A stretch of 64,000 nucleotides of DNA, taken from Longimicrobiales bacterium. Its GTDB lineage: Bacteria > Gemmatimonadota > Gemmatimonadetes > Longimicrobiales > Gaopeijiaceae. The stretch lies in NCBI GenBank assembly GCA_965238005.1, contig OZ250165.1, forward strand, positions 640,001-704,000, given 5' to 3'. The notes beneath the pieces are model-generated. The model made no database searches, was not told where the DNA came from, and saw nothing but the letters and a program-made list of their open reading frames with translations. Within the stretch, counting starts at the first letter, position 1. Each line of letters opens with the position of its first letter. The position numbers and the translations under genes were made by a program. Shown here one piece after another: positions 1 through 64,000 of this stretch.

Positions 1-166
1 CATACGGGGTGACCGAGAGAATCGCGCTATCGTCCACTCACGCCGGTTCGGAGCACCGGCGAGCCCTGCAGCTCGCACATGTGGCCGTGCGTTGACAGGG
101 ATTGCTCCTGCCACCCGAATCGTGGCAACATATCCGAACAAAACCCCAATATTCGGAGCACTAGCC

Positions 167-495
167 ATGGCCGTCTCAGAAGGATATCCAGAGAACCTAT
201 TTAGTTGCTGGCATCCTGTGGCTTACGCCCGTCACGTTAAGGCAGCCGAGCCTTACGGCACGACGTTACTGGATGAAGCTTTGGTGATTTGGCGTTCATG
301 AGATGGTCAGGCGCACACTATGCGAGACTTATGCATCCACCGAGGAACTGCGCTTTCCCTGGGTTCGGTTGCTGATGATTGCATTGTTTGTCCCTATCAT
401 GCCTGGCGTTACGACCGTACCGGGGTCTGCGTACTCATACCGCAATCGAAACACAAGACCATCCCGACCAAAGCCAAAACACCAGTGTATAAGTT
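167..495 (+). pseudogene. Rieske non-heme oxygenase alpha-subunit N-terminal remnant
   Basis: WHPVA..., in-frame TGA at 299-301, then Rieske motifs CIHRG and CPYHAWRYD; similarity ends at about 495. Confidence 0.8.
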
Positions 496-516
496 TGGTA
501 CTGAAGGCATATCAAG

Positions 517-1392
517 ATGGCCGATAAGCGTTGCTTCGTTCAGTTCCCGCATCCGGGAGGGGAACACAGTAGTGGCGGCTGGAACAAGACCCACCGGAGC
601 CACAAGCGAAAGTTCATGCAAATCCGTGACGATTGGATCGAAAGGGATGGGACCAAACGGTCCGGCGACTTGTGGGCATGGGGCGAATGGGAGCCGGAAT
701 CGGATCTCATCCGCAAACTCAATGCGCAGCACGGCGAGTCGCACCATCCGCGCTACCTCTGGAAACCGTACTGGGTCCCGAGGACCTGCTACAAGGACCT
801 GCACAACACCGATCCGTTCATCTTCGGCGATCGCTTCCTTTACTCGAACTGCGGCCAGCTGAGCCGGAGTAAGCGCGGTCTGAAGCACCTTGACCGAGGT
901 TCCCTGATCGCGTTCGGGAGCGGTAAGATGGTCGACGGCAAACGGAAGTGGGCACTCGACACCGTGCTCGTAATCAAGGACAGCTTCCCCTACGACCCGC
1001 TCGACCCACGTAAGGCGCTTGAAGGCAAGGTGCCGGATGCTTTCCTGAGTGTGACCGGCGGACCGCTGACCGCCGCCCCGAAGATTCGCAAGAACCCAGA
1101 AGAGCGGGGGCTCCGGCTCTACCGGGGAGCAACGCCACACGATCCGGTCGGCAGGATGTTCAGTTTCTTCCCCGCAAAACCGGCGGGTGGTAACTCGGGT
1201 TTCCCCCGTCCGTTCCTCTCCCTTAAGGGAGAGTACTTCAATCCCCGCAACTGGCAGGCTCCGAAGGGGCACCAGCGCAATCGTACCCTCGACGAGTTGC
1301 GCTGTCTGTGGAACTCGCTCGTCGCACAAGTCCGCGATGCCGGTCTCGTCCTCGGCACACGCGCGGAAGTGCCACCACGACGGGACGACTGA
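517..1392 (+). CDS. Hypothetical 291-aa protein, possibly related to nucleotide-modification-associated domains
   Basis: Intact ORF with conserved-looking blocks QFPHPGGEH, WGEWEPES, HNTDPFIFGDRFLYSNCGQ, LDTVLVI; family not established. Confidence 0.7.
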   Translation: MADKRCFVQFPHPGGEHSSGGWNKTHRSHKRKFMQIRDDWIERDGTKRSGDLWAWGEWEPESDLIRKLNAQHGESHHPRYLWKPYWVPRTCYKDLHNTDPFIFGDRFLYSNCGQLSRSKRGLKHLDRGSLIAFGSGKMVDGKRKWALDTVLVIKDSFPYDPLDPRKALEGKVPDAFLSVTGGPLTAAPKIRKNPEERGLRLYRGATPHDPVGRMFSFFPAKPAGGNSGFPRPFLSLKGEYFNPRNWQAPKGHQRNRTLDELRCLWNSLVAQVRDAGLVLGTRAEVPPRRDD

Positions 1393-1477
1393 TGGAGCTT
1401 AGATCAGCGAATCGGCCACCAGACTGTCCGACAAACCGAGGCCACCTGAATACCGAAGGAGTGAAGGGGCCTGATAT

Positions 1478-1850
1478 CTACCGCGTGTCATCCGCTTCAT
1501 TTGTCACCGCTGCGAACTTGACCGTGTATCCCACCACCTTCGCTATTCGGCTCGCTGCCTGTTCGGCGATGGCCTTCTTTCGCGCCTCCGCGACGGTCAA
1601 TTCGGTCGTCTTGCCAAGAGGGATATTGATCGGCCCAAGCTTGCGGACGACACGGACGAAATAGGTCCTCGTATCGGCGGCGGCGATCTTTAGGCTGATT
1701 GCGCGAAGGGTATGGTCCAAGACGATCAGCGGGCGTTGCCGGTGCTTCTGTGCCCTGAACCGGCGGTGGGCGGCCCTGTCGTTGACGTTGGCGTAGATGC
1801 GGATGAAACGGTCTCCCTGTCCGTTCCCTCGGATGCCCCGTTCCGGGTGA
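1478..1850 (-). pseudogene. Integrase N-terminal arm-DNA-binding domain remnant
   Basis: RTYFVRVVRKLGPINIPLGKTTELTVAEARKKA resembles the arm-binding domain; no catalytic domain follows. Confidence 0.5.
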
Positions 1851-2050
1851 ACGGGGCGGTGGTTCAGGGAAGGAGACGGGGTCCTCGCGTGGGATCGCCG
1901 GTCAGGTCTCGCTCAGGGCACCATGGTGCGGCGGGTTGTGCATGGCCATGATCAGGTCCTCCCGGCAGCCTCGTCAAGGTATGGGCATGGCGATTCTGAC
2001 GGCCCAGGCAGGGCTCCAAGCGTCGGGGCCGAGTTGGGTTACCGTACTAG

Positions 2051-2103
2051 AGCCAGCCTACCCTTTGGGGCCACGCTTCGCGGGTCCCCGGCAGGGGCTG
2101 GCG
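2051..2103 (-). promoter_or_regulatory. Orphan ColE1/MOBP5-type oriT, copy 1
   Basis: 53-bp core identical to 20299-20351 and one mismatch from 41223-41275; ends in nic-like GCTGGCT. Confidence 0.7.
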
Positions 2104-2460
2104 AGGGACTCCGCCCCCTTCGATCCCCCGGACGCCCGCGCTCCGGCGGAGTTCGCGGGCGGGGAGCTCGCCCCCCATCCCTCTTGCCGGTGCGTCCTGA
2201 GTCGCGCGCCACACGAAGGACATATGGCGGCAGGCAGCTGCTGGGGTCGGTTGAGGGGACGCGGACTAGGAGAGGCCGCTAGAGGTCTCGTCGGCCAAAT
2301 CAATGGGGAACTCGCCGAGGACACACGAGCAAAGTCTGCGCTCCGAACAGCCCTGCAGGCTCACCGTGGAAAACCAGGCAATGTTGATCCCAAAGCGCTG
2401 GCCGCATAGTGGTCGGACCGCACCGACGCGGCGCATGTCAATATCCGTCGGGACGATCCC

Positions 2461-3321
2461 TCAATCGCTGAGCAGCAGGTACTTCAAGCCGAGCATCATA
2501 GACCAGGGATTGATGCGACTGATTTCGGTGTCGTTCATTATGGGAAACGGATGCACCTCGTAAGGACTCGTGTCCACAAGGTCGTCGACCCAGCTGTAGG
2601 ACGCCTTCAGGCCGAGCAGGAGCTTGTCGCCCAAACGATAGTCGGCACCGGCAAAGAGCTGCTTCGCAAGCCCGCTGTCGGACAGATCGACGTCCTGCAG
2701 ACTGTTGTACTCCGCCGCGGGACGACCGCCGCATGGCTGACTAATGCACGAGTATTCGCTGCTGAAATACAGCCCCGACAGCTCGACGAAGGACAGGCCC
2801 AGCCCGGCGCCCAGGTAAAGCATGACCCGGCTTTCTGCGAACGCGAAGTCGTGATAGGCGTTCAGGGACAGCGTGCGCGCGGCCAAGGCATCGACCCTGG
2901 TGGTGTTGGTCGACGTATAGTTGCTGTCTTCGTTAGGCAGGATCGGAGATCCATCGAGAAAGGTAATGTCGGTGAATTCTTGCTCGATGTTGTTCGATCG
3001 CTGGGAGACCGACACCTCCACGCGCACGTCGCCGAAATCTCGACCGACGGCGACTTCAAAAGCAGTACCGAGATCCGAGGGAAGGTTGTAAAACCAGCGA
3101 TAGCCCTCCGGCGTGCCGCTGCAACGGAAATTCGGGTAACAGATATTGTCCCGGTTATGGCCCGCCTGCTTCATCACGGGATTCCAGTTCGTCCCGCCGC
3201 TCGCGCTCACGTACCACCCGTAAGACCCCGGCTGTTGACCCGCACCTTGTTCCGCTCGGCCGAGCAGGGTGCAGATCGCAAGCGTGGCTCCGAAGGCGTG
3301 TAACTGCCAGGACAAAGGCAT
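2461..3321 (-). CDS. Outer-membrane beta-barrel protein (OmpA/Msp4-like surface antigen)
   Basis: Signal peptide, GWYVSASGG, SLNAYHDF, LYLGAGLGLS, AGADYRL and terminal GLKY strand. Confidence 0.75.
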   Translation of the reverse strand: MPLSWQLHAFGATLAICTLLGRAEQGAGQQPGSYGWYVSASGGTNWNPVMKQAGHNRDNICYPNFRCSGTPEGYRWFYNLPSDLGTAFEVAVGRDFGDVRVEVSVSQRSNNIEQEFTDITFLDGSPILPNEDSNYTSTNTTRVDALAARTLSLNAYHDFAFAESRVMLYLGAGLGLSFVELSGLYFSSEYSCISQPCGGRPAAEYNSLQDVDLSDSGLAKQLFAGADYRLGDKLLLGLKASYSWVDDLVDTSPYEVHPFPIMNDTEISRINPWSMMLGLKYLLLSD

Positions 3322-3884
3322 TTGAGTCACCTCCAGTTGAGTCCGATGGCCTTCATTTGAAGATACCGCCTCCCAAGGACCCCGATCAACGGATCCCACA
3401 CTATCGAGCCGGTAACGGGAGATTCCAATCGCCCCACGCGGGGGGTAGCCCAGGAAATGGCCCGCCTCCGCGTGGCAGATTCATGGGGACGAGCACATGG
3501 CTCATCCCCACCACGGCGGCTGCGCTGGCAAGGCCGAGCTGGTCTTGGCTCCTCCCGTAGCAACGGGGAGCCAAAGCTTCCGCCGTGAAGCGGTGGAGTA
3601 GAAGGCGGCCTCATTCTGCCTCGTCATGGCTTCGCTTGAAGTCCATCGGAGACTGATAGTCGATTGGAGCTGGCGCGAGTGGCAAGTCCAAGAGGGTCGT
3701 GGCGCAATCGGCGGAGGCGCGCAGCACCTTCTGGGCTTGATCCAGTTTCGTGGACGGTTTAACTCGGCTGCCAGCCGAGCCGAGCGTCGAGTGTCGGCAC
3801 TGCTGTCTTAATCGCCATCGTCGGCTCAGGTTCGACGAACGTGCGCATTGACGATCCCCGGGCCGCCGAACTCGCCAGCTAAGT

Positions 3885-4010
3885 AGGCTGCCCAGTCCGC
3901 CGGCATATGTCATGTAAATATATAATATAAAATACGTTACAACTATTCTTACATCACTCCCGTCACCCCTCTGATCACCCTTTGCGCATTGGGTAACGGA
4001 ATCCCATGGG
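3885..4010 (+). repeat. Family B att-like site with both arms joined
   Basis: CCCAGTCCGCCGGCAT, AT-rich tract, then TCACCCCTCTGATCACCCTTTGCGC...GGAATCCCATGG; related copies at 16760-16790, 18114-18215 and 62160-62277. Confidence 0.65.
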
Positions 4011-4211
4011 CCATCCCCGTTCGCCGAAACCGTGCGGTCGTCCCGTGGGGCCTCGCCTCATGCCGTATCGTCCTGCCGCCTCTCCGGTGGAGGCAGAACC
4101 GACCCGGCCCGATTCGTCTTAGGACCAAGCGGGGGTAAGGGTGCGTTCACGCGGCGGCCTTTCGGTCGAGTCCGGAAGGGGTGGATCCATCCTCGAAAGT
4201 GGTCTTGTCAT

Positions 4212-5535
<1,324 letters not shown>

Positions 5536-6386
5536 CCTCCTGGTCATCAGCGGATGTCCGCTCCAGATCGCCCACACGCCCGAGGCGCACGAAGCCCAGC
5601 AGCTGAACGTGGGGTCGGTCATGCCACCGATCCGTACTGCCCATGCCCTCCCGACCCGGTGTCACGCCACCCAGCCAACGGGTAAGCACCGGTGCTTGTC
5701 CGAGCACCGCCCGCGTCCCCTTCCTCAACGCGCGCGTTCCTCTCGTGCTTATCGCGCGGGGGTTGGCGGGGGCGGCGATCTCCGTGGGAGTTGGAAGGAC
5801 GCTCCAGGTTCCGGCGGGAGACCAAGGAACCTGTCCCGGCCCCGGGACAAACCTCATGCGGGGTGTTCCTTGGATACGGTGTCCATGCTGATGGAGCAGG
5901 GCTATGTTTGGAGAGCGTTCATGCCCCTGAAGAGACACACCGATGACATGAGTCCCCCACAACTGACGGATGCCGGTGAGGATAGTGGTTCTCTGGACTC
6001 GGACGTGGCGAATCCGCGTCCCCCAGATCACGAGCCAGGGACCGGAGTCGAATCTCGAAAGCGTAACGCGTCGTGGCGTGCGCCGACGACCCTGATTGGG
6101 TCCTTGGGATCCTTATAACGTTTCTTGTCTTTCTGTTCGGCAACAACGTGACTAGCCGGTTTGGTCAGGCAGAGGCACCTTCCGATGGTCGAGACAACGA
6201 CCCTAGTGTACCGCCGCTAAAGTGGCATTAGCACGAGTGACCTTTGCCAGGATATCTTGGCCATACACGAAAGATAACGCCCGCTTCACGTCATGCCCAT
6301 CACACTTAGCCGCCGATACACTAGCTCGGTCTCGGGCGGATTTGACCTTCGAAAATCGTCACATCACCGACAAAGGGAGGCATCGC

Positions 6387-9329
6387 ATGAATCCTGCCGG
6401 AAACTGGACTCGTTTCGGGTGCATAGCGACTATTTTGTTGCTATTTGCGACATTTCCCGTCACGGGCCACGCCCAGGGGTCCCTCGAAGGCACGGTTCGG
6501 GATGGTGCCACCAACCAGGGGGTGCGCAGCGCACAGGTGTTCATCTCGGCCCTCTCCATCGGCCGACTGAGCGACGCCGACGGCTCCTTCCAGATTGGAG
6601 GCATTCCCGCCGGCACCCATGTGGTCGAGATCAGGCTGATCGGCTACGCCACGGAGCGCCAGGAGGTCAGCATCGCGGACAGCCAGGTGACGCAGCTCGA
6701 CGTGACCATCAGCGAGGAAGCCATCGCGCTCGCCGGCATCGTCGCCATCGGGACGCGGGCCCGGCCACGCACCGTGACCGAATCAGCCGTCCCCGTCGAC
6801 GTCATCACGAACGCGGAAATCATCAACCAGGGCGACACCGACTTCGCCAACCTGCTCCGCAACGTGGTGCCGTCGTTCAACGTGAACATCCAGCCCATCA
6901 GTGACGCGGCCACCTTCGCGCGCCCGGCCAACCTGCGCGGGCTCGCCCCCGACCACACGCTGATTCTGGTGAACGGGAAGCGCCGCCACCGCACGGCGGT
7001 CATCACCTGGTACGGCAACGGCCTGGCCGACGGGTCGCAGGGCCCTGACATCGCACTGATTCCGGGCATGGCGCTGGAGCAGGCCGAGGTGCTGCGCGAC
7101 GGTGCGTCGGCGCAGTACGGCTCCGACGCCATCGCGGGGGTGATGAACTTCGTGCTCAACAACAACCGCTCCGGCGGAGCCCTCGAGATCAAGACAGGCG
7201 GACATCTGTTCGCGACGACCAGCGAACCCTTCCAGGATGATCCGATCCCGGGCGACGGGGAGATGTACAGCATTGCGGGCAACATCGGTCTGCCTCTCGG
7301 GGAGACCGGGTTCCTCAACCTGACCGGCGAATACGGCAACACCAATCCCACCGACCGCAGCGTGCAACGGAACGACGCGCTCGCGCTGGTCGGGGCCGGC
7401 AACCAGCACGTGCGCTCTCCCACGCAGATCTGGGGTTCCCCGCAGGTATCCGACGAAATCAAGCTGTGGGCGAACACGGGCTACCTGTTCAGCGACGCGC
7501 TTTTGTTCTACGGACACGGCAACTACGTAAGCAAGCAGGTCGAGGGCGGCTTCTACTTCCGGAATCCGAACACCCGTAGCGGCGTGTTCGGGACCAGCAG
7601 GGACAGTACACTAGTTGACGGGACACCGGTTACCGGCCCGGAAGGTGATATATTGCAGGTTCCGCTATTGTTGGTCGGCGACATGATCGACGCGCGCGAC
7701 GGAGTGCTGGACGGTTCGGCCGGCTGCCCGGAGGTACGGGTGAACGGCGGCGTCGTGACCGAGCGCGCGGCGTTGAACCAGGTTCTAAACGACCCCAACT
7801 GCTTCACCTTCCAGAAGATCTTCCCGGGAGGCTTCACGCCGCAGTTCGGCGCATACGTGCTCGACGCCTCCGCAGTGGCCGGCCTCAGGGGCACCCGGGG
7901 CCAGCTGGACTGGGACGCCAGCGCCAGCTGGGGCAAGTCCAACATGGACTTCTACATGTACAACACGGTGAACGCCTCGCTTGGGCCGAACCAGCCATGC
8001 AGCGACCAGGGCACCTCGATCGCCGTCCCGGACCAGCCGTGCACGCCGTACTTCCATCCGGGAATCTACGATCAGCAGGAGGTCAACTTTAACGCCGACG
8101 TCTCCTACGCCGTGAACGAAAGGGTGAATGTCGCCGGCGGCGCTGAATGGAGGAACGAGCGCTTCGAGATCGTCCCGGGCGACGAGGCTTCGTGGACCGA
8201 GGGTCCGCTCGCGACCCAGGGCTTCACCCCCGGCTCCAACGGCTTCACCGGCTTCGGTCCCCTCACCGAGGGCACCTGGAACCGCAGCAACTTCGCCGGC
8301 TACGGTGACGTCGAGTTGCGGGATCCGGCAGGCGCGTGGACGTTCGGCGTCGCCGGGCGCGTCGAGAGATTCTCGGACTTCGGCACCACGGTGAACGGAA
8401 AGGTCGCGGCCCGGACGACCGTCTCGGAGGGCTTCGCTCTGCGGGGCAGCGCCAGCACCGGCTTCCGCGCCCCCACGCCCGGCCAGCAGAACGCCTTCAA
8501 CATCTCGACGATCTACGATCCCGAGATCATGGACCTCACCAACAACGGCACGATTCCGTCGACATCCCTCTTGGCCCGAGAGTTTGGCGGCGAAGCGCTC
8601 ACGCCGGAGAAGTCGGTGAACATGGCGTTGGGTGCCGTGCTCGAGCGCGGCCGGTTCAGCCTCTCCACCGACTTCTTCCAGATCAACGTAAACGACCGTC
8701 TTACGACGAGCGCCGACCGAAAGCTCACCCCGGTGGAGATCGACCAGCTCGTGGCCGACGGCATCATCCGGCCGGGCGGGGTGCTGGCGCGGTTCCGCTT
8801 CTTCATCAACGACTTCGCGACCCGCACCCGGGGAATCGATCTCGTGGCCGCCTACCAGATGGAAGGAGCGAACGGTTCCACCACCAACATCACCGCCGCC
8901 TGGAACTGGACCTCGACCCAGGTGACGGACTTCAACTCCGGCACCCTCACGGGCACGCGCATCCGCATCCTGGAGGAGGGGCTCCCGAACGTGCGCGGCA
9001 ACGTCGCCGTCAACCACACATTCCCCAACGGCGTGCGGGCGCTCGTACGCGGCAGCTACTGGGGTGGCTACTACGACGGCGAGACTCCCTACTACACGGG
9101 CAGCTCGGACAATACCATCGACTATCCGGCGCGCGTCCTCTTCGACATGGAGGCAGCCCGCTCCTTCAACGATCGCTGGACGCTGACGCTTGGGGCCCAG
9201 AACGTCCTGAACACCAAGCCGCAGGAGTACCCGGGCGCGGCCGACGGCGTCGGCAACCGGTACGGCCAGTTCACGCCCTTCGGCTTCAACGGGGCCTTCC
9301 TGTACGGCAAGCTGGGGTACAGGTGGTAG
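6387..9329 (+). CDS. TonB-dependent receptor with N-terminal carboxypeptidase-regulatory-like domain
   Basis: GGGAGG RBS, signal peptide, plug motifs LRGLAPDHTLILVNGKR and EVLRDGASAQYGSDAIAGVMNFVL, C-terminal YRW. Confidence 0.95.
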   Translation: MNPAGNWTRFGCIATILLLFATFPVTGHAQGSLEGTVRDGATNQGVRSAQVFISALSIGRLSDADGSFQIGGIPAGTHVVEIRLIGYATERQEVSIADSQVTQLDVTISEEAIALAGIVAIGTRARPRTVTESAVPVDVITNAEIINQGDTDFANLLRNVVPSFNVNIQPISDAATFARPANLRGLAPDHTLILVNGKRRHRTAVITWYGNGLADGSQGPDIALIPGMALEQAEVLRDGASAQYGSDAIAGVMNFVLNNNRSGGALEIKTGGHLFATTSEPFQDDPIPGDGEMYSIAGNIGLPLGETGFLNLTGEYGNTNPTDRSVQRNDALALVGAGNQHVRSPTQIWGSPQVSDEIKLWANTGYLFSDALLFYGHGNYVSKQVEGGFYFRNPNTRSGVFGTSRDSTLVDGTPVTGPEGDILQVPLLLVGDMIDARDGVLDGSAGCPEVRVNGGVVTERAALNQVLNDPNCFTFQKIFPGGFTPQFGAYVLDASAVAGLRGTRGQLDWDASASWGKSNMDFYMYNTVNASLGPNQPCSDQGTSIAVPDQPCTPYFHPGIYDQQEVNFNADVSYAVNERVNVAGGAEWRNERFEIVPGDEASWTEGPLATQGFTPGSNGFTGFGPLTEGTWNRSNFAGYGDVELRDPAGAWTFGVAGRVERFSDFGTTVNGKVAARTTVSEGFALRGSASTGFRAPTPGQQNAFNISTIYDPEIMDLTNNGTIPSTSLLAREFGGEALTPEKSVNMALGAVLERGRFSLSTDFFQINVNDRLTTSADRKLTPVEIDQLVADGIIRPGGVLARFRFFINDFATRTRGIDLVAAYQMEGANGSTTNITAAWNWTSTQVTDFNSGTLTGTRIRILEEGLPNVRGNVAVNHTFPNGVRALVRGSYWGGYYDGETPYYTGSSDNTIDYPARVLFDMEAARSFNDRWTLTLGAQNVLNTKPQEYPGAADGVGNRYGQFTPFGFNGAFLYGKLGYRW

Positions 9330-9534
9330 CCTAAACCGATCCGCCAGCGGACGGATCAGCCGGCTCCGGAGGGTTGCTGGACGACCCTTCGGGGCCGGTC
9401 TTCTGATGGCCACGAGCCGATTGCGAGGCTTCTCCCGTCGCTGACCGAAGTTGGGTCTGTCCCACACTTCCAAGCATACTTCACTTCCAAGCATACTTCG
9501 CCCACACCCGACTCAAGAGACCCTGACTCGATCG

Positions 9535-10626
9535 ATGTCCTCGGCTAGACGTGTTCCCTGGCTCCTGACCGGCGCCCTGCTCGCCGTCGCCAGCTGTGTG
9601 TCGTCCTCGGCACTGGAGTTGTATGAGACCAGCGATGCCCCCTGCTACGACCGCGCCCTCGAGCCCCAGACCGCGGTCGTCGACGCGCATCTCCACTTTC
9701 GTCCCTTCGGAGGTCCCGAGATCCCGTTCGAGGAACTGGTCTCCTATCTCGAGGAGACGGGCGTGCTCTTCGCGAACGTCTACGGCATCGGCCAGACGCT
9801 CCCGGACTCATCGTCCTGCACCTACTACCTGGACTGTCCCGGCACGCCGCTGACTCCATCGCTCGACAATGACCTCGCCAACGCTGCCGAGTACGTGACG
9901 AACCCACCTTCCCACGTTCATCTGACGATGTCGATGACCTTCCCGGATCTGGCGCGCCCCGCCACCATTCTCCCCGCGATGCAGCGCCTGGAGGAGGAAT
10001 ATCCGGGTGTCTTCTCCTGGATGGGCGAGGTCAACCTGGTCAAGCAGGCCGTGTTCGACAACGGCCGCGGGCCGATTCCCGAGGAGGTCCTGGACGGGTG
10101 GGCACCGTTCATGGAGGTTCTTCGGGAACGGAACATGCCCCTGTCCATCTACGGCGATCTGGGCAACGATGAAGACCCGACCCTGTACCTTCCGCTGATG
10201 GAGGGGGTGCTTGGTCTGTATCCCGACAACAACATCGTCTGGATGCACATGGGATTGTTGCGGGAACTCACCGAAATGTACCCGGCCCGGCACGTCACGA
10301 TCATGAAGTCGATGCTGGACCGCCATCCGAATCTGATGCTGGACATATCCTGGCGCGTGATTGACGACACCTATTTCTCGGATCCCGACGCACGAGCTGT
10401 CTACATTCCTTTTCTGAATGAGTACTCGGAACGGATTCTGCCCGGAACCGACTTCCTGGCATCCCGGGACAAGGACTTCGAGGTCTATCGTACCGAGCTG
10501 AACGTCACCAGCCGCATCCTGCGCTACCTCGACGACACCGCCTTCCGCAACATCGCGCTCGGCCACAACTACGTCCGTCTGCTGGGCCTGGACTACCTGG
10601 CGCCCAGAGTGTGCGAGAGTCCGTGA
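9535..10626 (+). CDS. Amidohydrolase-superfamily lipoprotein
   Basis: LLAVASC lipobox-like signal, VVDAHLHF, GEVNLVK, WMHMG, ILPGTDF. Confidence 0.8.
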   Translation: MSSARRVPWLLTGALLAVASCVSSSALELYETSDAPCYDRALEPQTAVVDAHLHFRPFGGPEIPFEELVSYLEETGVLFANVYGIGQTLPDSSSCTYYLDCPGTPLTPSLDNDLANAAEYVTNPPSHVHLTMSMTFPDLARPATILPAMQRLEEEYPGVFSWMGEVNLVKQAVFDNGRGPIPEEVLDGWAPFMEVLRERNMPLSIYGDLGNDEDPTLYLPLMEGVLGLYPDNNIVWMHMGLLRELTEMYPARHVTIMKSMLDRHPNLMLDISWRVIDDTYFSDPDARAVYIPFLNEYSERILPGTDFLASRDKDFEVYRTELNVTSRILRYLDDTAFRNIALGHNYVRLLGLDYLAPRVCESP

Positions 10627-10871
10627 CGGATTGCCGCAAGAGCTGTTGCCCCGACCGCCCTGGGCCACCGAACCCGGGATCCGAGGGCTCCAGGGATCTC
10701 TTGAATTGCAACCATGAGGGAGGGATCTACATGAGGACGGCAGCTGTGGCAGTTCTCGCTTTGCTGATGTTGCTGCCGGCGCTCCCGGCCCAGGCGCAGG
10801 TCGGATACCATGCTGGAGTGGAAATGGACTTGTGGGATCGTGATGCGGGCTACGAGGAAGCGTATTTTCTA

Positions 10872-11188
10872 AAGCCCGTCCCTATCACGGATACCATCCG
10901 CGCATCGACCAGAAGGCGGCGGCTTTGGTCCACGGCATCGTTTCCAATCACGGCTTCGTGGACGGCAACAAGCGCACGGCTGTTTACTTGGTGGAATTGC
11001 TGGCGGTCAGAAGCGGGTATCGATTGGCGGAGGAGGATCTCGTCCTGGCAGACGTCGTGACCGCTGTGGCCCGGGGAGATTTGGATTACGAAGAACTTGC
11101 GACGTGGTTCAAAGGACGATTGGAGCCGGTCGCCGGCACCGAACCGCATGCCTCCGCTCGGCAAACCGAGTCGACAGATGACCAATAG
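10872..11188 (+). pseudogene. Fic/Doc toxin, 5'-truncated
   Basis: HGFVDGNKRTA Fic/Doc motif; N-terminus replaced by an unrelated signal-peptide fragment starting at 10731. Confidence 0.75.
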
Positions 11189-12131
11189 AGGAGCCGCTAG
11201 TCGAACGCCCGAGGATCCCTTGCGCGAGATCAGGCAATCGGTTGTCGCAATCGGCACGCTGCCGGATTCGCCATCCCGCCCGAGCGGTCAGCTCTACCAT
11301 GATGGGCGGCTCGTAGACTTCGATGTCAGAGGGACGGGCTTCATCTATACGCACACGCCGATCGAGTTCGCGGAGGGCAAGTCCGATCCGGATCCAAAGA
11401 CGGGAGCAGTCTACTACTGGGCGACGATGTGGATCGTGACCTGCAAACATTGCGTACACGACACCCCAGTAGTCGCGGTCCGGATGGACACGAACGCTGG
11501 CACGCGAGTCTATACGATCCGCGCATCCAAGTGGACAATTCACCCGGAGGCGGACGTGGCCGTCACTCCCTTCGGGCTGGACAGCGATGTCGAACCCGTT
11601 CCCAACGAGGCTGCGGCAGATGCGTTTGGAGCGTTGGTGATTTCCAGCGTTGACCGGGAAGTCACCGCGACCAGGGGACAAATCAAGAGCATGGGCTTCT
11701 GGGAGTCCACGCCTGTGTCGATGAGCGGGTTTCCCGCCGGCATGATTGAAGGCGGCAACAAGAATTACCCGGTCGTTCGCGCCGGGACGATCGCTCAGCT
11801 GCAAGGCTACCTGGATAGCGACCCAGAACACCGGCAGTTTCTCGTTGACGGATCGGTCTTCGCGGGCAACAGCGGAGGACCCATAGTGGTTCGGAAGGGC
11901 ACGATGAATAGCGAAAATCGCGCGTTGTCGCATACCGTCTTGATCGGCATGGTGTCCAAGGCTGTTCAAGTGGAAACCGTGCGTCACGATGAATCTTTCA
12001 GCGGTGTCATGGAGAACGCTGATCTCGTGAATGCCGTGACCGTAGACTCGATCAACGACACGATTCGCAGCTACTACGCTTCGAAGAGAATCTTGGACAA
12101 GAGCATCTTGACTCGACCCCGGCCTGGTTGA
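11178..12131 (+). CDS. Cytoplasmic trypsin-like serine protease
   Basis: GTGF, VTCKHCV (His), ADVAV (Asp), GNSGGPI (Ser); no signal peptide. Confidence 0.85.
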   Translation: MTNRGAASRTPEDPLREIRQSVVAIGTLPDSPSRPSGQLYHDGRLVDFDVRGTGFIYTHTPIEFAEGKSDPDPKTGAVYYWATMWIVTCKHCVHDTPVVAVRMDTNAGTRVYTIRASKWTIHPEADVAVTPFGLDSDVEPVPNEAAADAFGALVISSVDREVTATRGQIKSMGFWESTPVSMSGFPAGMIEGGNKNYPVVRAGTIAQLQGYLDSDPEHRQFLVDGSVFAGNSGGPIVVRKGTMNSENRALSHTVLIGMVSKAVQVETVRHDESFSGVMENADLVNAVTVDSINDTIRSYYASKRILDKSILTRPRPG

Positions 12132-12600
12132 GGGCTAGGGCCCAGAGGCCAGACCGACAGCCCCATCCGCCGCTGTCGGCGGCGCCACGGCGGGGCGCCA
12201 CGCCGACATCCAACCTCATGAGCCAGCCGCTCACTGCTCCGTTACCAAGGCTCCCTATGACATCAAGTCCGAACTGTACGAAACTGTAGTTCACGGGTGG
12301 TTCACCGACGGGCGTCCGGTTACGGGCCCCGGGCAGATCGACCCGAAGCGAAGGGAACGGGTCGTGTTCGCGGGTCCGAACTTTCACGCCCGGCGGACGA
12401 ATTGGTCCCTGCGGGCCCTACTTGCTACACTCCGGATCCGGGCGGTTGTCGTACAGCGACGCCCGTCTCGCCTAAGCGCGGAAATGGCCGAGCTCGCACC
12501 CCGGAGCGGGCGCTCGGTTGAATCACCTATCGACCGATCGTCCGTGAGGTCCCTTGATATCGGAGCGGTGCGGCGAGGCTTGGAAGCTCGTGGGAGAAAG

Positions 12601-12651
12601 AGTGCCAGGGGTGGAGTTGAACCAGCGACCTCACGCTTATCAGGCGTGCGC
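12601..12651 (-). other. Degenerate tRNA-Ile(GAU) 3' half (att remnant, not a functional tRNA)
   Basis: GCGCACGCCTGATAAGCGTGAGGTCGCTGGTTCAACTCCACC gives anticodon arm and T-arm; 5' half absent. Confidence 0.8.
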
Positions 12652-12786
12652 CGGAGGATATGAATTACGGCAAGAAGTCTTCTAAGTTTAACTGGGACTG
12701 CATGATCTGCCGCTCTTGCCGTTAGACCATATCTGATTCCACCGTACCGAAATAGCGGGAAAACGGCATCAAACAGCGGGAATCCG
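12637..12786 (+). mobile_element. Family A left end
   Basis: Core TTATCAG + 39 nt + TAAGTT, then GGACTGCATGATCTGCCGCTCTTGCCGTT and two GCGGGAA arm repeats; colinear with 29072-29220. Confidence 0.8.
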
Positions 12787-12833
12787 AGCCTGGTGGCATG
12801 AGCGCACGTGTCGACGTCGATGCAGGTGAATTT

Positions 12834-12869
12834 CCTTCAATGAGGCCGGGGCAGATCAGCCCCGGAAAT
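12834..12869 (-). CRISPR. Solitary CRISPR-like repeat resembling type I-G (I-U); no array, no cas genes
   Basis: 36 nt ATTTCCGGGGCTGATCTGCCCCGGCCTCATTGAAGG with 7-bp stem and ATTGAAG 3' end; no second copy seen. Confidence 0.65.
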
Positions 12870-13232
12870 CTACTGGAATGCCGCACATCGACGCGGAGCG
12901 GAGAAGCCGCACGGAAGGTGAGTTCGGCCATTGGTATTCTCTCCTTATCATGTAGGTCACTGGGAGCATCTGCGGGTCGGGGCAAGCCGTGGGACACCAT
13001 CCCAGTTGTTCTCCTCCTTTCTTCGGAGTCGGGACGGCAAACCAAACGGGCCCACGAAGGTATTGGGAGCATCGCCCAAGGCTCGGTCGGGCGCGTGGCG
13101 ATCCGGCGGCGACGCGTCCGTTCAGACTGATTCGTACAGCCTTCGCCGTGATCGTGGAGGTCGGCATCGCCCTCGCAACTACTGGAGCGCCCGAGACCGC
13201 CGCCTTATAGTCGATCCCTCGGACTCGCGCCA

Positions 13233-13649
13233 TCACGGGGTCTGCCAGCGCCGCAGCGACGATACGCCCCCCGCTCTCGAGGCGCGACTCGCGTATCGTT
13301 CGTCCGCCGTCACAAACACACCGCCGAGGCCGAGCGCCACGGCATGGTACGCCACGTCGTAGAATGCGACTCCGTACGTCACAGACAGAGACACAGCCCG
13401 GGTTCTCCACCTCGAGTCCAGCCGTGCCTCCGTCAGGCCGAAATCGGCCAACGATGCGAGCAGCTCGTCAGCGTCATCGGGAAACCGCCTCGCCAGCGTG
13501 TTGCCCATCTCGTAGATCCAGAGCTGGGGAACGACCAGCTCGATGGCTCCCGCCACGGCTTCGTCACGCAACAATAGCGCCGCGTCCTGCTCGTCATTGC
13601 CTGGAAGAACCCACTTGAGAAGGACCGATGCGTCGGGAGTCACGATCAC
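13233..13649 (-). CDS. vapC: VapC-like PIN-domain toxin
   Basis: VTPDASVLLKW, YEMGN, FYDVAYHAVA, FVTADERY; upstream antitoxin appears decayed. Confidence 0.85.
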   Translation of the reverse strand: MIVTPDASVLLKWVLPGNDEQDAALLLRDEAVAGAIELVVPQLWIYEMGNTLARRFPDDADELLASLADFGLTEARLDSRWRTRAVSLSVTYGVAFYDVAYHAVALGLGGVFVTADERYASRASRAGGVSSLRRWQTP

Positions 13650-13868
13650 GACAGCCGTTGCTCCCGCTCCTCGCGTATCCATCGGACAATTTGGTCGGTC
13701 TCGACCGTAGGCAGCCGCGCGCGCAGGGCGTCCATTCGGGCGGAGGCGTCCCGACGTGCGGCAACGCCTGCCCACTCCCGGATCGCAGCGTTTATGGCAC
13801 GTCACGAGAGAGGGGCGTGCTCAGCAGTCGGAGCGGTGGGGATGAAGGACTAGATTCTGAAGGTGGCC

Positions 13869-16050
13869 CTACAGCTCGTGAGGTGCGGAGATCACGTTCG
13901 GCAGGGAGTAGGTTAAGTCGTCTGGCAACGGGGACCCCGCATAAGCCGGGTTGAGCGCACCTTGAGCCCAATCGCAGAGAAGCAGCCCGCCACAATCCTC
14001 CAAACCCGTCAACGTCCGGAGTCTGAAGAACCAGACACCAGCGACATGCCTCATTCGCGGATCTCGGAACACGCCGTTCCCGAGGCGCCTTTCTTCTGCG
14101 ATCGACCCCCACCCTCTTGGATCCGGACGTGCGACCACAATAGGATCGCCAAAGAGAGCGGCCCATGCATCATCTTCTACGCCCAGGAAGGCGTCGCAAT
14201 TTAGCGCCCCCGGTTTCTCTGGACAGTAGATTGGCAAAGAGAGCGGGTCCAGAGAGAAAGGGACGTGATGGCCCAGAAGCCGAGGGAAAAGAAGGCGACC
14301 GAAGGTCGTGAGAAGGTACCCGAGCGGTGGAGCGCACAGCATAAGACGGAGGTGGTGCTGCGCCTGCTGCGGGGGGAGGATCTGGTGGAGGTCAGCCGCG
14401 AGGTGCAGGTCTCACCACCGGAGTTGGAGGAATGGCGGCGGGTGTTTCTGGAGACCGGTCAGCAGGGGCTGAGGCGCCGGGGCCGGGACCCTGGAGAACG
14501 AGAGCTGACCCGGACCCAGGCGAAGCTGGGAGAGTTGACGATGCGACTGGAGCTTGCGAGAGAGCTCCTGGAAAAAAGGGGGTACGGGGACGAGCTACGG
14601 ACGCTCTTGAAGCGTGGACGCGAGTGAGTCCGGGGACCGGGCGGCCCTACCCTCTGACGATGATCTGCGAGGCCTGGCGGGTGGGGCGCTCGACGGTCTA
14701 TGCGGCCCGGGATCGAGAAGAGAGCGAGGGGCCGGCAGAGCCGAAGAAACGAGGACCGAAGACGAAGCTGAGCGACGAGGAGTTGGTAGAGGAGATCCGA
14801 CAGGTGCTGAAGCAGAGCGACTTCCTGGGCGAGGGTCATCGAAAGGTGAGGGCGCGCCTGAGGCCGAAGGGGATCCATGTGGGCAAGAACCGCGTGCTCA
14901 GGCTGATGCGGGAGAATGGGCTGCTGGCCCCTGTACGACGCGGGAAGCATCCGCATGGGGACCGGAGCCACAGTGGCCGGATCACGACGGACGTGCCGAA
15001 CGAGCTGTGGGGCACGGACGCGACGCGGTTCTACACGAAGGAGGATGGGTGGTGCTGGTTTTTCGTGGCGGTGGATCACTGCGTCACGGACGTGGTGGGC
15101 TGGCACGTGGCGAAGAAGGGCGATCGGTGGGCAGCGCTCGAGCCGATCCGCCAGGGCGTACGGACCCACATGGACGACTACGCGCCCAAGATCGCTCTGG
15201 GGCTCGGCCTACGGCACGACTGGGGACCGCAGTACACGGCGCATCAGTTCCAGGGGGAGCTGGCCTGGCTCGGGATCCGCTCGACGGCCTCGTACGTGGG
15301 AGAGCCGGAGTGCAACGGCGTCGCAGAGCGCTTCATGCGGACGCTGAAGGAGGAGTGCTTGTACCTCCACGACTTCAAGAGTCTCGAGGAGGCCAGACAG
15401 GAGATCGACGCGCTTATCGAACGCTACAACCGCGGGTGGCTCCTAGAGCGGCATGGGTATCGGACCCCGGCCCAGGTCCGTCAGGCGCTCACCCTGAAGG
15501 CGGCTTGATTAGGCCGCCGACTTGTCCAGCAAACCGGAACCGACACTATGATGAGCCCCGGCTCTGCCTCAGGGAGCTGCGCGGCAGCCTCTTCAATCGC
15601 TCCTCGCCAAAGGGTCGATCCTGGCAACGGTTCCGACGTGACTCCAGGGCCCTCCCCCAAGTACCTGGGATCCGCCCCAGGCCGGGATCCACTGTAGCCG
15701 ACAAGACCCGGCGTGATCTCGTTCCCATCGCGGGCGAATGGGAATCTATCTCGTTGATGCTTCACTTCGACGTAAATCCACAGGCCGTTGAATAGGACTC
15801 GGGCGTCACATCGGCGCTGCCAACGGCCGATCGCATGCGGTTCAACAGCGGTCGCCTTGCTGCTCACTCGCGCTATCGCAAACAGCTCTGGTATCGATCC
15901 CGGCTCACCCTGTAAGACACGGCTGACATACGCGGCGCGCACCGCTTGGGCGGACAGGAGCCGACCTAGCCTCCCGCAATCTGAAATGACTCGCGAAGCT
16001 TCTGCGTCTCCCAAGCGGACTCGTAGCTCAACCTCAGTTTCGCTGGTCAT
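13869..16050 (-). pseudogene. PD-(D/E)XK nuclease-like gene (278 aa when rejoined) interrupted by an IS
   Basis: CDARV...YVEVK motif; joining 16050-15547 to 14201-13869 restores the frame (...GLII-NCDAF...). Confidence 0.7.
14204..15546 (+). mobile_element. IS3-family element (OrfA ~14268-14627, OrfB ending 15508) flanked by TA
   Basis: rve DDE motifs WGTDAT, LRHDWGPQY, NGVAERFMRTLKEE; A6G slippery tract near 14572; imperfect terminal IRs. Confidence 0.9.
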
Positions 16051-16139
16051 TGCTCCTCGATCGCTTTCCCCGTCCAAGGCTGTACGCCGAAAGCAGCTCG
16101 CCATCCTGAGATTCGGGTTTCGGGGTTACGCCGTCCGGA

Positions 16140-16568
16140 CTAGCTAGGTTTCAGCTGAGCCTCAGCATGCTCCAACCAGGGTACATCGGCGTCAGCGGTG
16201 AAATGGCGCATCATGTCTATCGCGACACGAACCATCTGGCGGGGGTCGCCGTCGAGGAGCTGATGGAGAAGCGACTCACGATCTAAGTGTCCTTTGACAT
16301 AGAAGTCAGCGCTCTTCAAGTGGACTGTCGAGTCACGAACTCGTTTAAGGCGCTTGAACGACGCCCAAAGCTTCCGGTCCTTCGGAAGGTCAATCCTTGT
16401 GAGGGTTGGAAGAGCCTGGGAGTACTTCTCCTCAGTGCTCAGTTGGCGCTGAATCTCCTCGGATGTCCACTTCACCGCCTGTCCGCGAAACTCAAGCTCT
16501 ACCGTTTTAGGGTCTCGAAGTGATTCATCGATCGAGATGTTGGCGAACGCCTCCAACGCCTGAAATGA
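16140..16568 (-). pseudogene. HEPN-like protein C-terminal fragment
   Basis: ALEAFAN and KRVRDSTVH (RxxxxH); N-terminus lost at the fusion with the mrr fragment. Confidence 0.55.
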
Positions 16569-16569
16569 A

Positions 16570-16759
16570 AGCGCTCCAGAACAGCTGCTCAAGGAGCTCC
16601 TTCTGGGTCCAGAGTCGAACCTTGAAGAAGCTGCCCGCCAACTCCTTCTGCACGTTGGTCTTGAAGCCTCCCCAAGCGACGAATAGGCCCTCCTGCGCAC
16701 TGAACTTAGAGACGGCTCCGAGCAGCTTGTCGACGGTTGGCCGGTCAATCGGTGCTTTC
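16570..16759 (-). pseudogene. Mrr-like restriction endonuclease, C-terminal part
   Basis: KAPIDRPTVDKLLGAV...GLFVAWGGFK...VRLWTQKELLEQL continues the ORF broken at 18114. Confidence 0.8.
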
Positions 16760-17340
16760 ATGACGGCGGACTGGGCCGCCCACCTCGCCGGCTAGACTCT
16801 GGAACCGGAGGCCGCGCCGAGCCGCCGAAGGACCTCCGCCGATCCTCGAGCGCTGGCCGATTCCGCAGCCGAGAACCATTAGCGGCTCGGACCATGATCC
16901 CGCTCTCGCCCACGCTGGCGCATCAGGTCCAGCGCCCGCGTCCATTGGGATCGAAGCAGGACGGCGGCCTGTCCTTCGCCCCGTCGGCGGGGAGTCGAGC
17001 GGGTGTCGGAGACGCCAAGGCCCCGGTCCGGGGCAAAGGGCTCCTGTCCATGGGCTGGGTTAGGCCTTCGCCAACGGAAGCGTGTGGTACTCCGAGGAAC
17101 CACCGAGAGCCCGTGGCGCCTCTTAGCTCAGCTCGCGGTTGGTCAAGGCGGCGATCCTGGAACACAGCCGGTGTAGGCCCGACGCAGAGAGTTCAGCGGC
17201 TCGCGGGCGAGTTGCTCGTCCGGGTGACCCAGGTCAGCTTAGGGGGTGGTGTGGGTGGAAGTGTGGAGTCACAGCCTCTGCGGCGGCGATGGCCATGATG
17301 TGGAGGCGACAAGTCTAATGCAAGATCGAGGCACTCTCTC

Positions 17341-18114
17341 ATGGCGGTATGGCTGGTGCGTGGCGGAGCCCACGGCGAGTACGAACAGAAGTTCATCCAA
17401 GAGGACCGCATCTACGTCACCTGGGACATGCTGGATGTCAATCTCGCCCGCTTGAAGGCACGGGAGGATCTCCTTGCGGCAATGACCGACCGCTATGCGA
17501 CAGCCAAGCCTAAGACCATTCTCAATTGGGCCAGCCAGCTCTGGCCGTTCGCGCATCGAATGCAGGTGGGCGATCTAGTGGTCCTTCCACTCAAAGGACA
17601 GCCGGCTGTCTACGTTGGCGAGATCATAGGCGACTATCACTTCGAGCCGAACGGCCCGGATCCGTACTTCCACTGGCGACCGGTCAAGTGGATCGGCGAA
17701 GCCATCCCACGGGCCAGCTTCGGAAAAGACCTGCTTCACTCGTTTGGCTCGTTCATGACGATCTGCCGCATCAAGCGCAACAACGCGGAGGACCGGCTGG
17801 AGGCGATGCGACAGTCAGCCTGGAAGTCCGATCCGGGCATCAAGGGTCAGACGGGAACCATCGAGGACCCGGATGACGAGACCGATGCCGTTGGCGTCGA
17901 CCTCGAACAGCTCGGCCGGGATCAGATTGCCCGGCTCATCTCTGCTAAGTTTTCAGGCCACAGCCTGGCGAGACTTGTTGAGGCAATCCTCCAGGCTCAA
18001 GGCTACACAACGTACCGTAGCTCCGAGGGTGCGGACGGAGGTGCGGACATCCTGGCAGGCTCTGGGCCGCTCGGGTTCGGCATCCCTCGTCTGTGTGTGG
18101 AAGTCAAGTCTGAG
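17341..18114 (+). pseudogene. Mrr-like restriction endonuclease, N-terminal part
   Basis: MAVWLVRGG, GDLVVLP, GADGGADILAG...CVEVKSE, then an abrupt AT-rich att arm. Confidence 0.85.
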
Positions 18115-18215
18115 TATAAGCTGTAAATCTATGATATACTGTGCGTTACGTATTCCATAAAACGTCCTCCGTCACCCCTGTGATCACCCTTTACGCTTCG
18201 GGTTGCGGAATCCCC
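18114..18215 (+). repeat. Family B att-like right arm
   Basis: TGTAAATCTATGATATACTGTGCGTTAC...TCACCCCTGTGATCACCCTTTACGC...GGAATCCC, colinear with 3913-4005. Confidence 0.7.
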
Positions 18216-18414
18216 CCAAAACCCCCGAACACTTGGAGCTTGAACTGGCGCCCGAAAACTACCGGCTCAAGCTGAGTTCGCTGCCCAAGGTCTGCCCCGA
18301 CAAGAACTTCAAGTTCCGGGTGACCGGACACCGGCATCCGCTCGAACCTGCCACGTAGCCCCGGTGGCCGTCGGATCGCCGGGACGATCCCCGGAAACCG
18401 GCCCGCCTACCGGC

Positions 18415-19707
18415 TCAGGGGCTGTATACGTAGACCACCGGCAGCTTGGAAACGTCGGTGACGCTCCTGTCCGTGTGGTGGTAGATGTTCATCCGTCCCG
18501 TGCCGCAGTCGCCGAACCGGTCGCAGGATAGCGTCCCGACCAGGCCGCTCATAGCGGTTGCCCCCACCTGCTCGCGCAGTGCCGCCCGGTCTATGTGCAG
18601 CCTGTCACCGTCCTCCACGGCAACGGCCTCGATGGCCGAGAGGAGGATGCTGGTCGCATCGTAGGCGTGCGCCCAATAGGGTGACTCGGGGAACCCGCCG
18701 TGCCTGGCCTCGAACGCGGCGAGAACCTGCTCCCCGCTCCGTCCTGTCACCTCGTTGACGTTTGAGCGAAAGTCCGATTCCGTCCCCGCGAAGTAGATCC
18801 CCTCCGACTGCGGCGTTTTCAGGAACGCGGACACCAGCAGCGCGTCCGCTGAAATCAGGGTCGTCCCTTCAAGCCTGTCGAAGGCCCGGGCCTGCGCGGC
18901 AAAGGCGGATCCCTCCGTGATGAACAGCGGGAAGAAGATGGCGTCCGGGCCGGCGACCGCGAACTGCTCCAGAACCTCCGTCATGTCGGTGTCACCCTTC
19001 TCGATTTCTGCCTGGGCCGGCACTTTGCCCCCGAGGGCCGAAAACGCGTCGGCGAACGCCGCCACGAGGGCGGACGTGTAGGGGTCGCCGTCGTGAACGG
19101 TGGCCACGCTCCGCAGCTCCAGCTGGTTGTAGACGAAGTCCGAGAGGGCGCGTGCCTGGTGGAGGTCGTTGGACGACACGCGAAAGTAACCGGCGTGATA
19201 GTCGGGGTTCGCGTTGCCGGCCAGGTCGGAGGTGAGCCGCGGCGAGGTGTTGCCCGGCGAAATCATGACCAAGCCCGCGTCGCTGATGACGGGCGACGCC
19301 GCCACGGCCGCGGCCGAGCAGATTGTTCCGATGACGCCGGCCACCTGCGGGTCCCCGATGATTCCAAGCGCACCTTCGCGGCCGCCTTCCGGCGAACAAC
19401 TGGTGTCAACCGGATCGCCCAGGTCGACCTGGCGCCCGTGAACGGGACCCATGTCCTCGACGGCGAACTCGGCCCCGTGCTGGGACACGGCCCCCAGCGA
19501 CGGCGTGACCGTGACCGAAAGCAGCATGCGGATCCGCACGGCCTTGCCTGCCTCCAAAGTGACCGCACCCAGCGGCCCGGGCTCGAATTCCGGCGGTGTG
19601 GTTGTACTTGGTGTGGTTGGACTTGGTGTGGTTGGACTTTCTTTGCATCCCGGCGTCGCAAGAACGGCGATCAGCGCCGCGACGGAAAAAACGATGCGCT
19701 TTCGCAT
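18415..19707 (-). CDS. Branched-chain amino acid ABC substrate-binding lipoprotein (LivJ/K-like), no transporter genes adjacent
   Basis: Lipoprotein signal, TTPS linker repeats, VIGTICS, MISPGNTSPRLT, YFRV, AHAYDAT. Confidence 0.9.
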   Translation of the reverse strand: MRKRIVFSVAALIAVLATPGCKESPTTPSPTTPSTTTPPEFEPGPLGAVTLEAGKAVRIRMLLSVTVTPSLGAVSQHGAEFAVEDMGPVHGRQVDLGDPVDTSCSPEGGREGALGIIGDPQVAGVIGTICSAAAVAASPVISDAGLVMISPGNTSPRLTSDLAGNANPDYHAGYFRVSSNDLHQARALSDFVYNQLELRSVATVHDGDPYTSALVAAFADAFSALGGKVPAQAEIEKGDTDMTEVLEQFAVAGPDAIFFPLFITEGSAFAAQARAFDRLEGTTLISADALLVSAFLKTPQSEGIYFAGTESDFRSNVNEVTGRSGEQVLAAFEARHGGFPESPYWAHAYDATSILLSAIEAVAVEDGDRLHIDRAALREQVGATAMSGLVGTLSCDRFGDCGTGRMNIYHHTDRSVTDVSKLPVVYVYSP

Positions 19708-20298
19708 GAGACCGACTCCTTCTTTTCTGTCATGTGTCGTGGGGTGACGGTCTATCCACCGGTGTGGACAGCCGCGCATCACTAACGTTAAACCGCCGGT
19801 TCGGATCCCACCACCTCCGCCCAGCGAACTTCCCTCATGCCAGGCGTCGAGGGCCGGGCTGCCGGTCGGTCGGGGCCTCCCCGGCTTCGGCCCATACGCT
19901 TGGCCGGCTCCTCGCCGTCTGGCGTGACATCGAGGTGACCCGCAGCCGCGCCTTCAATTGGCTGACGGTGACGGGCACGCCGCACGAGCGGTGCGGGCGC
20001 CGGCAGTCCAACGTCGGCGATATCGCCCGCGGCCTCTTACAGGTTGGCGGACTTCGTCCCAATCCCGGTGAACAGCAAGATCGCGGCCATCTCAATCATG
20101 CGGCTATCGATGGCCACGGCCTTGGCCCGCCCGCTGGCGAGCTCGGCCGACGTGGCGCGAGCGGCGACCATGGCGGTGCGGTGGGTCAGCCATCGGCGCA
20201 CCGGCGGCGGGTTTCGGGGGGGCGCACCGGCCGCGCGACCGCTGCCCCGGCAGCGGCGCGGGAAGCTGGGGGTTCGAAGGGGAAGCGGAGCCACCCCT

Positions 20299-20353
20299 CG
20301 CCAGCCCCTGCCGGGGACCCGCGAAGCGTGGCCCCAAAGGGTAGGCTGGCTTA
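20299..20353 (+). promoter_or_regulatory. Orphan ColE1/MOBP5-type oriT, copy 2
   Basis: 53-bp core ending in CTGGCTTA, the ColE1 nic motif. Confidence 0.75.
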
Positions 20354-20740
20354 AGCACCTTAGTCCGCACCGAAGGTGTGGAACTCGAACCCGCCCGTCA
20401 GCACCCCGCGACCCGGACGTGACCACGCGCGCCGTACTTCGGGATTGCCTCATCGCGCGGCGCCAGCACGTACCCGCACGCCCGCGCCGTGGCGACGAGA
20501 TTCCAATCTTCGGATCGCCACGCCGTCATCCGCCGGGTCTTTCTCAGCCCCGCGCGACGCCCAAGGGAGAACCCGTCACGGGTTCCGCGAACGTACCGTA
20601 TGGTCCCGTGTAATCGCGCTAGAAATATACGGGATCACATACGATAGAAACGAGTCAAACCAAAAACTACGACATTATTAAGTAACTATATATCACTTAG
20701 TTACGACGATGTCCGCACATCGTCGATAGCTGCCGCTCCC

Positions 20741-21026
20741 CACCGTGCACGCCAACAACGCCCGCTCCGCGCTCTCACGCCTGGCGAGCTGCGCCATGCA
20801 GGCCGAGGGCGCGCTCCCCTGGGACGTCACCTGCCGGGGCGTCGTGGACGGCATCTCGCTCGTGCTCCACATCACCCGGCAACGGGGCAGGCGGTTCGTC
20901 GAGGAGGCCATCCAAGTCCAGGGCTACGACGCGGCCACCGGCCGCTGGGTCACCGAACCGATATCGAGCGGGGTCGAGGAACCCCCCCAAAGCAGCACCC
21001 ACCAACCCAAGGAGGTGAACCCATGA
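20741..21026 (+). pseudogene. VirB11-like ATPase 3' fragment
   Basis: Near-identical to 56997-57225; preceded by an AT-rich att-like end at about 20620-20730. Confidence 0.85.
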
Positions 21027-21220
21027 CGAACGGTGAGACGACCATCCGCGTCGAGACGTTCGAAGACTTCGACCGGGAACTCGCGCGCGACGGCGGCGAG
21101 ACCCTCGAGGTCCCGGCCTACCTGGCCGAGGAGTACGGCCTCTTCCCCGAGGAGGTCGGGAGCGAGGAAGACATCCTGGACGCCGGCGCCGACCCGCACG
21201 GGGAGGAGGTGGACCGATGA
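21023..21220 (+). CDS. 65-aa highly acidic protein
   Basis: GGAGG RBS, coupled to ardC; paralog of 57281-57478. Confidence 0.8.
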   Translation: MTNGETTIRVETFEDFDRELARDGGETLEVPAYLAEEYGLFPEEVGSEEDILDAGADPHGEEVDR

Positions 21221-21978
21221 AGCACGACGAATACCACCGCAAGTTCGCCGACCGGGTCATCGAGCAGATCAAGCAGGGCACCGCGCCCTGGCAGAAGCCC
21301 TGGGCGCCGGGCGAGCGGGTGCTCCCCGCGAACGTGGACACCGACCGCTCCTATCGTGGCGGCAACAGCCTGCACCTCGCCGCCGTCCAGCAGGAGCGCG
21401 GCTACGGTGACGTGCGCTGGGGCACCTACCGCCAGATCCAGGCCCGCGGCGGACAGGTCCGGAAGGGCGAGACCGGCACCCGCATCCTCTCCTTCCAGGA
21501 TCACAAGAGAACCGCCGTCACCGACGAGCACGGCCAGCCCAGGAGGGACGGCGAGGGCAAGCGCGTCTACCGCTACGAGCGGCTCAAGGCGCCCTTCGTC
21601 CGCCAGTACACCGTGTTCAACGCCGAGCAGGCCGACGGGCTGCCCGCACGGTCCACCCCGACGCCCGAGCCGCTCTGGAAGACCCACCAGGAGGCTGAAC
21701 GGGTGCTCGAGGACGGAGGGGTTCCGATACGCCACGTCGCGGGCGACCGCGCCTTCTACCACCTGAACCGCGACGAGGTCGTGCTCCCCGAACGGGGACA
21801 GTTCCCCTCCGCCAACCACTACTACCAGACGGCGCTCCACGAGCTGGGCCACAGCACCGGCCACCCCGAGCGGATGAACCGCGAGACGCTCGTCGAAGGG
21901 ATCAAGACGGGCTTCGGGTCGCCCGACTACGCGAAGGAGGAACTGAGGGCCGAGATCAGCGCCATGATGGACACATAG
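21217..21978 (+). pseudogene. ardC: ArdC, 3'-truncated
   Basis: Matches 57475-58503 up to ISAMM, then an AT-rich att-like tract at about 21970-22115. Confidence 0.85.
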
Positions 21979-22118
21979 AATCCAGCAGCGTTCGTAGTCA
22001 TCCAGAGTATTCCATAAACTACCGTATTATCAACACTTTATAAGCATTCATCACCGATCTTACCGGCTCATAATATCTCTTTACATCCACCTTAATCCCC
22101 TATATTATGTGGGGTCGA

Positions 22119-22355
22119 TTGCTCGCAACGCTCGAGATCGCGGCCGTGCCTCACGGGTTCCGGTCGAGCTTCCGGGACTGGGCGGCCGAGGAGACTGACC
22201 ATCCCCGCGAGGTCGTCGAGGCGGCGCTGGCGCATGTGGTGAAGAACAAGGTCGAGGCGGCCTACAGGCGTTCGGACCTGTTCGAGCGCCGACGTCGGCT
22301 CATGGACAACTGGGCGGCCTACCTACTCGTAGATGGAGAGGCCCAACGCCAGTGA
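22119..22355 (+). pseudogene. P4-like tyrosine integrase C-terminal fragment
   Basis: PHGFRSSFRDWAAE...EAALAH...EAAYRRSDLFERRRRLM. Confidence 0.9.
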
Positions 22356-22470
22356 AGGTTCCTCACGTGGAACGTCAACCAGGCGGGCGAATCCCAGCCC
22401 GAGCTGTGGGAGATGGTTCAGCGCGAAGATGCGGACGTCGTCTTGCTTCAGGAAGTCACGGGGATTCCAG
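22352..22470 (+). pseudogene. Endonuclease/exonuclease/phosphatase N-terminal remnant
   Basis: Frameshifted reading LTWNVNQ...DADVVLLQEV. Confidence 0.6.
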
Positions 22471-23106
22471 GTCGGACCCGATCTGCCAGAAGTGCATGTC
22501 CACCAGTTTCATGAGCGGATACCGGGGGCTACCACAATCAATGATCTTGGACTGTAGCTCGGCCAGTTCCAGCCGATTGTCAATGCAGAACCGTAGGATG
22601 CGATCGACGAAGCGTCTATTCACACAAGAATACGGATACCGCTGTGCCCTGAAACCTTTGATGAAGAAGCGGTCGCACGCCGGGAGGCAACCTATCGTTC
22701 CCAGCAGGACCTTCGTGGTCAGCGTGTCCGTCGGCTTCCCGAATGGCTCGTACGCGGTCCTCACCGACTCCACCAGTGCCATGATGAGTTTGACGTCGTC
22801 ATCGTGGGTGCCAATATCACGTTGCCAGAGGTTCGAGAACTTAGGCGACGCCAAGGCACGGATGACGGGCAGGTGGGCAGTGTACGTACGCTGTAAGAGA
22901 AAGCTGGAACCCCGATACATACCCCAGCTCGCGAGGTAGAAGCCCAGTTGGAGGGCAGCGATATTTGCTACCTGTAGGAGGTCCCCGCAGTGCTCTCGGA
23001 AGAACCCGTAGCAGTGTTCCCAGGATCGGCCGCGACCATCCGTATCGCGAACACACTGATCGTCGTAGTACCTGCCAATGGTCTGTCCCAGTGTTACTTG
23101 ACTCAT
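22456..23106 (-). CDS. Hypothetical protein, possible HhH-superfamily DNA glycosylase
   Basis: Intact 216 aa; LGFYLASWGMYRGSSFL and TLTTKVLLGTIGCLPACD (K...D spacing). Confidence 0.6.
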   Translation of the reverse strand: MSQVTLGQTIGRYYDDQCVRDTDGRGRSWEHCYGFFREHCGDLLQVANIAALQLGFYLASWGMYRGSSFLLQRTYTAHLPVIRALASPKFSNLWQRDIGTHDDDVKLIMALVESVRTAYEPFGKPTDTLTTKVLLGTIGCLPACDRFFIKGFRAQRYPYSCVNRRFVDRILRFCIDNRLELAELQSKIIDCGSPRYPLMKLVDMHFWQIGSDLESP

Positions 23107-23250
23107 TGTACACTCTCAACTTGTGTCCACAGCCCTCTCTTCACCTTAGAAGATCTGGGCCACCTCCTAGTGTCCGATGATGTCGGAGGACTCGAATCGG
23201 GTCTCCGGGCCGGGTCCACGCGACCCTCTCCCGATTATAGCCGACTTCGA

Positions 23251-24051
23251 TCAGCCATCCGTGAACCAGCCCGGATCTTCGACCGGCGGCCACTCGATGC
23301 TGAATTCCTCACAAACCCTCTGCCAAGTAGCCGCCCCGAGGATACTCGCCGCAATGATATCCCGCTCTTTGGCTGTCCGATGAGGGAGACTAGGCACTAG
23401 TAATTCAGGCCTAAGCTGTTCATCTGAGGCTGAGGACCATCGCTCCGATACCAGCATCGGATCAGGCCTCTCTCCCTCCACTAGAAGCAGCCCTATCACC
23501 CTTCGACCGCCAGCCACTTCCCACGCAGCGTCCATGTGGCGGACCAACTGACTTCGCTTCTCCATGAAAGTCGTCTTGCTGGTGGTAGATCGTTCGGTGC
23601 GCTTTCCCTCCACAACCAGAACGATACTGTCGGTCTCGATATAGGCGTCCGGACAGGACTCGCCTTCGAGAACGAACCATTTCTTTCCCTTCTCTCCGGC
23701 GCGCAACCGTGTGAGTGCTTCCTGCACTACATCGGGATCACGGTGAGCCAGCGCCAGTCGCTTCCGGCGGGTCCCCTCACTCGTATCAGACTTAGCTACC
23801 GCCTCGGGCGTGATATTCTGGATCAGCCACTCCAACAGTCCCAGGGGTGGTGAGAGGGGCAACTCGTTCTCTCCCCACGTTCGGGGATGGCCCGGTACGA
23901 GTTCGCCAACGGAGCTGGGTAAGTCGACCTTATTCGCCCTTGAGCCAAGACGGATCAGACGGTCGAGCCAGACAGCTCCCGTCGGATCACAGTCGAAGAG
24001 TCTGTCGAACACTGGAGCCACTCGAGTCTTCGAAGAGTCAAGTCTTCCCAT
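23251..24051 (-). CDS. PD-(D/E)XK nuclease-like protein
   Basis: Intact 266 aa; EGESCPDAYIETDSIVLVVEGKRTE...RSQLVRH. Confidence 0.7.
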   Translation of the reverse strand: MGRLDSSKTRVAPVFDRLFDCDPTGAVWLDRLIRLGSRANKVDLPSSVGELVPGHPRTWGENELPLSPPLGLLEWLIQNITPEAVAKSDTSEGTRRKRLALAHRDPDVVQEALTRLRAGEKGKKWFVLEGESCPDAYIETDSIVLVVEGKRTERSTTSKTTFMEKRSQLVRHMDAAWEVAGGRRVIGLLLVEGERPDPMLVSERWSSASDEQLRPELLVPSLPHRTAKERDIIAASILGAATWQRVCEEFSIEWPPVEDPGWFTDG

Positions 24052-24242
24052 CTTTCTCTCTCAGCAACCTTGCCTGACCGTCCGCTTGTCCGCCCGATCC
24101 GGCTCACACTCAATGTGCGACGCAACTTCCGGGTGCTTAGGATGGATCGAACAGGTGGCGAATCACTACGCGACGGGCGGTCAACAGGGCTTGAATCTGA
24201 CATCCGAGTGCGGGCATGGTGCCCGGACCCGGGGGCTACGTA

Positions 24243-25019
24243 CTAGATCGCCAGCTTGAGCACTCGGTTGGGCATTGGACCACCTGGAGCTTCGAGCGCG
24301 TCCGCGAGCCGATAAAGGTCGCGCGGGTGCATGCCGAGCCTTCCGGCATACCAGACCTTGCACTCGAGGCCGTCGATGACGGTCTCCCCGTCTTCGGGAT
24401 AATTTTTGTCGGCGCCGTAGAACAGAAGCGTCTGTCCGCCGTACATCCACCACGTCGCGTACCCGGGCGGATGCGTCGCCTTGAATCTGCTGAATTCCTC
24501 TCGGTCCGCGCGGTGTTCATCCCACGCAACATGCGGAGCAACCCGAATTACGACAAGACCGACCGACGCGGGGACCAGTCCCCAGTCTCCGTGCTGGTCG
24601 TTCCCGGGATCGCGTGAACCATGACTGACGTCCGCCCCCAACCGCTTCAGCCGCTCAGCCCCGGAGAAGAAGGCGTAAACGTCGAGCATCGTCTGAACGA
24701 CGACCGGGAGAAAGATGGGATACGGCGTGTCCTTCACCAGGTTTCCGCCCTTCAGCGACGGCTCCCTGAGCATCGTCGTCGGCTCAGCGAAGTACCTCGT
24801 GTCCATGTAGACGGAGCTGCCGAAACTCTGTCCATACACACCCAGTACGCTCTCAACCGTAGGGTGGTCAGCCCCTAAAGCGTTGATGGGTGCATTCAGA
24901 ACGCCGTCATAGAATCGCCGGTCTACCTCATCGCGGTGCTCATCCTCCAACTCACCGTAGAGGTCTTGCAGGCCATGTCCGACGATCGGTTTTTCCGAGC
25001 GAATCAAGTCTGCCTTCAA
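24243..25019 (-). pseudogene. Hypothetical protein, 5'-truncated, with HEPN-like N-terminal part
   Basis: GHGLQDLYGEL...YMDTRYF; abuts the truncated integrase at about 25020. Confidence 0.45.
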
Positions 25020-26002
25020 CGCGAGCTCGGCGGCCCGAATGGCTCGCCAAGCACTCGCCCAACTGGTCCACGGGTTGGGTTCGGCGGCTTGAACGCGAGC
25101 TTGGGCGGGAGGTCTTCCCCTACATCGGCGCGAGTCCGGTCGCCCAACTCACGGCGCCGGACCTGCTGGCCGTGGTCCGCCGCGTCGAGGCACGCGGCCA
25201 CCTGAGGAAGGCGCACACCGTCTTCCAGGTCTGCGGGAGGGTCCTGCGCTACGCGGTGGCGACGGGACGTGCAGAGCGGGACGTGTCGTCGGACCTGCGC
25301 GGGGCGCTGCCACCCGTCAAGACGAAGCACTTCGCGGCGATCACCGACCCGAAGGAGGTCGGTCCGTTGCTCCGGCAGTTAGACGGCTACTCCGGGACGC
25401 TGCCCGTTCGATGCGCGCTCCGTCTCGCACCGCTGGTGTTCGTACGCCTCGGCGAGTTGGTCACGGCGGAGTGGGTCGGCATCGACCTTGAGGGGGCCGA
25501 GTGGCGCTACACGGTAACGAAGACCGGCAGGCCGCATGTGGTGCCCTTGGCGCGTCAGGCGGTCGCGATCCTGCGCGAGGTTCATCCCATGACGGGGCAC
25601 CACCGCTACGTCTTTCCGAACGCGCGTTTTCCATACCGGGAGCTGCCGATGAGCCGTGGCACGCTCTGGAGCGCGTTCCGGGCTTTGGACATCCCGAAGG
25701 AGCGGATGACGATGCACGGGTTCCGCGCGATGGCGCGCACGATTCTGGACGAAGTGCTGGAGTTCCGGCCCGACTTCATCGAGCACCAGTTGGCCCACGC
25801 GGTGCGGGATCCCAACGGCCGGGCCTACAACCGGACGGCGTTCCTACCCGAACGGCGCGTGATGATGCAGGCTTGGGCCGACTATCTGGACCGGCTCCGG
25901 GCCGGGAAGATCGAGCCCGGACCTCACAAGGCACCGCTGGCCCGCAACCCAACGTCACGTGGGACGCGTAACACCGACATAGGGCTCGTCGTTTCGCGTT
26001 AG
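25020..26002 (+). pseudogene. P4-like tyrosine integrase lacking the arm-binding N-terminus
   Basis: LVFVRLGEL, MHGFRAMARTIL, IEHQLAH, RAYNRT, MMQAWADYLD. Confidence 0.85.
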
Positions 26003-26118
26003 AGAAAGGGAAATGATTACGATGGGTGTACGAGCCACTCGGGTTCGTCGAGAGGGTCATGCCATTCCATCCTGCTGGGGGTCTTGCGGGGAAGTCTTAC
26101 ACAATGTAAGATAGAATC

Positions 26119-26412
26119 ATGGACGAGATTCCGAAGTTGTCGAAGAAGGAGGCGGTCATCCTCCACCTCCTTGTGAACCAGGGCAGCATGTATGGCTTGG
26201 AGATGATCCGTGCGAGCGACGAATTGAAGCGCGGCACTGTCTATGTGACTCTGGGCCGGATGGCGGAAAAGGGCTACGTCGAGTCCAACCTGGAGGACGC
26301 ACCCGAGGGCGGAGTCGCTCGGAGAGTCTATCAGGCCACCGGACACGGCAAGCGCGTCCTTAGCTTTTGGGAGCGAATGCGGTCGCTCGCCCCCTCCTGG
26401 AGCACGGCATGA
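26119..26412 (+). CDS. PadR-family transcriptional regulator
   Basis: MYGLEM...GTVYVTLGRM...RRVYQATGHG. Confidence 0.9.
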   Translation: MDEIPKLSKKEAVILHLLVNQGSMYGLEMIRASDELKRGTVYVTLGRMAEKGYVESNLEDAPEGGVARRVYQATGHGKRVLSFWERMRSLAPSWSTA

Positions 26413-27419
26413 ACGGCTTCCACGACACCTCCGGGCTCCTTCGTCAGATAGAGGCTCTGAGCACCGCGACGGAGAGCATTCGTCGAACGCAGAAAGCGCT
26501 GGACTGCTCTCCCGTGCTGGAAGGAGTCCGAAGAGCGCAGGAGGCGCTGGACAACTCCCAGCTGTCCGAGAGCATTCTTCGGACGCAGAAGGCGCTCGAC
26601 TGCTCTCCCATGCTGGAAGGAATCCGAAGAGCGCAGGAGGCCTTGGACAACTCCCAGCTGTTCGAGAGCATTCGCCGGACGCAGAAGGCGCTCGACTGCT
26701 CTCCCATGCTGGAAGGAATCCGAAGAGCGCAGGAGGCCTTGGACAACTCCCAGCTGTTCGAGAGCATTCGCCGGACGCAGAAGGCGCTCGACTGTTCTCC
26801 CATGCTGGAAGGAATCCGAAGAGCGCAGGAGGCCTTGGACAACTCCCAGCTGTTCGAGAGCATTCGCCGGACGCAGAAGGCGCTCGACTGTTCTCCCATG
26901 CTGGAAGGAATCCGAAGAACGCAGGCGGCCCTGGACAACTCAAGCCTGGCCCTCCATAGAGTCGTCCGCCAGATGGCGAAGGCAAACGCTCTGGACTTCC
27001 GCGTTGGACATACTGGGAACCGCCTGGCTACTCACGTAACTGAGGTTGCAGTGACGAGAGAAAAAGCGCAGGGGCGCGATCTGCGTGGTCGGCGACTAGG
27101 AGAATTCGGGCAAACCGCTACGAACTGGCTCGTGCGGTTGGCGAGTCGCCGAAGAGTCCGACGGCCGGTTGGTTCCTCACTGCGCGGCGTCGCCGAGTTC
27201 GTTGTCTCCAAGAAGTCCTACGAGCAAATCTACGACCCGCTAATCAGTGACTTGCGGTTGGAGTATTTCGAGGCCTTGGCTGCGAATCGCAGGTGGAAGG
27301 CACGGTGGGTGCGCGCCCGGGGATACGGAAGCTTCTTGACAGCGGGGTTAGCCCACGCCGCTGCGTCGGGCGGTCATCATGTTGTTCGGGTGTGCCGAAT
27401 CTTCTGGGCGGCCGGATAG
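26409..27419 (+). CDS. PadR-coupled protein with five 32-aa tandem repeats
   Basis: ATGA overlap with the PadR gene; unit ESIRRTQKALDCSPMLEGIRRAQEALDNSQLF. Confidence 0.75.
   Translation: MNGFHDTSGLLRQIEALSTATESIRRTQKALDCSPVLEGVRRAQEALDNSQLSESILRTQKALDCSPMLEGIRRAQEALDNSQLFESIRRTQKALDCSPMLEGIRRAQEALDNSQLFESIRRTQKALDCSPMLEGIRRAQEALDNSQLFESIRRTQKALDCSPMLEGIRRTQAALDNSSLALHRVVRQMAKANALDFRVGHTGNRLATHVTEVAVTREKAQGRDLRGRRLGEFGQTATNWLVRLASRRRVRRPVGSSLRGVAEFVVSKKSYEQIYDPLISDLRLEYFEALAANRRWKARWVRARGYGSFLTAGLAHAAASGGHHVVRVCRIFWAAG
26472..26945 (+). repeat. 96-bp coding tandem repeat x5, each made of two 48-bp subunits
   Basis: Near-identical GAGAGCATT...GACAACTC units. Confidence 0.95.
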
Positions 27420-27550
27420 AGGTAGGAGTAGGGTAATCGCCTGAAACCCCGGCCCTCGTCGAGTTCAGGGTGTGCACGGCTGGTGCCGCCCTTATCGGCT
27501 CGGCCCATAGTCGCGCTCTCGACCATGCCGACGCGTCAGATCCGAGGGCC

Positions 27551-27727
27551 TCACGACCTCTCGGCGAGCGTCCTGTAGTAATCGGCCAAGCGCGTCATCT
27601 GCCCTTCGAGCCGCTCGACTTGTCTCTGCAAGGCTTCGACCTGCTCGGATTGCCGCCGCTGTTCCCTCTCGTACTGCGCGGACAACCTCTTCAAGCCCGC
27701 CGTCAAATGCCGTTCCAACTCGGTCAT
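27551..27727 (-). CDS. mobD: MbeD/MobD-like protein, 58 aa
   Basis: MTELERHLTAGLKRLSAQYERE coiled coil nested in mobA, as in ColE1. Confidence 0.75.
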   Translation of the reverse strand: MTELERHLTAGLKRLSAQYEREQRRQSEQVEALQRQVERLEGQMTRLADYYRTLAERS

Positions 27728-27736
27728 ACAGATTCC

Positions 27737-28231
27737 TCACTCTCTCGACAGCTTCACGGCAGGCCGACCGCGCACGGTCCAAGGCGGACCGTCCAGCGAG
27801 CCCGTCGGCAGCACCACGAACCGCTCACCCTCGATCTCCCGGAGCGTAATCCCCCAAGTTCCCTCCTCGATCCGGGCCAGCGACTGGCGCGCCTGCTCGA
27901 TGCGGAATTCGAGCGCGCCGGCGGTCTCGATGCTGGACTGGACGCGCGCCGACAACCAGTGCGTCGTCGCCCAACTCCCGCCGAAGATGCCGAGCCAGAG
28001 GCTCAGGCCGACCACCAGCGGCCGGAGCCAAGCCCTGAGCAGCAGCGCGCGCATCCGCCCGGTCGCCTCTTCCGTATCGCGCTCGATGGTACGCAGCGCG
28101 TTCCTCGCGACGCGCCGCGAGTTCTCGCCGAGCCGCTTGAGCTCGCTCGCGGTCAGGTCCTCGATCTCCCGGCGTTCGGACGCCAGCCGTCTCCGCAATC
28201 GCTCGGTCAAGTCGTTCGCGGTTGAAGTCAT
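27737..28231 (-). CDS. mobB: MbeB/MobB-like protein
   Basis: Coiled coil plus one TM helix, overlapping mobA in another frame. Confidence 0.7.
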   Translation of the reverse strand: MTSTANDLTERLRRRLASERREIEDLTASELKRLGENSRRVARNALRTIERDTEEATGRMRALLLRAWLRPLVVGLSLWLGIFGGSWATTHWLSARVQSSIETAGALEFRIEQARQSLARIEEGTWGITLREIEGERFVVLPTGSLDGPPWTVRGRPAVKLSRE

Positions 28232-28958
28232 TTGCGTACATCTCCCCTTTCAGCCGCCAGCGGTCCCCGGTCTCGGGATCCAGCGCGGTCAGATAGTCCT
28301 TGCCTTGACGCGGTATTTCCAGCCCGGCCTCCCGCAGGGCGCTGACGACATCCGCACGGTTCCGCACCGTGCCGTTCTCGACACGCTGGAGCAGGTAGTC
28401 CCGGATCAGGTCGCGGGGGGCGGCCTCGACGGCGAGGCCGGCGCGCAGCCGCGTCGCCTCGATGTAGGCGCGGTGTCCGGGTTGCTGCGCCCGCGCCCGC
28501 GCCGGGTCGTCCGGCCGGCTCCAGCCGTGTTCGGCATTGAAGGCGTCGTGGAGCGGGCCGAAGGTCTTCTCCCAGCCGGGCGGGGCGATGTTGAGGCTCC
28601 GACCGGTCTCCAGGTCGCATCGTGCGGCGAGGACATGCACGTGAGCGCCGCCGCCGCGCTCGCGGTGCAGCACGGCCGCCCACGCGTAGCGGTCGGGCTC
28701 CAACCCCGCCCAGGCCGTCCGCTCGAACTATCCAGAACCGCGCCGATCTGCGCGTCGGTGGGAGCGTCGTCGGGTGCCCAGGCGATCACGCCGGAGGTGT
28801 ACTTGTGATCGAACGCCAGCGCGTCGGCCATCGCAGCCACTTGGTGGGGATCTCCCCGGAGCACCTCGACGCCCTCGCGCGGCTGCCCGGCCGCGTCCCG
28901 CGCACCGAGCAGGTAGCCGGCCGCCGCCCCTGCCGAGCCGGTTCCGCGGGCGAGGAAC

Positions 28959-29078
28959 TTAACGAGCATCGGACTCCGGGTTGCCAGCGGGCTTCAACGC
29001 CGCGAGCGCCCGTTCCGTGGCGACCAAGTAGGCGATCACCTCGACCGCCTCGGCAGCAGTCTTGTGGGTGTTGGCCCA
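28959..29078 (-). pseudogene. mobC: mobC 3' half
   Basis: WANTHKTAAEAVEVIAYLVATERAL; overlaps the mobA start; joins in frame to 40953-41181. Confidence 0.85.
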
Positions 29079-30066
29079 GCGGATCGCCAGAGGCCTGAAT
29101 CACGGCAGGAGATCACGTAAGTTCATACAGGACTGCACGATCTGCCACTCTTGCCGTTGGCGCGCATCTGATCCGACCGTCCCGAAATACCGGGAAAACC
29201 GTGTAGTATGGCGGGAAGCAGAGGCATAGCCGGGGGGGGGGCGTGTGGTGCACGCAGGGCCGTCTGATGGTGACGGCGTTCCCGTGTCCGGAAAACCGCA
29301 ACCCTACAGCCCCCACTCGTACGATCGGGCCGGAGACGACTGGTACGGTTGTCGAGCTAGAGACTGGGCGATTCGACCTCCACAGGCATCAAGCGAGACC
29401 GCAAGTCTTCTGACGTGAGGGCCGGCAGCTGTTGCGCACCAGAGCAACCGTGCAAGTTCCTCGATGCACCTGACCCCGGTGTAACGCCTGACTTGAAGCC
29501 GATCATGTTCCAACAGTATCCACAGAAGGACGTGAACGAATCCGTCCTGCTCCACGAGGGAAGGTTCCGCGTTCGGGCGGGCGATCGTTGCATTGAGCCG
29601 AGCGGCTCGGCGCACCTGGGATGGCTGCCGTCACCGGGCATCGAGTTCGACATCGAGACAGACGTGCCACATGCCGGATTCGGTCTCGATTCCACCGTGG
29701 AACTGCCGGGCTGCAGGACGAAGAAGGTTCCATCGGGATGAATGAGCAGGGAAATGGCTTCAAACAGCGGGAAGCGGGAAGCGCGAACCGCGACCGTCGC
29801 GACCGTACACAGCCCACGATCCGTACACGCCTTCGAGACGTTGCCCGAGTTCCTGGGCGAGTTGTAGCAAAGACAGCTTCCGACGCGCTATCTTCTCTCC
29901 TTAGACGGTGGTCATTCTCGTTCTGCTCTCCCGTTGGTTGTTGAGTCGTTTTGAGCACTTCTCCACTAACCCCGGCGAGGTCGGTCTGGCGACCGCCCTT
30001 TCTTCTGGCCTACTGTCAGGTGATTAACGTACTACAACAGCCGGGAAGCCCTTTGGAGGCGCGTCC

Positions 30067-32346
30067 ATGAAGAGGGCGGCCAACGTTCCGGAGATTCTCT
30101 TTCCAACGCTGCTCGCGCTGCTGGCGGCGGCGTGTTCGGGTGACGCGGCAGACCTGACAGCCCCCGAGCCCGACGGGCCGAACCGAGCCCCGGTCGCTGT
30201 GGGCTCAATCCCCGCCGTGACGGTGGCGGTTGGAGAGACGGTGGTGGTGGACGCGGCCGCCTACTTCTCCGATCCGGACGGCGACGGGCTGTCGTACGCG
30301 GCGGTTTCGTCGGACCCGGCCCTTGCAACGGTGGCGGTCGCGGGCAGCGCCGTGACGGTCGCCGGGGTGGCGAAGGGGACCGCGACGGTCACGGTCACGG
30401 CCAGCGACGGTGGCGGCGGGACGGCGCAACAGGCCTTTGCCGTCGCGGTCCCGAACCGAGCTCCGGAGGTTGTGGGTTCCACCCCCGCCGTGACGGTGGC
30501 GGTTGGAGAGACGGTGGTGGTGGACGCGGCCGCCTACTTCTCCGATCCGGACAGCGACGGGCTGTCGTACGCGGCGGTTTCGTCGGACCCGGCCCTTGCA
30601 ACGGTGGCGGTTGCGGGAAGCACGGTGACGGTCACTGGGGTGGCGAAGGGGGCCGCGACGGTCACGGTCACGGCCAGCGACGGCGGCGGCGGCGCGGCGC
30701 AACAGGCCTTCGAGGTCACGATCCCGAACCGCGCTCCGGTCGCTGTGGGCTCCCTTCCCGCCGTGACGGTGGCGCTCGGAGAGACGGCGGTGGTCGACGC
30801 GGCGGCCTACTTCTCCGATCCGGACGGCGACGGGCTGTCGTACGCGGTGGTTTCGTCGGATCGCTCACGCGTGACGGTGGCGCCGGTTGCGGGAAGCACG
30901 GTGACGGTCGCCGGGGTGGGGCAGGGGACTGCGACGGTCACGGTCACGGCCAGCGACGGCGACGGCGGGGCGGCGCACCAAGCCTTCGCTGTCACGGTCC
31001 CGAACCGGCCCCCGGAGGTGACGGCGGAAGGGGGGGATGTGGTTCTCGAGGTCGGAGGCGCGGCGTGGGACGTGAACCTGATTTACTGGTTTTCGGACCC
31101 GGACGGGGACCGGCTGGCGTATGCCGCGACCACGAGCGACGTGGCGATCGCTACGGCCTCAGTGTCGGGCAACACTCTGACAATCGCGGCGGGTGTGGCG
31201 CCGGGCACAGCAACGGTGACGGTCACGGCGGCCGATCCCGGCGGGCTGACGGCGCGGGCAACGGTCGCCGTGACCGTATCGGGCGACCGTGCCGCTTTGG
31301 AGGCGTTCTATCACGCGACTGGGGGTCCGGGGGGTCCGGGATGGACAGGGGGAAACGCGGGCGTAGGGTGGCTCTCAGACCGCCCGTTGGGTGAATGGAA
31401 TGCGGTAACGACTGGTCCAGACGGCCGGGTGACCGGTCTCGACAAGAACAACAGCCGCCTCTCCGGCCGGATCCCCCCGGAGTTGGGGTATCTCTCCAGC
31501 CTCGAGTATTTGAACCTCTTCGCCAACAACCTGACTGGCCCGATCCCGCCCGAGATCGGTAACCTCACGGCGCTGCGGACGCTGCTGCTCGGCAGCAACC
31601 GCCTGAGCGGCCCGATCCCGCCCGAGATCGGCAACCTCACACGGCTGGAGGAGCTGCGCCTCGGCAGCAACCGCCTGACTGGCCCGATCCCGCCCGAGAT
31701 CGGTAACCTCACGGCGGTCGAGGTGCTGCATCTCAACCGTAACGCCCTGAGCGGTCCGATTCCCCCCGAGATCGGCAAACTCGGGGCCCTGGAATGGCTG
31801 TTGCTCAACCTCAACGCCCTGAGCGGCCCGATCCCGCCGGAGCTCGGCGGCCTCACGGCGCTGCGGACACTGTACCTCACCACCAACCGCCTGAGCGGCC
31901 CGATCCCGCCCGAGCTCAGCAACCTGCGCTGGCTCCGCGATCTGGACCTAGAAGACAACCGTCTCACCGGCCCGATTCCACCAGAGTTGGGCAGTCTCGT
32001 TCAGCTCGAAGGGCTGGACCTACGCCGCAACCGTCTCACCGGCCCGATTCCACCAGAGTTGGGCAGTCTCGCATTACTCGATCGCCTTGTTCTCTCGTAT
32101 AACGATCTCTCTGGCTCAATTCCACCGAAGCTGGGCGACGCGGTCAGGATCCGAGGGTTGTTCTTGAACAACAATGCCGGGTTGTCTGGGCCCCTTCCCT
32201 TTACCATGACCCGTCTTTCCCTCGTTAGGGAGATCGACCTTCTGCACACGGGCCTGTGCGTGCCCAACACCCCCGCCTTCCGTGACTGGATAAATAACTT
32301 TCGAGGCGGAGTGTTCCGCCGCCAGTTCGAGTGGTGCCAGCCCTGA
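30067..32346 (+). CDS. Lipoprotein with four Ig/cadherin-like repeats and about 11 plant-type 24-aa leucine-rich repeats
   Basis: LLAAAC lipobox; ~91-aa NR(A/P)P...FSDPD units; NxLxGPIPPELGxL repeats. Confidence 0.92.
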   Translation: MKRAANVPEILFPTLLALLAAACSGDAADLTAPEPDGPNRAPVAVGSIPAVTVAVGETVVVDAAAYFSDPDGDGLSYAAVSSDPALATVAVAGSAVTVAGVAKGTATVTVTASDGGGGTAQQAFAVAVPNRAPEVVGSTPAVTVAVGETVVVDAAAYFSDPDSDGLSYAAVSSDPALATVAVAGSTVTVTGVAKGAATVTVTASDGGGGAAQQAFEVTIPNRAPVAVGSLPAVTVALGETAVVDAAAYFSDPDGDGLSYAVVSSDRSRVTVAPVAGSTVTVAGVGQGTATVTVTASDGDGGAAHQAFAVTVPNRPPEVTAEGGDVVLEVGGAAWDVNLIYWFSDPDGDRLAYAATTSDVAIATASVSGNTLTIAAGVAPGTATVTVTAADPGGLTARATVAVTVSGDRAALEAFYHATGGPGGPGWTGGNAGVGWLSDRPLGEWNAVTTGPDGRVTGLDKNNSRLSGRIPPELGYLSSLEYLNLFANNLTGPIPPEIGNLTALRTLLLGSNRLSGPIPPEIGNLTRLEELRLGSNRLTGPIPPEIGNLTAVEVLHLNRNALSGPIPPEIGKLGALEWLLLNLNALSGPIPPELGGLTALRTLYLTTNRLSGPIPPELSNLRWLRDLDLEDNRLTGPIPPELGSLVQLEGLDLRRNRLTGPIPPELGSLALLDRLVLSYNDLSGSIPPKLGDAVRIRGLFLNNNAGLSGPLPFTMTRLSLVREIDLLHTGLCVPNTPAFRDWINNFRGGVFRRQFEWCQP

Positions 32347-33116
32347 CTCTCCCTGCGACACCCCCTGAACCCCTCGCGGCGGGACATGCGGGCTCGCGGA
32401 TCCCCGGACTCGATTGCGTATGGTTTAGCCCCCCGAAGGTCTGGGCAGAACCTCCCGGTGCGGGGCCGGTGAAACGACTAACGACGGAACGCCAGAAGTG
32501 AAACTACGACCGACTTCCCGGCGGTTCTCTTTCCGGCTTGGCTGGCGCTGCTGGCGCGGGCAGCGTGTTCCGGCGACGCGGCGGACAACCGGGCCGCGTT
32601 GGTGGCGCTGTGCGAGGCGGCGGACGGCCCGAATTGAGAGCGGTCCGACAACGCGCGCGAACGCGTTCGCAGGCTATCACACCGTGGCTCAGGAGCAACT
32701 CGCTTGTTAGCATGCCGGTATGGATAGCAGCTGGAGGTCTTAGCTGGCGAAGTCGCTACGTTGGGTTGTGCGGTGGCTCTTCTTGGTCCTCATGGGAGTG
32801 ATTGCTACATTGCTCTACGGACGCAACCATCGGAAGCGCCTTGGCCGTTGGGCCGTTGCTGGGCAGGTGAAGTCCGGTGCGGTCTGCCCCCCGTAGGCGG
32901 CCCGCAGCAACCAACAGCTCGACTTCTCCCCATCGGGCTTCCGACGCTTGGAAGTGCCTGGGATCTCTGGTAGTTCGATGTCGAGGCTGTGGAAGTTATC
33001 CCCCACAGTTCAGGGGTCCAACTACTTGGGGGACGATCCTTGGTGCACTTCACGATTGGAGGGAATCGTGTCAAGACCGGCATCACCGCCTTCGTGCTTG
33101 CGGTGCTAATGGGTGA

Positions 33117-34216
33117 TGGGGTTACTCGATTTAGTGGACAGTCGAAAGTGGTGGTTTTCTTGTTCTGTGAAGTTCTGTTAGAAGTGATGGCTCTGGCTCC
33201 TCCTATGGTAAGGGGATTGGAAAAGCTTCTTCTGCGTAGCGGGGGAGTAGAAGGCGGCCTCGCGGCTGCGCTCGAAGTTGACGGGCGCTGGTAGCCAAGG
33301 GCTGAGTGTCTGCGGTGCGGGTTGCAGGATCACCCCATCGGGTCTGCGCTACGTGAGCGCCATGTCGAAGGCGTCCAGCACCAGAGACGTCCTGAGGTGC
33401 GTGGCCATCGACCAGCCCACCACCCGTCGGCTCCAGGCGTCGAGCACGATCGCGAGGTAGAGGAAGCCCTCGCGGGTGGGCACGTAGGTGATGTCGGCCA
33501 CCCAGAGCTCGTCGGGGCCCGAGGCCGAGAAGTCTCGTTCCTCGAGTGGGCCGCCTGCTGCGTCGTCTTGCCCTTCCCCCGGCGCCGACTCACCCTCTCG
33601 ATCCCCGCCATCCGCATCAGCCGCGCCACACGAGTGCGGCTCCGGGCCCTCAACTTGGCGTGGACCCGCGGCGCCCCGTACGTCGCGCCGCTCATGGCGT
33701 GTATCTTGAGGACCTCGGTGGTGAGCGCCGCGTTCTCACGAGCCCGCTGCGAGAGTCCTCGCTTACGCCACGCGTAGTACTCGCTCGGGGAGAGACCCAG
33801 ACTGGCGGCACACGCGCACGGGATACATGGCCTGGTCATCGCTCACGAACCGGAATCCCCTCTGGGAATCGATCCGCTCTCCCGGGCGAACCAGGCCGTG
33901 GCTTCTGCAAGGATATCACGCTCGAGCTTCCCCCGGCGAAGCTCACGCTTCAGATCCCGCAGTTGCTTGCGCTCGGCCGTCGTCAGACCGTCCTTGCGAA
34001 GACCCTCGTCCCGGTCCGCCTGCTCCACCCAGCGCCGTATCGCCGTCGCCGATGGCTCGAACTCCCGGGCCAGTTCCTCCGCGCTACGGCCCGCACGAAA
34101 CAGTTCCACCATCCGCGCACGGTACTCCGATGCGTACCGCCGCCCAAATCCAGACATAGAGCACCTCCCCGTTGTTCCAACGCTCTAAGGTGTCCACCAA
34201 AATCGCAGTAACTCCA
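33117..34216 (-). mobile_element. IS3-family element, internally deleted
   Basis: TG...CA IRs TGGGGTTACTCGATTTAGTGGACA and TGTCCACCAAAATCGCAGTAACTCCA; OrfA 33843-34157; broken OrfB with WVADITY. Confidence 0.85.
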
Positions 34217-34374
34217 TCCAGCGTTAGGACAGGCGCAGCGTTCCCCACCGGAGCGGTATTGGGTAAGGTATTGGGTGAGTTGAATTGAGCCGGGAGCGCC
34301 AGGCGAAGGAGCCGTACTCTTGCGGCGGCAACCATCCGGGAACCGCTCTGGCCGAGTTGGAGGTGTTTGTGGAG

Positions 34375-34812
34375 ATGAAGCTGGCGGCGCGATTCATCGG
34401 TTGTCTCGGGTTCGCGGTGCTGTGCGCAGTGGCCGGGATCCTCGCGGCGGCGGGTACGCTAACGGGGTTGTTCCGCGTCATGGGGTTCACGGACCCGCTC
34501 CAGATGGCGGCGGCATCGTGCGGGGCCGGTGCCTGGATCGGTGGTGTGTGCGGATGGCGGGCTTACCTCCGCGGCGGCTGGTCTGTGCCCGGCGTGGCGG
34601 TGTCGATGTCGGTGGCGGCTATCGGAGCAACGGTCGCGTTCACGGTGGCGGGCCTGTCCAGATGGGGAGAAGCGAACCTGCCGCCGGGCGTGGAACTGAC
34701 GGTCGGTGATATGCTCTGGTCCGTGGAGTCTGCGTTGCTCGGATGGATCGGCGGCGCGGTGGTGGCGTGGTTCGCGTTGCGCTGCGTGATCCCGCGCCAA
34801 GTCGCAACCTAG
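34375..34812 (+). CDS. Hypothetical membrane protein with about four TM helices
   Basis: GGAG before ATG; four hydrophobic segments. Confidence 0.6.
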   Translation: MKLAARFIGCLGFAVLCAVAGILAAAGTLTGLFRVMGFTDPLQMAAASCGAGAWIGGVCGWRAYLRGGWSVPGVAVSMSVAAIGATVAFTVAGLSRWGEANLPPGVELTVGDMLWSVESALLGWIGGAVVAWFALRCVIPRQVAT

Positions 34813-35469
34813 GTAGGGGCTGGTTGGGCGCGCGGGGGGAACTCTGAAACGGGCCGAGTGCCACGGTCCTACGGGTCGACCGGCTTGAGAAACCGTGTTA
34901 CTCTCGCGCTGTCGCGTCAGCGCGGCCATAGCGTAAGGATCCCCCTCAAGTCGGCAGGAGCAGTGTGGCGGCGGTTCTGGTTGCGCGCTGGTAGTGAGAA
35001 GCCTGTTATCGGAATTCCTCCGCTGCAGAGCGCTTCGATCCCCTCCTAACCGATCGTTCCCGAGATGGGGATCTGCACGGCGAAGTCACCGGCGTGATGC
35101 TGAGGCCAGTCACGCTCGTTCTCGTGGGCCTCACTGCTGTTGTCGCGATCGCCCCGCCTTCCGGGTTTCGTTCCTCGGTCCCAGCAAGAACCCGTCCTAG
35201 AGCTAGATCGGAGAGGCGGCCCCAGTCGCTTCGTCGTCGTCAACCACCACCCACTCCCGGCGACCTGGATCTGGCGACGTGCTCGCACCTAGGTCCTGCG
35301 AGAAAGAGGCTCACACCATCGGTGCTAGGTGCCGTAACCCGTTTAGTCAGCTGGCGCGAGTACCCCTCGTCGACCCGCAAGTGCTCAAGGACGATAGACG
35401 ATAGATGGTCCAGCCCGGATACGGCCCTGGCACGCCAACCATCTGGCGTGTCAATTCTGGCCTTTTGGA

Positions 35470-35666
35470 TCCAGGGGATCCAGATGTCCCGCAAGGGCGA
35501 GAACGGGGGATCGCGCGGTCCTCGTTGAACTTAGACGATGTCTTGCGGGGATATCACCCTATTTTCAGGGGCCTGATAAGCGTGAGGTCGGTAGTTCGAG
35601 TCTACCCAGGCCCATTGAACTTACGGGAATCTCGGGTCGGATTCCCGCTGTTGGATTCCCGCTGTT
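35470..35666 (-). mobile_element. Family A right-plus-left end junction (attP-like) containing the tRNA-Ile(GAU) 3' half at 35571-35614
   Basis: 14-bp tandem arm repeat, TAAGTTCAATG + 33 nt + TTATCAG + 39 nt + TAAGTT; plus strand reads CCTGATAAGCGTGAGGTCGGTAGTTCGAGTCTACCCAGGCCCA. Confidence 0.85.
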
Positions 35667-35671
35667 CGGGG

Positions 35672-36414
35672 TCAGGAACGGGCTCTGCAGCGGTGCTCGA
35701 GGGCGTTCTTGAGCTGCCCTTGGTTGACTTGCTGGTAGCACTGGAGGACCGTCTGTGCGGTCTTCCAGCCGCCGAGTTCGCATAGCACCTTCAGCGGTTG
35801 GCCCATGAGGTCCGAGGCAAACTTCCGCCTCAGGGAGTGCCAGCCGCGGCCACGCTTTGGTACCAGTCCTGCGAGCGCTACGGCCTTGTTCCACCAGTCG
35901 CGCGCCAGCGAACGGCTCACGCACTTCGACGGGTCCTTCGGCGCGGGCAGCATAGGTATGTCCCCGACTCCGGAGTTCCTCCTCTGCGCCAGTTCCAGAG
36001 CGGCGACCGCTTCTGCGGTTACCGGAGTCAGGTGCTCGTACCCTGTCTTCTCGTGCTCGCCACGCCATCGGATGACCTCACCCGCCACATCGACATCCAG
36101 CCATCGAAGCTGACGGATGGCGCCGATGCGGTGTCCTGTCTCGTGCGCGAGCACGAGAGCGACGTGAAATCGCCAATCGACCTCTCGCGATACCCGCAGC
36201 AGTCGGGCTCGGCGTGGCCTGCGGCGATTTCGTCCGCCTGCCGCTTTGCCCGCCTCCAGTCGCGATGCTTGAGCGACCTGCTCAGCCTACGCCCGTCGTC
36301 GCGCCACTCGATCTGGATCAGGCCGGTCTTGGGATCCGGGAAGACCCGTACCCGGTTCCGGCCCCGTTCGCCGGCGCTGTAGCCCCGGCGGTGTCGTTTC
36401 GTGCGTGCCATCAT
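35672..36414 (-). pseudogene. Family A tyrosine integrase with internal deletion near 36205
   Basis: N- and C-terminal parts match 39697-40860; central domain missing. Confidence 0.9.
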
Positions 36415-36797
36415 CAGGTTCCTCGCTCGATGACGGACTGCACGATCTGCGCGGTCGAAATCTCGCGCAGAGGAGCCTTCTCGGCCAGACGCGGGGTGGC
36501 CGCTCCGGTCTTCCGGGGGAGGTGGCTCAGGGCGATCCTGGGCGCGCCGGGCCGTCCGGCGTTCGGGATCTTGCCGTCGCGCACGAGGCGGCCGAGATGG
36601 TCCGCGGAGTAGCCACTCTCCCTGGCGGCGTCGGTCAGCGAGAGGGTGGTCTCGTCCCTCTCCCTGAGCGTGGCCTCGAGCTTTGCCGCGCACGCCTCGA
36701 GGGCCACGGCCGGTGTCTCGCCCCCGTATTGGCGGAGCGTCTTGGCCTGCGTCCGCCAGGCGCCGGGCAAGGTCTCGACGGAAGCGCGGCCGGTCAT
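36414..36797 (-). CDS. HTH excisionase-like protein
   Basis: LSLTDAARESGYSADHLGRLVRDGKIPN; paralog of 59753-60142. Confidence 0.75.
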   Translation of the reverse strand: MTGRASVETLPGAWRTQAKTLRQYGGETPAVALEACAAKLEATLRERDETTLSLTDAARESGYSADHLGRLVRDGKIPNAGRPGAPRIALSHLPRKTGAATPRLAEKAPLREISTAQIVQSVIERGT

Positions 36798-36843
36798 GGG
36801 CGTGCTTCCTCCCGAGCGTGAGCGGCCGACCGGATCTCCCCGT

Positions 36844-37158
36844 TCACTCCCACTCCCCCTCGGCGTCTCTACGAAGCGCGTCGCTGAGGCCCGGATCGCC
36901 CTCGCCACGCCGTACCGAGCGCTCGGCGAGATCGACGCGGCGTCCGAGATCGGCGAGTCCGGCGGCGCGAGCGACGGTGTAGATGGCGGACGCGACGGCT
37001 GCGAGCGCCAGCGCGGTGTGCAGGGCGATCGAGACACCGTGAGCGGCGAGGATCGTGGGCCAGAACGGCGCGAGGTACTCGAGCCGCGGACCGGCGAGGA
37101 GGACGACCGATCCGGCGATGGCGGCGCTGAGTCCCGCGCTGATCTTCCAAGGCTGCAT
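36844..37158 (-). CDS. Small membrane protein of family A element
   Basis: Paralog of 59432-59746. Confidence 0.75.
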   Translation of the reverse strand: MQPWKISAGLSAAIAGSVVLLAGPRLEYLAPFWPTILAAHGVSIALHTALALAAVASAIYTVARAAGLADLGRRVDLAERSVRRGEGDPGLSDALRRDAEGEWE

Positions 37159-37178
37159 GGTGGGCTTCTCCCAGGGAG

Positions 37179-39175
37179 TCAGAGCTCGAGCGCGGCCGAG
37201 TCGCGGTCGGCCGGGCCGCGGAGTGAGCTGCGATCGCTGCCCGGCCCGAGGAGTCGGAGGACCCGTCTCCCGGCCGCTCCGTTCGCGTGCATCCGGAACC
37301 CCGCAGCGGCCTTGGCCCGGATGGATCGGCCGTGGTAGTTGCCGGAGGCGACCTCGACGTTGACGCGGCCGGTGCGTCCGTCGGCGTCCACGTACTCGAT
37401 CTGCGCGTCCGGGTAGAGCACGCGTCCCCGGGCGTCGATGGGCAGGTGTAGTTCCTTGGCGGCGCGGTGCCGTTCGGCGTCGGCGGCCCTCCGGCCCTCC
37501 CGAACCCGCGCGGACTCGCTCCGGCGCGCGACGATGCTCTTGAGCTCGCCGTCGAGCCGCACGCGCCGGACGGTGGCGTCCCGCTCGAGCAAGCGGCGGC
37601 GTTCGCGGCCGCAGGCCCGGTAGATCGCGGTGTCGTGTGCGAGCCGGGCGTGCTGGAGGCGGGTGGCGGACCTGATGTGCTGCCCGGGGTCCAGCCCCTG
37701 CCCGGCCGCGGGGTCGCGGATGGCGGCCGCTCCCTTGCGGGTGAGGGTCCGGATCTTGAACGGGTTGCCCTTCGGCCCGGTGGCGGTGGTTTCCTTGGCG
37801 AGCCCCTCGCGGACCCAAGCGTTGACGGCCCGCCGGGTGGTGTAGGGATGGCCGCCGAAGCGAGCCTCGGCTAGGTCCCGGACCGAGACGGCGCCGTAGA
37901 TGCCCACATCGGCGAGCGCCGAAGCTTCGGGTCGGAACCGGCAGCGGCAGCTCGGGCCTTGCGGAGTGTTGCGGTGCGGGAGCGCGGGTGGCGGCCACCG
38001 ACGCCGGCTCCCGCTCGGCCTCGCGCTCGCGGCTCCGCGCCAGCACGAAGTCGGAGATCTTCTGCGCATCGGCCGCGGCGCGGCGGATCTCCCGGGGGTC
38101 CTCCTCGAGGGCGGCGACCCACCCCTCGACGTAGGCGGCGCCCCGGCTCGGGTCGTGGCCCACGCCCACCCGCTCGCCGGTCATCATTGCGCTGATCTCG
38201 GCCCGGAGCTCCTCCTTCGCATAGGCCGGCGATCCGAACCCTTCGCTCATCCCCAGGGTGAGCGTGGCGCGATTCATCCGCTCCGGGTGGCCGGTGCTGT
38301 GCCCCAGCTCGTGGAGGGCGGTCTGGTAGTAGTGGTTGGCCGAGGGGAACTGCACCCGTTCGGGGAGCACGATCTCGTCGCGGTTCAGGTTGTAGAACGC
38401 CCGGTCGCCAGCCACGTGACGGACGGGGACCCCGCTGTCCGCGAGCACCCTCTCGGCGTTCTGGTGGACCTTCCAGAGCGGCTCGGCAGTGGGCGCGGGC
38501 CGGGCCCGGAAGCCCATCGGCCTGCTCGGCGTTGAAGACGGTGTACTGCCGGACGAAGGGGGTGGGCAGGCGCTCGTAGCGGTAGACGCGCTTCCCTTCG
38601 TTGTCCGTGGCGGGACGCTCGCTCGCGTCGGTGACGGCGATCTTCCGGTGGTCCTGGAAGGAGAGGATGCGGGTGCCCCGCTCGCCCTTCCTGACCTGAC
38701 CGCCCCGGGCCTAGATCTGGCGGGCGAACGGGTACATGCAGGCGGTGGTCTTGCCGGTGCCGACGGCACCCACGATGAGGATGCCGGTGTAGAGCCCCTT
38801 CTCGGGGACGACGAGCCACGACGGCCCTTCGCTCTCTCGCGCCACGGTCGGATGATGCAGTTCGCCGATCACGAGCGAGGGCGCCTCGTCGCCGGGCGAG
38901 GTGGGCCAGGCGGGGAGCTTCCCGCGAGCGCCGCGCCGGGTACGCGGCTCGAGCCAAACCTTCGAGACCGAGAGGCAGACGCTGCCGGCGAGCAGCAAGG
39001 CGATGCCCGGCACCGCGTAGTACCAGACGTGGATCACCGTGTGTAGGCCCGGATCGTGGTAGGCGATCAGGTCCAGCACGGGGTTTCCGCCGATGCCCGG
39101 AAACGGCGCCAGGAACGCGCGGACCGTGGCCGCCGTCAGAGCGATCCCGATGATGACCAGCGTCCAGGGCCTCAT
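37179..39175 (-). pseudogene. Fused remnants of coupling protein (39175-38717), ArdC (38716-37925) and relaxase-like gene (37920-37179)
   Basis: Each part matches the intact copy at 54238-59410; deletion junctions near 38715 and 37920. Confidence 0.85.
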
Positions 39176-39696
39176 CGGTCCGACACCCTTCCCGGAGGGA
39201 CTGCTGGCTGGGAGCGACCCCGCAGCGGAGGGGACGATGGGGATGCCCATCGCCATCCTCCCCGATGCCGATCGAGGCATGCCGAGATGGGGGGTCGCTC
39301 CCAACCACGGCCAAGAGACACGGATCGGCAACGCCACCCCGCTGGCCGTGGCACAACCGCAAGCGCGCCAGCGACATGCGGAATCGGCGGCGTGCCCATC
39401 ACAGGCGCGATTTCGTGTCCGGTCACCCCCAAAGTGCCCCGGACACTCGCGGATCGGCATCGGCCGGGCGGTTTCTGGCCCCCAAGACCGACTCCCAGCC
39501 GTCCTTGGAAGCACCGCGCCCGAAACCTCCAGGTCCATGGATCCGAACTTGGGAATCGGAGTGCACCGGCCCGGGGGGTCAACCCCTCGGACCTGCGCGA
39601 ACGCCGCCCTTGAAGCCCGCTACTGGCCAGCAAGCCCCGCCGACGCGACGTTTCAAACGCGCAGATCGTGCAGTCCATCATCGAAAAAGGAATCGA

Positions 39697-40860
39697 ATGA
39701 TGGCACGCACGAGACGAGTCCGGCGCAGCTATGGCGCCGGCGAATGGGGCCGGAACCGGGTGAGGGTCTTCCCCGATCCCAAGACCGGCTTGTACCAGAT
39801 CGAGTGGCGAGAGAACGGGCGCAGGCTCACCCGGTCGCTGCAACACCGCGACTGGAGGCAGGCGAAGACGCAGGCGGACGAGTTCGCTGCCGGGTTCGCC
39901 GGGCCGGAGCTGAACGGCAAGAAGAACGCCGAGCCCGAGCCGCTCACGCTGGGCACGCTTTTTGACATCTACGGTGAAGAGGTGACGCCCACCAAGGCCG
40001 AGCAGACACGGCGGCGCGACAGGACCGCGACGAGGATGTTCCTCCAGTTCTTCGGACGGGACCGAGACCCGGCAACGCTCTCCCAGCGCGACTGGGACCG
40101 ATTCATCGGCGCGCGGCGCGCGGGAAGGATCGGCATCTCGGGCAAGCCCGTGTCCAACAGGACGATCGAGTGGGACCTGACGTTCCTGATGGCCGTGCTC
40201 AACTGGGCGGCGAGGTCGAAGGACGAAGGGGGCCGCCCGATGCTCGACAGGAATCCGCTGAAGGGCCTCAGGAAGCCCAGGGAGAAGAACCCCACCCGGG
40301 TCGTCCTCACCGAACAGGAGTACCAGGGGTTGTTGAGGGTGTCCCGGGAGGTGGACTGGCGGTTCCATGTCGCGCTCGTACTCGCGCATGAGACCGGGCA
40401 CCGCATCGGTGCCATCCGCAAGCTCCGGTGGTCCGATATCGACTTCGACGGCGAAGCGGTGCGGTGGCGGGCGAAGCACGAGAAGACGGGCTACGAGCAC
40501 ACCACGCCCGTGACCGACGAGGCGTTGGACGCTTTGGAGGAAGCGCGAGCGATGAGCGCCGGGACCGGGGACGGGCCGGTGCTGCCCGCCCCGACGGATG
40601 CCTCGCGGTGCGTGGGCCGGTCGCTGCCGAGCTTCTGGTGGCAGAGAGCCCAGACGCTCGCGGCGCTGGAACCGAAGCGGGGCCGAGGCTGGCACTCGCT
40701 GAGGCGGAAATTCGCGTCCGACCTCATGGACCAGCCCCTCAAGGTGCTGTGCGAACTCGGAGGCTGGAAGACGGCCAAGACTGTCCTCCAGTGCTATCAG
40801 AGAGCCGACGAGGGACAGCTGAGACAGGCGCTCGCGGACCGCCGGAGAGTTCGGGCCTGA
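39697..40860 (+). CDS. Family A tyrosine integrase, intact, 387 aa
   Basis: ETGHRIG (R), HEKTG (K), WHSLRR (HxxR), LGGW, QCYQ (Y). Confidence 0.92.
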   Translation: MMARTRRVRRSYGAGEWGRNRVRVFPDPKTGLYQIEWRENGRRLTRSLQHRDWRQAKTQADEFAAGFAGPELNGKKNAEPEPLTLGTLFDIYGEEVTPTKAEQTRRRDRTATRMFLQFFGRDRDPATLSQRDWDRFIGARRAGRIGISGKPVSNRTIEWDLTFLMAVLNWAARSKDEGGRPMLDRNPLKGLRKPREKNPTRVVLTEQEYQGLLRVSREVDWRFHVALVLAHETGHRIGAIRKLRWSDIDFDGEAVRWRAKHEKTGYEHTTPVTDEALDALEEARAMSAGTGDGPVLPAPTDASRCVGRSLPSFWWQRAQTLAALEPKRGRGWHSLRRKFASDLMDQPLKVLCELGGWKTAKTVLQCYQRADEGQLRQALADRRRVRA

Positions 40861-40952
40861 TCCCAATCAGCGGGAATCAATCGGCGGGAATCGCGCCAGC
40901 CGAATCCGTAAGTTCAATGATCACAACAAGATCTGCACGGGAATGTGCATGC

Positions 40953-41181
40953 TGGCCCAGCGGGCGATCTGGTTCAGGTTCGCCCCGATCCGCGCCAGCT
41001 CGCGGGTGCGCTCCCGCTCCACCTCGGCGTGCGCCACGGTCCACGGGCGCACCCGGCCCACCGACCGGCGCACCAGATCCGACAGCGTTAACCCTGCGGA
41101 GTGCGCCTTGGCGTGCCACTCGGCACGCTCCGCCCCGCTGGCGCGAATCTTCACCCACACGTCGCGTCCAGCGCCCCTCAT
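40953..41181 (-). pseudogene. mobC: mobC 5' half
   Basis: VKIRAS...LSDLVR...ELARIGANLNQIARWA, the MobC signature. Confidence 0.9.
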
Positions 41182-41222
41182 GTGCCGTTGCCGTTGGGGG
41201 GGTCAGAGGGGGCACAGCCCCC

Positions 41223-41275
41223 CGCCAGCCCCTGCCGGGGACCCGCGAAGCGTGGCCCCAAAGGGTAAGCTGGCT
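41223..41275 (+). promoter_or_regulatory. ColE1/MOBP5-type oriT, copy 3, upstream of mobC
   Basis: Position and orientation relative to mobC as in ColE1; nic-like GCTGGCT. Confidence 0.75.
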
Positions 41276-41876
41276 CTCCCACCTTAGCGGCGTCCGACAA
41301 GCCCGTCCGACGCAGCCGCGGACGCTCCGGATCAATGCGCCGCATCGGCCCCTTCGACGTGCTCACGCGCGCGCCCGATCCCCTCGAATGCTGGGCACGG
41401 TCTCCCCGGCGGCCAACTCCCACGCGATCAGCGTGCTGGCCGCGCCGCAACTGTTCGGGGTGCGCGTCCATGAACCGCGCCCACTGTGCGCGGGTTTACA
41501 CCCGGCAGTGGAGGCGGACCAGGACGATCCACCCGGTCCGGCGACCCGTCCAGCCGAGCGGTTCGAGCGCCTTATCGCGTCCGCGCGGGTGGGCGATGGC
41601 TCCGCTCGCCGCCGACTTCAACTCCTGCTCCAGCACATCCATGCCGGGAACGCTGAGGAGCCGCCCGCAAGGAAGTCAACCCTTGGGAAATGTCCCAATG
41701 TCTCAGGAAGTATTAGGACGGTTCAGAACGTATCCAATCCGTCGGACACCGCCGCCAGCGGCGTGTCCGAACGCCCCCGCCGGGACTCTCGTGGAACCCG
41801 CTTGGGGTTGCCATCCGGCTTGCGGAGGTCGGCCAAACTGGCCAAGACTTAGACTGCCACCAGCCGGAGGGATCGC

Positions 41877-42065
41877 ATGCAGACGCTGAGCGCGAAGGAC
41901 GCGAAGTACGGCTTCGGCCGACTCATCGACCTCGCCCGCGCGTCGCCCGTCACGGTGGCCAAGCATGGGCGCCCAGTTGTCGTGGTGCTCTCGGTAGAGG
42001 AATACGAGCGGCTGAAGGCGCTCGACACGCCTGAGACACGCCCGGAAAAGGAGGAAGGGGAGTGA
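41877..42065 (+). CDS. Phd/YefM-family antitoxin
   Basis: MQTLSAKDAKYGFGRLIDLARASPVTVAKHGRPVVVVLSVEEYERL. Confidence 0.9.
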   Translation: MQTLSAKDAKYGFGRLIDLARASPVTVAKHGRPVVVVLSVEEYERLKALDTPETRPEKEEGE

Positions 42066-42096
42066 CCTGGAACGGAACTGGAGGCCGCTGAGCCGG

Positions 42097-44454
42097 ATGG
42101 ACAAGCGAAGCCTGTCGGAGCGCGACATCTGTACGAAGTTCATCACGCCCGCCCTGCGCGGGGCCGGGTGGGACGAGATGTCGCAGCTTCGCGAGGAGGT
42201 GAGCTTCACCAAGGGCCGCATCATCGTGCGCGGCAAGCTGGTCACGCGCGGTAAGGCCAAGCGCGCCGACTACATCCTGTACTTCAAGCCGAACATCCCG
42301 ATCGCGGTGATCGAGGCGAAGGACAATTCTCACAGCGTCGGCGATGGCATGCAGAAGGCTCTGGATTACGCCGAGACGCTGAACATCCCCTTCGTGTTCT
42401 CTTCGAACGGCGACGGCTTCGTGTTCCACGACCGCACGGGGGCCAGTACGCCTCGTGAGGCAGACCTGCCGCTCGACGCTTTTCCGTCACCAGCCGATCT
42501 GTGGGGGCGCTATCGGACCTGGAAGGGCCTGACGCCGGAAGCCGAGGAGATCGTCCTTCAAGACTATTTCGATGACGGCAGCGGCAAGACGCCGCGCTAC
42601 TACCAGGCCAACGCCATCAACGCGGCGATCGAGGCCATCGCCAAGGGGCAGGACCGCATCCTGCTCGTCATGGCCACGGGCACGGGCAAGACGTACACCG
42701 CCTTCCAGATCATCTGGCGGCTGTGGAAGGCGCGGCGAAAGAAGCGCATCCTGTTCCTCGCCGACCGCAACGTGCTCGTCGATCAGACGATGGCGAACGA
42801 TTTCCGCCCCTTCGGCGGGACGATGACCAAGCTCTCTGGCAATATCGATCCCTCCTACGAGGTCTATCTCGGCCTCTATCAGGCGATCACCGGTCCGGAG
42901 GAACACCAGAAGGCCTACCGGAAGTTCTCGCCGGCGTTTTTCGATCTGATCGTGATCGACGAATGCCACCGGGGCAGTGCCGCCGACGATTCGGCGTGGC
43001 GCGAGATCCTCGAGTACTTCTCCTCCGCAACCCAGATCGGCCTCACCGCCACGCCGAAGGAGACGAAGTACGTCTCCAACATCGCCTACTTCGGAGAGCC
43101 GGTCTTCTCCTACTCCTTGAAGCAGGGCATCCGCGACGGCTTCCTCGCTCCCTACAAGGTGGTCAGGATCCATATCGACCGCGATGTCGAGGGCTACCGT
43201 CCGGAGAAGGGCCAGCTCGACCGCGACGGCGAGGAGGTTGAGGATCGCGTCTACAACGTCAAGGACTTCGACCGTACGCTGGTCATCGCCGAGCGGACGG
43301 CCCTGGTAGCGCGGAAGGTCACGGCGTTCCTGAAGGAGAGCGGCGATCGCTTTCAGAAGGCGATCATCTTTTGCGTCGATCAGGAGCACGCGGCGCGGAT
43401 GCGGCAGGCGCTGATCAACGAGAACGCTGATCTCGTTGACGCAAACTCGCGGTATGTCATGCGGATCACGGGCGGCGACGTGGAGGGGCAGGCCGAGCTC
43501 GGCAACTTCATCGACCCGGAATCGAAATACCCCGTCCTCGTCACCACGTCGCGTCTGCTGTCCACCGGCGTCGATGTGCAGACCTGCCAGTTGATAGTGC
43601 TCGAGCGAGCGGTGGGGTCGATGACCGAGTTCAAACAGATCGTCGGGCGCGGCACCCGCGTGCACGAGGACACCGGCAAGTTCTACTTCACGCTCATCGA
43701 CTTCCGGGGCGCTACTAGTCACTTCGCGGACCCGGAGTACGACGGCGAACCCGTGCAGGTCTACGAGCCGGGAGAAGGCGATCCGATCGACCCACCCGAT
43801 GTGGCGCCTACGGACGACGACGGGCTCGGCGACGACGAGATCGTTATCGATGGAGGGGATCCACCACTGCCCCCGGGGATGGGGCCACAGAAGAAGATCT
43901 ATATCGACGGCGTCGAGGTGGCCATCGTCGGCGAGCGGGTGACATACCTCGACGGCCACGGCAAGTTGGTGACCGAGTCGCTGCGCGACTTCACGAGGAA
44001 GGCCTTGCGCAGGCGCTTCGCGAGCCTTGACGACTTCCTGACCCGTTGGAACGCCGTGGAGCGCAAGCAGGCGATCATCGACGAGATGGCGGCCGAGGGC
44101 CTGCCGTTGACGGTGATCGTCCAAGAGTTGGGGAAGGATCTCGACCCCTTCGATCTCGTCTGTCACATCGCCTTCGACGCCAAGCCGCTGACCCGCCGCG
44201 AGAGGGCCGAGAACGTCAAGAAGCGGGACGTGTTCACGAAATACGGAGGTCAGGTCCGCGCCGTACTCGACGCGTTGCTCGACAAGTACGCCGACGAGGG
44301 CATACTCAATCTCGACGACGCCAACGTGCTTAGGATCCCGCCACTTGACAGCCTCGGCACTCCGGTAGAACTGGTCCGCGCCTTCGGTGGGAAGCCCGGC
44401 TTCGAGCGGGCCGTGCACGATCTTCAATCCGCTCTCTACAGGGATATCGCCTAA
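42097..44454 (+). CDS. hsdR: Type I restriction endonuclease subunit R (EcoAI/EcoEI-like)
   Basis: ADY...IEAK, MATGTGKT, IDECHRG, GLTATP, QIVGRGTR. Confidence 0.95.
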   Translation: MDKRSLSERDICTKFITPALRGAGWDEMSQLREEVSFTKGRIIVRGKLVTRGKAKRADYILYFKPNIPIAVIEAKDNSHSVGDGMQKALDYAETLNIPFVFSSNGDGFVFHDRTGASTPREADLPLDAFPSPADLWGRYRTWKGLTPEAEEIVLQDYFDDGSGKTPRYYQANAINAAIEAIAKGQDRILLVMATGTGKTYTAFQIIWRLWKARRKKRILFLADRNVLVDQTMANDFRPFGGTMTKLSGNIDPSYEVYLGLYQAITGPEEHQKAYRKFSPAFFDLIVIDECHRGSAADDSAWREILEYFSSATQIGLTATPKETKYVSNIAYFGEPVFSYSLKQGIRDGFLAPYKVVRIHIDRDVEGYRPEKGQLDRDGEEVEDRVYNVKDFDRTLVIAERTALVARKVTAFLKESGDRFQKAIIFCVDQEHAARMRQALINENADLVDANSRYVMRITGGDVEGQAELGNFIDPESKYPVLVTTSRLLSTGVDVQTCQLIVLERAVGSMTEFKQIVGRGTRVHEDTGKFYFTLIDFRGATSHFADPEYDGEPVQVYEPGEGDPIDPPDVAPTDDDGLGDDEIVIDGGDPPLPPGMGPQKKIYIDGVEVAIVGERVTYLDGHGKLVTESLRDFTRKALRRRFASLDDFLTRWNAVERKQAIIDEMAAEGLPLTVIVQELGKDLDPFDLVCHIAFDAKPLTRRERAENVKKRDVFTKYGGQVRAVLDALLDKYADEGILNLDDANVLRIPPLDSLGTPVELVRAFGGKPGFERAVHDLQSALYRDIA

Positions 44455-44456
44455 GA

Positions 44457-45908
44457 ATGGCCGTCAGCACCCTCGTCAAATCCATTCAGGACATCATGCG
44501 CCAAGACGTGGGCGTCGATGGCGATGCGCAGCGCATCAGCCAGCTGTGCTGGATGTTCTTCCTCAAGATCATCGACGACCAGGACCAGGAACTCGAGCTT
44601 CTGAAAGACGGCTACCGTTCGCCCGTCCCTGTCCATCTGCAATGGCGGAACTGGGCCGCCGACCCGGAAGGCATGACGGGCGAGGAGCTGCTCGACTTCG
44701 TTAACGGTGATCTCTTTCCGCAGTTGAAGGAACTCCCGCCCAGGGCCGGCCCTCGCGCAAACGTCGTGCGTGACGTGTTCGAGGATGCCTACAACTACAT
44801 GAAGTCCGGCCAGCTGATGCGGCAGGTCGTCAACAAAATCAACGGCATCGACTTCAACAACCTGGCTGAGCGCCGGCACTTCGGCGACATCTACGAGCAG
44901 ATCCTGAACGACCTGCAGTCGGCCGGCAATGCGGGCGAATACTACACGCCGCGCGCCGTGACCTCGTTCATGGCCCAGATGATCAACCCGAAACCGGGCG
45001 AGATGCTGCTCGATCCGGCTTGCGGCACCGGCGGCTTCCTTACCTGCGCCATCCGTCACATGCGCGAACGCTATGTGAAGCGGCCCGAAGACGAGGCAAC
45101 AATGCAGGCCTCCCTGCGTGCCGTGGAGAAGAAGCCGCTGCCCCACATGCTCGCCGTCACGAACATGCTCCTGCACGGCATCGAGGATCCGTCCTTCCTG
45201 CGCCACGACAACACGCTCGCGCGTCCCTACATCTCCTGGGGCCGGGACGAGCGCGTGGACATCGTGCTGACCAATCCGCCTTTCGGCGGCAAGGAGGAGG
45301 ACGGCATCGAGTCGAACTTCCCGAAGCACTTCCAGACGCGCGAGACGGCGGACCTGTTCCTCGCCCTGATCATCCGCCTTCTGAAACCCGGCGGCAGGGC
45401 CGCCGTGGTCCTGCCCGACGGCTCCCTGTTCGGCGAGGGTGTCAAGACCCGGCTCAAGGAGCACCTGATGAGGGAATGCAACCTCCACACCATCGTGCGC
45501 CTGCCGAACTCGGTGTTCCGTCCCTACGCCTCGATCGGGACGAACTTGTTGTTCTTCGAGAAGGGCGAATCGACCAAGGACATCTGGTTCTGGGAACATC
45601 TCGTGCCCGAAGGGCAGAAGGCCTACTCCATGACCCGGCCCATCCGGCTGGAGCATCTGGAAGACTGCGCCGCCTGGTGGGGCGGGACGGAACGCGCGGG
45701 CCGAGAGGTGGGTGATCGCGCCTGGAAGGTGAGCGTCGAGGAGATCAAGGCGCGCGGCTACAACCTCGACATCAAGAATCCCCACGCGGAGGAAGAGGAC
45801 TACGGCGATCCGGAGGCGCTTCTGGAGGAGCTGACAAGCGCCGAGGCTGAGGTGATATCGGTGCGAGACCAGTTGAAGGGCATCTTGACCGAGGCGCTGT
45901 TGCGGTGA
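44457..45908 (+). CDS. hsdM: Type I R-M methyltransferase subunit M
   Basis: GEYYTPR, DPACGTGGFL, TNPPF. Confidence 0.95.
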   Translation: MAVSTLVKSIQDIMRQDVGVDGDAQRISQLCWMFFLKIIDDQDQELELLKDGYRSPVPVHLQWRNWAADPEGMTGEELLDFVNGDLFPQLKELPPRAGPRANVVRDVFEDAYNYMKSGQLMRQVVNKINGIDFNNLAERRHFGDIYEQILNDLQSAGNAGEYYTPRAVTSFMAQMINPKPGEMLLDPACGTGGFLTCAIRHMRERYVKRPEDEATMQASLRAVEKKPLPHMLAVTNMLLHGIEDPSFLRHDNTLARPYISWGRDERVDIVLTNPPFGGKEEDGIESNFPKHFQTRETADLFLALIIRLLKPGGRAAVVLPDGSLFGEGVKTRLKEHLMRECNLHTIVRLPNSVFRPYASIGTNLLFFEKGESTKDIWFWEHLVPEGQKAYSMTRPIRLEHLEDCAAWWGGTERAGREVGDRAWKVSVEEIKARGYNLDIKNPHAEEEDYGDPEALLEELTSAEAEVISVRDQLKGILTEALLR

Positions 45909-47611
45909 ATGTCGACCGCCTGTTCGCCCTTTACGACCGTGTGGCCGAGGCGCCGGACGCCGTTGGCCGCCTGCGCCGGTTCGTGCTGGACCTCGCCGTG
46001 CGCGGCAAGCTGGTCGAGCAGAATCCGACCGATGAGCCTGCGTCGGATTTGTTGAAGCGGATCACGGCCGCAAAGGCGCGACTGGTGAGGATTGGCAATA
46101 TAAGGAAGCCAAAGCCATCAACCCCGATTGACCGCACGGAGGTCCCTCTTGAAGTGCCAATACACTGGACTTGGATACGGCTAGGCGACATAGGGACGCT
46201 GGCCGGAGGCATGACACCCTCCAAGAACCGACCTGAGTATTGGGATGGAACCGTGACTTGGCTTTCGCCCAAGGACATTAGGGCTGATGCGGTATCTGAC
46301 TCTGAACTAAAGATCACCGAGAAGGCCCTATCGGATACTCGCCTTAAGGTGTTCCCGGTGGGGAGCCTTTTCATGGTCGCCCGAAGCGGGATTCTCAAGC
46401 GAACATTTCCCGTTGCGATTAACCGTGTTCCTGCGGCAAGCAACCAGGATCTGAAGGTGTTGGTTCCTTTCTTGAAGGGTCAAGAACGATATCTACAGGT
46501 AATGTTCCGCGGCTTGACCAATTTTATTCTGAAGGATCTGGTAAAGACAGGGACGACGGTTCAGAGTCTCAAGTACGCGGAGTTCGAAGTCCAGCCAATC
46601 CCTCTCCCGCCTCTCGCAGAGCAGCATCGCATCGTTGCCAAGGTCGATGAGCTCCTAGCGCTCTGCGACCAGTTGGAGGAAACCCGCACTGCCCGTGAGG
46701 ACACCCGCGACCGGCTCACCCTAGCCAGCTTGACCCGCCTGAGCGCACCCGGCACGGATGTCTCGACGTTTCGTTCTCACGCCCGCTTTGCCGTCGATGC
46801 CCTGCCCGCTCTGACAGCCCGCGCCGATCAGGTCAAGCACCTGCGCCAGACCATTCTCAACCTCGCCGTGCGGGGGAAGTTGGTGGAGCAGGATCCCGCT
46901 GACGAGCCAGTGCCTTGCCCGGATCGCGCGATCCATACCAACATAGAGCCCCCGTTTCCGGTCCCATCCAACTGGCGATGGTCGCGCCTTCGCGCCCTTG
47001 GCACTCTCAAAGGCGGCGGAACTCCCTCCAAGGCTCGTGTCGACTTTTGGGGCGGAAGCATACCCTGGGTCTCTCCCAAGGAAATGAAGCGCGACTACAT
47101 CGAAGGAGCGCAGACGCAGATTACGGAGACGGCGCTCGCCGCCTCGGCGGTGAACGTCATCGAACCCGACAGCGTCCTCTTTGTGGTTCGCGGCATGATC
47201 CTCGCACATAGCTTTCCGGTCGCTATTTCTCGGGTTCCGTTGACGATCAACCAAGACATGAAAGCTATCACCTTGAAGTCGCCCGAGATGGCTGAGTATC
47301 TGCTTCGTGCGCTAAAGGCCTTGAAGCCTGAGATGCTGGCTCGAGTTCAGCGATCCAGTCATGGAACATGCCGCATCGCGGGTGCGGACTACCGTGATTT
47401 CATGGTCCCTCTGCCACCGCTCGCCGAACAGCGCCGCATCGTTGCCAAGGTCGATGAACTCATGGCGCTCGGTGAGCAGCTGGAAGCCGGACTCGGTGCT
47501 GCGGATGGCACACGCAGTCGGCTTCTCGATTCCCTTCTCCATGGGTCGCTGGGCTCCCACGATGCCACGATCAATGGAGCGATTGGTGGCGTTGCGAAGG
47601 TCGGTGGATGA
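45905..47611 (+). CDS. hsdS: Type I R-M specificity subunit S
   Basis: Two TRDs, repeated PLPPLAEQxRIVAKVDEL and LAVRGKLVEQ. Confidence 0.95.
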   Translation: MNVDRLFALYDRVAEAPDAVGRLRRFVLDLAVRGKLVEQNPTDEPASDLLKRITAAKARLVRIGNIRKPKPSTPIDRTEVPLEVPIHWTWIRLGDIGTLAGGMTPSKNRPEYWDGTVTWLSPKDIRADAVSDSELKITEKALSDTRLKVFPVGSLFMVARSGILKRTFPVAINRVPAASNQDLKVLVPFLKGQERYLQVMFRGLTNFILKDLVKTGTTVQSLKYAEFEVQPIPLPPLAEQHRIVAKVDELLALCDQLEETRTAREDTRDRLTLASLTRLSAPGTDVSTFRSHARFAVDALPALTARADQVKHLRQTILNLAVRGKLVEQDPADEPVPCPDRAIHTNIEPPFPVPSNWRWSRLRALGTLKGGGTPSKARVDFWGGSIPWVSPKEMKRDYIEGAQTQITETALAASAVNVIEPDSVLFVVRGMILAHSFPVAISRVPLTINQDMKAITLKSPEMAEYLLRALKALKPEMLARVQRSSHGTCRIAGADYRDFMVPLPPLAEQRRIVAKVDELMALGEQLEAGLGAADGTRSRLLDSLLHGSLGSHDATINGAIGGVAKVGG

Positions 47612-48757
47612 CTCGCGTTCCAATACCCCCGAAGATGCTTCGCTGGGCCTGCGAGCGTGCCGGCTACGACGTAGCCCACCTCGCGGCGCGCATCCCGCAG
47701 CTCCCGGCTTGGGTCCGACGCGAAAGGCAGCCGACGCTCAAGCAGCTGGAGAAGCTGGCCAAGGCTACGCATACGCCGCTCGGCTACCTGTTCCTTCCCG
47801 AGCCCCCCGACGAGCACCTTCCGGTTCCCGACTATCGCACCGTGGCGGGTGCCGCCCGAGGCAGGCCGAGCCCCGACCTGCTTGACACGCTCTACACGAT
47901 GCGACGGCGGCAGGAGTGGCTGCGGGAGTCCCTGGTCGAGAACGACGCGGAACCACTGGCGTTCGTTGGAAGTGCCCGCCTAGCCGATGAGCCGGACGCC
48001 GTGGGCCGCGAGATGCGGCGGGCGCTCGGACTCGATGGCGGCTGGGCTGCGGGAGTCCGCACTTGGCAGGACGCCGTGAGCGAATTGCGCCGAACGATCG
48101 AGGACCTGGGCGTGATGGCGGTGATCAACGGCGTGGTGGGGAACAACACGCACCGCCGGCTGAGCGTGGAGGAGTTTCGCGGCTTCGCGCTTACCGACCC
48201 CTACGCGCCTCTTATCTTCGTGAACGGCGCGGACGCGAAGTCGGCGCAGATGTTCACGCTCGCTCACGAGTTGGCGCACGGTCTGGCTTGGGACGGAAGG
48301 GCTCTCCGGCTTCCAGGCCCTACTGCCCGGCGGTTCGGACGTGGAGGACTGGTGCAACGCGGCGGCAGCGGAGTTGCTCGTGCCGGCGAGGGAGCTAAGG
48401 GAGCGGTGGGGGGAAGTCGGGCAGGGAACGAGTCGCTTCGAGACGCTTGCCCTAGGGTTCAAGGTCAGCCCAATCGTCGCGTCCCGTCGAGCCCTCGACC
48501 TGAACCTCGTTGAACGGAGCACCTTCTTCGAATTCTACGAGCGCTACGTCAGTCGCGAGGGTGGCGGTGGCAGGACACCGGCCGGGGGCGATTTCTATAA
48601 CAACCAGAACACCCGCGTCGGGGAACTCTTTGCGACCCGGGTGCTGCGCGCGGCGATGGAGGGGCACATCGGCTTCAAGGAAGCCTATGACCTGACGGGG
48701 CTGCGTGGAGGAACGTTCCAGCGATACGCCAGTCGGCTGGGCGTGGATCTCCCATGA
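47608..48757 (+). pseudogene. HTH plus ImmA/IrrE metallopeptidase with +1 frameshift near 48280
   Basis: QPTLKQLEKLA HTH, FTLAHELAH, then WLG...EDWCNAAAAELLVP in a shifted frame. Confidence 0.85.
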
Positions 48758-49245
48758 TGGGCGACCGGACCTACCTCGTGGATTCGGACGTGTTCATCAC
48801 GGCGAAGAACCTCTACTACTCGTTCGATCTCTGCCCCGGCTTCTGGAAGAGCGTGCTTCACCGCCACCGGGAGGGCCGGGTCTTCAGCGTCGACAGGGTT
48901 CGCAGTGAACTCCTTGCGGGGAGCAAGACGGATGACCTCGTCCGGTGGGTGAGAGACACAGTCCCGGACGATTTCTTCCTGCCCGTGGACACCGAGGCGG
49001 TGCTGCGCGCCTATACGGACGTCATGATCTGGGTTCAGCGTCATCCAAGGTACTTCGACCATGCGAAGGCGAAATTTGCGACCGGCGCCGACGGCTGGCT
49101 GGTCGCCTATGCGCGGGTTCATGGCGCGACCGTCGTGACGAACGAGCAGAGAGCGCCGGAATCCAGAAAGGAGATCAAGCTCCCGGATGTATGCGATCGG
49201 TTCGGTCCCCCCGTCGAGGCGGCAGGCACCCAGATCCCCTGTTGA
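48754..49245 (+). CDS. DUF4411-like PIN-domain protein
   Basis: YLVDSDVFI, ADGWLVAYA, VVTNE, IKLPDVC; coupled to the ImmA gene. Confidence 0.85.
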   Translation: MMGDRTYLVDSDVFITAKNLYYSFDLCPGFWKSVLHRHREGRVFSVDRVRSELLAGSKTDDLVRWVRDTVPDDFFLPVDTEAVLRAYTDVMIWVQRHPRYFDHAKAKFATGADGWLVAYARVHGATVVTNEQRAPESRKEIKLPDVCDRFGPPVEAAGTQIPC

Positions 49246-49363
49246 CCCAGTCGCGCAGGCGATGGTTCCGACGGTCTCTGACCATACGTGGAGCGTACCG
49301 GTCGACGTGCTGCCGTACCTCGGTAAAGCCAGATTCGCGGCGGTGGTGGATGATCCGCTTGGA

Positions 49364-50644
49364 TCAGACCGTCGCCAGCGTGCGTAGAGCGCGCTGCACG
49401 CTACTCTGGGAGCTTGCTGGGGACGCAACGTCGAACGGCACGAAGACGAGCTTCAGGCCGTCGAAGAACCGGGCGGTGAACGGGCTGGTGAAGGCGCCGC
49501 TCCGGGGGTAGACCAGGGCCACGGCCCGGCACTCGTACAGCTTGCCGTAGGCGTAGAGCTGGTACAGGTCGGAGCTGACGATGTCGTGGATCCGGCCGGA
49601 TCCTCCCCTGCCGATGTGCTTCCACTTGGCGTCGAGGATGAACCGGACGGCGTTGGGGGGGTCGCGGAGCGAAATGTCCGGCTTCATCGCGAACACGCGC
49701 TTGCCGCCGATCGAGGCGATGTGCTTCCGTGGCCCTTGGGCGACCACCTGATACTCGGCTTGGTGGCGACGAAAGCTGTGGGTCACGAAGTCCTCGTACA
49801 CTTCCTCCATGGGGAAGAGCAGCGACTGATTGACGTGTCTGCCGGACCAGGTCGCAAGCCCCCGGTTGAAGAGGAAGAGGTCAACCCACTGCATGACCCG
49901 GCCGTAGTGCTGCATGGAGCGATCTATGCTGTGGCTGCGCCAGTCCGCGCGCGGGTCTCGGGTCGCCGGCACCCCGCTGAACGCCGGCCCAAGGTCCGCA
50001 AGCAGCCGCCGGTTGCGTTCGTTGCGCACGATGGGCTTGAGCCTGTCGAGGGTGGTGCGGATGAGCCGGTTGGCGGGGCGGTTGGGGCTCAGCTCGTCGT
50101 GTTCCACGTAGAAGCGTGAACGGTCGATCTGGTTCTCGCGCAGGTGATGCCGGAAGGCGATGCGGCCGCGCAGGAAGGGCAGATTCTCTTGGGTCGCCAC
50201 GTACCGTCGGCCGAGGCCGCCTCGAACCAGCAGGCTGACGTTTTCCAGGAAGAGTCGGACAAATACCTCGAGCATGGGAAAGCGCCGCAGCGTCCGAATG
50301 GCGCTGGGAGGGAGGTTCGCTGCCCTCTTCAGGCCGCGGTAGGCGCGCAGCATCGTTAGGAATGCCTCGCGAGTCTGCTCGTGGCCCGCGTACGCGACCC
50401 CGCCAAAGTCGATCTTGGGCAGGATCTCGACGACTGTGCCGCGCTTCGTGGTGATCGTGCCAACGTAGTTGCTCGCGTGGAGTCTGCCACTCCGGCCAAA
50501 GTGAAGGACCGGGCCGTATCCGTGTTCCTGAAACGCACGTGCATTGTCGTGCGCGAAGGCCTTCAGATCCTCCAGATCGCGCCTGTCGAGCCCGAGTCTG
50601 ATGCGGAACTGCTCGTACTCCCGAATGGTGTAAACACTAGGCAT
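49364..50644 (-). CDS. mcrC: McrC restriction nuclease subunit
   Basis: NYVGTI, EILPKI, LLFPMEEVYE, MKPDI...ILDAKWK, DLYQLYAY. Confidence 0.92.
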   Translation of the reverse strand: MPSVYTIREYEQFRIRLGLDRRDLEDLKAFAHDNARAFQEHGYGPVLHFGRSGRLHASNYVGTITTKRGTVVEILPKIDFGGVAYAGHEQTREAFLTMLRAYRGLKRAANLPPSAIRTLRRFPMLEVFVRLFLENVSLLVRGGLGRRYVATQENLPFLRGRIAFRHHLRENQIDRSRFYVEHDELSPNRPANRLIRTTLDRLKPIVRNERNRRLLADLGPAFSGVPATRDPRADWRSHSIDRSMQHYGRVMQWVDLFLFNRGLATWSGRHVNQSLLFPMEEVYEDFVTHSFRRHQAEYQVVAQGPRKHIASIGGKRVFAMKPDISLRDPPNAVRFILDAKWKHIGRGGSGRIHDIVSSDLYQLYAYGKLYECRAVALVYPRSGAFTSPFTARFFDGLKLVFVPFDVASPASSQSSVQRALRTLATV

Positions 50645-52799
50645 CGATTCGAGACTGATCGTCGCCGGTGTCGGGATTCTCGTCCTGCCGCGGGTTACCA
50701 CCGACTGAGGCGCTCTCGTCGTATATGCGCCGGTACTGGACCGGATCCCGCCACTCCTTCGCCGTCGTAGGAAGCACCTCGTGGATGGCGGTGTCCGGAT
50801 CCAGCAGGCCCTCGTCCACCAGGCCGGACGCGTGCTCGCCGTCCTTCTTCACGACGACGAAAGCCGCGCCGCCCAGCACATGCCGGACCTTCGACCAGTC
50901 GTCGTAGAAGTACTCCAGCAAGAGGGGGAGGATGGCCATTCGGAACTTGTCGGCCAGCGATTCGACATCGTTCACGTTGAAGAGGTAGGTGTGGCCGATC
51001 TGGCGTTCGCGATCCAGGAGCAGCGAGATGCGCCCGTTGATCGCCTTCAGCATCTTGCGAAGGTCGATACCGGCGACGCTATCCGCGATGAGCGGATGAT
51101 CCGGGTTGGGCATCATCTCCACGTGGTCGAACCTGCGCCGTAGGGCGGTGTCGAGAGGAAGAATGGAGCGGTCGGCCGTGTTCATGGTGCCGATGATGTG
51201 CAGGTTGCCCGGAACTCCGAAGCGGTCGCCGGAATAGGGCAACGTGACGGTCGTCTCGTCTTCCTGGCCGAAGCGGCGGGACGGTTCGATCAGCGTGATG
51301 AGCTCGCCGAGGATCTTTGGGATGTTGCCCCGATTGATCTCGTCGATGATGAGGACGTAGGGGCGGTCGGGATCGGCCAGAGCCGCGTCCGCGATTGACC
51401 TGAAAATTCCGGGCCGGAGTTCGTAGCCGATGTCACCGCCCTTCCCGAGCCGGGGCCGGATGCCTTCCACGAAGTCCTCGTAGGAATAGTTCTGGTGGAA
51501 GGTGACCATGGCGATCTGGCCGGTCGCATCCATGGGATTGAAGCGGAGACTGCGGAATTCGGTGCGGTGTTCCTCATTGACTTCATCCGCCTCGATCCCC
51601 TTCACGATGGCCATGGCAAGAGTGGTCGTGCTATAGGTCTTGCCGGTGCCGGGTGGGCCGTAGAGGATTTGGTTGAGCTGGTGGACGGCGGTGGGTGTGG
51701 CGCCGTCCGGTGGTGGCAGCAAATCCACGGTCGCCGAATAGGCGGCGCATTTGGCGAAGGCCTCGTAGGTGCCGCGGCCAGCTCTCGAAAAACGGACCGC
51801 CGGAATGTCGACGGACAGGGGCGCCTGCTTCTTGTTCACCCACAGCACGTGTATTCGACTGTTCCGATGTAGCCGCTCGCTGTAATCGTTACGGTACACG
51901 ATCCCGATCCCACGCCCTTCCTGTCTCCCCGAGCGGACAAGAACGACATCGCCGGGCATGGGTTCGTCGAGCCGGTAATCTTGCTTGAGCCCTGGGAGCA
52001 CCTCGTCTTCCGCAGGCGGTTGCTTGTCTCCGTGTCCACCATGGTAGGCCCAGTTGTTTTCAAGGAAATCGGGCCACCTGTCTTCACTAGCGCTGATCTG
52101 ATACCAGCGATTGCCTTCGCGCGGAAGGGTTCCGCTCGTCCACAGGTAACCGAAGATGTTGATCTCGTAGCACTCGCAGCCGGGGAACGCGGTCTGCACC
52201 GTGCCCATTTCGTCGACGTACTCAGCCCAGGAAATCTCGGCTGGGGACGTGATGAACCTACCGATACCCAGCGGCAATACGGCCTTCGTGTCAAAGGGCA
52301 GAAACGATCTCGGATTGATCAGAAAGAGGACTTGCGTGAGTTTTGGGACACGGACTCCGTTGATCTGCAACATCTTGGCGAAGGTGTCGGCCCTAACGGC
52401 ACCGTACGATGTACCATCGAGGGCGCGCGCTTGGTTGAACATCTCCCAAAGAAGCTCAGGATTAGCTCCGCTGTTGTTGAACCTCACCGCCATCGCGGGC
52501 GGAGTCGGAAGGATAAAGCCGTCGTCGAAGCTGTGGTCGAGGTCGCTCTCGATCCCGAACACTTCCGCGACGCTCCCGTAGATCGTCCCCCTCTTCTCCG
52601 CCTTGCCGCCCGCGATCGACGCAAGATGGTAGAAGAACGTCAGCGGGTCGGCGTTGTCCTCCCCGTTTGCGAGCACGTGGCACGTCCCCCCCACCCAATC
52701 CACCTTCTTCGCCCTCGCCACGAGCCCCTTCCGTCCACCCTCCCCCACCTCTTGGGCTAGCTCCCCAAACCACGGTACCCATTGGAACAGCTCCTTCAT
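50637..52799 (-). CDS. mcrB: McrB AAA+ GTPase
   Basis: ILYGPPGTGKTY, FHQNYSYEDFVEG, IDEINRGN, GTMNTADRS. Confidence 0.95.
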   Translation of the reverse strand: MKELFQWVPWFGELAQEVGEGGRKGLVARAKKVDWVGGTCHVLANGEDNADPLTFFYHLASIAGGKAEKRGTIYGSVAEVFGIESDLDHSFDDGFILPTPPAMAVRFNNSGANPELLWEMFNQARALDGTSYGAVRADTFAKMLQINGVRVPKLTQVLFLINPRSFLPFDTKAVLPLGIGRFITSPAEISWAEYVDEMGTVQTAFPGCECYEINIFGYLWTSGTLPREGNRWYQISASEDRWPDFLENNWAYHGGHGDKQPPAEDEVLPGLKQDYRLDEPMPGDVVLVRSGRQEGRGIGIVYRNDYSERLHRNSRIHVLWVNKKQAPLSVDIPAVRFSRAGRGTYEAFAKCAAYSATVDLLPPPDGATPTAVHQLNQILYGPPGTGKTYSTTTLAMAIVKGIEADEVNEEHRTEFRSLRFNPMDATGQIAMVTFHQNYSYEDFVEGIRPRLGKGGDIGYELRPGIFRSIADAALADPDRPYVLIIDEINRGNIPKILGELITLIEPSRRFGQEDETTVTLPYSGDRFGVPGNLHIIGTMNTADRSILPLDTALRRRFDHVEMMPNPDHPLIADSVAGIDLRKMLKAINGRISLLLDRERQIGHTYLFNVNDVESLADKFRMAILPLLLEYFYDDWSKVRHVLGGAAFVVVKKDGEHASGLVDEGLLDPDTAIHEVLPTTAKEWRDPVQYRRIYDESASVGGNPRQDENPDTGDDQSRIDA

Positions 52800-53487
52800 C
52801 CGCGCACCCCGCTCATCTCCTTTGCTCGCCTGGGGAAGTCATTCGTGTCGTTCAATGGTTTCATCTCATCGTCGATCCGGTTCAGCGGCAGGATTCGTAT
52901 CGCCCATCCCACGAGATGCAGCAAGTGGCCGGTAGAGCCCGGTGGACTCCCACATTGACGAGCCCGTTAATGGTTGGCAAGCGCTACGCGCAGGGCCGTC
53001 GATCACGGCCACTATCCCACGACAACGACCATGGCCACCGCCTCGTGCCGCATCCGACGGCTTCCGCCGTCCTCGCCGCGATGGACGTGTCGGCATGAGG
53101 AAAAGGGGGGCGAGCCCCACCCGCGAACTCCGGCTCTGTGGCGGATACAGTGCAGCGCACACAGGGATAATAAGCGATGCTGCGTATCTGGGCGCTCGCT
53201 AGCGACCCTGCGTCCAGATCCCCGGCGTGGTGTCGAGCTGAGTGCTCTCCCGCGTTCGAGCGCCACGTCCCCGCGTGAGCGGGTCCCCGGTCGAGGGTCC
53301 CGGCCCGCTGGCGCGCCGTCGGCGCAACGGCCCGTGGTCCGTGGCAGCCGCCCATCCGTCGTCCGTGGGTTTCTGTCCTAAACCCAACGGGTAACACGAT
53401 TTACGATCTTCGCACACACCCAGTGATACACGTCTCCCGCAAGGTACTGCCAAGTCGTTGTCCCATCGGGACTTGGGCAGACTGATC

Positions 53488-53945
53488 CCGGCTTCCCGCT
53501 CAAGCTGCCGGTCGCGCTCGAGGCCGAGCGCGCCCTCTTCGTCTACGTCGAGCCCGGACACGACACCTCGACGGCGCTACGCTCGTGGGGCGAAGCGCAC
53601 CTGGGCCTCTGGCAGGCGCTCAGCGAGCGCGGCCGGTCCGTCGAGGTCGTGGCCGTCGTCCGCACTCTCGAGGAGTTCGCTCGGGCCCGGGCGATACTCG
53701 GCGGCTGGGCAGAAGCCTCCGGCCCGGCCGAACCGGACGCCGGGATCCGTGAAGAGATCGACCGTATCGAGCGTGCGATCCTGCAAGGCGCGATCCAGAT
53801 CCTCGACGAGTTCGGCGGCCTTCAGGCCGCGTTGAAACGCAGCGTCGCGCTGACGAAGCAGGCACGTCGGCAGCGCGGCCGAGGGCCGATCCACACCGGC
53901 CGCACCTGGCAAACGGTGCGCCTCTCAGGGGCGCACTTCCGATGA
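53488..53945 (+). pseudogene. 5'-truncated hypothetical gene
   Basis: Open frame FPLKLPVALEAERALFVYVEPG... begins abruptly after palindrome CCAAGTC...GACTTGG at 53450-53476. Confidence 0.6.
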
Positions 53946-54237
53946 CCGGCCTGCGTGTCATGCCACCACTAGGGCGTGAAAACGACGCGCGGGGTCGATT
54001 CACGACTCGGCCCGGCCCGGATTCACACGCGGCCCACCGCATATGCGCCGACGCCACTGCGTCTTACGCCCCAGCGGCCCGGCCGGACGTGGCCAGACGG
54101 GCCGATGAGGCGGATATGGGAGCGACCCCGCCCGCGGACGCCCTAGTGATGGCGTGGGGGCGTGCGTGTTTTCACACGCGCTGCCCCCGGCGGGGTCGCT
54201 CCCGGTCATCGATCCCTCCGGGAAGGGTGTCGGACCG

Positions 54238-56277
54238 ATGAGGCCCTGGACGCTGGTCATCATCGGGGTGGCCCTGACGGCGGCCACGGTCCGCGCGTTC
54301 CTGGCGCCGTTTCCGGGCATCGGCGGGAACCCCGTGCTGGACCTGATCGCCTACCACGATCCGGGCCTACACACGGTGATCCACGTCTGGTACTACGCGG
54401 CGCCAGCCGTCGCCTTGCTGCTCGCCGGCAGCGTCTGCCTCTCGGTCTCGAGGGTCTGGCTCGAGCCGCGTACCCGGCGCGGCGCTCGCGGGAAGCTCCC
54501 CGCCTGGCCCACCTCGGCCACGGACGAGGCGCCCTCGCTCGTGATCGGCGAACTGCACCATCCGACCGTGCCGCGCGAGAGCGAGCGGCCGTCGTGGCTC
54601 GTCATCCCGGAGAAGGGGCTCTACACCGGCATCCTCATCGTGGGTGCCGTCGGCACCGGCAAGACGACCGCCTGCATGTATCCGTTCGCCCAGCAACTGC
54701 TCTCCCGGCGGGCCGACGAGCCGACCCGCCGCGCGGGCGCGCTCGTGCTCGAAGTCAAGGGGGATTTCTGCCACCAGGTCCGCGGCATCCTCGAAGACGC
54801 CGGGCGCGGGGACGACTACCTCGAGATCGGGCTCGACGGCTCCTGGCAGTGGAACCCGCTCGACGATCCGCTGCTCGATTCCTACTCGCTGGCCTACGGC
54901 GTCGCCTCGCTCATCAACCAGCTCTTCGGCAAGAGTAGAGAACCGTTCTGGCAGCAGGCGTACACGAATCTCGTGCGGTGGATCGTGGAGCTGCACCGGC
55001 TCCTGCCGGGGGGCTGGGTCACGCTCCGGGACATCTACCGCTGCACCGTGGACGCGGAGTTGTTCGCGGGGAAGATCGGCGAGGCCCGCGAGATGGCCGA
55101 CCGGATCTCTCCGGTGGACGCCGTCATCTCCAGCGACGACATGATCGCCCATGCGCAGGCGCTCAAGAAGTGGGACTGGGCGCCGGTGCCCGGCACTGAA
55201 CAGGTGCGCTGCCGGATGGACGCGGAGCTTCGGGCGCAGCTCGCGAAGCACGAAGTCGCATGCGAGGTGGAAGCGGCCGGGGGAGGCGCGGGCGGCGAGT
55301 TCAGGCAGCAGGTCGAGGCCATCGAGCGGTGGTACGTGCACGACTGGACGGTGCTCGACGCCAAGCTCCGCACCTCGATCGTCGAGGGCATCAGCGTCTT
55401 CCTGTCGCTCTTCGACCAGCCCGAGGTCGCCGGCGTGTTCTGTCCGCCGCCGCCGCCCCGAGAGGAGCCTCCCGATGAACCCACGCCGGACGAGAACGAC
55501 GACACCGAAGGCGCTGGCTATCCCATGCCGGGGCTCCGGCGGAGGCTGCCGCCGCTCTCCGATCTGATCGAAGACGGACGGGTCCTCGCGCTCAACATGC
55601 CCGCCGGAGCGAACCCCGCGCTCGCCCGCGCCATCGGCGTGCTGCTCAAGAACGCTTGGATGCAGGCGCTGCTCCGGCGGCCCGCCGAGGCCGCGCGCCG
55701 GCCCGACCGCTACATGCGACCCGCCGTGTTCATCTGCGACGAATACCAGGCGTTCGCCACCGTCGGGCAGGACGACCCTTCGGGCGACGAGAAGGCGTTC
55801 GCGCTCACGCGCCAGTGCCGCTGCATACCCATCGTCGCCACGCAGTCGATCTCCTCGCTCCGCTCCGTGCTGCCCTCGGGCGAGGCGTGGCGCACGCTCG
55901 TCCAGACGCTCCGCACCCGGATCTTCCTGTCGCTTTCCGACGAGGCGTCGGCGCGGGTCGCGTCCGAGATGTGCGGCAGCGTCATGAAGACGCAGGCCTC
56001 CCACACGTTCACCGAGAACACGGGCCGGCCCGAGTTCTCGCTCCTCTCCGGACGCGCCGGAGGCGGACGCGGCACCATCGGCACGAGCAAGTCGTTCCGA
56101 CAGGCCCGCGAGCCGGTGTTCACGCCGCGCGAGTTCTCGCTGCTCGCGAACTACCAGGCGATCTGCCTGCCGTATGACGGGGTCGTGTCGCTCCCCGCAC
56201 GGCGCGTCTACCTCAAGCCCCACTACCTGCCGCGCGAGACGGGCTACTGGCGGCTTCGTGAGGAGGGACGGATATGA
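54238..56277 (+). CDS. VirD4/TraD-like type IV coupling protein
   Basis: Two N-terminal TM helices, GAVGTGKTT, FICDEYQAF, ATQSISSL. Confidence 0.88.
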   Translation: MRPWTLVIIGVALTAATVRAFLAPFPGIGGNPVLDLIAYHDPGLHTVIHVWYYAAPAVALLLAGSVCLSVSRVWLEPRTRRGARGKLPAWPTSATDEAPSLVIGELHHPTVPRESERPSWLVIPEKGLYTGILIVGAVGTGKTTACMYPFAQQLLSRRADEPTRRAGALVLEVKGDFCHQVRGILEDAGRGDDYLEIGLDGSWQWNPLDDPLLDSYSLAYGVASLINQLFGKSREPFWQQAYTNLVRWIVELHRLLPGGWVTLRDIYRCTVDAELFAGKIGEAREMADRISPVDAVISSDDMIAHAQALKKWDWAPVPGTEQVRCRMDAELRAQLAKHEVACEVEAAGGGAGGEFRQQVEAIERWYVHDWTVLDAKLRTSIVEGISVFLSLFDQPEVAGVFCPPPPPREEPPDEPTPDENDDTEGAGYPMPGLRRRLPPLSDLIEDGRVLALNMPAGANPALARAIGVLLKNAWMQALLRRPAEAARRPDRYMRPAVFICDEYQAFATVGQDDPSGDEKAFALTRQCRCIPIVATQSISSLRSVLPSGEAWRTLVQTLRTRIFLSLSDEASARVASEMCGSVMKTQASHTFTENTGRPEFSLLSGRAGGGRGTIGTSKSFRQAREPVFTPREFSLLANYQAICLPYDGVVSLPARRVYLKPHYLPRETGYWRLREEGRI

Positions 56278-57284
56278 AGCGCGCGAGCGGTGTCGGCCAC
56301 CTCACTCCGTTCCTTCCGGGGCTGGGGCCGCTGCTCGAGGACCCCGAGGTCTCCGAGATCATGATCAACGGACCCGGCAACGTCTGGGTCGAGCGGGCGG
56401 GCCGGCTCGAGCCCTACGACGCGCCCGGACTCACCGCCGCTTGGCTCCACCGCGCCGCGATCCACATCGCCCGGCCGCTCGGGCTCGATCCCGCCGCGAG
56501 GCCGATCCTCGACGCCCGGCTCGGCGACGGATCCCGGGTCGCCATCTGCACCCCGCCCGCGGCACCCGAGGTCGCCATCACCATCCGACGGTTCGGGGGC
56601 CGGGCGTTCTCGCCCGACGATCTCGTGCGCCTGGGTTCGCTGCCGGAGGCGGTCTTGCGCGAAGCCAAGAGGGTGCTCCGCGCCCGCAGGAACATCCTCG
56701 TCTCCGGGGGCACCGGCTCGGGGAAGACCACGCTCTTGAACGCGCTGATCGAACTGCTGCCCGAGGACGAGCGGATCGTCGCGATTGAGGACACGCTCGA
56801 GCTCAGGATCGACCGCGCGAACTGCGTCCGCTTCGAGGCCGGGGCCATCGGCTCGGAAGCACCCGTATCGATCCGCGACCTGGTGCGCCACGCGCTCCGC
56901 CACCGGCCCGACCACATCGTCGTCGGCGAGGTCAGGGGCGCCGAGGCCGCCGATCTGCTCCAGGCGCTCAACACCGGGCACGGCGGTTCGCTCACGACCG
57001 TGCACGCGAACAACGCCCGCTCCGCGCTCTCGCGCCTGGCGAGCTGCGCCATGCAGGCCGAGGGCGCGCTCCCCTGGGACGTCACCTGCCGGGGGGTCGT
57101 GGACGGGATCGCGCTCGTGCTCCACATCACCCGGCAACGAGGCAGGCGGTTCGTCGAGGAAGCCATCCAGGTCCAGGGCTACGACGCGGCCACCGGCCGC
57201 TGGGTCACCGAACCGATATCGGGCGGGGCGGCGAAGCCCCGGCAAGAAGAACAGACCTACACACCGAAGGAGGTGAGCGCATGA
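56274..57284 (+). CDS. VirB11/TrbB/CpaF-family secretion ATPase
   Basis: SGGTGSGKTT, IEDTLEL, RHRPDHIVVGEVRGAEA, NTGHGGSLTTVHAN. Confidence 0.93.
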   Translation: MKRASGVGHLTPFLPGLGPLLEDPEVSEIMINGPGNVWVERAGRLEPYDAPGLTAAWLHRAAIHIARPLGLDPAARPILDARLGDGSRVAICTPPAAPEVAITIRRFGGRAFSPDDLVRLGSLPEAVLREAKRVLRARRNILVSGGTGSGKTTLLNALIELLPEDERIVAIEDTLELRIDRANCVRFEAGAIGSEAPVSIRDLVRHALRHRPDHIVVGEVRGAEAADLLQALNTGHGGSLTTVHANNARSALSRLASCAMQAEGALPWDVTCRGVVDGIALVLHITRQRGRRFVEEAIQVQGYDAATGRWVTEPISGGAAKPRQEEQTYTPKEVSA

Positions 57285-57478
57285 CGGGCAACGACAGCAC
57301 CATCCGCGTCGAGACGTTCGAGGACTTCGACCGCGAGCTCGCGCGCGACGGAGGCGAGACCCTCGAGGTCCCGGCCTACCTGGCCGAGCAGTACGGCCTC
57401 TTCCCCGAGGAGGTCGGGAGCGAGGAAGACATCTTGGGCGCCGGCGCCGATCCGCACGGGGAGGAGGTGGACCGATGA
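57281..57478 (+). CDS. 65-aa highly acidic protein
   Basis: ATGA overlaps on both sides; second copy at 21023. Confidence 0.8.
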   Translation: MTGNDSTIRVETFEDFDRELARDGGETLEVPAYLAEQYGLFPEEVGSEEDILGAGADPHGEEVDR

Positions 57479-58503
57479 AGCACGACGAATACCACCGCAA
57501 GTTCGCCGACCGGGTCATCGAGCAGATCCGGCAGGGCACCGCCCCCTGGCAGAAGCCGTGGGCGCCGGGCGAGCGCGTGCTCCCCGCGAACGTGGACACC
57601 GACCGCTCCTATCGCGGCGGCAACAGCCTGCACCTCGCCGCCGTCCAGCAGGAGCGCGGCTACGGCGATGTGCGCTGGGGCACCTACCGCCAGATCCAGG
57701 CCCGCGGCGGGCAGGTCAGGAAGGGCGAGACCGGCACCCGCATCCTCTCCTTCCAGGATCACAAGCGGACCCAAGTCACCGACGAGCGCGGACGGCCCAG
57801 GAGGGACGCCGAGGGCAATCGCGTCTACCGCCACGAGCGACTCAAGGCGCCCTTCGTCCGCCAGTACACCGTGTTCAACGCCGAGCAGGCCGACGGGCTG
57901 CCCGCAAGGTCCACCCCGACGCCTGAGCCGCTCTGGAAGACCCACCAGGAGGCCGAACGGGTGCTCGAAGACGGCGGGGTTCCCGTCCGTCACGTCGCGG
58001 GCGACCGCGCCTTCTACAACCTGAACCGCGACGAGATCATCCTCCCCGAACGGGTGCAGTTCCCCTCGGCCAACCACTACTACCAGACGGCGCTCCACGA
58101 GCTGGGGCACAGCACCGGCCACCCCGAGCGGATGAACCGCGAGACGCTCGTCGAGGGGATCAAGAGCGGGTGCGGATCGCCCGACTACGCGAAGGAGGAA
58201 TTGAGGGCCGAGATCAGCGCCATGATGACGGGCGAGCGCGTGGGCGTCGGCCACGACCCGGCGCGGGGCGCCGCGTACGTCGAGGGCTGGATCGCCGCGC
58301 TCGCGGAGGATCCGCGCGAGATCCGGCGCGCCGCCGCCGACGCGCAGAGGATCTCGGACTTCGTGCTCGTTCGGCACATCGAGCGCGAGGCCGCGAGGGA
58401 ACCCACGGCCGTGGCCGCGGCCCGCGCGCCCGGACCTCAGCGGACCCAAGTTCCCGTGCCGCCGCTCCCGGTCCCCGAGCGCAGCTCCGGGCCGAGCCGC
58501 TGA
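57475..58503 (+). CDS. ardC: ArdC antirestriction ssDNA-binding protein
   Basis: APWQKPW, YRGGN, WGTYRQ, VRKGE, YTVFNAEQ, LHELGHSTG, YAKEELRAE. Confidence 0.92.
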   Translation: MKHDEYHRKFADRVIEQIRQGTAPWQKPWAPGERVLPANVDTDRSYRGGNSLHLAAVQQERGYGDVRWGTYRQIQARGGQVRKGETGTRILSFQDHKRTQVTDERGRPRRDAEGNRVYRHERLKAPFVRQYTVFNAEQADGLPARSTPTPEPLWKTHQEAERVLEDGGVPVRHVAGDRAFYNLNRDEIILPERVQFPSANHYYQTALHELGHSTGHPERMNRETLVEGIKSGCGSPDYAKEELRAEISAMMTGERVGVGHDPARGAAYVEGWIAALAEDPREIRRAAADAQRISDFVLVRHIEREAAREPTAVAAARAPGPQRTQVPVPPLPVPERSSGPSR

Positions 58504-58510
58504 GCAACCG

Positions 58511-59410
58511 ATGAGAGGCAGGGAGATGTTCGACCGCACGGTCGAGGAGGACCCCCGTTCCGCCGCGCCACCCAGCCGCGAGAAGCAACGCATGCGGAAC
58601 GGCCATCGTCGAGAATACGCCGCGAGCCGGGACGGCGGGTCCATCTCCTTCCCCGAACGGTGCGCCCGTGGACTTGCCGATATCGGCGTCTACGGAGCCG
58701 TCTCCTACCGCGACCTCGCCGAGGCCCGCTTCGGGGGACACCCCCACACCACCAAGCGGGCCGTGAACGCCTGGATCCGAGAGGGTCTCGTCACCGAGAC
58801 CCGGGCCACCGGACCCAAGGGCAATCCGTTCAAGGTCCTCTCCCTCACCCGCCAGGGCGTGGCCAAGGCCCGGAAACTCGCCGCCGAACGCGAGATGGAT
58901 CCCGCACAGCAGATCCGGATCGCACGCTCCAGGTCCGCCGAGGCCGCGCACGACACCGCCGTCTACCGCGCCTGCTGGAAGGAACGGCAGCGCCTCGTGG
59001 AACAGGGCGCCACCGTCAAGCGCGTCCGGCTCGACACCGAACTCAAGAGCGCCGTCGCGCGCGCGAGCGAGGCCGCCCGGCTCAAGAACGGCAAGCGGGC
59101 CGCCGATGCCGAACGGCACAGAATCGCCCAAGAGCTCGGCCTCCCCGTCGACGACGAGGGCCGCGTGCTCCACCCGGATGCGCAGATCGAGTACACGGAC
59201 GCCGAAGGCCGGACCGGCCGCGTCAACATCGAGGCCGTCTCCGGCAACTATCGCGAAGGGGCCGTCCGGGCCAAGGCCGCCGCCGGGTTCGCGCTCCACG
59301 CCAACGGGCCGGCCGCCGGGAAACTCCTCGGCAAGCTCGGCCTGGGCGGCGATGGCGGCTCCTGGCTGCGCGGGCCCGCCGACCGCGACCCGGCCGCCGT
59401 CGAACTCTGA
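58511..59410 (+). CDS. Winged-HTH plus PD-(D/E)XK protein, replication-relaxation/relaxase-like
   Basis: LSLTRQG wing, AHDTAV, HPDAQIEY...VNIEAVSGNY. Confidence 0.6.
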   Translation: MRGREMFDRTVEEDPRSAAPPSREKQRMRNGHRREYAASRDGGSISFPERCARGLADIGVYGAVSYRDLAEARFGGHPHTTKRAVNAWIREGLVTETRATGPKGNPFKVLSLTRQGVAKARKLAAEREMDPAQQIRIARSRSAEAAHDTAVYRACWKERQRLVEQGATVKRVRLDTELKSAVARASEAARLKNGKRAADAERHRIAQELGLPVDDEGRVLHPDAQIEYTDAEGRTGRVNIEAVSGNYREGAVRAKAAAGFALHANGPAAGKLLGKLGLGGDGGSWLRGPADRDPAAVEL

Positions 59411-59431
59411 CGACCCGGAGGACTTCAGCCC

Positions 59432-59746
59432 ATGCAACCCTGGAAGATCAGCGCGGGACTCACCGCCGCAATCGCCGGTTCGGCCATGATCCTCGTCGGG
59501 CCGCGCCTCGAATACCTGGCACCGTTCTGGCCGGTCATCCTCGCCGAACACGGCCTCCTGCTCTCCCTTCACCTCGCGTTCGCGCTCGCAACCGTCGCGG
59601 CCGCCATCTACGCCGTCGCGCGCGCCACCGGGCTCGCCGACCTCGGACGCCGCGTCGATCTCGCCGAACGGTCCGTCCGGCGCGGCGCGGGGGATACGGG
59701 CCTCACCGAAGCGCTCCGCAGGGACGCCGAAGGCGACTGGGACTGA
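59432..59746 (+). CDS. Small membrane protein
   Basis: Two to three hydrophobic helices; second copy at 36844. Confidence 0.75.
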   Translation: MQPWKISAGLTAAIAGSAMILVGPRLEYLAPFWPVILAEHGLLLSLHLAFALATVAAAIYAVARATGLADLGRRVDLAERSVRRGAGDTGLTEALRRDAEGDWD

Positions 59747-59752
59747 ACGCGC

Positions 59753-60142
59753 ATGGGAGAGCGAACATCCGTCGAGACACTGCCCGCCAACTGGCGGAGG
59801 CACGCCAAGGCGCTCCGGCGCTACGGGGGCGAGACTCCGGCCACCACGCTCGAAAGCTGCGCCGCCGAACTCGAAGCCACGCTCGTCGAAAGGGACGAGA
59901 CCACCTTCTCGCTGGTCGAAGCCGCCCACGAGAGCGGCTACTCCGCCGACCATCTCGGGCGCCTGGTCCGCGACGGCAGGATCCCCAACGCCGGAAGGCC
60001 CGGCGCGCCCAGGATCGCCCGCACGCACCTGCCCCGGAAGGCCCATGCGCCGGCCGAGCCGCGACTGGCGGAGCAGCCCCGCCGACGCGACGTTTCAAAC
60101 GTGCAGATCGTGCAGTCCATCATCGAAAAAGGAATCGAATGA
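59753..60142 (+). CDS. HTH excisionase-like protein
   Basis: FSLVEAAHESGYSADHLGRLVRDGRIPN; stop overlaps the integrase start. Confidence 0.75.
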   Translation: MGERTSVETLPANWRRHAKALRRYGGETPATTLESCAAELEATLVERDETTFSLVEAAHESGYSADHLGRLVRDGRIPNAGRPGAPRIARTHLPRKAHAPAEPRLAEQPRRRDVSNVQIVQSIIEKGIE

Positions 60143-61302
60143 TGGCACGCACGAAACGAGTCCGGCGCGGCTACAGCGCCGGCGAATGGGGCCGGAACCG
60201 GGTGAGGGTCTTTCCCGATCCCAAGACCGGCTTGTTCCAGATCGAGTGGCGCGAGGGTGGGCGCAGGCTCAGCCGGTCGCTGAAGCACCGCGACTGGAGG
60301 TCGGCGAAGACGCAGGCGGACGAGTTCGCCGCAGGGTTCGCCGGGCCGGAGCTGAACGGCAAGAAGAACGCCGAGCCCGAGCCGCTCACGCTGGGAACGC
60401 TTTTTGACATCTACGGTGAAGAGGTGACGCCCACCAAGGGCCTGAGTTCGCGGCAGCACGATCGCGCTGCGGCGAAGATGTTCCTCGGGTTCCTGGGCAG
60501 GAGCCGCGACCCGGCGACCTTGTCGCAGCGCGACTGGGACCGGTTCATCCGGGCGCGCAGGGCGGGAAGCGTAGGCTCCAGCGGGAGGCCCGTGTCGGAT
60601 CGGATGGTCGAATACGACCTGAGATTTCTGATCTCGGTCCTCAACTGGGCCTCGAGGTCGAGGGACGAGCGGGGCCGCCTGCTCCTCGAGTCGAACCCGC
60701 TGAGGGGCCTGAAGATGCCCATGGAGAAGAACCCCACCCGGGTCGTTCTTTCCGAACACGAGTATCAAGCGCTTCTGAAGGTGTCCCACGAGGTGGATTG
60801 GCGGTTCCATCTCGCGCTCGTGCTCGCGCACGAGACCGGACACCGCATCGGAGCCATCCGCAAGCTCCGGTGGTCCGACATCGACTTGGCACACGAAACC
60901 ATCCGGTGGCGTAGCGAGCACGAGAAGACCGGATACGAGCACCGGACCCCGGTGACCGCTGAAGCAATCGCAGCCTTGGAGCCGGCGCGGGGGCGGAACC
61001 CCGTGACCGGCAGCGCTCCGGTGCTGCCCTCGTCGAGGGACCCCTCGGTGAGTGTCGGCTCCTGGATCTCCCGCGGTTGGTGGAAAAGGGCCGAAGGGCT
61101 CGCAGGTCTGGAGCCGAAACGCGGTCGTGGCTGGCACTCGCTGAGGCGGAAGTTCGCGTCCGATCTCATGGACCAGCCCCTCAAGGTGCTCTGCGAACTC
61201 GGCGGCTGGAAGACGGCCAAGACCGTCCTCCAGTGTTATCAGCGGGCGGACGAGGGACAACTCAGGCAGGCGCTCGCAAACCGCCGGAGAGTTCGGACCT
61301 GA
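60139..61302 (+). CDS. Family A tyrosine integrase, intact, 387 aa
   Basis: R-K-HxxR-W-Y catalytic set as in 39697-40860. Confidence 0.92.
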   Translation: MMARTKRVRRGYSAGEWGRNRVRVFPDPKTGLFQIEWREGGRRLSRSLKHRDWRSAKTQADEFAAGFAGPELNGKKNAEPEPLTLGTLFDIYGEEVTPTKGLSSRQHDRAAAKMFLGFLGRSRDPATLSQRDWDRFIRARRAGSVGSSGRPVSDRMVEYDLRFLISVLNWASRSRDERGRLLLESNPLRGLKMPMEKNPTRVVLSEHEYQALLKVSHEVDWRFHLALVLAHETGHRIGAIRKLRWSDIDLAHETIRWRSEHEKTGYEHRTPVTAEAIAALEPARGRNPVTGSAPVLPSSRDPSVSVGSWISRGWWKRAEGLAGLEPKRGRGWHSLRRKFASDLMDQPLKVLCELGGWKTAKTVLQCYQRADEGQLRQALANRRRVRT

Positions 61303-61394
61303 CCCCATTCGGCGGGAACCGTTTGGCGGGAATCCGACCGGACAGCCTCCTAAGTTCAATGATCACAAACAGATCCGAATCCGAACGCGGATGC

Positions 61395-62163
61395 TGGATC
61401 ATCGAACTGTACCGGCTCTTGCCGGGGGGCTGGGTCACCCTCCAAGACATCTACCGCTGCACGGTGGATGCGGAACTGTTCGGCCGGAAGATCGGCGAGG
61501 CCCGCGAGCTGGCCGACCGGCTCTGCCCGGTGCGGGCCGTCATCGCGACCAGGGATCTCGCCGCTCACAAGGAACCCCTCGGGGAATGGGGCTGGGAGCC
61601 GGTGCCCGGCTCGGACAAGGCGGCTTGCCAGCTCGACCCCGCACTCCGGGACCGGCTCAAGGAACTCAAGGTCGCATACGAGACGGAGGAGAGCGGGGGC
61701 GGAGCGGGCAGTGAGTTCGGCGCGCAGGTCGAGGCCATCGAGCGGTGGTATCTGCATGACTGGATGGCGCTCGACGCCAAGCTCCGCACCTCCATCGTCG
61801 AGGGCATCAGCGTGTTCCTCTCGCTCTTCGACCAGCCGCAGGTCGCCGGCGTGTTCTGCCCGCCGCCACCGGACCCGGATGAATCCATACATATGTATGG
61901 TGCTGCGCCGGACGAGGACGCCGAGGCCGTCCGGCCCATGCCGGGCCTCCGCCGCCGGCTGCCGCCGCTCGCCGAGTTGATCGAGGGCGGCAAGGTCCTC
62001 GCGCTCAACATGCCCGCGGGCGCGAACCCGGCGCTCGGACGCGCGATCGGCGTGCTGCTCAAGAACGCCTGGATGCAGGCGCTGCTGCGGCGGCCCGCCG
62101 AGGCCGCCCGCCGGCCCGGCCGCTACCTCCGGCCCGCCGTGTTCATCTGCGACGAGTACCAGT
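61395..62163 (+). pseudogene. Internal fragment of a second coupling-protein gene
   Basis: WIIELYRLLPGG...FICDEYQ, paralogous to 54978-55749; bounded by two different element ends. Confidence 0.9.
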
Positions 62164-62277
62164 CCGATAATATATATGTCATAACTCTATATGCCATAAC
62201 CCGTTATGATGTCGCTTGCTCTCCCGCGATCACCCCTGCAATCACCCTTTGCGCGGCGGGTAGCGGAATCCCATGGA
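62160..62277 (+). repeat. Family B att-like right arm
   Basis: CAGTCCG, AT-rich tract, TCACCCCTGCAATCACCCTTTGCGC...GGAATCCCATGG. Confidence 0.7.
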
Positions 62278-62395
62278 GCAGTTCCGTTCGCCGTTCTCCG
62301 TTCGGCCGTCCCGTGGGACCCGGCCTCGTCCCATAGCGACTCCCGGCAACTCAAGTTCGACGGCGGCTGACTTTTTATTCGTCACCGAACACCCC

Positions 62396-62426
62396 CCCAC
62401 CCCACCCCGACAAGGGGTGGGGTGGG
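62396..62426. other. Perfect 13-bp inverted repeat
   Basis: CCCACCCCACCCC-GACAA-GGGGTGGGGTGGG; function unknown. Confidence 0.6.
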
Positions 62427-62574
62427 CAGACGCGATTGGGTGCGCCCCTGGAGGGAGCGCGCCCTGATCCGCGCTGCCCCCTCCTTACAAGCAGGACCGC
62501 AGCGAACCGGCCGGGGAAGCCTCGCGGAGCGCTAGGAGTGCCCCGGGTCAGTCATGAACGCGCCGTCTCACCGT

Positions 62575-63669
62575 TCACCGTTCCCAGCTGTCAGGGAATG
62601 GCTGGTAGAGGTCGGCCGGATAGACCTGTCGCGGGAACATCGCCGACGGTTCGGATTGATCGGCCTCCCGCCGCCCGAAACGCCCGGAAGGTTGTTCGGT
62701 CGACGCTCGCCGACACTGACAACCGGCCTCCCGTATGTCGATGGCTTCCCAGATCTCATCCACACGGATGCCGAAATCCAGGCTTCCAACCGGGACACGT
62801 ACAATGTCACCATCCCCACCCACCACAGGGGCGACAATACTCGCATAGTTCACGGCGATGACCCAACCGTCGTGATCGAAGACCGGACTGCCGCTCGTTC
62901 CTCCTGTGGTATCGAAGTTGTACTGAACCTCCACGAATTGGGACCCTCCCGAATCGACCGCCCGGAGCGCACTGACCGCTCCGTCCTTGAATGTGGGGGT
63001 AACTATGCCACTGACCACCTCATCATCAAAACCCGTGAAAGACAGCGATCCGGGGAAGCCCAACGTGCCTACGGGCTGTCCGATGCTGATGTCGTTGACC
63101 ATCTCCCGGGGCAGGAGGTTCAGCCCAACAGGCATTTCCCCGTCGATGTACAAGAGTCCTATGTCCGAGGACGTGAGCGTTTCACTATCGTAGTCGGGAT
63201 GGAACCAACTGTCGTCGAGGGTCTCGGAGATCTCGAAGGTTCCGCTTTCACCCACGACGGTGCCTGATCGCACGACAACGGGCTCCGGGTTCATCACGCC
63301 CAGCTCCTCCAGAAAAGCAAGGCTCTCTTGCAGCCCCTCGATAACGTGGGCATTCGTCCAGATCGCATCCGAGTAGTGTGCTGCGAAACCAGTGCCCACC
63401 ACGCGGTACACTGTTCTCTCCAAGCGCGGGTGGAAAAACCGAACCCCGACCGCGTACACGGCTTCGTCCACGCGCGATTCCGTGATGACGTCCGACCAGT
63501 CCAGGGTCTCGCCTTGTGGGCCTTGTGGCCCCTCGGGGCCCGTAGCTCCATCGGTTCCATCAGCCCCTGGAAGACCCTGGGGACCTTGTGGCCCCACTGG
63601 CCCCACCGGCCCCTCGCAGCCGACAGCCAAGATGAGCAGGGCGGTCAGTACAACGGTCAGTGGGCGCAT
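62575..63669 (-). CDS. Lipoprotein with collagen-like repeat and trypsin-like serine protease
   Basis: LAVGC lipobox, (GXY)n, TNAHV, SDIGLL, GTSGSPV. Confidence 0.88.
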   Translation of the reverse strand: MRPLTVVLTALLILAVGCEGPVGPVGPQGPQGLPGADGTDGATGPEGPQGPQGETLDWSDVITESRVDEAVYAVGVRFFHPRLERTVYRVVGTGFAAHYSDAIWTNAHVIEGLQESLAFLEELGVMNPEPVVVRSGTVVGESGTFEISETLDDSWFHPDYDSETLTSSDIGLLYIDGEMPVGLNLLPREMVNDISIGQPVGTLGFPGSLSFTGFDDEVVSGIVTPTFKDGAVSALRAVDSGGSQFVEVQYNFDTTGGTSGSPVFDHDGWVIAVNYASIVAPVVGGDGDIVRVPVGSLDFGIRVDEIWEAIDIREAGCQCRRASTEQPSGRFGRREADQSEPSAMFPRQVYPADLYQPFPDSWER

Positions 63670-63815
63670 CTTATACTCTTTGCAGTTGATGTGCAGATTC
63701 GCATTGAGCGGGCAACCCGACTCAGCGGGATCCCCAAAGACAATGGTTTCCGGGGGGGAAGTCTGGGGGTTCGATGGACGCCGAACAAGGCCACACTTCC
63801 GGCGAGGAGAAGAGG

Positions 63816-64000
63816 ATGACCAAAGCCGATCTCGTTGAGCAGGCCGCCGATGTGGCCGGACCGCGAGTCACCAAGAGGGACTGCGGGCTGGTGGTCGACG
63901 CCTTCCTCGACGCTGTGAAAGACGCGCTGGCGCGCGGCGACCACATCGAGCTCCGGGGCTTCGGCACCTTCAAGCTGCGGCACCGCAAGGCCCGCACGGG
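63816..64000 (+). CDS. HU/IHF-family DNA-binding protein, runs off the window
   Basis: MTKADLV...IELRGFGTFKLRHRKART. Confidence 0.9.
   Translation, partial: MTKADLVEQAADVAGPRVTKRDCGLVVDAFLDAVKDALARGDHIELRGFGTFKLRHRKART

Follow-up and report, generated by a model that had tools for sequence, protein, structure and literature searches.

The DNA analysed here, a 64-kb window, holds a pile of nested, partly decayed and probably mobilizable integrative elements of one family (Table 1). The best joint explanation, which we consider likely, is a single integrase family with a conserved att layout, lineage-specific targets and nested islands. It draws on the demonstrated att anatomy, the restoration of a mobC reading frame, the recurrence of junctions in other genomes and integrase subclades that track the core. 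Most copies of the family's elements in the window are decayed, and the elements would be active now or would have been so formerly. The host genome, assembled as a single-contig MAG, is described as a soil/marine-type Gemmatimonadota.

Table 1 Features of the nested elements in the window
Feature	Position	Strand	Details and evidence
Pile of nested elements of one family	12637-62162		Partly decayed
Displaced, diverged tRNA-Ile(GAT) 3' half	12600-12636	-	Reverse complement gives anticodon stem, T arm, acceptor
Left end with core TTATCAG (12637-12643)	12637-12800	+	39 nt; TAAGTTTAACT 12683; 16-mer 12695-12710; arm repeats AGCGGGAAAAC / AGCGGGAATCC, about 12755-12785
Relaxase-like gene, frameshifted, downstream of mobC 3' part	about 27737-28969		Weak Relaxase PF03432, E 0.0095, below cut-off
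mobC 3' part, codons 74-113 and stop	28959-29078	-	Frame restoration, tblastn
Element B, 11.9 kb, inserted in mobC	29072-40959	+	Bounded by TGGCCCA 29072-29078 and 40953-40959
B left (P) arm	29079-29235	+	39 nt; TAAGTTCATAC 29118; 16-mer GGACTGCACGATCTGC 29130-29145; arm repeats
Remnant A, attP-form junction	35420-35662	-	Arm repeats 35662-35640; TAAGTTCAATG 35623-35613; reverse complement of tRNA-Ile 3' half 35612-35580 (33 nt); core TTATCAG 35579-35573; 39 nt; TAAGTTCAACG 35533-35523; degenerate P arm
Integrase A pseudogene	35675-36414	-	Residues 75-214 deleted; tblastn; PF00589 on C-terminal piece
Remnant A, rest	36844-39538	-	ArdC-like gene and N-terminal ~180 codons of T4CP; Pfam
Integrase B, intact, 387 aa	39697-40860	+	PF00589
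B right (P') end	40870-40959	+	Arm repeats 40870/40884; TAAGTTCAATG 40909-40919; 33 nt 40920-40952; core TGGCCCA 40953-40959
mobC 5' part	40953-41181	-	Pfam NikA-like 1.4e-13, MobC 2e-7
Element C backbone	54154-60142	+	Pfam; includes two unknown genes
T4CP of C	54154-56277	+	Pfam
VirB11-like ATPase of C	56274-57284	+	Pfam
ArdC of C	57475-58503	+	Pfam
Candidate excisionase of C, HTH_17-like	59753-60142	+	Weak HTH_17
Integrase C, intact, 387 aa	60139-61302	+	PF00589 1.6e-16; AlphaFold model
C right (P') end	61312-61401	+	Arm repeats 61312/61326; TAAGTTCAATG 61351-61361; 33 nt 61362-61394; core TGGATCA 61395-61401
Target T4CP fragment, ~residues 276-533, from other related element	61395-62162	+	Truncated at about 62162

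Attachment sites and integrase

A motif search of the 64-kb window found TAAGTTCAATG exactly at the three right ends of A, B and C, and with one mismatch at 35533-35523(-) and 16708-16698(-). These five matches compare with 0.13 expected, and five were reached in 0 of 100 shuffles. The copy at 16698 was rejected as part of an att site, being a chance match within an Mrr-like ORF. GCGGGAAYC alone is not significant in the window (8 matches against 3.08 expected; 8 reached in 2 of 100 shuffles); six of the eight form three pairs, 14 nt apart, immediately after three integrase stop codons. The gap from TAAGTTCAATG to the core is exactly 33 nt at TTATCAG, TGGCCCA and TGGATCA.

A sequence-only reading had described this geometry, with two GCGGGAAYC repeats, TAAGTTCAATG, 33 nt and a 7-nt core at each right end and TAAGTT 39 nt past the core at three left ends. 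Motif search and sequence reading confirmed both parts, the left ends lying at 12637, 29072 and 35579(-). The three related integrases said to precede the right ends are there, but that of A is a pseudogene without residues 75-214. The 33-mers of B and C had been called unrelated sequence, but they nearly agree with each other in the arm-side 14 nt and differ in the core-side ~19 nt alone. The exact register of the 7-nt overlap is uncertain: the block of identity spans 11 nt in B and 8 nt in C, and for C the uncertainty is ~2 nt because attP and the intact T4CP copies share GCTGGATC.

The AlphaFold model of integrase C shows three strands and a helix (residues 22-66), followed by a helical core-binding domain and the catalytic domain. 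In the PDB it matches full-length lambda Int best (1z1b_B, E 1.1e-8, 371 aligned columns). Model confidence is moderate for the N-terminal domain (pLDDT about 67), for which no Pfam match was found. All 34 sequences compared have R236, K263, H333, R336, W357 and Y367. The first 100 residues hardly vary, and differences are concentrated at 101-120 and 251-320. Across relatives, stretches 1-60, 221-240 and 321-370 are conserved and variability peaks at 101-120 and 281-320.

The P' side runs from the integrase stop codon through two GCGGGAAYC arm repeats, 16 nt, TAAGTTCAATG and 32-33 nt to the 7-bp overlap, and the P side continues from the overlap through 39 nt, a second TAAGTT 11-mer and a 16-mer to two further arm repeats. 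The 11-mer TAAGTTCAATG is likely a bending or accessory-protein site. The arm DNA and the putative arm-binding N-terminal part of the integrase are constant between lineages. What changes with the lineage is the DNA beside the overlap, ~19 nt towards P' and ~17-25 nt towards P, together with the two variable protein regions, so that each lineage would have its own 15-25-bp target. The roles given here to the arm repeats, the 11-mer, the 16-mer and the variable protein regions are putative.

Elements B and C and remnant A

Element B lies in mobC, as had been claimed for the TGGCCCA end. Its ends share the 11-nt block TGGCCCAGCGG, and in-silico deletion of 29079-40959 gives an uninterrupted 113-aa MobC/NikA ORF, a frame restoration that proves the insertion. 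The gene is cut inside the codons for ..NLNQIARWA/N.., and its 5' part reads into B and stops after 10 foreign codons; B occupies the ARWAN codons of a host element's mobC. Integrase B, with invariant catalytic residues, has 78% protein identity to integrase C and 87% to a second mobC-targeting lineage. This sibling sits in another mobC copy, 30 nt away and in opposite orientation, and removal of its 25,790 bp restores the second mobC frame. Public metagenome contigs contain an uninterrupted mobC allele with TGGCCCA at the site; the sole joint across B among public contigs comes from a diverged mobC allele with a 21-letter side. Contigs of public runs showed no recombination of these particular copies, and neither an excision circle nor an empty site for them.

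Such insertions might act as a reversible switch or hitch-hiker, carried and co-regulated with the host element and excised precisely upon transfer induction with restoration of the gene, by analogy with helper-embedded PICIs in prophage late genes. We hold this to be possible, though tentatively. The MobC frames restored by deleting B or its 25.8-kb sibling are perfect, and B itself encodes neither MobC nor a relaxase nor a complete T4CP and would therefore depend on the host element. A precedent with the same logic appears in the consulted part of PMC10111431, and cis-mobilization from within ICEs is discussed in that of the IME review PMC5704250. Yet many host genes stay broken amid decay (the frameshifted relaxase, truncated T4CPs, mismatched ends), and integrase genes, IstB, HNH, a repeat element and chromosomal targets make no sense as a transfer switch.

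The TGGATCA end of element C was correctly read as lying in a coupling-protein gene: the flank from 61395 is a T4CP fragment, 79% identical in nucleotides and 72% in protein to 54979-55749 (61395-62162, self-blastn). C abuts the NLVRWII codons of a sibling element's T4CP gene. The C-type junction recurs in genomes L008 and L009, where the C-terminal part of the T4CP is complete. No left end with a TGGATCA core was found for C within the window, and C therefore cannot excise as it stands. A TGGATCA left end at genome position 794921 is flanked by the T4CP codons ..PFWQQAYTNLVR. The candidate excisionase matches HTH_17 in 8 of 10 homologues with E of 0.0017-0.13, below the cut-off.

The sequence-only reading, in which transfer genes of co-resident elements are parasitised and inactivated, would mean that the insertions are selected for knocking out transfer genes of related competitors, the invader keeping a target-free allele; we regard this as rather doubtful. 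In its favour, MobC loses its last 38 residues, in whose place stand 10 foreign ones, and the relaxase is cut off from its promoter. At least four mobC loci of this genome are interrupted at either of two sites, with a fifth probable at genome position 2770033, against three uninterrupted matches, and 2 of 87 loci in the wider set target the family's own integrase gene. C's own T4CP also differs at the site (TGGATCG TGGAGCTGCAC against TGGATCA TCGAACTGTAC). However, all five uninterrupted T4CP copies read TGGATCG, including those unlinked to a C-type integrase, and 'immunity' is therefore inseparable from ordinary allele variation. Targets that are no rivals are also many (HsdM, a repeat element, peptidases).

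Remnant A is the dead remnant of a lineage that would cross over in the tRNA-Ile anticodon loop and carries a replacement tRNA 3' half. The remaining integrase residues 1-74 and 215-387 are 82% and 72% identical to integrase C (tblastn). A is colinear with C except for a deletion (self-blastn: 38722-39223 against 54691-54190, 94%; 36203-38723 against 60350-57687, 76-82%). At 35573-35612 the 33 nt and core agree at every position with the 3' half of the only tRNA-Ile(GAT) gene of this genome, located 2.2 Mb away. The tRNA-Ile end of the sequence-only reading thus stands as to the tRNA 3' half, but there is no tRNA gene at this place; an insertion in tRNA-Ile at 35573-35579 was rejected in favour of an attP-like junction (P'-core-P, 35523-35662) with an element-borne tRNA 3' half. 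ARAGORN found no tRNA gene in the window, 12600-12636 included. The latter region is the chromosomal side of an old anticodon-loop integration; over 26 nt surrounding the core, the sequence there agrees with the genuine tRNA-Ile. The left arm at 12637-12800 is 78% identical to that at 29096-29199 (self-blastn).

Targets across Gemmatimonadota

This genome has 16 left-arm homologues and, by tblastn, at least nine integrase copies with identities from 72% upward as well as fragments. Left-end cores match right-end cores for TGGCCCA, ATCGGCA, TTATCAG and TGGATCA. Two left-arm pairs (794921/812831 and 23184/28077) are identical beyond about +25 nt in the stretch shown and differ beside the core, and their cores are different. 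Matches at E<=1e-60 occur in 69 of 301 Gemmatimonadota genomes, many of them with at least six scored matches each, which are matches and not copy numbers. The family is common in Longimicrobiales-type Gemmatimonadota, every element carrying a lambda-type tyrosine integrase.

At least 577 relatives were found in public Gemmatimonadota genomes. From these the best-scoring 80 loci entered the right-end set, in which five core positions were set by hand and classification was confined to right ends. The arm sites and the spacing are kept across the 87 right ends, although the 33 nt that are exact in the window, and had been taken as fixed, are 32 or 33 nt in relatives. Sequence conservation stops at the predicted core. 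GC directly precedes it in 55 of the 86 segmented right ends and stands one position earlier in 8 more (the 32-nt variant), and the DNA information falls from ~2 bits in the arm repeats to ~0 beyond +9. Cores are largely monophyletic on the integrase tree. Collection of homologues and mapping of targets onto the tree, as had been suggested, showed that the register is kept and that subclades follow the core, which upholds the proposal of a single integrase family whose att scaffold is conserved and whose sequence next to the core is specific to the lineage.

The proposed division of targets into tRNA-Ile versus conjugation genes did not survive. The 87 right ends fall into ~25 site groups, and tRNA-Ile, mobC and T4CP together account for nine of the 87 ends (ten with remnant A, which lies outside that set). 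Among the targets, tRNA-Ile is used in both orientations and MobC at two sites; the others are tRNA-Leu, T4CP, chromosomal genes, a repeat element, two integrase families including the own one, IstB, HNH and HsdM. The flank genes cut by junctions, identified from 44 of 78 candidate flank ORFs, are T4CP, HsdM, DUF222-HNH, own-family integrase, IstB, P4-like integrase, MobC and chromosomal genes. We suggest that conserved multi-copy genes of mobile elements would offer many landing sites and a ride, at the host element's cost.

Ordinary tRNA-island integrases with accidental secondary-site events in mobC and T4CP, rather than evolved specificities, are a very unlikely source of this range. Secondary sites are indeed used in the TGGATCA clade: integrases with 96-97% identity to C occur in T4CP, in HsdM and at a flank without an assigned gene, and one less closely related to C (84%) adjoins a TPR gene; the T4CP and HsdM flanks share TGGATCATCGA. 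The specificity is therefore short and leaky, and a more distant relative (52% identity) adjoins a tRNA. But the same junctions recur in independent genomes: mobC (oB, o788, L072; in sense orientation o4829, L060), T4CP (oC, L008, L009), P4-type integrase (o714, L049) and IstB (L032, L041). To each recurrent junction belong a distinct P' core-proximal sequence and a distinct integrase subclade, and the P' arm of non-tRNA lineages has no tRNA sequence. Misjoined repeats in a long-read MAG, suggested by multi-copy elements, public contigs that break at repeated integrase, ArdC and att regions, and a G10 run (29231-29240) with frameshifts that hint at homopolymer errors, are the least credible source of the nesting, given two independent insertions with matching 7-11-nt direct repeats and exact frame restoration, identical junction types in other assemblies and a 3,557-nt public contig that agrees with 32042-35598 without a difference.

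Relation to known systems

The preferred account, re-aimed integrases with a constant layout of docking sites, is a natural case of a known route of target change and not a new mechanism. As with lambda and HK022, for which specificity-swap residues are known, close relatives differ in core-type recognition and keep their arms. The system had been put forward as undescribed, but its kind is a described one: changed core sites on a conserved arm scaffold are the lambda/HK022 principle, and the HE-PICI integrase clade and Firmicute IMEs in ICE genes appear as parallels (PMC10111431; PMC5704250, which covers IMEs in coupling-protein genes). The abstract of PMC7736782 calls the HK022 overlap promiscuous.

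Our integrases resemble lambda Int in fold and domain order, in a 7-bp overlap which must match the partner, in arm repeats far from the crossover on both arms and in an intervening site where lambda has IHF sites. Similarity by phmmer is low, however (E 0.003, catalytic domain only), the arm and 11-mer motifs bear no relation to those of lambda, and the N-terminal domain matches no Pfam arm-binding family. Lambda and HK022 are one phage pair, whereas here ~25 site groups, as defined by sequence, lie within 70-87% protein identity.

In HE-PICIs (Tommasini, Mageeney and Williams 2023), according to the consulted part of PMC10111431, subclades of one clade respect the integration site, new sites evolve repeatedly in another mobile element's genes (14 targets), and a doubled arm motif lies at fixed distances of 81 +/- 2 and 132 +/- 2 bp from the crossover. 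The single clade, the site-respecting subclades, the repeated rise of new sites in genes of another mobile element and the doubled arm motif with fixed crossover distance are shared by the present family, although motifs and distances differ. HE-PICI hosts are, in the same part, lambdoid prophages of Gram-negative enterics, with late genes as targets and induction experiments. The hosts here are of mobilizable or conjugative type in Gemmatimonadota, as judged by sequence, and the range of targets extends to integrase genes, IstB, tRNAs and chromosomal sites.

Firmicute IMEs sit in conserved genes of Tn5252-superfamily ICEs (traG/VirD4, Maff2, SNF2), IME_oriT being a further case, in the consulted part of PMC5704250. 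There, as here, small integrase elements are site-specific in a coupling-protein gene or beside relaxosome functions and form nested composites. Those IMEs use, as far as that part goes, mostly serine recombinases and several unrelated integrase families, whereas one tyrosine-integrase clade supplies all sites here. The hosts in the window, from another phylum, show T4CP, a VirB11-like ATPase, MobC and a relaxase-like gene, and no full T4SS.

Islander-type genomic islands in tRNA genes cross over in the anticodon loop (PMC4383910, consulted part). In lineage A and in the lineage beside the genome's tRNA-Ile the crossover likewise lies in the 7-nt anticodon loop, and the element brings a replacement tRNA half, with a displaced tRNA fragment marking the far end. 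Unlike in Islander-type cases, one loop serves two sister lineages of opposite orientation, of which one supplies a 3' half and its sister a 5' half, both with the 33-nt spacing, and most other lineages of the integrase family have left tRNA genes altogether.

Mobile elements and integrases of the window

The window, at 640001-704000 in a single-contig genome of 4.84 Mb, has a GC content of 64.8%. In Pfam searches, the first 12.5 kb or so carry genes of chromosomal type, among them a TonB-dependent receptor and peptidases, and the stretch between 12.6 and 62.2 kb is a mosaic of genes from mobile elements. This mosaic holds three integrases of a single family. They belong to element B, which is inserted in mobC, to element C, whose right end abuts a fragment of a coupling-protein (T4CP) gene, and to A, a decayed remnant. 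The host backbone comprises MobC, a relaxase-like pseudogene, T4CP, a VirB11-like ATPase and ArdC, and Pfam found no VirB4, VirB6 or VirB8-10 in the window.

Features of the window discussed in the text
Feature	Position	Strand	Evidence
Integrase of remnant A	35672-36414	-	Pfam
Integrase of element B	39697-40860	+	Pfam
Integrase of element C	60139-61302	+	Pfam
P4-like integrase of a different family (Phage_int_M and catalytic domain)	24890-26002		Pfam
MobC/NikA	40921-41181	-	Pfam
T4CP	54154-56277		Pfam
VirB11-like ATPase	56274-57284		Pfam
ArdC, three copies, whole or partial	12.6-62.2 kb mosaic		Pfam
Type I restriction-modification system, McrBC, IS3-type IS, PIN gene	12.6-62.2 kb mosaic		Pfam
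Defence cluster	42097-52799		
Relaxase-like gene	27737-28969		
LRR/Big-domain protein	30067-32346		
Repeat of ~90 bp, three copies, 88-91% identical	2049-2141, 20256-20363, 41197-41287		
Tandem repeats of ~96 bp, 88-96% identical	26472-26941		
ORF containing the tandem repeats	26367-27419		
Run of ten G	29231-29240		
16-mer GGACTGCACGATCTGC, left arms	29130-29145, 12695-12710		
16-mer GGACTGCACGATCTGC, inverted	60103-60118, ~39660		
Inverted repeat of 293 bp	36203-36495, 39908-39616		

The defence cluster is cargo of C and consists of HsdR, HsdM and HsdS (type I), an M78-peptidase-like gene, DUF4411 and McrBC. One copy of the ~90-bp repeat, a candidate oriT or promoter region, is found directly upstream of the mobC start and another in the apparently chromosomal part. 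A PadR-family gene adjoins the tandem repeats. A frame change must be bridged to read the relaxase-like gene; both this change and the run of G may be due to genuine decay or to homopolymer errors in a long-read assembly. Much of the window is fossil, as seen in pseudogene A, the mismatched ends of C, and the truncated T4CP, ArdC and relaxase genes.

Integrases C and B match PF00589 with E values of 1.6e-16 and 7.5e-15, and 34 family members share residues R236, K263, H333, R336, W357 and Y367 without exception; the family thus belongs to the tyrosine recombinases. The AlphaFold model (mean pLDDT 71, about 67 in the N-terminal part) contains strands 22-26, 33-39 and 42-47, a helix at 53-66, a low-confidence linker, helices within 85-172 and the catalytic domain. 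Foldseek returned full-length lambda Int (1z1b_B) as the best PDB match, with E 1.1e-8 over 371 aligned columns, and the N-terminal part matches no Pfam arm-domain family. Residues 1-60, 221-240 and 321-370 are nearly invariant, and residues 71-80, 101-120, 211-220 and 251-320 are the most variable.

Layout of the attachment sites

The sequence-only reading had described right ends in which the integrase is followed by two GCGGGAAYC arm repeats, the 11-mer TAAGTTCAATG, 33 nt and a 7-nt core, and left ends in which TAAGTT follows the core after 39 nt. This observation is confirmed, with the corrections given below, and the motifs are where it had placed them. By direct reading, 33 nt separate the 11-mer from TTATCAG, TGGCCCA and TGGATCA, and TAAGTT follows each left core after 39 nt. 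At up to one mismatch, TAAGTTCAATG occurs five times in the window against 0.13 expected, and five was reached in 0 of 100 shuffles. GCGGGAAYC alone is non-significant (8 matches, 3.08 expected, 8 reached in 2 of 100 shuffles); six of the eight matches form three pairs, directly after the stop codons of the three integrases. The TAAGTTCAGTG match at 16698 was rejected as an attachment site, since it is a chance match inside an Mrr-like ORF and is not accompanied by arm repeats.

We then compared 87 right ends, taken from 79 of the 80 loci fetched from other genomes and from eight copies in the source genome. Each was anchored on the second arm repeat, after which 25 + 11 + 33 nt were counted. 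Automatic segmentation worked for 86 of the 87, and the dinucleotide GC stands immediately 5' of the predicted core in 55 of these 86. It lies one position earlier in eight more, a 32-nt variant that includes the closest relatives of C; five core positions were then set by hand. The information profile of the 87 ends shows about 2 bits in the arm-repeat pairs (-88 to -61 on the P' side), a conserved CGTAAgttCAAt, a semi-conserved stretch from -31 to -14 and GC at -2/-1. There is essentially no conservation beyond +9. The element boundary thus lies in a fixed register. On the P side, the repeats rGCGGGrAAAC and GGCGGGAATCC are found at about +115 to +150 in 13 left ends. Repeats of arm type thus occur on both arms, far from the crossover and unrelated to the core sites, and are predicted to act as arm sites. 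The TAAGTTCAATG 11-mer, which lies between core and arm repeats on both arms, is a candidate bending-protein site, and the HTH_17-like gene just upstream of the integrase is a candidate excisionase gene. Its HTH_17 match is weak: 8 of 10 homologues gave E 0.0017-0.13, which does not reach the Pfam cut-off.

The 16-mer GGACTGCACGATCTGC is located just after the left-arm 11-mer. The HTH_17-like gene carries an inverted copy in its final codons (..QIVQS..), 25 nt upstream of the integrase ATG; with at most four mismatches this copy recurs about 1293 nt before the core in nearly all 87 loci. The 16-mer may be a regulator or excisionase site.

In element B, TGGCCCA stands at 29072 and again at 40953. 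When 29079-40959 is deleted, a single uninterrupted minus-strand ORF of 113 aa results, in which the MobC motif ..ELARIGANLNQIARWANTHKTAAEAVEV.. is present; B is thus inserted in mobC and measures 11.9 kb. The present MobC stops 10 foreign codons past ARWA, and the downstream relaxase-like gene is severed from its upstream region and looks frameshifted. A lineage 87% identical to B occupies another mobC copy 30 nt upstream in the opposite orientation, with the core ATCGGCA in ..RIG|NNLNQ.., and removal of 25,790 bp restores the mobC frame of that locus. Both elements carry their core as a direct repeat at the two ends, and both frames are restored by the deletion. A short overlap identical in both partners is thus present, and the predicted 7-nt overlap lies within identity blocks of 8-11 nt. 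Among the mobC matches of the genome, at least four loci are interrupted at one of the two sites, a fifth probable case lies at genome position 2770033, and three matches are uninterrupted or partial.

Six public runs were available as contigs, in which rare excision is invisible, and four of them were compared with 27000-43000. The single joint across B runs from 29081 to 40985 with 22 other letters between and a 21-letter side, and was found in 3 runs of 2 studies. It was rejected as excised B because it represents an uninterrupted but diverged mobC allele from the community.

The left arm of B faces the degenerate P arm of remnant A (29079-35572 and 35573-39616) across a 6.3-kb cargo, which includes the LRR/Big-domain protein. 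The 293-bp inverted repeat consists of the two integrase 5' ends and stops exactly at the start of the internal deletion of integrase A, which hints at a homologous inversion.

The end with core TTATCAG had been read as a tRNA-Ile end, and this holds for its sequence: 35573-35612, the 33 nt plus core, are identical to the 3' half of the only tRNA-Ile(GAT) of the genome (genome 2838657-2838731). The window itself contains no tRNA gene according to ARAGORN. A degenerate P arm lies on the other side of the core of A, so that 35523-35662 is a junction in attP form or of a tandem array. Integrase A lacks residues 75-214, and the block 35613-39223 is colinear with the T4CP-ArdC-...-integrase segment of C, one deletion apart. 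The left end at 12637 abuts a diverged and displaced tRNA-Ile 3' half. Regeneration of the tRNA at the integrase-proximal junction, as expected of a tRNA-gene island, is not seen for the window copy but is seen at genome 2838657. At that position the only tRNA-Ile(GAT) is immediately preceded by a sister integrase, whose 33 nt are the tRNA 5' half and whose core CTGATAA is the same anticodon loop in the opposite orientation. The anticodon loop of tRNA-Ile(GAT) is a hot spot.

Halves of this tRNA are scattered at genome 891136-891177, 4325971-4326015, 2841270-2841312 and 1073251-1073289. The first two adjoin P arms of the integrase family; the chromosome has therefore been rearranged around or between these elements. 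Two of the scattered halves adjoin a different repeat type (CGCCCACGAGCGC).

In lineage A the 33 nt correspond to tRNA positions 39-71 and the 11-mer starts at the tRNA 3' end. The semi-conserved G11, G16, A17 and A18 of the 33-mer in non-tRNA lineages are in register with tRNA C61, C56, T55 and T54. This register match suggests that the 33-nt spacing may be a vestigial tRNA half. When a FastTree phylogeny was rooted on the 52%-identical paralogue, whose outgroup branch is long (0.98), the mobC clade came first and the tRNA lineages were not basal, and we therefore keep the idea as a working hypothesis.

The right flank of element C, 61395-62162, is 79% identical in nucleotides and 72% in protein to residues ~276-533 of C's own T4CP. 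It thus represents part of the T4CP gene of a related element and breaks off at about 62162. No left end for C was found in the window, as TAAGTT stands at +39 at 0 of 5 plus-strand TGGATCA sites (the right-end core excepted). A true TGGATCA left end is present at genome 794921, flanked by ..PFWQQAYTNLVR codons, and a twin at genome 846964 has an integrase 96% identical to that of C. We rejected the idea that C's own T4CP allele confers self-immunity, as all uninterrupted copies carry the same variant.

Distribution and targets of the family

A tblastn search of the source genome with integrase C returned nine copies of at least 72% identity, two fragments and one 52% paralogue. Lineages of this genome with different cores are 75-87% identical to each other. 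Homologues of the left arm occur at 16 places, and in some of them the 7-mer 46 nt upstream of TAAGTT equals a known right-end core, namely TGGCCCA, ATCGGCA (twice), TTATCAG (twice) and TGGATCA. Four further left ends share CGCCTCG, and the flanks of two of these can be read as the ..EAAYRRTDLF end of a P4-type integrase.

Scanning of one genome per species yielded more than 604 candidate stretches and at least 577 confirmed relatives, from which 80 loci were kept. The relatives listed are almost all labelled Longimicrobiales or Gemmatimonadota MAGs. At E<=1e-60, 69 of 301 sampled Gemmatimonadota genomes have a match, with a concentration in two families (27 of 47 and 13 of 23 genomes). Many genomes have six or more scored matches, which are matches and not copy numbers.

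One flank ORF per locus was chosen by codon-position GC, as the longest ORF gave wrong frames in this GC-rich DNA, and 44 of the 78 candidate flank ORFs were searched against Pfam.

Genes at the junctions of family members, from Pfam matches of the flank ORFs
Target	Loci
T4CP, cut at junction	L008, L009, window
HsdM / N6_Mtase, cut at junction	L010, L013
DUF222-HNH, cut at junction	L014
Integrase of the same family, lacking the first ~48 codons	L019, L029
IstB, cut in ..LLVIDEIGYLP	L041; same junction sequence in L032
P4-like integrase, cut before the catalytic domain	L049; own-genome copy at 714485 has the same junction
MobC, cut at junction	L060, L072, own copies

Mobile-element targets comprise MobC (two sites), T4CP, P4-type integrases (two sites), the family's own integrase, an IS21 helper ATPase, DUF222-HNH and a multi-copy repeat element. 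The P4-like family is also entered at locus L015 and at the four CGCCTCG left ends; with L049 and 714485, two conserved motifs are used in all. Chromosomal genes are hit as well, namely those for a histone-deacetylase-like protein, a peptidase S9, a PD40 protein, a TonB receptor, a gluconate dehydrogenase subunit and a beta-lactamase-like protein, and the junction of L040 is at a tRNA-Leu 5' end.

Two large groups, the CAGCCCG type and CGT(T/A)ACG, share short flanks beside unrelated genes. In about 17 loci the core is CAGCCCG or one of the variants CGGCACG and CGGCCCG, and in most cases a conserved stretch of about 48 nt comes next. This stretch recurs inverted in the flanks of the CGGGCYG group and is therefore a repeat element. 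The near-palindromic CGT(T/A)ACG followed by TCAGGGTT is found in eleven loci. Rfam gave 0 matches at E<=0.1 for 11 loci with the flanks CAGCCCG|GCGCC.., CGTTACG|TCAGGGTT and CGGGCYG|GCA... The repeat element lies beside unrelated genes in many Longimicrobiales genomes (L038, L046, L056, L061, L030, L042 and others), and two integrase lineages, with cores CAGCCCG and CGGGCYG, have entered it at two different points.

In a quick IQ-TREE maximum-likelihood tree of 80 integrases, monophyly largely holds for the core groups, with off-targets in the TGGATCA clade, and the two mobC lineages come out as sisters. Integrases 96-97% identical to C have T4CP and HsdM flanks (both starting TGGATCATCGA) and one flank that could not be assigned, and a more distant member of the clade (84% identical to C) adjoins a TPR gene. 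Recognition in the TGGATCA clade is thus short and leaky.

At genome 493187 and 2736168/2750581, an unrelated element family of low GC content has also cut T4CP genes, at a point (..LHR|..) 12 nt downstream of the C-type site. Two integrase clades therefore use the same short stretch of T4CP.

With the fixed register over 87 right ends and the largely monophyletic core groups, the proposal of the sequence-only reading that one integrase family retargets on a constant geometry is supported and can be generalized. Its choice of targets, tRNA-Ile versus conjugation genes, was too narrow: tRNA-Ile, mobC and T4CP are indeed used, but together they account for 9 of the 87 right ends (10 counting remnant A).

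Retargeting and known systems

The predicted architecture, from the model and the sequence comparisons, is that of a heterobivalent integrase. A constant arm-binding module would hold a variable core-binding and catalytic module over the crossover, and retargeting would need only two changes, in the core-proximal attP DNA and in the matching variable protein regions. Direct support for swapping of core-proximal DNA comes from left arms that are identical beyond about +25 nt in the stretch shown and yet differ in core-proximal sequence and core (genome 794921 vs 812831, 23184 vs 28077). The roles of the 11-mer, the 16-mer, the HTH protein and the variable protein regions in this scheme are putative.

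Mobile-element genes may be chosen because they are conserved, multi-copy landing sites that also offer a ride on the host element. They may also, by analogy with helper-embedded PICIs, serve as a reversible switch. Disabling of rivals, the parasitism and inactivation of co-resident elements proposed from the sequence, is a further possibility. MobC is truncated, and mobC and T4CP are frequently hit in the source genome. Many targets have no link to transfer.

The most far-reaching interpretation, which we put forward only tentatively, is a Gemmatimonadota-specific radiation of one lambda-like integrase clade. Its attP scaffold would have stayed frozen, with a 33-nt spacing that possibly descends from a tRNA half, as the clade was turned again and again towards short motifs conserved in backbone genes of other mobile elements. 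If true, mobile elements here would have a systematic habit of nesting in mobile elements, and the family would amount to a natural library in which about 25 different core sites are paired with two variable protein regions. Integrases of 70-87% identity with one arm scaffold and about 25 cores form a ready data set on how tyrosine integrases read core sites. For the design of integrases aimed at chosen sites, it is of interest that some 40 bp of lineage-specific DNA can be set against the variable regions 101-120 and ~251-320 of these proteins. The nesting of small elements in transfer genes, so far seen mainly in Firmicutes, and in enterics for prophages, is extended to an understudied phylum, and integrase and IS helper genes are shown to be possible targets themselves. 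For annotation, the family explains the abundance of split mobC, T4CP and integrase genes in these genomes.

The claim of an undescribed system could not be upheld, as the lambda/HK022 principle, the HE-PICI clade and the Firmicute IMEs are already known. In the literature on integrative and conjugative elements and integrases of Gemmatimonadota, judged by titles and abstract openings, we found nothing on such elements and no description of the present integrase family. In lambda and HK022 the arm scaffold is conserved and core recognition and overlap have changed, a principle reportedly explored in specificity-swap work on the two phages. The HK022 overlap is promiscuous according to the excerpt of PMC7736782.

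Firmicute IMEs are described in the excerpted text of PMC5704250 as inserted inside the traG/VirD4, Maff2 and SNF2 genes of Tn5252-type ICEs, together with IME_oriT, mostly by means of serine integrases. The present elements resemble them, as they too have inserted site-specifically into conserved transfer genes (mobC, T4CP) that belong to a resident element. The closest published analogue is the HE-PICI integrase clade. In the excerpted text of PMC10111431, this single clade uses 14 sites in prophage late genes, its subclades respect these sites, and a doubled arm motif stands 81 +/- 2 and 132 +/- 2 bp from the crossover. The present family likewise forms a single clade with subclades that correspond to integration sites and an arm motif at a fixed distance. 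Unlike the HE-PICI/P4 clade, it is not associated with phage genes or a helper phage, and it lacks Arm-DNA-bind_3 and Phage_int_M, both of which are found in the P4-like integrases of the same genome. The analogy is thus functional and not one of membership, and the family is an unusually rich case of retargeting of the lambda/HK022 type rather than a new mechanism.
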